Source: Chlorokybus atmophyticus
Lineage: Eukaryota; Plantae; Mesostigma and Chlorokybus algae
NCBI GenBank assembly: GCA_009103225.1
Contig: RHPI01002568.1
Span: forward strand, 199,742-263,741
Length of the DNA: 64,000 bases
Direction: 5' to 3'
In this document: in pieces, positions 1-64,000 of the stretch
Layout: each line of letters begins with the position of its first letter
Numbering within the stretch: position 1 is the first letter of the stretch
Made by a program: the position numbers and the translations under genes
The notes under the pieces: generated by a model
Databases searched by the model: none
The model's input: only the letters and a program-made list of their open reading frames with translations
What the model was told of the DNA's origin: nothing

Positions 1-819
1 GAACACCGTGACTACTTATACAAGTCAAATCATGACTGTTAACAAAAAAAGGTAACGGTCATATCATATCAAGGCTATTTTCACAGCAATCGCCGCTTGA
101 TACAGAATACAACTCGTAACTGAACTCACAAATGAACAGCTACGCATGGTGCCTATGTAGGCTATAGTCGTGAGCTACTCTGGAGTTATACCTAACTACT
201 GGTCAGTGACTCGCGCGTGCTGGTATGCTGATAGGCCGGGCAATGGTTTTGATGTACATGCCCGATGAAGGCTGGTATGCGTGGGCACTAGGCATGACAT
301 CCTGCATGTCGCTCACTGCTCATGTAAGTTATTACGTGTAAAATATCAAGAATTGTATCTTGTTGCTGGACGAAGTCTTATAAAAAGTGTAATTATAGTT
401 GCTTTTTGCCTATCCTAAACCTATTTGGCAGAAGTTGACGCCCAAGCCACTTTTACAAAAGTGTCCCCTCGGATTGTGCGACACGCCTAGTGCACTAGTG
501 TGCGGGGTGACACAGACAGTGGACAGACTGAGAGCACATACACTCTAGTCGTAGCCACTGAACAGATGTATGAGTGGGTCTCCAGTTCGCAGTGAGATAC
601 CACTCCCCCACGCTGGGCTCATCCTTAGTACAGTCAAGGAAGGACTTCAGTGACCGTTCCAGTTGGCTGGGCTCCGACCTCTCTTTCAGCCGACGCCTGA
701 GCTACGACACAAAGGACGGAGGCAGCAGTTAAAACTCCCGTCCATTGTCATCTCACAGCTCACGCCATTCCACCCCTCGTCATCGTCTTCGAGCTTAAGC
801 AGCAGTCGACCTCGACGAC

Positions 820-2070
820 ATGGAGTCCATCGGCAATACACATGCTCTGTACTTCTCTGGCCGTCCTGGCACCACCGCCTTTGAAGACTTTATGAAGCTC
901 GACGCCAAGACGTGCTACCAAGCCTGCAAACCCAGCAGCGGTTGGTCAAGCTTAACGTCTTTCCGTGTGTTTTTCAGTTCTTGGAGCACGAGGCACAGCA
1001 AGTGTCCGTTGCCATTCTGCACCGCATTGCTGGCTTCGGGGGAAACTGCCCTTGCTCCAGTTACACCCTCTGCGGCCCCTACGCCAGCCTTTCAAGCTGC
1101 TTCGCTGCCTGCTCCCTTACTGGTCGACTCTGCGGCTACCGCCGAGACCGAGGCCGCAGCAGCCATACGTATGGTGGTGCGTGGCGACATAAGCGACAAA
1201 GAGTTCGCGGCCGCACAAGACGACCGTCTGCGAGAGGTGGACCTGCGCATGGCCAGACTGCTCCGGCAAAGCATGCGCACTGCTGAAGCGGCTTCCGAAG
1301 CCGCTGCTGAGGTGGCCGCCGCACGACAAGCTGCTATTGAATCCACTTCTGGAGCAGCCTCGCAAGGTACCTACCACGAGCTTGCAGCCAGCTCCATCTC
1401 AGTAGGGTCGGCTATCGGGCTACCATCCTTCTCGGTCCCCGTGACACGCTGTGACTCTCCACTGCAGGACTTGTACGCAGCATTGCGACGTACCTTTCCC
1501 GCGCAGACCAGCCACAAGGTTGAAGAACTGAGGCGTTTTCGACGTTAGGCTGGTGAGGACCCACTGCGCATGTATACACGCCTTGCTCAGCTGCTGCGAG
1601 ACACCAGTGGTCGTATCATTAGCGACGAGGCCGCTGCTGTGGTGTACATCCATCAGCTAGAACCCTCGCTGGGCGACACTGTCAGTCTAACATTGGGCAA
1701 CTCCCGACCTTGGGGCTACTCATTGGTACAGACCGCCTGTACCAATGACTGGCTTTTTAAGTGGCCTCTTCACTCCATAAGAGGCGTGTGTGAGAGAAGG
1801 CAGTGCTGGACATGAACACCTCCAGCTCACGCACACCGGCCCTGGCACCAGAGACTAGCCAACGAGACCGTTCTCGCAACACGCTCAGTCCGTCCAAAGG
1901 TGTTGCCAAGCATGCCCACGCCGCTCTTTCAGCTCCCGTCTTGTGTCATTGCTGTGGCCGCCATAGTCACTATTAGAAGGAGTGTACAGAGGAGTACGCC
2001 AAGATGGTCTGCAACCATTACCATAAGACCGGACACGTGGAGGCAGTGTGCTATGCCAAGCACCCGGAGC
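820..2070 (+). pseudogene. gag: Retrotransposon gag-like remnant with degenerate CCHC zinc knuckle
   Basis: ORFs 820-1548 and 1570-1815 are in the same frame, separated by a TAG at 1546-1548, and match the retrotransposon capsid pattern LxxFRQxxGExxxxYxxRLxxL. Sequence 2010-2051 reads CNHYHKTGHVEAVC, i.e. CX2(C>Y)X4HX4C. Confidence 0.7.
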
Positions 2071-4719
2071 TGAGGCCCAACGGAGGTCTCAACAACAACC
2101 ACCACCACAATGACGGCAATGGCTACCGAGGGAAGAACAGGCCGCCGCAACCATAACAAAACAAAACCGGGGGACAGCGCGCCACCGCAGCTGCACAGGC
2201 AGCTCCAGTAGCGCCACCAGCTGAAGTGGCAGCCCTTGCTGCACAAGTTTATGAGCTGCAGCAAAAGCTTCAAGAGCGTGAGGACAACTACCACCCTTGC
2301 TACACCGTACGGTGGGCATCCATGGGTGTGAAGCGCAAGCAGTCGCCTCCTTTGCCATCACGCAGACAGCCGGCACGGGGGGGGGGGGNNNNNNNNNNNN
2401 NNNNNNNNNNNNNNNNNNNNNNNNNNNNNNNNNNNNNNNNNNNNNNNNNNNNNNNNNNNNNNNNNNNNNNNNNNNNNNNNNNNNNNNNNNNNNNNNNNNN
2501 NNNNNNNNNNNNNNNNNNNNNNNNNNNNNNNNNNNNNNNNNNNGGGGGGGGGGGGGACGCGCCCGACAAGGAGGCTGCGGAAGCAACTGCCGCACAGCAA
2601 GTTGCCACCGCAGCGGCAGCACAACAGGCCGTCGAAGATGCGGCAATTGTACAGCTGAGGAAGCGGCTAGGGCAGCACAGGCCTTGCTCCCCACGGCAGT
2701 TCTTGTCAGTCCTGCCCTGCCAGCCTCACCCGCTAGGACACCGCCTTCCACACCACCCGAGGAGGCAACCCAACAGTCTACCGCTGCTGGTCCAGCAGTG
2801 GAAGTACTAGTGGCTAACCTGGATGAGCTGGCCGCAATATCAGCCCCCATCCCCACCACTGGTGGTGCGACTGCTGGTCCCAGCACCACGGGGCCCTCGA
2901 CAACACTGGAGCCTTGGCATCCGACGCCGAAACTCCTGCTACGAGCCTTGCATATTGCAGGCGCCGCGGCAGCAGAGGAAGATGTGGAGTCCCCGCATGA
3001 GCTTTCAACTCCGGGCCAAGCGACTCTCAGCCTCAGCGGGTATGACGCTGCTGTCGTTGTAGGCGCTACGGCATCAGCTGCTGGCACCATTGCTGGCACT
3101 ACTGTTGCCACCACTGCTTGCACCGCTGCTACCGCTGCAGCCACCACAGCTGCCACGATAGAGGCCACTGCGCCACCTGCTGCAGCTGGCGTCACCAGCA
3201 TTCCTTCAGCACCCTCCACGGCTGCCGCCGGCCCATCAGTCCCAGGAGGCCACGCCCTCGATGCTGTCTCCACACCCGCAGCCGCGCCTTCTCACATAGT
3301 GCCAGGCTTCCGCACGACGGCCCCGATGTTGGAGCCCCCGCACCTGTCACCACAGTTCGCGCCGGCACAGCGGACAGATGAAAGGGAGATTGTGGAGAAC
3401 AATGTGTTAGCAGGAGACGGACCCGCCGTAGAGCACCGCGGCTTTGGGTACGCCTTTCAGCACAACGACCGCACGCTGAACCGTGACGCACGTTTGCTGT
3501 TCTGGCATCTCTAGCAACGGAACTAGACCGCGCCATATGTGTATCCACACGTGCCGTCCACTTAGACCCCGTTACCGCTGCCACCATTGGAAAACTACCC
3601 TGCAGCTCGGCGAGTGGCCAACCGCCCGCTGCACAATGACGGCTACCTTTTGGCGATCGCGACAGCCCGATTGGGTGCGACGACTGCACGCAGTACAACA
3701 CGTAGGACGTTGGGTGCGACAAGGATACTTGGCCCATCATGCGCAGGCACCACCATGGATTGACACTGGAGCAAGGAATCGACCACTTCATTGTCGATAG
3801 CCAAACTCCTGAGCCGACGAGCGGCGGCTACATCACCCTCAACGGCTTCCACCATTGCCACTGTCAAGGGCTCTATGGAGAGCAGGAGCTTGAGGCACAC
3901 CTGTTGCTGCAACTCACACGGACAGCAGGCATACCCACCGCCTTGCGCAATCTGTTGGGGTGTGACGCCATTAACAGAGCGCAAACTCAATTGCTATTGT
4001 GGTTGGTGAACACCCATCCCGCTGTGTCAGCCTTCAACAGTTGAAGAGAGTGGCCGAGCGCGTTCTTGCGGTCAGTCATGCAAGCGTTCAGAGAAGCAGG
4101 CGGAAAGAACCTGCGCACCATGGCAGCTGCTCAAGCTGCCATCACCACCTTGCCCGGCAGGGAAGCAACATGGCAACGCGACCGAGTCGCAAACTTCTAC
4201 ATGCATTGCCGCCATCAGCAGGCCAATGAGACTGCATCGCGCTCGTGCCATGACCATCCTCGACATGGGCATCGTCGGTGGCATCTGAACACACCAACCA
4301 TCAGCGACGCGGTGCGCACTCGACTGGTACACGCCATCTTTTTTATGCCCATGCCCCGCTGTGAGATTTGGCATGATGACGACGACAACGGGCACCCCAT
4401 TGCGGCATGGGAAACAACCCTCGTGCATGAAGCAGCTCACGCAGTGCGCTCAGCACTCGATGAGGAAACCGTCTACCAACCAGCCCATGGCTCCACCTCC
4501 TAGCCCCGAAGCATCCCCTGGCGCAGGCTTTTCAGGAGGTACAGCAGGAGACCCCGCGGTAGAGGGCAGCGGGACTGACCTCGCAGAGCAACGCAGTGGC
4601 ATGATGGCACAGCATCCTAGCAACTCCTCGTTGGACACGCCAGCTGAACACACTCCACGCCGCACCATCAACCGGACCAGCGTCACACCCAACACTATCA
4701 TTTTGGAGAACTAGGCAAG

Positions 4720-5040
4720 CACGTCCTGATCAACGGCAAGGCGCCCAAGCGTGCTGCTTGACACTTGCGCCCAGCCTATCTTTATTGGCAAGTACATGGC
4801 ACGCGCACTCAACATCTCCGCTGCCGACCTGGACCCATGCCCGTGCACACTCAACACTGTGCTGGACACAGCGCAAAAGGTGCTCGGTATGATTAAAAAG
4901 CCATCCCCATTAAGCTAGTAGGCCTCAATCCCGCACACACTACCGACTGCGCAGTTAAGTGTGTGATGTCGGACTCCCGCAACTAGGAGTTGATCTTGGG
5001 GCAAGAATGGTCGTTCGTGGTGGGCATCGACATCAGGACT
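4720..5040 (+). pseudogene. Retroviral-type aspartic protease remnant
   Basis: HVLING followed by a frameshift, then VLLDTCAQPIFIGK (4751 onward; degenerate LLDTGA catalytic motif), and ILGQEW near 4993 matching the C-terminal ILG motif. Confidence 0.7.
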
Positions 5041-5399
5041 GAACAAGTCTGGTTCCATCCACATCGGCGCACTAGCAACAGCGAGCGCGGGGAGCTACCA
5101 GTCAACCTCCTGGTGAAAACACACTCCCACCAACGCTCGGCAGCTGTGGCCATGATTGCTCATCCTTCCCCACCTGCTGCCATCAGTGTCCCCACACGCG
5201 ACACGACGAAAACGGCATTGCACAACTCGACCGAGCGGCGCAACAATGCCATCATCAATGCGCACGTGCTGCTTCGTCACAAACCGGTGGTCACACGGTC
5301 CACGCCTTACCAGCATGCTGCTGATGTGGCTGATCACTTCCGCGTGGCACCAGGAGTTGTGGAGTTCCACACATTCAAACGCCGACAAGGCATCACCAT

Positions 5400-6310
5400 A
5401 TGGTGGAACTGTTTGGAGGTGTAAGAAGTGGGCTGGCAGCCATACTCAACACCGGTGTGACTGTCAACCACTACTACTACTGCGACTTGGACCCCACATC
5501 TCAAACCGCGGTCCAACACCACCTGCGCGAGCTGCAAGCACGCTATCCAAAGCAATTGCCAACCTCAGCACTGCATGGCAGCCTGCAAGCATTGCCGCAG
5601 GACATCCGGCTCATCTGCGAAGACCACTTGCTTGCGCTGGGCAGTGTAGATCTGCTCGTGGCAGGGTGGGAATGTCAGGGGCACTCACGCGCGGGCACCA
5701 GCCAAGGCCTATAAGATCCTCGCTCCAACATGTTTTGGGAACTACTGCGCGTCATCATCATCTTGCAGCGCCACCAAATCTCTAGGCCCTTGGCGTATGT
5801 CATTGGGAACTTTCACTCGAAAGACGACAGACGCGTTTCAGTTCGGCACAACTATCGTGTCATCTGCTCACTCCTTGAGCACCCTGTCAAGGTAAACACT
5901 GCTAGGCATGGTTCACGTGCACATTGCATCCGTGCAAAGTGGATAAACCTCGCTGCTGTGGAATTAATGGTCGCTGAACACTTCATTAGCACACGTGCCC
6001 CCAACTTGCTGGTTGACGACATCTTAGACCCTGGGCGTACTGCGCAGCCCGTCACCCGTCGCGACCACTCGCACTTCTTTCAGTGCAATACCCCTGGCCA
6101 ACCTCGCCAGGCCCTACCAACACTGATCGCATACCCGCGGGCCGGCTCGTACGCTTTTCGCAATGGATGCGACGGCATGGTGCTGGACATCACCACTGGC
6201 AAGCTGAAGAACCTAATGCTCGAGAGCGCGAATGCGCTATGGATTTTTTTGCTGGCAGCGTTACAGGTGCCGGACTGACTGAGCGGCAACAAGGGGAGGC
6301 CAGTGCTGGC
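5400..6310 (+). pseudogene. C5 cytosine DNA methyltransferase domain carried by the retroelement (inactivated)
   Basis: Motif I VELFGG; motif IV DLLVAGWECQGHSRAG with the catalytic Cys codon at 5673-5675; GL*DPRSNMFWELLRV with a stop at 5712-5714; motif VI-like YVIGNF (ENV degenerate); motif VIII-like SRAHCIRAKWINL; frameshift near 6200 into EPNARERECAM. Confidence 0.85.
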
Positions 6311-7685
6311 AGTCGGCTGCCACGCGGCCCGCCGACATAAGGACTGCGTCCTAATTGATGGGGCTTTTGAGCTAATAGGTTGAACACGGGTTCATCGATG
6401 TCAACAGGGCAACATTGGTGTGCTATGGGGTGCGAGAGGAAAGTGCGTGTCGAGGGTCACCACCGTGACAATACCTCATGTATGCGCAATACCACATTTG
6501 TATAATAATTAGATGTGACTGTCCAATTCAGCATTGCGTCGGCATTGGTTAAAGTAGATTATGATCTTGCATCTAGGACACAGACACTATCTCTTATTGA
6601 GATGTTTACACACAAAAAGCAAGCCTATAATGTAATGAACTAATGTAAGCATATCTTGTGCGTGAAGATTGAACCATGCACATTGTTACAAAGTACGATC
6701 AAATTCATGCATACTGAGCCTAATAACAGCCTTGTTACAAATTGTCAGCATTCTCCCTTAAATGTTTTAATGGCGAATTGGTTGAACTTAAGCCCCTTGC
6801 TTGGTGCCTCGAAGGGAGCCTGGCAGCCCCTCCACACGGGTCGTGTGACAGTGACACGACCTGGCCTGGGCAATGTGCTGATTTGACAGGAGGCGGGGTC
6901 AGCTTCACGCGGCCCGCCCCTTCAGCGGCGGCGGCGGCGGCGGGCTTGCTGATGAGCCGCCTGCTCGGCTTACAAGTGCTGCTTGAGCATGGACAAGCAA
7001 TCTGCTCAACCGCCAGCAGAAGCTTGCAAAGATGGTGCTAAGCCGTCAGACCTGGCCTGACTCCGCCAGGCTGCTTGCCGGCCTCCTCCATGCTGCCGAC
7101 CAAGTCGCACATGTACAGGCAGGCGAGGTGGTTGCCAGCTCAGGTGGTCGGATTGCACAAGGCTACCTTTTGCTGACTTGGACGTAGCTGCTGGCTGTCA
7201 ACTGTCCCCTTTTTTGGCCAAGGTGATTGTGCCGGACTAGTCAGTGAAATGCTTCTGACTAAGCAGTTTTGCTTCCGGAGTGTGTGCTGAAGCAGCGGAC
7301 ATGTGGCTTTACATGCAGTTTATGTGGGAATGCTCTCGGCCTCAGTGCTTGGTGGTTGCTTGTGGCAGTCAGCTTTATACTTGGCAAACTGGACTCTGGC
7401 ACTTAATTTGACATTAGTTGCTTGCGTGAGGTTGACACTTGCTAGTGCGAGCGCAAACGCGTGTTACTCAGCTGTTTATATGCCAGTGTTAGCTGCACCT
7501 CACAAGTGCAAGCTTGCAAGCTGGCCATACAACGGCTTCTGCAATATGCAGGTGCTTGCGTCAGGCTGCTGCAGACAGAGCTGTCAATTTCAGCAATTCT
7601 TTGCGGGCTTCAAAAACTTCGTGTAAGTAGGGCAAGCAAGGACAACCACCAGCATCGGTTTGAGTTTGTCACGACTTCGGACATC

Positions 7686-9486
7686 ATGGCGGATGCTGCC
7701 TTCGCGATAGCCTTCATGGCGATCGACTTGCTCGTGGAGTTGGCAAAGCAGGTCAGCAAATCTGTTCTTGAATTCTTGCTGATCAGTAGGAATTCACTTA
7801 TAGCGCTAACTGTTCTCACAATTGCTGGCCAGCTTACCCATCCATGAACTTCTTGTGGCGAGTAGCGGCTAGAAGTTGTGCTAAGCGGCATGGGCGACCT
7901 TGCGTGTCTTTAAGAGGATATCGTCTGCGTGACCAGCAGGATTCAAGCCCAGTCTCAAAGCACAGACACAGAGCATGGGGCTTGACTACTTGACAAAGGT
8001 CGTTGCCATAATTGATCAGGTGGCCTCCACCCACAGCACTAACAATGCGAGGGCGCATGCTGCCGAGTTGGGGCCGTTGTTGGGCTTCAATTGTCCTATA
8101 TCGCTGGAGATCATGAAGGACCCGGTAATCATTACAGAATCCGGTCAAACATGTGATCGTACGAGTGCACAGAGATGGTTCGCTGATGGCCATACCACGT
8201 GCCCAATCACAGGTTAGTGTTCTAGAGTGCAGCGGTATACCAGCAGCGAGCAAGTGGCCGTGGTGTTGTGCTACTGAGCACGACGAATTGTATACACATA
8301 ATGCCAACCGGTACTCGCTGTTGCATGTGTAAAACTATCATCAACCCAGCTTACTCTAAATTACGCGCTGCGGGGTGCTGTGGAGGATTGGTTGCACCGT
8401 CAAAGCACAATCACGTCACTGGCAACCTCCCCAACAACAGCCGGTGCAAGCGTCTCAGCGCGCCTGCATGGGATTGTGCTGCAAAGCAGTAGGGACGCTC
8501 ACAAGCTCTGTGCGCTCTTGCAGTCGGGCATGTTCGTGTTCGTTCAAGCAGCAGCCCTGGCCGCCTTGCGCCGCATGGCAGTGAACGGGCAACATGCTGC
8601 TGTTGCTGAAGCTGGTGCAGTTGCCAAGTTAGTTAGACTTTAGCACGATGGTACGTCGATCTGCAAGGCGGGAGCAGCAAACGTTCTGGGCACCTTGGCC
8701 CGGTCGGGCTCCGCTTTGAACAGGAATATCACCATGACGGGAGCCGTGGCCCCTCTGGTGGCGCTGCTGAGTACGGGCACACCAGAAGGCCAGCAGTACG
8801 CAGCTTTGGCTCTCTCCGAGCTTGCTTTTTATTCTAGGAACGCGCAGGGTTAGGGTTAGCCGCAATGCCGGAGCTATCGGGCCAGTGGTCACGCTGCTCA
8901 CATGGCCCACACGCCAGCGCTCAAGTGGGCTGCTATGAGCGCAATTGCGCAGTTGATTCGTCATGACGCTTATGCTGCTGTGGCCAGTGTCGAGGCTGGG
9001 GCGGTTGTGCCGCTAGTGGTACTTCTTCGTGACGAGAATTTAGATTGCCAGGACTTGGCAGCGGGTGTCTTAAATGAACTTGCGTGTCACATTGAAGACG
9101 CAAGGGTGGCCATTGCGCTGGCTGGTGTCATTCCTGCCCTCGTGGAGATGCTGAGCGCGAGCATGCCAACATGCCAGCAGCGCACTGCTGAGACCGTTGC
9201 CAGCATGGCGCATGCGAGTACCAAGAACAGGTTGGCAATCAGCCGCGCTGGAGCTGTCAGGCCATTGGTGGCGCTACTTGGTGTATTAAGCACACCAGAA
9301 TGCACGTTGGCGGCCGCAAGAGCACTTTGTTATCTTGCCTACAAGAACAAACGTATTACGGCGGCAATCATTGCGGCTGAGGCCGTTGCACCGCTGAACG
9401 CGCTTTGGGTTGCATGTGCACATGCATATGGTGAACCACTATGTCAAGCACCCGCGGCAAGTGCGCTCCCTCGTCTCGCGCAGTGA
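7686..9486 (+). pseudogene. PUB-A: U-box/ARM paralog pseudogene with exons 2-3 deleted
   Basis: Exon 1 at 7686-7751 (MADAAFAIAFMAIDLLVELAKQ|gt). Intron 1 joins mid-exon 4 near 7863. U-box [14 protein letters not shown]...TCPITG ends at about 8212. The exon 5 acceptor is CAT instead of CAG (8324-8326). About 7 ARM units with frameshifts and stops. Confidence 0.9.
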
Positions 9487-9709
9487 TGTTGTCGAGAGTT
9501 GTCAACTCCATGCCAACGAACCTTTGCATCCACATTGTGCTGAGCAAGAGCATGCAGCAGTGTCAGCCATTGACGCTGCAGTTTTGAGCTTACAACATAT
9601 GAATACCATGGTGATGACACGCAAAGAGCCAGCATCAAGCGAGAGAGAAGCGCACAAAGAGCGCTCAGTACACGGCTGATGAGCTTAGGCAGCCAAGCAT
9701 TGTGATTAG

Positions 9710-10240
9710 TGTGGAACCTGGCTTTAACCGACTAAGCCACAGTAGCAAAATCGCTACTGTGGCTTGATGAGAGGCTGTGTAATGTTTATAAACGGCTGAA
9801 TATGCTCTCGTAGCATACTCAATTATTAACAAGCACCACATTCAACCCGGCTTTAACCGTGAACTACCTGAACAGCCGTACGTAAACTGACAGGGCTAAC
9901 TCACGTCCGGTCATAACCTGCCTCTAGCCGGTCATCGCATAGTTATCCGCGGCGACTTGCCACGTTGCCACGCGCAGGAGCGATTCTGCGCGCCGACTCA
10001 GTCAGCCGTAACCGGTCTTAATTCGGCCTTGGATCGTTTAAACCGCGGTCTCGTTCTACCCACTCGCGCGCAACTTTTTGCGCCCGGTGGGACTCGAACT
10101 CGAGACCTTTTAGCTCCGATAGCATTGTGGAACCTGGCTTTAATCGACTAAGCCACAGTAGCAGAATCGCTAGGCTGTGTAATGTTTGTAAACGGCTGCA
10201 TATGCTCTCTTAGCATACTCAGTTATTAACAAGCACCACA
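9710..10240. mobile_element. Miniature non-coding LTR element (TRIM-like), 531 bp, with 5-bp target-site duplication
   Basis: Direct repeats at 9710-9840 (131 bp) and 10126-10240 (115 bp, 16-bp deletion), both TGTGG...CCACA. ATTAG flanks both ends (9705-9709, 10241-10245). The homologous 3' flank of paralog F (about 46215-46250) lacks the insert. No ORF of note inside. Confidence 0.9.
10079..10162 (-). other. tRNA-like sequence (A-box/D-arm in the LTR, B-box/T-arm in the internal region); not an intact tRNA
   Basis: The minus strand reads GCTACTG-TGGCTTAGTCGATTAAAGC...CTATCGGAGCTAAAAGGTCTCGAGTTCGAGTCCCACCGGGCGCA. The D-stem GCTT/AAGC pairs and GTTCGAGTC is a B-box, but the acceptor and T stems do not pair fully. 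Confidence 0.65.
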
Positions 10241-12477
10241 ATTAGAGCGAGTTGTAACTGTTGTTGCAGACAGACACTGCCGCTAAGTGAAAGGTAATTG
10301 CTGGTGGCTTGGTAGCAGGAGGTGCGTAGGTCAGATGTTGTGTTATGTTATATTATGCAATGTATGCTATGTTATGCAATGTTATGTCATGCAATGCTGT
10401 GCATGTGACCCACAGTGTGCTAGTTTGTATGCAATCCGCTGCTGCTAGGCAACCAAAGAATATTGGCCGTGTATTTGTTTTTACTGAATGATACCGCATA
10501 TAACCGACTGCATACCGTAGATTGTCGTCTACTAGTAAAAGCCCGCATGGACAGGGTCACGCTGCCCGAGCGCGCAAACCCCCCCCGATTTGATCAATGG
10601 CGCTCCTCTTGTACCGGGTGGAGGCGCAGTCTGGTGTGCACGTGTGTGTATTCCTCATATGCATATATTGAAAGAGACCACATGCAATTGTACATGTGAA
10701 AATGCGCAGGTGTGTGTGTGTGTACAGTCTGACATAGCAAATTGTTGTGCGAGTGTAAGTTGCGAACGAACTTGCGGGCGCTACTTGCAAAGCACGCACA
10801 TATATGTGCGTGCTTTGCAAGTACCTCAACACGGTTTATACCGTGTTGAGGTGCGGGCGGCGCTGCGCTGGCATAACCCCTACACTTCTTACTTGGTCTT
10901 GCATCGCAAATAACGTTTCCCACACCGCCACCAGACATCCGTGCCTCTGACACTGCACTGCGGTTGGCACCGCATCTGTCAGTGGGTGTATGTGCACATC
11001 ATGTGCACATACACCCACGTCATACGTATATACATATGTTCGCATGCATGTATTAGTGTGCAAGGCGTATGTGAGCGCGCGTGTTGCGCACCGCTCTGAG
11101 TGTCTTCACCCTTACGCATACATATACAGGTGACCACTGTGGTCGCCTGTATCTGTGTCCAGTGTGGCGCCTCCACTACAACTCTAATCCGTTGTGTCAA
11201 CCGCGGCAATGCAGCTCTTTGTCACAGCCTTGTTGCAGTTTAGCAATGCTGAGCATCATGTCAAACTCACACTTCGCACACTGAACCGGAGTGTTATCCA
11301 GTTCAGACTCGGCACCTTGGCCACAAGCCGCCAGCAGACGTGTGGCAGAGGTAATGTTGCAGATGGGTATTGCCTCACTGTGCGGTCCTCAGCACAAGTT
11401 CTGAGCATCAGATACATAAGAATCACACAACCAAGCAACTGTTTCATTGAGTTATGCGGCAGAGACGGAGTGACACGATGTGTGTGGTGCGTGGGAATGC
11501 TTATCTACCAGTGCATAGCAGCCGCATATAACAGCACTCTGCCCGCATCATCTTGAAGGTTGCTGTGTGGGCGCAAAGGTCCAACGCCTTGGCACAAACG
11601 GCATGCGCATGCATGTTGGCCACTGGTGGTGACGACCGACAGCAGACGGATAGTTGTAAGCAGGCTTGGCACAATGGGTTGACAAGCACCATGTGTAGCG
11701 TATCACAAGCAACTCAGGCACTCCTTTTGCTCGACCACTGCCTGGATAATACTCTAGATTCGTCCACATGTGCATGCATAGCATGTGCAAAACCGGCGCA
11801 CTAAGGGAGTTGTCCATAGAGGCCCCATGCATACATCAATCGCGAGTCATCAAGTCATTGACCATCAGTGGCAGTCAACGCGCAATGTGGTACAGCTTTT
11901 CGTGAAAGTGGTGTCATGTCACGTCGTCGTCGACAACCATTGCATGCGTCACGCCAGCGTGCAGGTGAGCTGCGCTGAGCTCTATGGCGACTCTGTTCAA
12001 TTGTCACTCTGCTTCATGCAATGCAAAGCTTCCATGTGACGATGTTAACCAAAAGAGGTCATCTTGGCGCTCGACTGGGGCACCAAGGCGTGCACAAGCA
12101 CACGCACGCACACACATGGACCAACACAAACCCCTTCCCGCGTGTGCAGGACGGAGGGCGCGTACTGTTTCCTTGCTCGTTGCTGCGGCGCCTCCAACTG
12201 CTTCCCATTCAATGCGGAGGCTTCAATGAGGGTCGATTGATCAAGCAAGCGAAATGCGACAGCGCTACTCAGGTGGCGTTTGTACAGAAACTGCGGAGTA
12301 TAGATGTGTGTGCGCGGGGGGGGGGGAGCACCTTCAAGCTGCTCCAATAACATCAATGCGAGGCAAAGGAAAGACATTCTTTTTCGTGATGTTGTTGCGN
12401 GCCACTACTGCTATCACCACTGATAGATGGGCAATGATAATGGATAGTGGAGACGACTACCACTTCCAACTAAAGCG

Positions 12478-13349
12478 TTGCTGCTGCTGCTGCGTATCAC
12501 TACCATCATCACTATCACTGCTGTTGCCAGAGACACTCTTTTGTTCCCCGAAGCATCCACCCACCACCTCCATCCACACTCAACGAGTGCTTCTCTTTTC
12601 CAACATGAGCTGAACCTGAATCTCTCTTCCAGATCTCATTCTCTCTCTCTCTCTCAACAGCAGGCTCCCGGCAGCAGCTCACCATCCAACTCGCCTTCCA
12701 ACTCACCTTCCAACTCGCCATCCAACTCGCCACCTGCCAAGAGCTCTCCAACTTCGTCTGCGAAGAGCAGCTCGTCGTCTGCGCCTGTTGGTGTCATCTT
12801 TGGCGTTGTTGTTGGGGTGGTAGCGGCGGTGCTGTTCGTGGAGGCCTGATGTACTGCTGCTGCTGCAGACAAACGGTGGGTGTGAGCACAGTGTGTGTGC
12901 GTGCGTGCGTGCGTGTGAGATTGTGACAACTCTGTGCCATTGACACTTGCTGCTGGTGTTTTGTGCACTACCAATGATGCTGGTTGTTGTGGTTGAGCGA
13001 GCGCTTTACTGAGCATTATCGAGATGTGTTCTGTTGTGGGGTGATGTGCAGCAGCCGAGGACAGCGCCAGCGACAACAAGTCTGCCATTCACAGTGCCGC
13101 TGTCGTGCCCGCGATTATGGTTCAGCAAAGCGCCCCACCACCACCACCGCCCACAGTCACAACAAGGTCAACCGCAACAACAACACCACAACCGCCAGCA
13201 ACAATCAGGTCAACAGCACCATCATCCACCACCACTACGGCGGCGGCACGTCGCCAAACGCATGCCCACCGGCGTCACCAACGCAACAACAGATGGAGCT
13301 GGCGCAAGCACAGTCACACAGGCTTGTGTCAATGTGCCGCAAAGCATGA
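12478..13349 (+). pseudogene. Small single-pass membrane protein remnant (hydrophobic N-terminus, Ser/Pro stalk, TM helix, Cys cluster, Asn/Thr-rich tail)
   Basis: ORF 12478-12849 contains (SPSN)x4, then APVGVIFGVVVGVVAAVLFV. Restoring one base near 12842 gives GGLMYCCCCRQT before a gt donor. A later exon near 13050-13349 encodes NNQVNSTIIHHHYGGGTSPN. Paralogous pieces occur at 27.0-27.7 kb and 47.3-47.6 kb. Confidence 0.55.
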
Positions 13350-13603
13350 CGCGGTGCTCCACTGTGGGTGTATGTGTGCGCTTGCGTGCTTGTGCGCATG
13401 AGCATGAGCATGTGCGTATCACGCGTGGGTATGTGCTTTGTCACATGCAGGTAACATGCTTGTGGTTGCAGGCACTTGACTGAGAATGCACCGACGGACC
13501 ACAACATTATAACGTGAACGGGCAGAGCAGGCCGGCTGTGTGTAACCACTTCGCGCATGTGCAACCCGTGCTGTTGTGTAGCAATTGCAAATGTGGGCGG
13601 GGT

Positions 13604-13609
<6 letters not shown>

Positions 13610-13637
<28 letters not shown>

Positions 13638-13896
13638 GTGTGGTGTGTGTGTGTGTGTGTGTGNNNNNNNNNNNNNNNNNNNNNNNNNNNNNNNNNNNNN
13701 NNNNNNNNNNNNNNNNNNNNNNNNNNNNNNNNNNNNNNNNNNNNNNNNNNNNNNNNNNNNNNNNNNNNNNNNNNNNNNNNNNNNNNNNNNNNNNNNNNNN
13801 NNNNNNNNNNNNNNNNNNNNNNNNNNNNNNNNNNNNNNNNNNNNNNNNNNNNNNNNNNNNNNNNNNNNNNNNNNNNNNNNNNNNNNNNNNNNNNNN
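13610..13896. repeat. (GT)n microsatellite running into an assembly gap (N 13664-13896)
   Basis: Directly visible. Other N gaps: 2389-2543, 22825-22885, 27708-28446, 36243-36540, mostly flanked by poly-G/C. Single Ns occur near 12400, 39182, 52820, 54719 and 61168. Confidence 0.95.
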
Positions 13897-15087
13897 GGGG
13901 GGGGCACTGCGTCACGCAAAGTAATAGTCGATAGCCACCAATGCTATATCGTTGAAAGCAATGTGGTCGATACACTGTTGCGCAATGCAAGTAAGCGCAC
14001 ACTACCAGACTGTTGTTGGTATCTGCTAGCTGGGTCAATGTGGCAACCCATCATCAGCAACAGCACTAGCAACTACAGTAGTGGTACTACTGGTTTGGAA
14101 GACACTCCCCGCCTACAACCACAACTTGACGCTGCCAGTGAGCATACCTCTGGGATCGTAGTTTCCTATGCAGTCTCCGAGACTGTACACAGCCTGAGTC
14201 AGGCTGTGTACAAACAACAACAACAACAACAACAACGTCAAGACAATCTCAAGTCAGCTCATTGTTGAATCAGCACAGCAGGCTGGGGGAGCAGTACATG
14301 AGATGAGGGAACTGTCGGAACTCCCCATCATCACTATGTTTCAATGCTGCTCCTCAGAGTCGGAGGGACAACACGGCATGCGACACCGTGTCACACCGCA
14401 GGCATCCAGAGGGCAGAGGACATTGGGATTGCACACTCAGCATTTCCCAACGTTGAGTGGCCGGTGCTGGAATTGCGCCCACGTGTTGGTGTGAGTGCGT
14501 TGTGTGCCAAGGCATTTGCATTGCAATGCATGTGTGTACATGCATGCATGCAAGCGCACAGACACTGTGTGATGTACACGATTGGGAAGTCACAAGATAT
14601 GGCAGATAAGTACATTCTTAGACGCTAATGTCATATTTTGGTCACGCGAAGGCACGGTGCCTTAGACACATAGCATGACTTGCAACCAGCAAACACCGCA
14701 GATGTACAGGAAGCTTGTTGGCTGTGTACGGACTCAGCAAAGCAAACACAGAGTTCGGTCCTTGTGGTTGTCTAGTGCAGCAGCTGTTCCACGCACCTCA
14801 TACCACCAACAGCAATGACTTATCAATCTGCATGCCTGGTATCGCTCTATCCAACATCTCCGGCAGTGGTACCTCGACGTCGCGCTCATCATTGCCATGC
14901 AAAGCATCCGACACAATTTGCTCAACTGTGCCATCCTTGGCTGGCTCAAGCTCATTAGTGAGAAGCTCTGACATCTGAGTTGTTCGTGCCCTTTTCTCTC
15001 GCATGCTGCTGGCTCCTCGCTAGGCAAAAAGTAAGCTGAGAGCTGCAGAGTCAAATCGCTGATGCTGCTGCTGCTGCGTGCGCTTTC

Positions 15088-18000
15088 TCAGTGCAAAGCG
15101 GATGCAGAGGTTCGCCACCGTAGGGAATGTCCACCTGGCAGACGACAACTTTTGCAACAACACTGCCCAAGATTCGTGAGCGCTACTGTCGCGTTTTCTC
15201 GACAGGATGGTTCGCCATCTCGAAGCGCCTTCAGCGGTGCAACAGCCCCAGCCGCAATAATAGCCGCTACAACACTATTGTTACTGTTGGAAAGATTTCG
15301 AAGTGCTCTTGTAGCTGCAAACTTGCATTCCGGTGTGCTTGACTTGCACAGCAGCGTCACCAACGTTTTGATAGCTCCAGCCTTGCCGATTGCCACCTTG
15401 TACACGGTATTATTAAAGGCAATAATGGCGAGGGCATCAGCGGCGTACTGCTGACATGTCGGCGAGCTCCTGCTCAGCAGAGCCGCACGGGCAGGAATGG
15501 CTCCAGCCCGCGCCATAGCAACCCTATTATCTGCAACATCATTTGCAAGTGATGCCAAAACACTCGCTGCCGATGCCTGGCAGTCCACATCCTCATCGTC
15601 AAGAACTGCCACTAACGGCGCAATGGCCCCAGCCTCAGCAATGGCCGTAGCAGCATTGCCGTCATTGACAATTAGATTCCGGATTGCATTCATAGCAGCC
15701 TGCTTGAGTTCTGATGCGTTGGACATGTGAAGCAGCGTGATCAGTGGCCCAATAGCTCCGGCACTGCTGATAGCCACTGCAGTTGTAGCACGACAAGCAA
15801 GGCTGCAGAGAGCTGAAGCTGCGTGCTGCTGGCATGTCGACGTGCCCGTGCTCAGGAGAGCCACGAGAACCGGAATGGCTCCAGCCCGTGCAATGGCCAC
15901 CCTATGGTCTGGGACGTGAAAAGCAAGACTGCTCAGGGCTCTCGCCGCCTCTTCCTTGCAAGCTGGTCTGTCATCATCCAGAACAGCCACTAGCGCAGCA
16001 ATGGCTCCAGCTTCAATGTTGGCCGCAACATGTGCGTGATTGGTCAGAATGCGAAGAGATGTCGCAGCAGCCAATGTGCATTCTGGTGCGCTGCGAAGTA
16101 GTGCTACCAGCGGCGCAATAGCTCCTGCACTGCTTATAGCCACCGTGTTTGCAGCACTGGCGCAAGCAAGGTTGCCGAGGGCTTTAGCTGCGTATCGCTG
16201 GCACATTGGCGTGCTCGCTCTCAGTAGAGCCACGAGGGCAGGAATAGCTCCAGCCCGCGCAATGGCCGCCCTTGCGTCTGCAACCTCAGCTGCAAGTGTT
16301 CCCAAGAGATAAGCTGCCAACCTCTGGCAGTCCACATCCTTGTCACGAAGAAGCGCCACCAGTGGCGCAATGGCCCCGGCCTCAACAGTGGCCACAGCAG
16401 CATTTTCGTCATTCGTCATATCAATCACATTCCGAAGTGCATCCATAGCAGCATGCTTTTGTTCTGATGCGTTTGACATCTGAAGCAGCGCTACGAGTGA
16501 CCTGCTGATAGCCACAGCAGTTTCAGCACTCCCGCAGGCCAGGTTGCCGAGAGCCTCAGCTGCGAATCGCTGGCATGTAGGCGTGCCTGTCTGCAGCAGT
16601 GCTACAAGAGGGAGAATGGCTCCTGCCGCAACGAGTGCTGATGCCGTGGCGGCGCTCGACTCAGCCAAGAAGTTCAGATACTGCGCTGCTTGCTCCTGGC
16701 AGTTCACATCCTCGTCATCGAGAAGTGCCACTAGCGGCGCAATGGCCCCGGCCTCAACGGCCTCAGCAACATACTCGCCGTATAAATCCACATTCCACAA
16801 TGCAGCTATAGCAGACTGCTTGAGTTCTGATGCGTTTGACATGTGAAGCAACAATATCAGCTGCCTTATGCCTCCAGCACTGCAGATAGCCTCAGTGTTC
16901 TCAGCATTGTCAAGAGCAAGGCTGCCGAGGGCTTCTGCTGCGTACTGCTGGCATCCTTGCGTTCCCGTGCTCAGCAGAGCCACGAGGGTGGGAATGGCTC
17001 CAGCCCGCGCAATGGCCGCCCTGTGATCTACGACGTAAGAAGCAAGATTGCTCAGGGCTCTGGCCGCCTCTTGCTGGCAAGCTGGTGTGTCATCATTCAG
17101 AGCTGCTACCAGAGCAGCAACGGCTTCAACCTCGATAGTCGCGGCAACATCTACATGAGTGGTCAGGATGCGGAGCGCTGTCATAGTAGCCAACTTGCAG
17201 GCAGTTGTGCCAGCAGGAAGTAGCGCTACCAGCGGCGCAATAGCTCCGGCTCTGCTCATAGCTACCTGGTGCTCAGTATTGTTCAAAGCAAGGTTGGCTA
17301 GTGCTTCTGCTGCACGCTCCTGGGAAGTCGGTGTGCCTGCCTGCAGCAGCGCCACGAGAGGGGTGATGGCTCCTGCGGTGGTGATTGCTGTGTTTACGGC
17401 GGTACTCGACCGGGCCAAGATGCCCAAAACGTCTGCTGCTCGCCCTTTGCAGATTGCTGTACCGTTGTGCAAAAGTCGAACCAACTCTCCAACTGCGCCA
17501 GCTTCAGCAATGGCAGCACATTGCCCATCCACTGCCATTGTGCGCAAGGCGCTCAGGGCCTGTTCTTGAGTAGACATCATTAAGCCCAGCGTCAAGATCG
17601 CACAGAGCTTGCGAGCGTCCCCTAGGCTTTGCAGCACGAGTTCATTCTCGTATGCTGCTGGTGACGTAACTGTGCTTTGACGGTTCAGCCAATCCTCCAC
17701 AGCACTCCGCAGCGCATAGCTTGGAGTAAGCTGGGTTGATGATAGAGGTACACCTGCAACAGCGAGTACCGGTTGGCAAAATGTATATACAATTCATCGT
17801 GCTCAGTAGCACAACAACACCAAGGCCGGTTAGACACTGCTGGTATACAGCTGCACTTTGAATCACTAACCTGTGATAGGGCACGTGGTATGGCCAAGAG
17901 CGAACCAATGTTCTGCGCTTGTGCGATCACATGTTTGACCCGATCCCATTATGATCACTGGGTCCTCCATGACCAGCGAAGATATTGGACAATTGAAGCC

Positions 18001-19174
18001 CTCTAACGGCCCCAACTCCGCAGCCTGCTCCCTCGCATCACTAGCGCTGTGGGTGGATGCCACCTGATCGAGCACAGCAACAATCTTTGTCAAGTAGTCT
18101 AGCTCCACTTGCTCTGTGTTTGTGCTTTGAGACTGGGCTTGAATCCTGCTGGTCATGCAGGCGATATCCTTCTTAAGGCACGCAAGGTCGCCCATGCCAT
18201 TCAATACAACTTCTAGCCGCCGCTTGATGGCCTCATCAGCTTGCGGCCCGAGCACGAGCGCGCGCACGTTCTCTGCCAACGTCGCGTCCTCTGCAGCCAC
18301 TGCCAGCTTGGTGTCCTGGCACAGATGCATGTTGAAGCGTCCTTATAAATCAGCCTCATCTTCGAGCACCAATGTGCACCTTTAGTTCTTCTGAAATCAA
18401 AGCCCGCAGCCCGCATATCGCAGCCGCGTCGTTCAGATTGGCCAGGTCTAGGCTGTTCAAGCTGTAATCGATGCCCTGGCAGGAATGCACAGATCAGCAG
18501 ACGAGCCAGAAGCTACAAGCAGCACTGTGAGCGTCCTCAATCCTTTGCCACTGACTTGCAAGCAGCCGTTGAGGCGGTCAGTGACGCTGTTGTTGTTCCA
18601 CAACAAGGAGTAGATGCTGGTGCTTTGGCAGTGGCAAACTGCCTCTGCAGAGCGTTGCAGTGATTGGTTGAGTGAAGTGAGCGATGGCATGGTGACAGAG
18701 CTGTGCCTCTCAAGGGACGACAAGAAGTGCTTCAGGAAGCCAACTCTTCTTGCCACCACATCACAGTTCTTTTTATTCGTTTTCACCTACAAACAATGGT
18801 ACGAGTATGTGGCGCTGCAAGGGCGGGGCCGGGGGGAGGATGTGCATGGGAGGCAGCGACACTGCAAATGTGCATACATATATGCGTATGTGTTGAGTCG
18901 CTGTCCATGTGTGTATACGTGCATATGCATGTGCATGCAAGTATGCATGTGGATATGCAATTGTGGGCATATGTATGTATGTGTGTGTTTGCGCGTGGGT
19001 GATATGCTTGCAACGCAAAGCTCATAGATAGGTAGTCGTCTAGTTAGCAACTGTGCAACTACATCAGCGCTGTTGTGCATGCTGTGAACTCAACCCAAAA
19101 TCGCTAACCTGCTTTGCCATGTCCACAATTACTTCGATTGCCGTGAGGGCTGAAGAGAAGGCAGCATCTGACAT
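15088..19174 (-). CDS. PUB-B: intact four-helix-bundle (MLKL/UND-like) - U-box - ARM protein, about 1167 aa, about 19 ARM units
   Basis: Inferred exons on the minus strand: 19174-19109, 18786-18556, 18475-18380, 18315-17871, 17753-15088. All junctions are GT-AG with consistent phases; total 3504 nt with no internal stop. U-box FNCPISSLVMEDPV...TCPITG|VPLSSTQLTPSYALR. Confidence 0.88.
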
Positions 19175-19967
19175 GGTCAGGTGACGGTGATTTATGGCAA
19201 ACAAGCCGATTCCGATGGGTGTCCTTGATTGCCTTAGCAATCACATTACACCCGCATTGGACTGCTGAAATTGATAGCTCTGTTGACTACAGCTGCCTGA
19301 CGCCAGCACCTGCATAAATGTTGCAAGAAGGACACACTTCATGGCCAGCTTGCAAGCTTACAATGTTGCGGCACAGCCAAGACTGCCAAGAAAACAACTG
19401 AACAACACACGTGTGTGCTCGCAAACTAGCAAGTGCCAGTCTCACGCCAGCTGACGTCAACCAACTGCCATAATCCAGTTTGCCAAGCAGGAAGCTGACT
19501 ACCACGAGCGACTTCAATGTTTAGGTTTAGACGAAAGCATTTCCGAATTCACTGCATAGCATGCAGAGAGGCATGTTCGCTGCTTGCGGCACACTCTGGA
19601 AGCGAAAGCGGTCCATACACAGGCACATTACCGACTAATGCGGCACGCTTACCTTGACCAGGCAAGAGCAATGGGCAGCCAGCAGGTCTATCGCGAGAGT
19701 CAGCACTTAGCAGCCTTGTCCAACCCAACCAGCTGACCTGGCGACCACCTCGCCCGCCTGTGCGACCTGGCCGGCGGCCTGGCGGAGGCCAGCAAGCAGG
19801 CGGGCGAAGACAGGCCAAGTCTGGCTGTCCAGCACCAGCAGCAGCAGCAGCAGCTCTGCAAGCTTCTGCCTCTGCTGGTGCTTTAGCGAACTGCTTGTCC
19901 ATGGTCAATGAGGAGTAGCCGAGCAGGTGGCTTAACGACGAAACCGCCGCCGCCGCTGAAGGCGCCC

Positions 19968-19979
19968 CACGTGCAGCTG
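19968..19979 (-). promoter_or_regulatory. Conserved CAGCTGCACGTG (E-box + G-box) upstream of PUB-B
   Basis: The identical 12-mer lies upstream of six paralogs: 19968-19979, 21657-21668, 37697-37708, 39568-39579, 51385-51396 and 53165-53176. It sits about 60 bp 3' of a shared TATA-like GTTC(T/G/A)TAT(A)TCC motif. Flanks are also homologous, so function is not proven. Confidence 0.35.
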
Positions 19980-21656
19980 ACCCCCCTCCTGTCAAGTCAG
20001 CCACACCGACTTCCATGTTGCGTGTGCGCAGCTCCCTGGATATAAGAACATGTCTGGCGACGGACAGGTCCAATACATGACGCCTGAAGGCGACAGGTGC
20101 ACACGGGTGTGGTGCTAAACTTATCAGCCATGTAAACGGGTGTCGTGCACATGGACATGTAGCCTAAGCAGAGGTGTGAAAAAGCACCATCGCTACCAAG
20201 CATGAATGTGCACATAACGAGATGTGCCTCTTACAACTGAACACGCATACATAACACACACAAGAGTTGCGCGTAGCATACTCCGAAGTATAGGATAGAA
20301 CACCGTGCACAAGGCAATAAGCAAGCACGTAGAGCACAAGACTAAGTGGAGGCAAAAACAATGTTAATTTACTACTACGCCAACTCAGCTAGACCCCGGA
20401 GTCTCAAGCCGATGCAGTAGCAAGCAGGGTTGGACAGCACATCGCATCTTATTACCTTGCAATTATTGTCACAGCATGTACATTTGGTGGTTTACAACAC
20501 AACAAGCAAAATGTCACGGTGAATTCAATGTCAATATGAAGAAGCATGCTTTTAACGGTTTACGTAATACAATTTCTCAGTTTATGTACACATGTATGAA
20601 GATATGTATTACCACTTTTTAAGGTGCCCATTCTATTACCATTTTACGTAGCACAATAGGATGTTGCAAATGTGCTTGGTTGGATAGCGTGTGTAAGTGC
20701 GTATATGAGATAGCGATTTTCTTTGTGCGGATGTGTTCTCGTGTATACAATGCATGTGTTGAAGTCATACATGGATATGGTATGCATAGGCGGAGGCCGG
20801 AGTATAATAACGGTGTTTGACCAGAAGCATTGCATGTATGCACGGAGTAGTTGTTGCTTTTTTGAAATTCATTTGCAGTTATTGTTGCTTCAGCAGAGAC
20901 TCTCACTTGTTTCAATTAAGCGAGTCAAAAATACGATAACACAAGGCACTATGTCTTTTTGCAAAAATGGCGAAGAGCCAAACATTTGCTGTGCAAGTTC
21001 TATGAAGGCCGCGGCGTGTATGTAAAAGAAAGGGGGGGGGGGAGGCAGATTATATGTCACAAGACACTGCGTCAATCAACTCTCAGACTACTACTATACT
21101 ATTACTACTGCTATCAGTAATAATAATAATACCATATTGGTAGGGCGCAATAGTGTGGCAAAATCTTTACGAAAATTATCGTTGTAGTAAATTTGCAACT
21201 ACGTATCCAACGGCTGAAAATATGCACTCCGGTTTACATTCATTGGATTGCGTGTTTTTATAGGAATAAGATACAAACCAGCTTTCAGCCAGCCCTTTTA
21301 ATCAACATTTAACGGCACGACAATAGAGGTTGTCGTTTATTATCACTGCGCAATGGTCCACACTGATGCAATTGATGCCCTCCATCTAAATGATGAATGA
21401 TTGGTTGCCTCATGAAAGTTTTTGCCAATGATGTATGCAGTCAATGGTCAAACATGCAGGCAATGCGCATTGCATGCGTTATACGCGTCTCGCCGTCAGG
21501 AGTCATGTGTCATGACTCCTGAATTGGGAATGCGTACTGCATTATGCAGTACGCTTACTCCACCTCTGTCGCCACGTATGTGTTGTTGTTCTTATATCCC
21601 GGGAGCACGGCAGCAGCGCACATGACCCGGTATGGCTGACTTGACAGGAGGGGGGT

Positions 21657-21668
21657 CAGCTGCACGTG
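21657..21668 (+). promoter_or_regulatory. Conserved CAGCTGCACGTG (E-box + G-box) upstream of PUB-C
   Basis: Same 12-mer as upstream of B, D, F, G and H. TATA-like TTATAT at 21592-21597. Confidence 0.35.
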
Positions 21669-21737
21669 GGGCGCCTTCAGCGGCGGCGGCGGTTTCGCCG
21701 TTGAGCCACCTGCTCGGCAGACCACTGCTCATTGACC

Positions 21738-22429
21738 ATGGACAAGCAGTTCGCTCAAGCACCAGCACAGGCAGAACCTTACAGAGCTGTTGCTGCTGCT
21801 GCTGCTGGACGGCCAGACTTGGCCTGTCTCCACCCGCCTGCTTGCTGGCCTCCTCCAGGCCGCCGGCCAGGCCGCACAGGAGGGCGAGTGGCCAGCTCCG
21901 CTGGTTGGGTTGGTCAAGGCTGCTCTTTGCTGACTCGCGCGACAGACCTGCTGGCTGCCAATTGCTCCTGCCGGGCCAAGGTGAGTGTCCCGCACTAGGC
22001 CGTAATGTGCTTGTGTATGAAACGCTTTTGCTTATGGGCGAGTGTGTGCGAAAGCAGCGCAGATATGGCTTTGCATGCAGTTGGTTCGGGACTGGTTCTG
22101 TTCTTGGTTACAATGATTGTTCGCGGTAGTCAGTCGTGCTTGGCAAACAGGTTTGTGGCAGTTAAATTGACGTAAGCAGCTTGCGTGAGACCGAAACTTG
22201 CTAGTGTGCGAGCACACACATCGTGTTCAGCTATTAACTTTGCCGTCTTGGCCGCATTGCACACGTGCAAGCTTGCAGGCTGGCCATGAAGAGGTTCTTT
22301 GCAACAATATGTGTGCAGGTGCTGGCGTCAGGCCGCTGTAGTCAAACAAGCTGTCAATGTCAGCAGCCAATTGCGGGCTTTTGTGATTCAGGCAAGCAAG
22401 GACAATCAGTAGAACTGGTTCGACTTTAA
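21738..22429 (+). other. Putative spliced upstream ORF (about 117 aa) in the 5' leader of PUB-C
   Basis: ACCATGG start at 21738, donor AAG|GTGAGT after 21980, acceptor TGCAG| before 22319, stop TAA at 22427-22429, 22 nt before the main ATG at 22452. The ATG, donor and acceptor recur in paralogs (F: 39653, 39901, 40235). Confidence 0.4.
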
Positions 22430-22451
22430 TCTGCCACGAGCGACCGTCACC

Positions 22452-25400
22452 ATGGAGGATGCTGCCATCTTGACAGCCTTCACGGCAATCGACTTAATTG
22501 TGGAGTTGGCAAAGCAGGTCAGCAATTCTGTTCAGTAAGAGTTGACTGCACCTGTAGCGCTGTTGTCGTTGCTAACCAGCGCTTATCCATCTATGAACTT
22601 CTTGTGGCAAGTACAACACCCACGCATATTTGCATGCATACGTATGCGTGCATACGAAATCACGCAGACATACGCACTTGTTACAGAAGCGCATATGCGC
22701 ATGCATACTTGCAGGCACACACACCACTGCATGCGTCTGTACGCACGTACAATTAGGCAGACACGTAAACATTAACGCATTTGCAAGAGCGCTGCCCCTC
22801 CCCTCCTCCTCGGCCCCCTCCCCCNNNNNNNNNNNNNNNNNNNNNNNNNNNNNNNNNNNNNNNNNNNNNNNNNNNNNNNNNNNNNCCCCCCCCCCCCCAA
22901 ACACACACATGCAGACGTACTGATGGTGTTGTTTGTAGGTAAAAACGAACAGAACAAATTGTGCTGTGCTGGCACGAAGTGTCGGCCTTTGGAAGCACTT
23001 CCTGGCGGCCCTTCAGGAGCAATGTAGAGGGGACCGCGCTGTTAGCATGCCATCGCTCACCTCACTCAACCAGTCACTGCAACGCTCTGTGGAAGCAGTT
23101 TGGCACTGCCAAACCACCAGCGTCTACTCCTTGTTGTGGAACAACAACAAGGTCACTGACCGCCTCAACAGCTGCTTGCAAGTCGGTGACCTGTAAACTA
23201 GGACGCTCATTGTGCTTATCTGTAACTACTTGTTGAAGAACTGACCATCAGTTCAACACCGCCAGGACATTGAACACAGCTTGAACAGCCTAGACCTTTC
23301 CAGTATGAATGATGCGTATGGGACACGAGGGCTGCTGACCGTGATAGAACACGACTTAAAGGTGCATATTGAAGCTTGAAGTGACTTTGAAATAATGGAT
23401 TGATGTGAATTTATGGCAGGACACCAAGCTGGTGGCGGCTGCCGAGGACGCAGCGTTAGCAGAGGACGTGCGCGCGCTCGTGCTCGCACAAGCTGCCCAG
23501 GCCATCAAGCGGCAGCTGGAAGTTATGTTAGATGGCGTGGACAACGTTGGTTGCCTCAGTCCAGATACCGCCCTCATGACCAGCCAAGTCCCATCTCAAA
23601 GCACCAATCCGACGCGATTGGAGCCGGGCTACGTGACACAAATCAGTGCCGTGCTTGATCGTGTGGCCTCCATCCACAGCGCTAACGATGCAAGGGAGCA
23701 GGCAGCAGAGTTGGGGCCATTGGAGGGCTTGATTTGTCCAATATCGCTGGAGATCATGAGGGACCCAGTGACCATAACAGGATCGGGTCAAACATGCGAG
23801 CGCACATTGGCAGAGCATTGGTTCGCTGCTGGCCATACCACATGTCCAATTACAGGTTAGTTATTCTAGCATGCAGTGTACATCCGTAGGGAGCAAGGGG
23901 GACTCGGTGTTGTTATGCTGAGCACACAGCGCAGCATGCTCAGTATGCCAACTCGTTCTTGCTGGTGCAGGATTGAAGGTAACAATAACGGAGCTCATTC
24001 CAAACCACGCTCTGCGGGGCGTGTTGGAGGATTGGTTGACACGTCAGAGCAGGAGTACATCTGCGCCAACCTTGCCAACAGAAACTACTCCAAGCTCCTC
24101 AACAGATCCGCAGGGGTTGAATCATCAGAACGGAGACTTGTCACCAACAGCACCCAGCACGAGTGAGTCAGCGGCCTTCCAACTGCCAACAGCGGTTGGC
24201 AACGTTGTAGTTGATGAAGACGCGCTTGTTCTGCAATGCAGAGGAGACGCTCGCAAACTCTGTGCACTCTTGAAAGCGGGCATGTCCGTCCAAAAAAAGG
24301 CTCTAAGCGCATTGCGCACCATGGCAGTGGATGGGCAATACGCGGCCGTTGCTGCAGCTGGCGCAGTTGGAGAGTTGGTTCAACTTTTGCACGTTGGCAC
24401 AGCGAACTGCCAGGAGCGAGCAGCAGACGTTCTGGGCATCCTGGCACAGTCGAGCACCGCTTTGAGCACAGCAATCGCCATGGAAGGAGCCATTGCCCCT
24501 CTGGTGGCGCTGCTGCATACAGGCACGCCAACTTGCCAGGAGCGTGCAGCAGGAGCACTAGCCAACCTTGCTCTGGACAATGATGAGAACCAGGTGGCTA
24601 TGAGCAGAGCCGGAGCGATTGCGCCGCTGGTGGCGCTACTATGTACAGGCACAACAGCCTGCAAGTTGGCTGCTACAACAGTGCTCCGTGTCCTGACCAC
24701 CCATGCAGATGTTGTGGCGAATGCTGACGTTCGAGCCATTGCTGCTCTGGTGGCGGTTCTAGATAGTGACACACCAGCTTGCCAGGAAGAGGCGGCAAGG
24801 GCCCTGAGCAACCTTGCTTTTCACGTCGAAGATCACAGGGCGGCCATTGCACGGGCTGGAGCCATTCCTGTTCTCGTAGCTCTGCTGAGCATGGGCACAT
24901 CCAAAGGCCAGCAGTACGCAGCTGAAGCCCTGGGCAACCTTGCCTTCAACAATGCTGGAAACAAGGTGTCTATCAGCAGCGCTGGAGCCATTGCGCCGCT
25001 TGTAGCACTAATCAGCAGCGCAGGCGCACCAGAATGTACATTGACTGCCTTGACAGCTCTCCGCATCCTAGCCGACCACACACATGTTGCGGCCAACGTA
25101 GAAGCTGGAACCATTGCTGCGCTGGTAGCTGTTCTGGAGGATGACAGACCTTCTTGCCAAGAACAGGCGACGAGCGCCCTGAGCAGTCTTGCTTTGCACG
25201 TCCCAGACCACAGGTGGGCCATTGCGCAGGCTGGGGCCATTCCGGCTCTCGTAGCTCTGCTGAGCACGGGAACGCAAAGATGCCAGCAGTACGCAGCTTC
25301 AACTCTCTGCTACCTGACATGGAACAAAGCTGGGAAGGCACCGGCTATTTGCCGCGCTGGGGCTTTTGGGCCACTGGTTACGCTACTTCACATGTCCAAC

Positions 25401-48748: not shown

Positions 48749-50371
48749 TCACTGCTCAAGATTCCCGAGCGCCATTCTCGCTTGTTCCCGACAGCGTGGT
48801 TCACCATCTCGAAGCGCCTTCAGCGGTGCAACAGCCCCAGCCGCAATGATGGCCGCCACAACACTTTTGTTACCAGACGAAAGACTTTGAAGTGCTCTTA
48901 TAGCTGCAAGCTTGCATGCCGGTATGGTTGACGTGCACAGCAGCGTCACCAATGGTTTGATAGCTCCAGCCCCGCTGATTGCCAGCTGGAGCACGGTACT
49001 GCCAGCAGCAATGTCGGCGAGGGCATCAGCGGCGTGCTGCTGACATGTTGGCGTGCTCGCGTCCAACAGAGCCACAAGGGCAGCAAGGACACCAGCCCAC
49101 GCAGTGGCCGCCCTGTGGTCCGCGGTCCAGAAAGCAATATTGCTCAGGGCTCTCGCCGCCTCTTCCTGGCAAGATGAGTCGTCATCATTCAGAACAGACA
49201 CAAGCGCAGCAATGGCTCCAGATTCTATGTCGGCCGCACCGCGTGCGTGGCTGGTCAGGAAGCGGAGAGATTTCGTGGCAGCCAGTTTGCATTCTGGTGC
49301 GCTGCGAAGCAGTGATACCAGCGGCGCAATAGCTCCAGCGCTGCTTATAGACACCCTGAATTCGGCATTGTATGAAGCAATGCTACCGAGGGCTTCAGCT
49401 GCGTACTGCTGGCATCCTTTCGTTCCCGTGCTCAGCAGCGCCACGAGGGTGGGAATGGCTCCAGCCCGCGCAATGGCCGCCCTGTGGTCTGCGACATGAA
49501 CAGCAAGATTGCTCAGGGCTCTCGCCGCCTCCTCCTGGCAAGCTGGTGTGTCATCATTGAGAACCGCCACCAGAGCAGAGATGGCTACAATCTCAAGACT
49601 CGCTGCAACATCTGCATGGGTGGTCAGGATGCGGAGCGCTGTTGCAGCAGCCAACTGGCAGGCTGTTGTGCCTGCACGAAGCAGCGCCACCAGCGGCGCA
49701 ATCGCTCCGGCTGTGCTCATAGCCACTTTGTTCTCATCGTTGTCCAAAGCAAGGTTGGCAAGTGCTCTGGCTGCACGCTCCTGGCATGTTGGCGCGCCTG
49801 TGTGCAGCAGCGCTACCAGAGGGGCAATGGCTCCTGCCATGGCGATTGCCGTGTTCCAAGTGATGCTGGACTGTGCCAAGATGCCTAGCACGTCTGCTGC
49901 TCGCTTCTTGCAGTTCGCTGTACCGTTCGCTGTACCATCGTGCAAAAGTTGAACCAACTCTCCAACTGCGCCAGCTGCAGCAACGGCATCACATTCGCCA
50001 TCCACTGCCATGGCGCGCAAGGCACTCAGGGCCTTTTCTTGAATGGGCATTGACAAGCTCAGCATGAAGAGCGCACAGAGCTTGCGAGCGTCTCCTTTGC
50101 AGTGCAGGAAAAGCGTGTCTTCCATGACAATGTTACGAACCGCTGCTTGCAGAGGGGAGGCTGCTGACTCGCTCGTGCTCGTGTTGTGTGCCGTTGGTGA
50201 CAAGTCTCCGCTATGACGATTCAACCCCTGAGGGCCTGCCGAGCAGCTTGGGGCAGTTTCTGTTGGCGAGGTCGGCACCGTTGATATACTCCTGCTCTGG
50301 CGTCTTAGCGAATCTTCCAACGCGCCCCGCAGAGCGCGATTTGGGATGAGCTCGGTGGATGACAAATTCAT
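48749..50371 (-). CDS. PUB-G: ARM-only ORF (540 aa, about 10 ARM units) lacking the four-helix bundle and U-box
   Basis: Uninterrupted ORF from an ATG two bases into the ancestral last exon (acceptor before 50373) to ...MALGNLEQ*. Upstream exon 1 (50578-50513) has an in-frame TAG, and intron 1 is fused to intron 4, so exons 2-4 are deleted. Expression is unknown. Confidence 0.6.
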   Translation of the reverse strand: MNLSSTELIPNRALRGALEDSLRRQSRSISTVPTSPTETAPSCSAGPQGLNRHSGDLSPTAHNTSTSESAASPLQAAVRNIVMEDTLFLHCKGDARKLCALFMLSLSMPIQEKALSALRAMAVDGECDAVAAAGAVGELVQLLHDGTANGTANCKKRAADVLGILAQSSITWNTAIAMAGAIAPLVALLHTGAPTCQERAARALANLALDNDENKVAMSTAGAIAPLVALLRAGTTACQLAAATALRILTTHADVAASLEIVAISALVAVLNDDTPACQEEAARALSNLAVHVADHRAAIARAGAIPTLVALLSTGTKGCQQYAAEALGSIASYNAEFRVSISSAGAIAPLVSLLRSAPECKLAATKSLRFLTSHARGAADIESGAIAALVSVLNDDDSSCQEEAARALSNIAFWTADHRAATAWAGVLAALVALLDASTPTCQQHAADALADIAAGSTVLQLAISGAGAIKPLVTLLCTSTIPACKLAAIRALQSLSSGNKSVVAAIIAAGAVAPLKALRDGEPRCREQARMALGNLEQ

Positions 50372-53300
50372 TCCTGCACCGACCGGCTATAATGAGCTTG
50401 CAGCGATGTGTGCCCAGTATAACAACATCACCAAGGCCGGTTGCTGTGCAACCACAACAACGCGTATGGTGCAACCACAAGCAGTGAACTCTTACTGAAC
50501 ATAATTGCTGACCTGCTTGGCCAACTCCTAAATCAGGTCGATCGCTGTGAAGGCTGTCAATTTGGCAGCATCTGCCATGGTGACGGTCGCTCGTGGCGAA
50601 ATCAAACCGGTTCTACTAATTGTCCTTGCTTGCTTGGATTACACAAGTCCGCAATTGGCTGCTGATATTGACAGCTTGTTTGAGTACAGCGGCCTGACGC
50701 CAGCACCTGCACGCATGCTGTTGCAAAGAACCTCTTCATGGCCAGCTTGCAAGCTTGCATTTGTGCAGTGCGGCCAAGACGGCCAATCAAATAGCTGAAC
50801 AACACGTGTGTGCTCGCACATTAGCACACTTCAGTCTCACGCAAGCTGCTCACGTCAAACAAACTGCCACGAACCGGTTTGCAAAGCACGAAGCTGACCA
50901 CCACGAGCATCCATTAAGCACTAGGGACGAAAACATCCCTCTCACCCACCCACCCACCCACCCCCAGAACTAACTGCATAGAATGCAAAGCGGCATGTCC
51001 GCTGCTTTGGGACACACTCTGTCAGCAACGCGGTCCATACACAGGCACATTACAGACTAGTGCGGCACACTTACCTTGGCCAGGCAAGAGCAGAATTGGC
51101 AGCCAGCAGGTCTGTCGCGCGAGTCAGCCAAGAGCAGCCTTGTCCAACCCAAACAGCTGAGCTGGCGACCACCTCGCCTGCCTGTGCGACCTGGCCGGCG
51201 GCCTGGAAGAGGCCAGCAAGCAGGCGGGCGGAGACAGGCCAAGCCTGGCCGTCCAGCAGCAGCAGCTCTGTAAGCTTCTGCCTCTGCTGGCGCTTGAGCG
51301 ACCTGCTTGTCCATGGTCAAGCAGCGGTAGAAGCCGAGCAGGTGGCTCAACGGCGTAAAACCGCCGCCGCCGCTGAAGGCGTCCCACGTGCAGCTGACCC
51401 ACTCCTGTCAAGTCAGCCATACGTCCAAGTTGGGTCGTGTGTGCGCAGGTCCCCGGATATATGAACATGTGTGGTGATGGACAGGTACAACACATGACGC
51501 CTGAAGGCGACAGGTGTAACAGAGGTGGTTGACATGTAACATGCTGCCAAGCATGAACGGTACATGAGTCTACATGTACCGTTCATAGAGCGCATTGTAT
51601 AGTCTAACCTCGATCTAAGTATCGTTGGGTACCAACCAAGCTGTGTTTACGGCACCTTCGGTTTATGCATATAATGACTTTTGCAAGTTTAACATGCTTC
51701 AGCGCAATAGCCTAGGCAATACGTCATCGTAAACATGTATTGGCACATGAATGTTCATGCATGAGTCTATGCGAATGTGTAGTACATATAAACACGTATA
51801 TGTATGAGTCAGTACACATGGACAATATTGTGACATGCACTTCAACATTTTCGCGCTTGTTGTCATCACAAATGGCAATTATGGGGTGTGCTTATATCGA
51901 GTGTAATGATGCTTGAATGCGAGAGTAATTAGTCATCAACATTTGATTCTATACAAATGCTTTAATATTTTTACTTGAGTTGTGTTCAAGGCAAGTGCGT
52001 TTGATTACAAGGAGGCTGGACTGTCTTGAAATGTCGTTGCAGCATTCATTTGATGCGAAGCATGTGTATAAGCACATCTCGGGTATCCAAAAATGTGCTT
52101 TTCGTAATGTATACATGCATATTAAAATGCGCGTTATATATACATATATATACATATGTATATATAATGCGCATCTGTCGCCAACAGCCTCGTTGTATAT
52201 GTACACAAACGGTGCTTACAACAACAAAAAAAAAGTGTCAAGATTTACGCTGTACAAGTTATGAGTATTATGTGTACATACGTATTGATGTATGTGTTAA
52301 CACTTGAAAGTCGCCATCTCTGCATCCACCATGAGTGGTTTGACAGTGCTCAGATGAAATGTGCAAGTGCCTTTATATATTCAACTTATGACATGAAATG
52401 TGCAGGTGCTTACATACATCAGACTATGTCTAACGTACCATCATAAAACACTGCATGCCAACTTGTGTAGCTAAGGCAATCGCCACGTTATCAATAAAAA
52501 TTCAAAAATTTTTTAGATTGTGCTTTAAGATAACATGCTTATAAAAAGCTTGAACCATAATAAATTTGCTCAACAACAAGCAATGCGTGTATGCACATGG
52601 TATTTGTTGCCCCCAATAAAGCTTTCGTACATTTACAGCTCGCTATTCTTTAAATTACTACTCATGATTGTAAAGCTGAGTGGCTCATGCGCGCGTGCGT
52701 GCGTGCGTGCGTGTGATACGATGTTACATGGCTCTTCCCCATGTATGGAACCGCGAAGACTTAACGTTTGCTCATGGCCGGGAATGAGGAGGGGGGAGAA
52801 GGGGGGGGGGGGGGGGGGGNTGCGACGTGGCACTGCGTTGCATATTGCAATAGACACAGTGATCTCGACTCTATGTAGAAGTGTGATGCTTGCCACTTTA
52901 TGGTTGACACATGTGTATAGACGGCCTCATCTGGGATGAATATCTGGACAATCAAGGTCTTTGCCTACACACATTATATGCAGGCACTGCGTCAAACACG
53001 TGTCGCCTTCAGGGGCTTCAGGTCAGTGAGACTCTGCATAGCCAACACATGACGCCGCGTCATGTCTCATGTGTTGGCTATGCAGAGTATGTGTTGTTGT
53101 TCGTATATCCCGGGAGTACGGCAGCAGCGCACATGACCCAGTGTGGCTGATTGACGGAGTAGGTCAGCTGCACGTGGGGCGGCCTTCAGCGGCGGCGGCG
53201 GTTTCGCCGTTGAGCCACCTGCTCGGCTACTCCTCATTGACCATGGACAGGCAGTCCGCGCAGGCACCAGCAGAGGCAGAAGCTTACAGCGCTGCTGCTG

Positions 53301-53394
53301 CTGCTGGACGGCCAGGCTTGGCCTATCTACGCCCGCCTGCTGGCTGGCCTCCTCCAGGCCACCGGCCAGATCGCACAGGCAGGGGAGGTCACCA

Positions 53395-53593
53395 GCTCAG
53401 CTGGTTGGGTTGGATAAGGCTGCTTTCTATTCAGTCGCATAGCTGCTGGCCAACTCTGCTGTTGCCTGACCGTGGTGAGTGTGCCACAGCAATATGCTTG
53501 CTCAGCTGGTTGGGTTGGATAAGGCTGCTTTCTATTCAGTCGCATAGCTGCTGGCCAACTCTGCTGTTGCCTGACCGTGGTGAGTGTGCCACA
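53395..53593 (+). repeat. 105-bp-period tandem duplication in the PUB-H leader exon, duplicating its splice donor
   Basis: 53395-53488 and 53500-53593 are identical 94-bp blocks, each containing GTGAGT. Confidence 0.9.
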
Positions 53594-54023
53594 CTAATAT
53601 TCTTGTATTTGGACCGGTTGCATTTGTGAAACGTGTTCTGAAGCAGCGGCTTAGCATGCTGCGCAATAAGTTAGTGCGGAACGCTCTCGTGAGGTTAGTG
53701 CTTGATCGAATTGCCCGTGATATCAGCTGCATGCTTGGCAAGTTGATTGGTGGCAGTTAGTCTCAAGTAAGCAGCTTGCGCGAGACTGACGTTTGCCAGT
53801 GTGCGAGCACACGAGTGTATTCTTCAGCTGTTTGCAGTCTTGGCTGCACGGCACAGATGCAAGCTGGCCATCAAGTGCAGATTTACAACACATGTGTGCA
53901 GGTGCTGGCGTCAGGCCGCTGTAGTCAACAGAGCTGTCAACTTCAGTCCATCGCAGACTTCTTGTGATCAAGCAAGGGCAATCCCTAGGACTGCTCTCAG
54001 TTCTCCACGAAAGCAGCATCACC

Positions 54024-57000
54024 ATGGCGGATGCTGCTTTCTCTGCAGCCTTCACGGCGGTCAACTTGATTATGGAGTTGGCATCGCAGGTCAGCGATTC
54101 TGCTCACAGCATGCACCTGTAGCGCTTATGTTGTAGTTGCACGATTGCTAGCCAGCACTTAACCATCATTGAACTTTTTGTGGCAAGTGCATCACACACG
54201 CTGGCGTGTACACGCATATGCTTCCAGAAGCGCGTATGTGCACATATGCTTGCATGCACACGCACAAGCAGATGCAGATGCACGGAAGGTGAATCACACA
54301 CGCCCGCAAGGAACATGGAAACCCACATTTGCAAGGGCGCTGCCTTCCCCGCACCTCCCCCCCATGCCTTCGTGTTCACGCACGCACGCACGCGCACACA
54401 CACACAACTAAGTTGTCACAAAGTGGGACAGTAAGCTGCATCGTTGGACGCTAATTCGTGCTTTTATGCCTTCGATAGGGAGCATGACTTGTACCCGTTA
54501 GACACCGCAAGTGTAAAGTAAGCGGTGTAAGCAGTGTAAAGTACAAAGTCAGCTCTGTGCTCAAATTTTAATGCTAACACAGACTTCAACATTCCTTGTG
54601 GTTGTCTGCAACATCACTGCTCAAGATTCCCGAGCGCCATTCTCGCTTGTTCCCGACAGCGTGGTTCACCATCTCGAAGCGCCTTCAGCGGTGCAACAGC
54701 CCCAGCCGCAATGATGGCNGCACTTCTTGGAGTCTCTTCAGAAGCAATGCGTCGGGGACAGCTCTGTCAGCATGCCATCGCTCACCTCACTCAATCAGTC
54801 CCTGCAACGCTCTGTGGAAGCAGTTTACCAGTGCCAAAGTACAAGCATCTACTCTTTACTGTGGAACAACAACAAAGTCACTGACCGCCTCAATGGCTGC
54901 TTGCAAGTCAGTGACTTGACAACTTGGACGCTCGTTGTGCTTCTTTTATCTACAACATTCTTTGGAGCACTAACTATCATTGCATTTCCGCCAGGACATT
55001 GAAAGCAGCTTGAACAGCCTCGACCTTGCTGGCCTGAACAATGCAGATGGGACGCGGGGGCTGCTGACTTTCATTGCACATGAGCTAAAGGTGCACTTCA
55101 ATGCGTGAAGATGACGTTGATTTTACACCTATAACGTGATTTTAAGCCAGGACACCAAGCTGGTGGTGGCTGCAGAGGACGCAACGGTGGCAGAGGACGT
55201 GCGCGCGCTTGCACAAGCTGCTCAGGCTAGCAAGCGACAGCTGGAACATATGTTGAGCGGCATGGGCGACCTCGCTTGCCTTAAGCAAGACATTGCCTGC
55301 ATGACCAGAAGGAATCAAGCCCAGTCCCCAAGCACAGACACAGAGCTATTGGAGCTAGACTATTTGACACAGGTTGTTGCCGTGCTCGACGAGGTGGCAT
55401 CCACCCACAGCGCTATTGATGCGAAGGAGCAGGCTGTGGAGTTGGGGCCGTTAGAGGGCTTCATTTGTCCGTTATCGCTGGACATCATGAGGGACCCGGT
55501 GATCATAACAGGATCTGGTCAAACATGCCAGCGCACATTGGCAGAGCATTGGTTCGCTGCTGGCAATACCACGTGCCCTATCACAGGTTAGTGTGCTAGA
55601 GTGCAGCTGTGTATTAGCAGTGAGCAAGCGGCCTTGGTGTTGTAAATTACAACTTGTAATACTGAGCACGATACATTGTACACGCATGATGCCAATTGGT
55701 GCTCACTGGTGCAGGTGTACAACTATCATCGGCCCAGCTCATCCCGAACTACGCACTGCGGGGTGCTGTTGAGGATTGGCTGAACCGTCGAAGCACAATT
55801 ACGTCACCGGCAACCTCCCCAACAACAGGTGGTGCAAGCGTCTCAGCGCCCCCCCAGGGCTCAAATCAAAGCGGTAACTTTCTAGCAGCGCTCGGCACAA
55901 GCGTGTTAGCGCTTTATCAGGTGCAAGCAGCCCGTAGTACCCCTGCGTCTGAGGATGAGATTGTGTTGCAAAGCAGAGGGGACGCTCGCAAGCTCTGTGC
56001 GCTCGTGCAGCCGGGCATGTCCATGTCCATCTAAGTTAAAGCCCTGAGCGCATTGCGCATCATGGCAGTGAATGGGCAACATGCTGCCGTTGCTGAAGCT
56101 GGTGCCGTTGCCAAATTGATTGGTCTGTTGCGTGATGGTACAGCGACCTGCAAGGCGCGAGCAGCAGACATTTTGTGCATATTGGCCCGGTCAAGCACCA
56201 CCTCAAACACGGCAATTACCACGGCAGGAGCCATTGCCCCTCTCGTGACGCTGCTGCAGTCAGGCACACCGACATGCCAGGAGCATGCAGCAGAAGCACT
56301 AGGCACCCTGGCTTGTAACAGTGAGGAAAACCAGGTGGCTATAAACAGGGCTGGAGCTATTGCACCGCTAGTGGCACTACTTCGTCCAGGCACAACAGCA
56401 AGCAAGTTGGCTGCTATGACAGCGCTCCGCGTCCTGACCACCTATAAACATGCGGCGATTGTTGAGGTTGGAGCCATTTCTGCTCTGGTGACGGTTCTAA
56501 ATGATGACACATCAGCTTGCCAAGAAGAAGCGGCGAGGGCGCTGAGCAATCTAGGTGAACATGTCGCAGACTATAAGGCGGCCATTGCGCGCGCTGGAGC
56601 CATTCCTATCCTTGTGGCCATGCTGAACAGGAGCACGTCAGAAGGCCAGCTAATTGCAGCGCGCTCTCTGCAACCTTGCTTATAGCTATGAGAACAAGGT
56701 GGCTATCTGCAGGGCTGGAGGTATCGGGCTGCTGGTCGCGTTGCTCCACATAACAAACGCACCAGTACTGAAACAGGCTTCTCTGAGAGCGCTCGAGATT
56801 CTCATTGGCAATGACAAAAATACTGCTGCGGACACGGTTGAGGCAGGGGTTGCACCGCTAGTGGCACTTCTTGACAACGAGGACGTGACCTGCCAAGCGT
56901 GCGCAGCAGGTGTTCTGAGTTTACTTGTCAAGAGAAGTGCACTCAGCTGGACTGCCATTGCACAAGCTGGCGCCATTCCTGCCCTCGTGGCTATGCTGAG

Positions 57001-57406
57001 TGCGAGCAGCACGCCAACATGCCAGCAGTGCGCCGCTGAGGCCCTCGCCAACATAGCTCTTATCAACACCAAGATCAAGGTGGCAATCAGCGAGGCTGGG
57101 GCTATCAGGCCGTTGGTGAATCTACTTTGCAACTCAAGCACACCGCAATGCAAGTGTGCAGCTATCCGAGCACTTCGATTTCTTTCCAGCAACTGTGACC
57201 TTGGTGTTGTGGCGGCAATTATTGAAGCTGGGGCCGTTGCTCCGATGAAGGCGATTCGGGATGGCAAAGAAAGCGGTTGGTCACAGGCAGCAAGAGTGCT
57301 AAAAAACCTTGGCCTAGTGTCAGAAAGTCAACGTCTGCCAGGTGGACATTCCCTACGCTGGAGACCCTCTGCGTTTACATTGCGGAGAGAGAGGATGCAG
57401 CAGTAG
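54024..57406 (+). pseudogene. PUB-H: four-helix-bundle - U-box - ARM probable pseudogene, about 10 ARM units
   Basis: Exon 1 at 54024-54089; exon 2 start missing at the N at 54719, remainder to 54906; exons 54995-55090, 55151-55586 (U-box FICPLSLDIMRDPV) and 55715 onward. CAA>TAA nonsense at 56032-56034; frameshift near 56660. Confidence 0.85.
54361..54718 (+). repeat. 358-bp apparently identical copy of 48496-48853 (PUB-G 3' end and flank); probable assembly artefact
   Basis: The sequences match base for base as far as I can read. The copy begins at a poly-C tract, ends at a single N (54719), and replaces the expected start of PUB-H exon 2. Confidence 0.8.
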
Positions 57407-59648
57407 CAGCGATTTGAGCTGCAGCTTACATCATGTGATGCTCATCGGTGATGCTAAGAGAGGGTCAGCAGCATGCGCGAGAAGAGCGCTCAGTTGCGGC
57501 TGATGAGGTTAGGTAGGCTGCAACTTATTAGAGCTAGTGGTGCCTGATGTTGCGCAGGGCAATGATAAATGCAGTCTAATAGCCATTGCTGGGTGATAAT
57601 CAATAGAGCGCGCGCTATGGCAGAGATGCAACAGTGTAAAAGACGATTGCTGTTGGTAATGTGAGCTGCGTAGATCAGCTGCTACACTAGACACACACAG
57701 TGACTTCGATTGAGTTTCATTTTGTTGCCGTATACTGTCTGCTTATCATATGCGGTCTTTACCGCTTGCTCCAACTCCAACACCCTCCACACTGATTACA
57801 CACAAGTATGAACAGTAGTGGAAGCTAGTGTCACGTTAATGATATCGCATACTGGTGTGCATGGCGTGTAGAAGGGGACCAGCCGGGAAGGGGGGCATGA
57901 GCAGACCAACATGTCAAACTCAACAACACATCATTGGCAAAGCCAACAGTAGAAACTCCACTCCGCCTGCGAACGCACAAAGTACACGACTTACAAGTCT
58001 GGCTTCTTGCTCCTATATGCACTTATTTTACTAAGTAAATACCACGCATCAGGCGGACACCAGGATGCTCATTGGGACATTTCTGTTGGAGATTCTGAGT
58101 GCTGCTCTCATCTTATGTGAGTGAAATGAGCAACGCTTTGTAGTCACAGCAGCCCTTATTGAATTCCGGGTGCACGTTCATGGTTGGGCAGGCGCGGGGC
58201 TGGCGGACACCTGCAGCAGCGCTTCTTGATAATGAGGTCTGCATAAATACTACTACGGTGCTGTGTATGGGTTACGGTAGATGAACATATGTGTTGGCGT
58301 GGAGGTGTGTAATGAGTCAGGTGTAAGTTTGGCTGTTCACAAGGACAACGTAAGTGCAATGTCAAGGATGCAGCCGAGTGCAACCGTGTCATGCACGTCA
58401 TTCCAAAGTACTCCGCCTGTCTGTGTGTTATGTGCCTATGATTGTGGTGTGCAGAAAAGCACACAATGTTCCCTCGTAGTCTGTAATACACGCACATTCC
58501 GTGTTCAGGTGTGCACAATCTCCGTGGGCTGCGCCACGCTGGCACATCCCCTACACTTTATACTTGCTCATTGCAAAAAAGCTATCCCACACCGCCACTT
58601 GACAGCTGTGCCTCGACAAACTGCATGCACATACACCCACGTAATATGTGTGTGCATTTGCGCGCTATCGCATGCGCATACCGGTGTGCAAGGCATACGT
58701 GCGCACGTGCACGTGTTGCGTGTCATGCATAACATAACAGTGGCACTCTGCGTCACGCAGAGTGCCACTGTTATGTTGCACACGGTGTGCAAGCTCAGCA
58801 GGCTGGTCTATCCTATAGCCTTGTTGCATCTTGATCACTGCTGCTGAGCTTCGCCAAACTCACACTTCGCACATCAATGGCTATATCCAGTTCAGACTCT
58901 GCACTTTGGCCGCAAGCCGCCAATAGACGTGTGGAGGAGGTACTGGTAGATATTGTCTGACTGCTGTTGTCACTACAAGCTTTGAGCATGAGGTTGAATA
59001 ACCACGCAAACAAGTCTCTGTTCAAGTGACTTGTGCGGCAGTGAGTGTTACAACGGTGTGCTTGCTGATTGCCAGTGCATGGAAGCTGCATGCAACAGCG
59101 CTGCGCACGCATTAACTTGAAGGTAGCTGTCTGCGTCTACTTCAATGGCGCATACACGTTGCAAAAACACCTTGTGTAGTGCATGATTTTACAGGCAGTT
59201 CAGGCACGAGTTTTCTTGAGCACTGGGCGGCATTATACTCTAGATTGGTCCATACGTACATCGGCATGTGAAGCATTGGCGCACACAAAAGGGAGTTGTC
59301 AATACCGTATTGAGAACCCATACACGCAACAGTTTTCCAGTCATTGCAATCAGTGACAGTCAACGCGCAGTAAGGTGTACCGGGACACAGTCCATCATGA
59401 GGGGGATTGTGCGTGAATGGCACAACGGTAGCATTACGTGTTCTTTACCTCACGACATACTTGCTGCTTTGCTCAGTGTGTACCCTGCATGTGCACACCA
59501 CACGAGGAGTCCTCATCGAAACCAATTGCATGCAAGCGTGCAGGTGAGCCGCACTACTTGAGCTATATGGCAACTCTCTTCTGCACTATCACTCTTGTTC
59601 GTGCAATGCTTAACGCTTTCAACGAGATTAGTAACCAAAAGAGGTCAC

Positions 59649-60385
59649 CTTGGCGCTCACCGATGGCGCCCCCACGTTGATGTTGGGGCTGATGTTGGGA
59701 CTGACTGTGGTTGTGTTGTGGATGTGCACAGTCGGGCTTGGAGGGGCGTTAGCGCTGCTGCTGCTGTTGTTGCTGTTCGTGGTCGTGTTGGTGGTGTTGT
59801 GGCTGTTGACCGTGTTGTTGCTGTTGTACATTGGGGGAAAGCCCAGGGGGGCGCCATAAGGACCTGCTTTGAAGTTGCATGTGACAGTCAGAACACATAT
59901 GTGTGTGTGTGTGTGTGTGTGTGCGTGTGTAACGCTCAAGTTGTTTGTAAGTACCAGGGTAGTAAGGTGCCGACGGCTGCATGTTGTTGTACGGCGGCAT
60001 CTGCTGCTGCTGCTGCTGTTGCGGCCACACTGGCGCTACGCCAGGAAACGGAACTGGGGCCTGTGCAGCATAGTACACAGGGGGGGAGGGAGAGCCGCCC
60101 TGATTGACAGATACAGATGCATCGTGAGACATGAGAGTTGGAACGTTGACCCCTTGCATGACTTGTCTGAACTGACTGGAACAGGAGGCATGTTGCATGC
60201 AGTAGCGACATATCCACCCACACTTGCACTCATACCTGCGCGTGCAATTGCGTGTCGGGTGTTGTATTTGTGTTGGACTTGTTGGGTGCGTTGACCGCGA
60301 CGGCGGCCCCGTGGCTGCCAGTGACGTTGATGACTGTGGCCTGGTCCTTGTGTGCAGCCGCCCCCGCACTCATGCAGCCACCCAT
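59649..60385 (-). CDS. Small low-complexity protein with N-terminal MGGCMS (predicted myristoylation/palmitoylation); first three exons only, 3' end unresolved
   Basis: Exons 60385-60236, 60171-59955 and 59863-59649 join with GT-AG and consistent phases (0, 1, 0) into a stop-free 194-aa frame: MGGCMSAGAAAHKDQATVINV...FRQVMQGVNV...QQQQQQQMPPY...GPYGAPLGFPPMYNSNNTVNSHNTTNTTTNSNN...NINVGAPSVSAK. Confidence 0.6.
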
Positions 60386-61571
60386 CTTCCTCCCAACCAG
60401 TCAGATGTGACCGCTACTACTTAGAAAACGTGTTGTGCTTATGCTCACTGCAATTTCGTGCCACAAACACCTGCGCCAAAACCAATGCTTGGTCGCTACC
60501 CAGCTCGCGATGTTAATTCCAATGCATGGTGAGCACGTGTTTGCTTGCAGGCACATGCAGAAAGACAATGACACACATACACGTATGAAGGCCGCCTTTA
60601 TGGGTGCAATACCCACACGCAGGTGCCGTCACGCACACAAAGTTGACATACGCACGCACAACAACAACACATTATCAGCGCTAGCAGTAGTACCGACTCA
60701 CCCTTTCTCGAACATCATCTCGGGCTAAACACTTGCCTTGCCAATTGCAAAAAGGCTCGCACTATGCGTGATATATGACATAAGCAGAAAAAACGATGCA
60801 TCTTTCCTGTTTGCACCCACCTTACGCACTCCGAGTCGCCATGGCTTCAGTGACCAAGCATACACAACCCACGCAAACAGCGGGGCTGGCGTGCCCCTAC
60901 GCCACTCACCACTTCCCACTCCACGCGGATGCTGTGTGATGTGTGTCTCTGTCTGTGTGTTGGGTGTGTGTGGCTGCTGGGGAAGGGTTGGGCGGGAGGT
61001 GTGTGTGTGCTGCTTTTGGGTACACCTTTGCTTGCTTGTGCAGCAGTGGTGTCTGTGCTGGAGAAAATAGACACCACCGCTGCTGCTGCTGGAGGAGGCG
61101 TCTATTTTGGAGCCAGTCCATGTTTAGTCTCCGAGGTCAGAGGCTGACTAGCCCCCCCCCCCCCCANAGATTACTGCCACCTGGTACGCACACTGATATA
61201 TCGAGGGTGCGCTTTTAGAGCTCCAGAATAACACTACATCATTTGGTAAACAGTGCAGTTTGCAAACATTCAATTAGACGACTCTCCGTGCGCCATGATC
61301 ATGGAGAGTGGGCAGGCGGTCACTGCCGTCGTGACTCTGTGTTGCGTTTGACCGCGCACGTGCTTCAGCCACAATGCAGCCCCGAGAGAGCTTTTCTCCG
61401 CAACACTTTGCCGTCAACACACTGCCGGCGGCGGCCGCATCATCGTCATCGTCAGCATTGTCGTCGTCGTGGCCGAGGGCAGGCCTGACTTAGGCAGACA
61501 TGCGGTAGGGAAGCAGGTGTGGTGGAAGAAGGTGTGGAACATAGAGGGCTAGGCGGATTCTGTCGTGCTGG

Positions 61572-61995
61572 ATGGGGAGGGGAAGGCCGCCTTCAGGGGC
61601 GGCAGCGGTGGTGTTGGTGGCGTTGCTGACAGCATGCGCAAGTACGCTGCAGCTGGTTTCCGCTCTGCCAGCTCAGGGTAAGACGAGGTCAAGCTGCTTC
61701 TGTGGTATATTCATGTTGCTTGGTCCAGCAACAGCCTTACAATTTGGAGGAAAGATCAGCAACCTGGTCACCATGCAGCTGCTGCCAAGTTGGTCTAGTG
61801 GATACTTCGCTTGGATTAACGTTGTTTGGAGGGTCAGAGATTTGTCTTAAGTATGTTGGTTGTTGTGTCCATTGTCATATGCAGGTAGCAGGCTGAGCAG
61901 CTCCCTGCGCCACGAGCATGAACTGCACCAGCAGAGGCATGCTTTGCTGCTTGAAGATCGCGGCGCACAGCAACAGCAAGGAGCTGCTATTCCTG
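61572..61995 (+). CDS. Putative secreted protein, first two exons (signal peptide); remainder unresolved
   Basis: Exon 61572-61677 (MGRGRPPSGAAAVVLVALLTACASTLQLVSALPAQG|gtaag) and phase-compatible exon 61885-61995 (SRLSSSLRHEHELHQQRH...AAIP|gtgag). Candidate third exons reach a stop quickly. Confidence 0.45.
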
Positions 61996-62438
61996 GTGAG
62001 CACAAATCATTGCCACCATTTCACATGACACAGTAAATGATGGCCTGGTGCTTCTAGCCGAGCTTGGTCAATGGTTTTTGCGCGCAGTACGTCGAAATTG
62101 TGCACAGCTGGAAGCCGTTAGCTGGAAGCCGTTTGCTTACGGTTGTAAGCAAACGGCTTTCAGCTGTTACGTTGGTGTTCTTATGCTTTATGCTTTAAGC
62201 GCACACACGAGCTCACGCGCGTGCACGCATGCCCGCACGCACGCACACTTACACATACACAAGAGCGCGCGCACGCACAGCTACAGACGAACCCTTAGGT
62301 GCAACAAGCACGTACTCAGCTTGCTTGTTCTTGAACCCTGCATTCAAAACAGAACAGGCACAGCTGACACATTGCATATCGCTCCACCCCCCCCCCCCCC
62401 TCCCAAAACAAACAAAGAACAAACAACAACATGGGGAC

Positions 62439-62474
62439 ATTATTATTATATTATTATTATTATTATTATTATTA
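62439..62474. repeat. (ATT)n microsatellite, slightly imperfect
   Basis: Directly visible. Confidence 0.9.
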
Positions 62475-63595
62475 CGGCGAAGAGATGTCCCAAACAGCTT
62501 CCCACACTTTCAGTTCAGCCTCACTCCTGCACACTGGCCAGCAGCACATGACGAGTCGTTCGCCTGTCATTATTGACGATTGACGACAACCGCCAAATAT
62601 ATGTGCAGCGGTCCTCCACGACAGTTCCGTTATGCCGGACTGACCTGACAGGTCAGAGTCAAAGCTGCCGACCTGTCACACGTGAGATACGTCATCGAAC
62701 GTCGTGATACGGCCTGCCACATATCTAGAAGCCGCAGCAGTGGCGTGTGGCATAGGCTGCCAATGCCGCAGATGCCTATAGTAGGCACCTACTGTCTGAC
62801 AGGCAGACAGAGAGCCAGAGTAATGGAGTACAGCTTATAGGCAGAGTATAGGCAGATTGTAGGGGGTGTACTGAATTCTATCAAAGCTTTGTGTAACAAT
62901 AACGGCGACGGTTGATTGGGCGTCTGCTGAGGACTGCTGCAGTCCGACCGCATCACACAGTGTAGATTTTACACTCGCTACCACAACATACTGCGCTAAT
63001 GCAGATGTCCTTCAAATGTGCTTATTTTGCCCCCCACCCCCGGGGGAGGGGGGCCGCCACAATAATTCTAGTGCACGTGGCGGCTGCCCTAATTTGGCTG
63101 CCTGGCTGGCTGCCTGGACGCTGCGCCCACAGCATCAGCATAGTGTCGAGTGGGTTAGAGGCCAGGCCACGACTGCAAGACGGTGGGTGGGTGCGTGTGA
63201 AGTCAGTCAGTACACACTCCAACATTACAGCCCTGGCCTGCCAGCCTTGCGCACTCACGGTGGCCACCGAGTACACACATATCCGTCTGCCTACACACAC
63301 ATGTGTCACGCCATCAACTTAGACTCTGTGACTGCGCCGCTTACTTAGCACATGTAGTAGAGAACACACCTGGTGTGGTGAGGTGTGTACCCCCCCCCTC
63401 CTTCCCCGAAGCTGCTCTGCATGCTTTTGTAGTTTGCCGGGGGTCACACAGCACTGAATCTGACAAGTCCTGTGTGACCCAATGAGTCCTTCCAGTCGAA
63501 ATTGTCTTTGATCAAAGCAGCAGCAGTTGATCTTTCTCTCCCCGCAACAAAACTCCTCCTCCACCTCTCCTCCTTTGTTCCCCACACCTACAAGC

Positions 63596-64000
63596 ATGAC
63601 GCGGCTACCACCTCCTCCAACACGTTGCCCCCATCACAGCTGCATGCAATACTTCGTCATCATATCACTGGCATTCCTGTGCATGCTCTCCCCCTGCACT
63701 GCCAGTAGTACTCCACCCTGCTCCTGGTACTCCTCCTCGGACCCGCAGTCCGCCTGCGCCACGCTGCTCTCCGCCGACTCCAAAAGCTTCTTCGACTACG
63801 CCGCCAAGCTATTAGACCCGCCCGCTGTGGTCAAAGAACATGCTTACGCCACATGCACCATCGCGTTCTCCGTCAAGGTGCGTGTGCGTGTGAGTTCGAG
63901 TGAGTGCGAAAGGTTGCACGACAGTTGGTTGATAACATACCAACACAGGTGACTGGCATCCCGACGTCGTACATGCCGTACGAGCTGGCGATAGCCAAAA
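63596..64000 (+). CDS. 5' end of a putative secreted protein gene continuing beyond the window
   Basis: ATG at 63596 or 63644; signal-like MQYFVIISLAFLCMLSPCTAS; exon ends ...CTIAFSVK|gtgcgt at 63877; next exon from 63949 (cag|VTGIPTSYMPYELAIAK) is in phase and open to the window end. Confidence 0.6.

Follow-up and report, generated by a model that had tools for sequence, protein, structure and literature searches.

[quoted passage not shown] The U-box/ARM ligases of land plants take part in stress and immune signalling, the UND of Arabidopsis AtPUB18 determines specificity for Exo70B1, and the land-plant members of the class have far fewer ARM repeats than the genes described here. Two other groups of systems invite comparison: proteins with small helical bundles (MCAfunc of MCA1/2, the N-terminal domain of MLKL, and the RPW8/CC-R domains of NRG1 and ADR1), and the NLR immune clusters of plants, to which an alga-encoded cluster of U-box genes had been likened in the original prediction.

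The window analysed here is a 64,000-nucleotide stretch of Chlorokybus atmophyticus DNA, and all positions below refer to it. It holds a 50-kb cluster from scaffold 82 of Chlat1 (JGI; Chlorokybus atmophyticus/melkonianii), and Chlorokybus belongs to those streptophyte algae that are furthest removed from land plants (PMC8611356). Within these 50 kb, one five-exon gene is present as seven paralogs (A, B, C, D, F, G and H), in which an N-terminal helical bundle is followed by a U-box interrupted by a phase-1 intron and then by 10-21 ARM repeats. We find that the genes belong to the UND-U-box-ARM class of plant U-box ligases, which is already known, and that their ARM arrays are unusually long. 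The best account of the locus, to which we give a probability of roughly 78%, is a UND-U-box-ARM ligase family whose cluster has been shaped by duplication, repeat exchange and decay.

Domain order and class membership

The Pfam U-box profile matches copy C (E 3.6e-11) and P0002 (E 5.9e-10), and the first half of the domain is seen in six copies, each split after profile position 45. The nearest solved structures are PUB12, PUB14 and a related plant U-box (E 1.7e-17 to 5e-13), with PUB12 at E 3.6e-15 and PUB14 at E 4.9e-13 in the comparison with the PDB. The motifs C-P-I, D-P-V, C-P-x-T and P-N-x-x-L-R are retained; unlike in land-plant PUBs, the tyrosine of G-x-T-Y-E-R is replaced by cysteine in every copy, and the motif is preceded by one additional residue. 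The ARM repeats begin directly after the U-box and match the Arm profile with E values from 1e-43 to 1e-96 (C, 2e-65; B, 1.5e-85; F, 1.3e-96) and the ARM_PUB profile with E values from 5.4e-24 to 1.6e-31. The arrays are very regular, with 10-21 repeats, and the proteins are 942-1264 aa long, as against 611-729 aa for the land-plant proteins compared.

Sequence matches to the N-terminal domain fall below the Pfam thresholds. MCAfunc aligns over profile positions 2-125 of 143 with E 8.5e-7 and 29.2 bits (cut-off 35), and PUB10_N aligns at the corresponding place with E 0.013 and 16.5 bits (cut-off 32.6). Neither MLKL_N nor RPW8 gives a direct profile match to the domain, hhalign of shallow profiles finds no significant match between it and the UND, and a phmmer search of 1.84 billion representatives with this domain returned no relative beyond Chlorokybus. 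Atlas features place it next to MCAfunc, PUB10_N, MLKL_N and RPW8, and a land-plant UND (P0097) itself cross-matches MLKL_N and MCAfunc. An AF2 model of residues 1-140 (pLDDT 84.7), whose input alignment included five land-plant UNDs, predicts helices at residues 2-21, 27-53, 63-89, 91-110 and 120-135, forming a four-helix bundle with a brace helix, and a model from a Chlorokybus-only alignment gives equal helices. The AF2 model aligns with MCA2/MCA1 at TM 0.77-0.79 and with the N-termini of AtPUB13, 12, 18, 10, 14 and 15 and OsSPL11 at TM 0.70-0.79 (AtPUB13 residues 1-141: TM 0.79, rmsd 2.9). An MLKL-type bundle had been proposed from the DNA, and the five best VIA matches to the model are indeed all MLKL N-terminal domains (Z 11.7-12.9, aligned over some 130 of 140 residues); the CC-R of NRG1.1 scores Z 9.9. 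By VIA's own note, a Z near 13 can arise by chance between helical bundles.

The N-terminal domain would thus be a UND at the level of predicted fold, with a sub-threshold match at the level of sequence. The confident model also indicates that the plant UND is itself probably a four-helix bundle of the MLKL/MCA type, an equation that we found in no paper in the literature searched. As modelled, the domain shares four helices and a fifth, N-terminal brace helix with MCAfunc, MLKL and RPW8/CC-R, but it leads into a U-box and ARM repeats rather than into a channel region, a pseudokinase or an NB-ARC domain. The order of four-helix bundle, U-box and ARM repeats is borne out by profiles and predicted fold together, and the noted likeness to UND-U-box-ARM PUBs is well founded, as the three-domain architecture is that of the land-plant proteins. 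The further suggestion that the arrangement might be undescribed does not hold, because with the UND recognised as the same bundle it becomes the ordinary architecture of the AtPUB10-19 and OsSPL11 class.

From the properties of these families, C, B and perhaps F would act as single-chain E3 ligases, and the E3 activity of the intact copies is putative in that sense. The U-box would recruit a charged E2, the long ARM solenoid would bind substrate through its helix-3 groove, and the N-terminal MLKL-type bundle would add a second binding, targeting or regulatory surface.

Exon plan and state of the seven copies

All seven paralogs were located again, and they share introns of the GT-AG type at equal positions and phases, in agreement with the single exon structure described for them. 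Exons 1 to 4 comprise 22, 77-81, 32 and about 148 codons, respectively, and the fourth terminates within the first U-box half. After a phase-1 intron of about 115 bp, exon 5 supplies the remaining half of the U-box and the entire ARM array. The copies are in the states originally assigned to them (B and C intact, F truncated, G reduced to ARM repeats, and A, D and H pseudogenes), and the lesions can be mapped.

Copy C (22452-25958, + strand; exons 22452-22517, 22939-23181, 23266-23361, 23420-23855 and 23971-25958) is intact and encodes 942 aa with about 13 ARM repeats. Once spliced, the model reproduces public protein P0001 (Chrsp82S07940) exactly, and the protein is fully accounted for by the bundle, linker helices, U-box, a linker and the ARM repeats. 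Copy B (15088-19174, - strand; exons 19174-19109, 18786-18556, 18475-18380, 18315-17871 and 17753-15088) is also intact, with a spliced coding sequence of 3504 nt in which the sole stop is terminal, and encodes 1167 aa with about 19 repeats. Copy F (40365-46005, + strand; exons 40365-40430, 40750-40980, 41065-41160, 41225-41675 and 41790-44740) has an open reading frame of 1264 aa with about 21 repeats, which stops at 44740 owing to a frameshift near 44690-44705. The 3' tail that follows (44741-46005, about 1.3 kb) is decayed ARM sequence; stop codons interrupt its frame after 45447 and at 45865-45867, and the resemblance to ARM is lost in that frame near 45400-45450. Neither B nor F has a counterpart in the public protein collection searched, and these genes may not be expressed.

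The remaining copies are more extensively reduced. Copy A (7686-9486, + strand) retains exon 1 (7686-7751), a remnant of exon 4 (7866-8214) with one stop and one frameshift, and a short ARM part extending to 9486; exons 2 and 3 are absent, the AG acceptor of intron 4 has become AT, and stop codons interrupt the frame at 8641-8643 and about 8851. In copy D (32238-36894, - strand; exon 1 at 36894-36829), exon 2 is frameshifted and split across two frames, and the ARM exon is broken by a stop at 34591-34593 and at least two further frame changes, near 32989 and 32708. Copy G (48749-50578, - strand) consists of an exon 1 remnant (50578-50513) with a stop at 50530-50528 and an ARM-only reading frame (50371-48749) that is still open and encodes 540 aa with about 10 repeats, exons 2-4 having been deleted. 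Copy H (54024-57406, + strand) has exon 1 at 54024-54089, exon 3 at 54995-55090 and exon 4 at 55151-55585, with exon 2 cut at an N at 54719; its frame is broken by a stop codon at 56032-56034 and shifted near 56654-56685. This copy corresponds to the public model Chrsp82S07941 (305 aa), which ends at the nonsense codon. The frameshift calls lean on assembly quality, and the nonsense codons and the lost splice site back decay independently.

Duplication, repeat exchange and decay

The cluster has undergone birth-and-death evolution, as had been proposed, with duplication, unequal crossing-over, gene conversion and pseudogenisation all in evidence. Six of the copies form three inverted, head-to-head pairs whose spacers contain inverted repeats, and each gene of a pair has its own copy of the upstream region. 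The B-C spacer (19175-22451, 3277 bp) has arms at 19220-20050 and 21587-22404 that are 81% identical; the D-F spacer (36895-40364, 3470 bp) has arms at 37336-37711 and 39565-39936 that are 76% identical; and the G-H spacer (50579-54023, about 3.45 kb) has two sets of arms, at 51064-51422 and 53141-53485 (84%) and at 50629-50923 and 53696-53976 (76%). The reported pairing is therefore real, but its reading as an NLR hallmark is not supported, as the pairs are inverted duplicates of one gene type and not differing sensor and helper types.

The variation in repeat number is likewise as described, with roughly 19 repeats for B, 13 for C, 21 for F and 10 for G, and copy F contains tandem blocks of 375 and 372 bp, three ARM repeats each, at 42379-43515 and 44519-45304. 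F is also the mosaic it was thought to be, with a 5' part nearest to B (dS 0.11) and an ARM head nearest to C (dS 0.11), and the trees conflict at 100/99 support, with the exon 4 region grouping C with D and the ARM head grouping C with F. The locus thus records an inverted duplication of a single ancestral five-exon gene, which took about 1.5 kb of its upstream region along, and the head-to-head pair so formed was subsequently copied along the chromosome. The ARM arrays were lengthened and shortened through unequal exchange of three-repeat (372-375 bp) blocks, and segments were exchanged among copies, as in the B-like 5' part and C-like ARM head of F; four to five of the seven copies have decayed.

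That the paralogs are duplicated or chimeric contigs derived from fewer true genes is very improbable. The region does contain four multi-base gaps and several single Ns, but the gaps sit in introns or intergenic DNA: those at 13664-13896 and 27708-28446 are between genes, and those at 22825-22885 and 36243-36540 are inside intron 1 of C and of D, such that no multi-base gap falls in a coding exon and no coding frame needs continuity across one. One stretch of 361 bp (54361-54721, + strand), 99.7% identical to 48496-48856, the 3' end and flank of G, reflects a mis-join or else very recent duplication; it falls across intron 1 and exon 2 in H, and its end coincides with the lone N that interrupts this exon, and because that N adjoins the copied segment, the exon 2 lesion of H may be an assembly join. 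Every other match between copies is only 72-87% identical at the DNA level, with dS of 0.1-0.6 and lesions that differ from copy to copy, and the paralogs are therefore not assembly duplicates.

Selection and alternative readings

Estimates of selection come from four sequences only, with gene conversion present; the collections searched yielded no second Chlorokybus genome. The dN/dS ratio between intact copies is 0.3-0.8. Within the ARM repeats, core positions give an omega of 0.16-0.33 and surface positions one of 0.6-1.0, with no value that significantly exceeds 1. Diversifying selection on the helix-3 positions, which the original prediction had raised, finds no significant support over all matched repeats. 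A near-neutral surface around a constrained core fits changing or relaxed substrate specificity and is by itself no proof of an arms race. It is possible, though we favour it less than the ligase-family account, that the locus reflects mostly neutral turnover, in which one or two functional ligases (C, perhaps B) serve ordinary signalling from within a duplication-prone, repeat-rich region, and the other copies and the differences in repeat number are non-adaptive by-products. The multiple lesions in four to five of the seven copies, the surface omega close to rather than above 1, and the annotation of C alone as a full-length protein agree with such a history. However, B remains open, as do the first 1250 codons of F, with omega of 0.3-0.65 relative to C, and the 540-codon ARM frame of G is open although dS from the other copies is about 0.3, which suggests that until recently more than one copy was under selection.

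We consider it unlikely that these genes are NLR-analogous receptors, in which the ARM repeats would sense non-self, the U-box would replace the NB-ARC/NACHT switch, and the MLKL-type bundle would execute membrane damage or cell death. The analogy draws on the tandem copies, pseudogenes, varying repeat number, mosaics, paralog exchange and head-to-head neighbours that the cluster shares with NLR loci, on variable C-terminal superstructure repeats (here 10-21 ARM repeats with three-repeat block duplications), and on the predicted CC-like bundle with the fold of MLKL and the NRG1 CC-R. Nonetheless, the repeats are ARM and not LRR, the neighbours are same-type inverted duplicates, and the family is tiny (about nine members, with two or three intact). 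Pfam scans of the N-terminal 300 residues and of the ARM exons found no NB-ARC, NACHT or other STAND NTPase, such that no copy has an NTPase, and we know of no switch role for a U-box. Land-plant proteins of this architecture function as E3 ligases, with kinases, exocyst subunits and phosphatases as targets, and not as receptors. On the helix-3 face, omega rises from 0.3-0.44 in the first six repeats to 1.5-2.0 in the final three and a half, as a sensor might show, but the latter value comes from 18 codons only, and over all reciprocal-best repeats omega is 0.6-0.96 with p(dN>dS) of 0.6-0.99. Similarly, five of eight copies start with M-A-D-A, like the MADA motif of CC-NLRs (consensus from PMC6944444), but past these first four residues the match ranks only in the top 1-5% of random M-started 21-mers.

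An extension of the receptor reading is similarly improbable: that the locus serves innate immunity in an early streptophyte as a module devoid of an NTPase, in which ARM arrays with rapid turnover would recognise foreign or modified-self proteins, the U-box would mark the target or itself, and the bundle, with its M-A-D-A-like first helix, would act at membranes, the land-plant UND-PUB-ARM cell-death regulators (SPL11, PUB12/13) then deriving from a sensor-executioner ancestor. If true, a receptor role would be important, and the present argument for it is one of analogy.

As a UND-U-box-ARM ligase family, the locus places the complete architecture in Chlorokybus, with ARM arrays far longer than in its land-plant relatives and, unlike in those relatives, with genes that form a decaying tandem cluster. 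It adds two long open genes, B and F, for which no entry was found in the public protein set, and provides a compact natural case of ARM arrays growing, shrinking and recombining. The probable link between the UND and the MLKL/MCA-type bundle, in turn, would bear on why SPL11-type ligases control cell death.

Exon structure and condition of the paralogs

A Pfam scan of the window identifies armadillo (ARM)-array open reading frames at 15088-17700 (minus strand), 23973-25958 (plus), 32881-34572 (minus), 41690-44740 (plus), and 48749-50371 (minus); several shorter frames are also armadillo arrays, with matches of E = 1e-43 to 1e-96 to Arm and up to 1.6e-31 to ARM_PUB. Directly 5' of five ARM frames lies a frame of about 150 aa whose C-terminal end matches the Pfam U-box profile up to position 45, and tblastn finds six copies of this U-box-half exon in the window, one of them frameshifted. 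The DNA was inspected at three junctions, and at each of them the U-box is interrupted by the same phase-1 intron (GT...AG, about 115 bp); a six-way DNA alignment together with a motif scan adds three more exons on the 5' side, again with conserved GT-AG borders. The paralogs (A, B, C, D, F, G, and H) have one exon plan in common, as had been proposed in the original prediction; it comprises five exons, with exon 1 starting at 7686, 19174, 22452, 36894, 40365, 50578, and 54024. Pfam scans of 30 intergenic or flanking frames of at least 120 aa give no credible match.

The copies are also found in every state that had been claimed. B (1167 aa, 15088-19174) and C (942 aa) are intact, and F (1264 aa, 40365-44740) is truncated, its frame being lost at about 44690-44705, in a non-homopolymer stretch, and ending at 44740. 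Recognizable ARM sequence continues for 1.3 kb 3' of this point, its frame interrupted by stops after 45447 and at 45865-45867, and this decayed tail closes at the ancestral stop (46003-46005). G retains an exon 1 remnant with a stop and has lost exons 2-4, but its exon 5 is fully open from an ATG in the first codons, leaving an ARM-only frame. The other three are pseudogenes: A lacks exons 2-3, has a stop and a frameshift in exon 4, an intron-4 acceptor changed from AG to AT, and two further stops; D has a frameshifted exon 2, a stop at 34591, and more frame changes; and H has a Gln-to-stop change at 56032 with a frameshift further on. We note that B has lost the family stop after N-L-G-Q, which adds 24 Cys-rich C-terminal residues (15088-15162).

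Comparison of the B ARM exon with the protein collection retrieves P0001 (JGI Chlat1 8537, Chrsp82S07940), to which our spliced C model is identical letter for letter, and H is represented by Chrsp82S07941, whose 305-aa model ends at the H nonsense codon. Two family members lie beyond the window. Chrsp82S07937 (P0002, 621 aa) is on the same scaffold, is no more than 62% identical to any window copy, and has a model that fuses exon 1 straight to exon 3; Chrsp92S08238 (P0113), on scaffold 92, has a degenerate model of 176 aa. The searches that retrieve C, H, and these two outside members return no match for B or F, and the public Chlat1 protein set appears to lack these long open genes, which have canonical splice sites. 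The collections searched yielded no second genome of Chlorokybus.

Because copies differ by 13 to 28% (72 to 87% identity by self-BLAST, with synonymous divergence of 0.1 to 0.6), we reject the explanation that they are assembly duplicates. There are gaps at 13664-13896 and 27708-28446 (intergenic), 22825-22885 (C intron 1), and 36243-36540 (D intron 1), and none of the reading frames depends on continuity across them. Intron 1 is 322 bp in B, 319 bp in F, and 421 bp in C (including 61 Ns), which makes the public C model plausible in the way it joins the exons. One place may be an assembly product: to the left of a single N at 54719, 361 bp (54361-54721) match the 3' end of G (48496-48856) at 99.7% identity, every other match between paralogs being 72 to 87% identical; this similarity stops exactly at the N, and to its right is H exon 2 without its first ~17 codons. 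This stretch may reflect a wrong join made in scaffolding or else a duplication that happened very recently.

Inverted pairs and sequence exchange

The start codons of B and C face each other across 3277 bp, those of D and F across 3470 bp, and those of G and H across about 3450 bp. The head-to-head pairing noted in the original prediction is thus real; a sensor/helper pairing is rejected, because in every spacer one and the same upstream region is repeated in inverted orientation. As inverted arms of 76 to 84% identity are present in each spacer, each pair is an inverted duplication of a gene with its own upstream region, the pair then having been copied. The 3' flanks of B (14672-15088), C (25958-27293), F (46005-46508), and G (47318-48749) are homologous over 0.4 to 1.3 kb, so that the duplicated unit reaches beyond the coding region. 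The G-H spacer also contains a 105-bp tandem repeat (53395-53605), in two copies that are 97% identical.

Both the variable repeat number and the mosaic sequence that had been reported are confirmed. There are about 19 ARM repeats in B, 13 in C, 21 in F, and 10 in G; tandem arrays in F have periods of 375 and 372 bp, equal to three ARM repeats, and reciprocal-best repeat matches show that block order differs between B and C. The mosaic structure is that of F, in which exons 1-3 have a dS of 0.11 to B and 0.35 to C, and the first six ARM repeats have a dS of 0.11 to C and 0.35 to B. Trees of the two regions conflict with support of 100/99: that of the exon 4 region groups C with D and has (H,(F,(A,B))), and that of the ARM head has (C,F).

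The U-box and the N-terminal bundle

Among solved structures, the U-box is nearest to those of the plant ligases PUB12 and PUB14 and of a related ligase, with E-values between 1.7e-17 and 4.9e-13, and its main motifs are conserved. All copies have Cys in place of Tyr in G-x-T-Y-E-R and one residue inserted before it (for example, B 17871-18000 and C 23740-23855).

A phmmer search with residues 1-235 of the N-terminal domain against 1.84 billion representatives matches only four Chlorokybus proteins, and further matches in a word-based search with residues 1-300 are to the U-box only. In Pfam, the domain matches MCAfunc with 29 bits (E = 8.5e-7), short of the cut-off of 35, and PUB10_N, the family of the UND bundle of plant U-box (PUB) ligases, at E = 0.013 over the matching residues. 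The land-plant UND of P0097 matches PUB10_N (5e-36), and also MLKL_N (1e-4), MCAfunc (3e-4), and PUB2_N (1e-3), so that these families overlap. Language-model neighbors fall in MCAfunc, PUB10_N, MLKL_N, and RPW8 clusters, with scores of 0.76 to 0.85 that count as leads only. Aligned by MAFFT with five land-plant UNDs, the domain is collinear with them and has in common with them a K-x-x-C-x-x-L-A-R-R motif and later hydrophobic patterns; hhalign against a three-sequence land-plant UND profile gives a probability of 1.6%, a value that carries no information given how shallow both profiles are.

When the five land-plant UNDs are included in the alignment, AF2 predicts helices at 2-21, 27-53, 63-89, 91-110, and 120-135 (pLDDT 84.7, pTM 0.79); an earlier model of residues 1-300 from a Chlorokybus-only alignment places the same helices, but at pLDDT 44, and was left out of the fold searches. 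Among Swiss-Prot models, the predicted bundle best matches MCA2, CNR13, and MCA1, followed by the N-termini of AtPUB13, 12, 18, 10, 14, and 15 and OsSPL11 (TM 0.70 to 0.79), with ADR1-like and CC-NLR N-termini ranking lower. Against PDB, the top five VIA matches all belong to the N-terminal domain of MLKL and cover about 130 of 140 residues, at Z-scores of 11.7 to 12.9 where chance Z-scores for helical bundles can reach about 13, and the NRG1.1 CC-R scores 9.9. Foldseek finds no PDB match at E ≤0.001, and the relation to MLKL rests on the VIA Z-scores and the Pfam cross-hits. Because fold matches and Pfam cross-hits agree, assignment of residues 1-140 to an MLKL/MCA/UND-type bundle is credible. 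We note that the UND of plant U-box proteins (land-plant P0095-P0097; P0001 residues 1-140) has cross-hits to both MLKL_N and MCAfunc and can be superposed on the executioner bundle of MLKL; no paper stating this link was found in the literature searched.

Selection, the NLR analogy, and family membership

Pairwise dN/dS among open copies is 0.3 to 0.65 over the ARM head, the U-box, and the bundle; for the final 156 codons it is 0.7 to 0.8. An HMM built from 58 repeats has the usual ARM pattern, with invariant structural positions (1-4, 7, 8, 10, 11, 22, 26, 29, and 39) and variable ones (12-17, 20, 21, 24, 27, 28, and 31-38). Omega is about 0.2 in the repeat core of all matched repeats. On the helix-3 face, the presumed binding surface, it is 0.3 to 0.44 in the first six repeats, 1.5 to 2.0 in the last three and a half (18 codons), and 0.62 to 0.96 across all reciprocal-best repeats, for which the loops give 0.6 to 0.8. 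One-sided tests for dN > dS on this face across all reciprocal-best repeats give p ≥0.6, no significant sign of positive selection in a set of four sequences with gene conversion. The ARM surface is close to neutral.

The proposal that these genes are analogous to NLR immune receptors is speculation that would draw on the locus dynamics and the bundle fold; the copies contain no NTPase, a point against it. Five of eight copies start with M-A-D-A (M-A-D-A-A in A, D, G, H, and P0002; M-S-D-A-A in B and F; M-E-D-A-A in C), which recalls the MADA motif of CC-NLRs (consensus in PMC6944444). The match is driven by these first four residues: positions 5-21 score from -3 to 5, where the 95% and 99% points for random M-started 21-mers are 2 and 6, and are thus within the top 1 to 5% of random at best. 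The likeness of the N-termini to MADA is a weak lead; the helix beyond the first four residues is not significantly similar.

Bundle, U-box, and ARM repeats in the same order define the UND-U-box-ARM class of land plants, which the Chlorokybus copies match. In the literature, PUB-ARM proteins are treated as characteristic of land plants and green algae, and Chlorokybus is one of the streptophytes surveyed (PMC11579444); the suggestion that the arrangement might be undescribed therefore does not hold, the architecture being known already. The Chlorokybus locus stands out for how long and plastic its ARM arrays are, and for their setting in a decaying cluster of inverted pairs.

Follow-up and report, generated by a model that had tools for sequence, protein, structure and literature searches.

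The U-box/ARM gene cluster

The window, i.e. the whole 64,000-nucleotide stretch of Chlorokybus atmophyticus contig RHPI01002568.1 analysed here, contains a tandem cluster of paralogous genes in which an N-terminal helical domain is followed by a U-box and by an array of armadillo (ARM) repeats. The positions of the arrays and of the other features are given in Table 1. Gene C corresponds to the annotated gene Chlat1 Chrsp82S07940 (942 aa), which comprises an MCAfunc-like N-domain, a U-box and the ARM repeats, with the array in the last exon; this public gene model was used in place of a hand-joined spliced one. Its matches to the Pfam profiles are strong for the ARM family (PF00514, E 2e-65, 215.4 bits against a cut-off of 20.6), the U-box (PF04564, residues 239-306, 48.1 bits against 21.4) and ARM_PUB (PF25598, 83.9 bits against 33), and the U-box is located N-terminal to the array within one protein; the resemblance of the N-terminal domain to MCAfunc (24.6 bits) is under the Pfam cut-off. 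Gene G also matches PF00514 (145.3 bits, same cut-off), and is a truncated copy without the equivalent of gene C residues 23-281, which contain the N-domain and the U-box core. Gene D retains a piece of the U-box. From these profile matches the genes of the cluster are predicted to encode U-box/ARM E3 ligase-like proteins of the PUB-ARM type.

Table 1. Features of the window (position 1 is its first nucleotide; n, number of three-repeat modules; repeat counts omit N0).
Feature	Position	Strand	Content
Array A	8506..9480	+	N0, N1 + modules b, c; 7 repeats, n=2
Array B	15169..17568	-	N0, N1 + modules a b b a b c; 19 repeats, n=6
Assembly gap	22825..22885	.	gene C intron 1, between exon 1 (22452-22520) and exon 2 (from 22939); 1.4 kb upstream of array C
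Array C	24258..25949	+	N0, N1 + modules a a b c; 13 repeats, n=4
Exchange tract in C	24352..25023	+	~670 bp, 93-100% identical to F 42168-42840; flanks 56-90%
Assembly gap	27708-28446	.	intergenic
Array D	32179..34890	-	N0, N1 + modules a, b-like, b, b, a, b, c; 22 repeats, n=7
Assembly gap	36243..36540	.	gene D equivalent of intron 1, between 36826 and 36193; outside array
Array F	42176..45996	+	N1 + modules a a a b b b a a b c; 31 repeats, n=10
Tandem array in F	42379..43515	+	TRF period 375 bp, 3.0 copies, 85% matches; site of the young duplicates Fm2a/Fm3a
Tandem array in F	44519..45304	+	TRF period 372 bp, 2.1 copies, 82% matches; Fm7a/Fm8a
Array G	48758..50041	-	N0, N1 + modules a a c; 10 repeats, n=3
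'E', not an array	54361..54721	-	361-bp copy of G 3' end (48496-48856), 99.7% identity
Array H	56041..57325	+	N0, N1 + modules a b c; 10 repeats, n=3

Most of the copies are no longer intact: G is truncated, and damage is present in A, in D, in H and in the tail of F. Array A changes frame at ~8867 and ~8908 and has an in-frame stop in N1; array D is a decayed copy with several frame changes and with truncations at D02/D03 and D12; the ORF of array F stops at 44740, with frame changes at ~44690, 45360-45400 and 45500; array H has a frameshift at ~56670 and an in-frame stop in N0. Array B lies within a single open ORF (15088-17700), and array G in the ORF 48749-50371. An eighth paralogue, Chrsp82S07937, is located outside the window and carries 7 repeats.

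The AlphaFold2 model of gene C (mean pLDDT 89.5) has three helices in each of 14 units, and a Foldseek search with it matched the designed ARM protein 4rv1 (TM 0.91), beta-catenin and Vac8. The cluster thus resembles PUB-ARM E3 ligases both in the succession of U-box and ARM array and in a fold like that of designed ARM proteins, Vac8 and beta-catenin, and differs from them in the MCAfunc-like N-terminal domain. The Chlorokybus arrays are also much longer, and variable in length (7-31 repeats), when set beside these ligases and beside other ARM solenoids of canonical type, such as importin-alpha, beta-catenin, Vac8 and designed ARM proteins.

Register and positional classes of the repeats

To delimit the arrays, the six reading frames were scanned with an HMM trained on the repeats of the window itself. 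The counts are identical to those obtained by eye in the earlier note (7, 10, 10, 13, 19, 22 and 31), provided that the 22 repeats of D take in a 9-residue remnant (D03), and the 31 of F the 11 repeats downstream of the frameshift at ~44690. That note placed the arrays between 15088 and 57300, a span outside which array A falls. Every array consists of an N-cap followed by (i, ii, iii)n, always beginning with N1 then i and finishing at a iii-like cap. The cycle is without exception in the 110 repeats of the seven arrays and in the eighth array outside the window, and the register is maintained in the damaged A, D and H and in the tail of F. Across the eight arrays the number of modules is 2, 2, 3, 3, 4, 6, 7 and 10, with no difference of one or two repeats. 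The tenet that arrays change only in three-repeat modules therefore holds for whole repeats but not below that level, since sub-repeat deletions do occur: one is common to B08/B09 and F17/F18, D12 is reduced to 72 bp, and D02/D03 are truncated.

The counts were also reported to be congruent to 1 modulo 3. This is a counting convention, which hinges on the omission of N0, a single weak and degenerate N-terminal repeat: if N0, which AlphaFold models as a genuine three-helix repeat, is added, the arrays become 3n+2. The possibility that N0 and N1 represent a leading ii-iii pair, such that the whole domain would be periodic, was considered and dropped because subtype HMMs did not discriminate clearly: for N1 the i_a and iii_b models gave similar scores, and N0 remained below 11 bits.

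The three types, all 39-43 residues long, can be recognized without reference to their order. When each of the 110 repeats is paired with its closest match in another gene, 108 share the positional class of that match, in agreement with the cycle of three types originally described; the exceptions, A07 and D04, are decayed repeats of copies that are damaged. Protein identity is 0.50-0.56 within a class versus 0.37-0.43 between classes, and in gene C it is 0.41, 0.38, 0.50, 0.41, 0.40 and 0.45 at distances of 1 to 6 repeats. Similarity at distance 3 thus exceeds that at distances 1 and 2, and copy number differs by whole units, as in a higher-order duplication unit. Average-linkage clustering without class labels renders all arrays as 3|4,(1 or 2),5|4,(1 or 2),5..., although this cycle is visible only at k = 8, the partitions with k = 3 to 6 being dominated by decayed outliers. 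In the maximum likelihood tree of the repeats the class label changes 4 times, with a minimum of 3 and a mean of 55.9 for shuffled labels (0 of 200 shuffles as low). The classes are separated, but not literally as the three clades that had been anticipated: type ii forms one clade (support 89), type iii forms three (iiia, iiib and cap), and type i an unresolved backbone.

Cassettes, periodicity and shared tracts

Types ii and iii occur as coupled pairs. Two flavours, a and b, occupy the interior of the arrays, and the terminal module is of a third, c. Coupling is observed in 14/14 cases for iia followed by iiia, in 13/13 for iib followed by iiib (plus the ambiguous D06-D07), and in 7/7 for iic followed by the cap. 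In a tree of modules the three flavours are clades (a, 100/99; b, 96/99; c, 100/99). Within these, some positional orthologues are joined across genes with support 100 each, among them Cm1a+Fm1a, Bm2b+Fm5b, Bm3b+Fm6b and Cm3b+Fm9b, and two pairs of sisters come from the same gene: Fm2a+Fm3a (98/95) and Fm7a+Fm8a (100/98), F-specific tandem duplicates with identities of 94% and 84%, respectively.

The DNA identities between repeat types and flavours are fixed-column values, as those from pairwise alignments with free end gaps were inflated by short alignments and were dropped. Type i repeats of a and b modules share 67% of positions, the same value as found within b, while the corresponding figure is 55% both for iia versus iib and for iiia versus iiib. 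Type i follows the flavour of the downstream cassette weakly (7 label changes, versus 10 for the upstream label and 16 for shuffled labels). Type i is nearly flavour-blind, and on these comparisons it looks like a common homology "hinge". The existence of a and b cassettes of ii+iii, with type i common to both, had escaped the earlier note.

DNA autocorrelation has peaks at 126, 369-375 and ~750 bp, with a lower value at 252, in accordance with the peak predicted near 370 bp. TRF recognizes only periods of 375 and 372 bp (Table 1), with no tandem array of 126 bp. Together with the tandem module duplicates of F, and with the fact that all differences among the eight arrays amount to whole modules, these periods bear out the proposal that the trimer, of ~375 bp, is the unit in which copy number changes. 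Same-type repeats share 63-76% of DNA positions and cross-type repeats 45-50%; copies of a, b and c flavour within type ii or iii share just 48-59%. Exact tracts of at least 20 bp are present in 9.9% of i-i, 5.2% of ii-ii and 6.7% of iii-iii pairs, but in only 1 of 4410 cross-class pairs, an ii-iii pair with a tract of exactly 20 bp.

The tract of C listed in Table 1 extends from the start of N1 to ~40 bp inside repeat 6, in register with F and with ends that do not coincide with module borders; judging from its identity relative to the flanks, it is an in-register gene conversion or exchange tract. Mean identity between modules of the same flavour is 0.72-0.76; between units in general it is mostly 63-85%, and only Fm2a/Fm3a reaches 0.94. 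Because identity is no more than 65-85% for most modules, most events are old, and an ongoing process can be demonstrated only for Fm2a/Fm3a and for the C-F tract. No crossover junction could be pinned down in the two repeats examined, G08 and F08. G08 had been a candidate i(b)/i(c) chimera, as would result if G had lost a b module, but its informative sites are all i(c)-like and the idea was rejected. In F08, a candidate junction of the Fm2/Fm3 duplication, identity to F05 is 98% over the 3'-most 70 nt and 76% over the 5' part, with a divergent patch of ~36 bp; a simple unequal crossover would predict a 5' part that matches F11, which is not what is seen. No allelic length variants were seen in the single genome at hand.

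Origin of the whole-module rule

These results can be interpreted in terms of an old, triplication-like event from which the three diverged ARM types i, ii and iii would have originated, followed by growth, shrinkage and exchange of segments in steps of one i-ii-iii module of ~375 bp. Candidate processes are unequal crossover between sister chromatids or paralogues, replication slippage between modules, and gene conversion; all depend on homology and would be able to pair only repeats of the same type. It is probable, on the strength of the shared tracts, that register-preserving homologous exchange of this kind sets the whole-module rule, in which case the mechanics of recombination would be sufficient, because homology between types is missing. 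The [ii-iii] pair would behave as a cassette, with flavours a and b in the interior and c at the terminus, and the uniform type i would offer the common homology at which a and b cassettes are joined. As to the unequal crossover invoked in the earlier note, the preservation of register is corroborated by the tandem module duplicates and by the C-F tract, while we infer both crossover as the type of event and type i as its preferred site.

Alternatively, the trimer might be a structural or functional unit, for example one that reads a periodic ligand segment, with selection removing out-of-register variants. We regard this explanation as unlikely, although several observations are in its favor: the signatures of each type are conserved in the paralogues, the ii and iii flavours are perfectly coupled, and the arrays have a fixed start (N1 then i) and a fixed iii-like cap. 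The gene C model also displays periodic differences in helix length, the longest helix being of 17 residues in iii, iib and N1 and of 14-15 in i, iia and iic; a short helix follows every iia repeat, the only periodic feature along the solenoid. The same model, on the other hand, is one continuous ARM solenoid with pLDDT >93 over the iii-to-i module borders, which does not support the earlier view of the trimer as a structural unit. Furthermore, frameshifted and stop-containing copies are still in register, dN/dS values of 0.36-1.2 indicate weak constraint, and the deficit of homology between types already accounts for the rule. Selection on the trimer retains some probability since decayed copies may have gained their module structure while under selection.

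A different possibility, to which we assign a low probability, is that the cluster is a fast-evolving recognition family, whose members would combine an N-domain that acts on membranes or resembles MLKL/MCAfunc with a U-box and with an ARM surface that varies; type i would then be a built-in recombination handle for shuffling, duplicating and exchanging the two [ii-iii] cassettes with the fold intact. Such a coded diversity generator, possibly directed to period-matched ligands, would be loosely comparable to cassette-built LRR receptors.

An assembly artefact is very improbable. Collapse or expansion of a repetitive region would also proceed in whole-module steps, the scaffold contains N gaps, the near-identical duplicate 'E' ends at a single N (position 54719), Fm2a and Fm3a are nearly alike, and the frameshifts are possibly sequencing errors. 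Most modules, however, differ by 15-35% in DNA, far too much for mis-assembly, and the ARM exon of gene C is a 100% match to the independent public gene model; as no gap is inside any array, the counts are not affected by the gaps. Exon shuffling, in which the module would be an exon or set of exons duplicated through recombination in introns, has been proposed for some repeat families (PMC1553488), but is excluded here because the arrays are single ORFs of 1.6-3 kb without introns, the whole array of gene C being in one exon of its model.

Comparable systems are known. In satellite higher-order repeats (HORs), for example those of alpha satellite, diverged monomers are grouped into a multimer, unequal exchange proceeds by whole multimers, and identity between units is higher than between monomers. 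The likeness to such repeats proposed earlier is valid in that DNA identity is higher within than across types, but it does not extend to the near-identity of satellite HORs: the Chlorokybus units are coding, number only 2-10 per array and (one pair apart) are too diverged for the ongoing homogenisation seen in satellites. Multi-domain duplication units, or super-repeats, have been described in proteins, for example the 7-domain unit of nebulin (Bjorklund, Ekman and Elofsson 2006, PMC1553488), and share with the arrays studied here a similarity peak several repeats away and expansion by several repeats at a time, mostly in mid-array. The word armadillo does not occur in the text of that paper (0 occurrences), and, compared with its systems, the rule can be traced in Chlorokybus over eight paralogous arrays with DNA-level evidence for its cause. 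An architectural parallel is also provided by the PLS class of pentatricopeptide repeat (PPR) proteins, (P1-L1-S1)n-P2-L2-S2 (PMC8110955): both are alpha-solenoids of three diverged repeat types with a variable number of triplets and a distinct terminal triplet, the counterpart of P2-L2-S2 being the i(c)-ii(c)-cap that closes (i-ii-iii)n. The likeness is not by descent, because the Pfam scan returned the Arm and HEAT families alone and no PPR profile; PPR is a different, RNA-binding, organellar fold, and the PLS types differ in length. The alternative interior cassettes a and b, and the location of the paralogues in one tandem cluster, further distinguish the Chlorokybus arrays.

None of this overturns current views, multi-repeat duplication units being already well known; the cluster is a new example of a known mode of growth of repeat proteins. 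It is an unusually clean natural case, in which eight paralogous arrays of 2 to 10 modules change length while repeat order is kept, and in which a DNA-level cause can be measured, as long exact matches are nearly restricted to same-type pairs. In protein evolution and design, it suggests that a common "hinge" repeat beside alternative two-repeat cassettes can make an array modular. For plant biology, it documents how U-box/ARM genes have expanded by birth and death, in a lineage-specific manner, within a streptophyte alga that branched early. No title or abstract in the literature retrieved for Chlorokybus with U-box or armadillo describes the cluster, and a search for armadillo 'super-repeat' returned only a paper on a Plasmodium ARM protein, unrelated by its title and abstract. 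A protein search with B as query found two Chlorokybus paralogues and no further ones. The nearest relatives outside Chlorokybus have 30-43% identity, and their repeat periods are 1, 2 or 5, not 3.

Repeat number, positional classes and DNA period

Repeats of the seven paralogous genes with armadillo (ARM) arrays (A, B, C, D, F, G and H) were delimited with an HMM that was seeded from gene C, refined with 78 repeats, and run on all six frames; a weak leading repeat, N0, was left out of the counts. The numbers obtained, shown in the table, are identical for every gene to those of an earlier note on this DNA, array A lying beyond the span stated there. The count for D takes in a 9-residue remnant (D03, the third repeat), and that for F takes in 11 repeats past a frameshift near 44690. 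All counts are 1 modulo 3, as had been claimed, but only without N0: since the structure prediction makes N0 a genuine repeat, giving a structural count of 3n+2, this form of the rule is a counting convention.

ARM arrays, tandem arrays and assembly gaps (window positions; a and b, interior module flavours; c, terminal flavour; b', b-like)
Feature	Position	Strand	Repeats or period	Modules or remarks
Array A	8506-9480	+	7 repeats	b c
Array B	15169-17568	-	19 repeats	a b b a b c
Array C	24258-25949	+	13 repeats	a a b c
Array D	32179-34890	-	22 repeats	a b' b b a b c
Array F	42176-45996	+	31 repeats	a a a b b b a a b c
Array G	48758-50041	-	10 repeats	a a c
Array H	56041-57325	+	10 repeats	a b c
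Tandem array in F	42379-43515		375 bp, 3.0 copies	Tandem Repeats Finder
Tandem array in F	44519-45304		372 bp, 2.1 copies	Tandem Repeats Finder
Assembly gap	22825-22885			between exons 1 and 2 of gene C
Assembly gap	36243-36540			between exons 1 and 2 of gene D, same intron as the gene C gap
Assembly gap	27708-28446			intergenic

Repeats were labelled by position alone, as a leading repeat N1 followed by types i, ii and iii in cyclic order. For 108 of the 110 repeats, the closest counterpart in another gene has an identical label (the exceptions, A07 and D04, are both decayed), and mean protein identity is 0.50-0.56 within classes versus 0.37-0.43 between classes. On the ML tree of the 110 repeats the label changes 4 times (minimum 3; mean of shuffled labels 55.9; 0 of 200 shuffles as low), and unsupervised clustering reads a strict three-step cycle in every array. 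The three-repeat observation is thus confirmed, and the three classes expected in the earlier note do separate, but not literally as three clades: type ii is a single clade with support 89, containing the starred subclades iia, iib and iic, while type iii splits into iiia, iiib and a group of C-terminal caps (the terminal iii-like repeats), and type i is an unresolved backbone.

The DNA autocorrelation has peaks at 126, 369-375 and ~750 bp, the second of which is the peak predicted near 370 bp. This peak is the highest in F and G, and the autocorrelation at 252 bp is lower in all arrays of at least 10 repeats (B, C, D, F, G, H). Tandem Repeats Finder reported no 126-bp tandem array, its two arrays in F having periods of about one trimer.

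Modules, cassettes and exchange

A refinement that the earlier note missed is that, within a module (one i-ii-iii trimer, ~375 bp), the flavours of types ii and iii are coupled: all 14 iia repeats are succeeded by iiia and all 13 iib repeats by iiib, leaving aside one ambiguous pair in D, and each of the 7 iic repeats precedes the cap. An annotated paralogue outside the window, P0002 (Chrsp82S07937), consists of N1 + b + c, or 7 repeats, and is an eighth array obeying the three-repeat rule. In a DNA tree of 35 modules the flavours form clades a (100/99), b (96/99) and c (100/99), inside which positional orthologues from different genes are paired, including (by gene, module number and flavour) Cm1a+Fm1a, Bm2b+Fm5b, Bm3b+Fm6b and Cm3b+Fm9b, each at 100. 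The same tree contains two sister pairs from a single gene, Fm2a+Fm3a (94% identical) and Fm7a+Fm8a (84%), which are tandem duplications of whole modules. These duplicates bear out the claim that the trimer is the unit of change, and the likeness drawn to a higher-order repeat was right. The stronger statement, that arrays change only in three-repeat modules, holds for whole repeats but not below that level, as there are sub-repeat deletions in B08/B09, F17/F18, D12 (only 72 bp) and D02/D03 (truncated). The same short deletion across the border between type i and type iib is seen at 16396-16629 (B08/B09) and 44162-44395 (F17/F18), with unit lengths of 111 and 132-135 bp rather than 126 bp each; this deletion is a derived character common to both copies of that module, and demonstrates tolerance of indels smaller than a repeat.

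Exact tracts of at least 20 bp occur in 9.9% of i-i, 5.2% of ii-ii and 6.7% of iii-iii pairs; the 4410 cross-class pairs yielded a single such tract, with a length of exactly 20 bp. In a fixed-column alignment, cross-type DNA identity is 45-50%, that of iia versus iib and of iiia versus iiib is 55%, and that of type i from a versus b modules is 67%, equal to the value within b. Type i is nearly flavour-blind, and it tracks its neighbours weakly (label changes: downstream cassette 7, upstream cassette 10, shuffled 16). Because long matches are confined to repeats of the same type and cross-type identity is low, homology-dependent exchange would pair repeats only in register, and the register would persist. 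The flavours of ii and iii never separate because type i is the sole site of homology between a and b modules. The interpretation of the earlier note can be sharpened to a model in which type i would act as a hinge joining alternative ii-iii cassettes.

Active exchange is demonstrably seen in a ~670-bp tract shared by C (24352-25023) and F (42168-42840), which is 93-100% identical versus 56-90% in the flanks. The tract spans from the start of N1 to ~40 bp inside repeat 6, and is in register, with its ends off the module borders. Gene F is a mosaic, with a C-like head, B-like modules 4-6 and a C-like module 9. No clean crossover junction was identified in the arrays, so that crossover is an event type that we infer. 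In the type i repeat F08 (43040-43165), the 3' 70 nt are 98% identical to F05/C05; the 5' half carries a clustered divergent patch of ~36 nt, producing 7 amino-acid changes, that resembles the outcome of a short gene-conversion event with another paralogue as donor.

Predicted structure and relatives

As a structural unit, which the earlier note also took it to be, the trimer is unproven. The AlphaFold2 model of the last exon of gene C (52 aligned sequences; mean pLDDT 89.5, pTM 0.77) is one continuous, solenoid-like array of 14 three-helix units including N0, with pLDDT >93 throughout the iii-to-i borders and no sign of a discrete three-repeat body. The periodic features predicted by this model are modest: the longest helix has 17 residues in iii, iib and N1 versus 14-15 in i, iia and iic, and the helix following iia has just 4-6 residues, with small pLDDT dips at those sites. 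Its Foldseek neighbours are the designed ARM protein 4rv1 (TM 0.91), beta-catenin and Vac8; sequence search concurs.

In protein searches the nearest proteins from outside Chlorokybus are 30-43% identical and come from haptophytes, oomycetes, dinoflagellates and metagenomes. Their ARM arrays lack the period-3 pattern and have a homogenised period 1, a period 2 or a period 5 instead, which argues that the trimer is specific to the Chlorokybus lineage. As examples, arrays with a near-homogenised period 1 (70-80% identity whatever the distance) occur in haptophyte 'vacuolar protein 8'-like proteins, period 2 in P0029, and period 5 in the dinoflagellate U-box/ARM protein P0038 as well as in P0037 and P0055, two proteins closely related to it. 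The principle of multi-repeat expansion is already known: repeat proteins expand mostly by several repeats at once, in the middle of the array, the seven-domain unit of nebulin being the clearest case (Bjorklund et al. 2006, PMC1553488). Architecturally, the PLS class of PPR proteins comes closest, with the arrangement (P1-L1-S1)n-P2-L2-S2 (PMC8110955), where a triplet of three repeat types is likewise closed by a distinct terminal triplet. A non-exhaustive literature search returned no paper that describes ARM arrays with a module of this kind, or this Chlorokybus cluster.

Gene cluster and state of the genes

The window has a eukaryotic appearance (GC ~0.52, N gaps, long ORFs on both strands), and none of the gaps falls inside an array, so that the findings are unaffected by continuity across them. 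The paralogues are large ORFs across 8-58 kb, with Pfam matches to ARM repeats (PF00514, 215 bits in gene C), the plant PUB-type ARM region (PF25598) and the U-box (PF04564). Gene C, intact and annotated, is the public JGI Chlat1 model Chrsp82S07940 (P0001, 942 aa), whose layout is N-terminal helical domain, U-box, linker and ARM array; 23970-25955 is 100% identical to its last exon, and the upstream exons lie at 22452-23857, which places the window in the Chlorokybus atmophyticus (Chlat1) assembly. The residues 1-281 that these encode match MCAfunc (PF19584) with 24.6 bits, short of the 35 that Pfam sets as cut-off.

The arrays of B and G are open, A and H are interrupted by frameshifts and in-frame stops, D combines truncated repeats with several changes of frame, and the ORF of F ends at 44740. 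Gene G has no equivalent of C residues 23-281 (N-domain and U-box core); at 50003-50578 (minus strand) it keeps a match to exon 1 (C residues 1-23, with one stop) and the last exon. G is thus either an ARM derivative that has no U-box or a pseudogene. Positional orthologues have dN/dS of 0.36-0.84, rising to 0.95-1.2 in two of three c-module comparisons, with dS of 0.08-0.48; the picture is of a weakly constrained, birth-and-death family.

A further candidate array, E (54623-54709), was rejected, being part of a 361-bp copy of the 3' end of G. This copy (54361-54721) is 99.7% identical to the G 3' end and flank (48496-48856), ends exactly at a single N (54719), and is directly followed by the N-terminal exon of gene H; it represents either an artefact of contig joining or a segmental duplicate that is truncated. 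The G-H spacer also contains a 105-bp direct tandem repeat (53395-53605; 2.0 copies, 97% matches).
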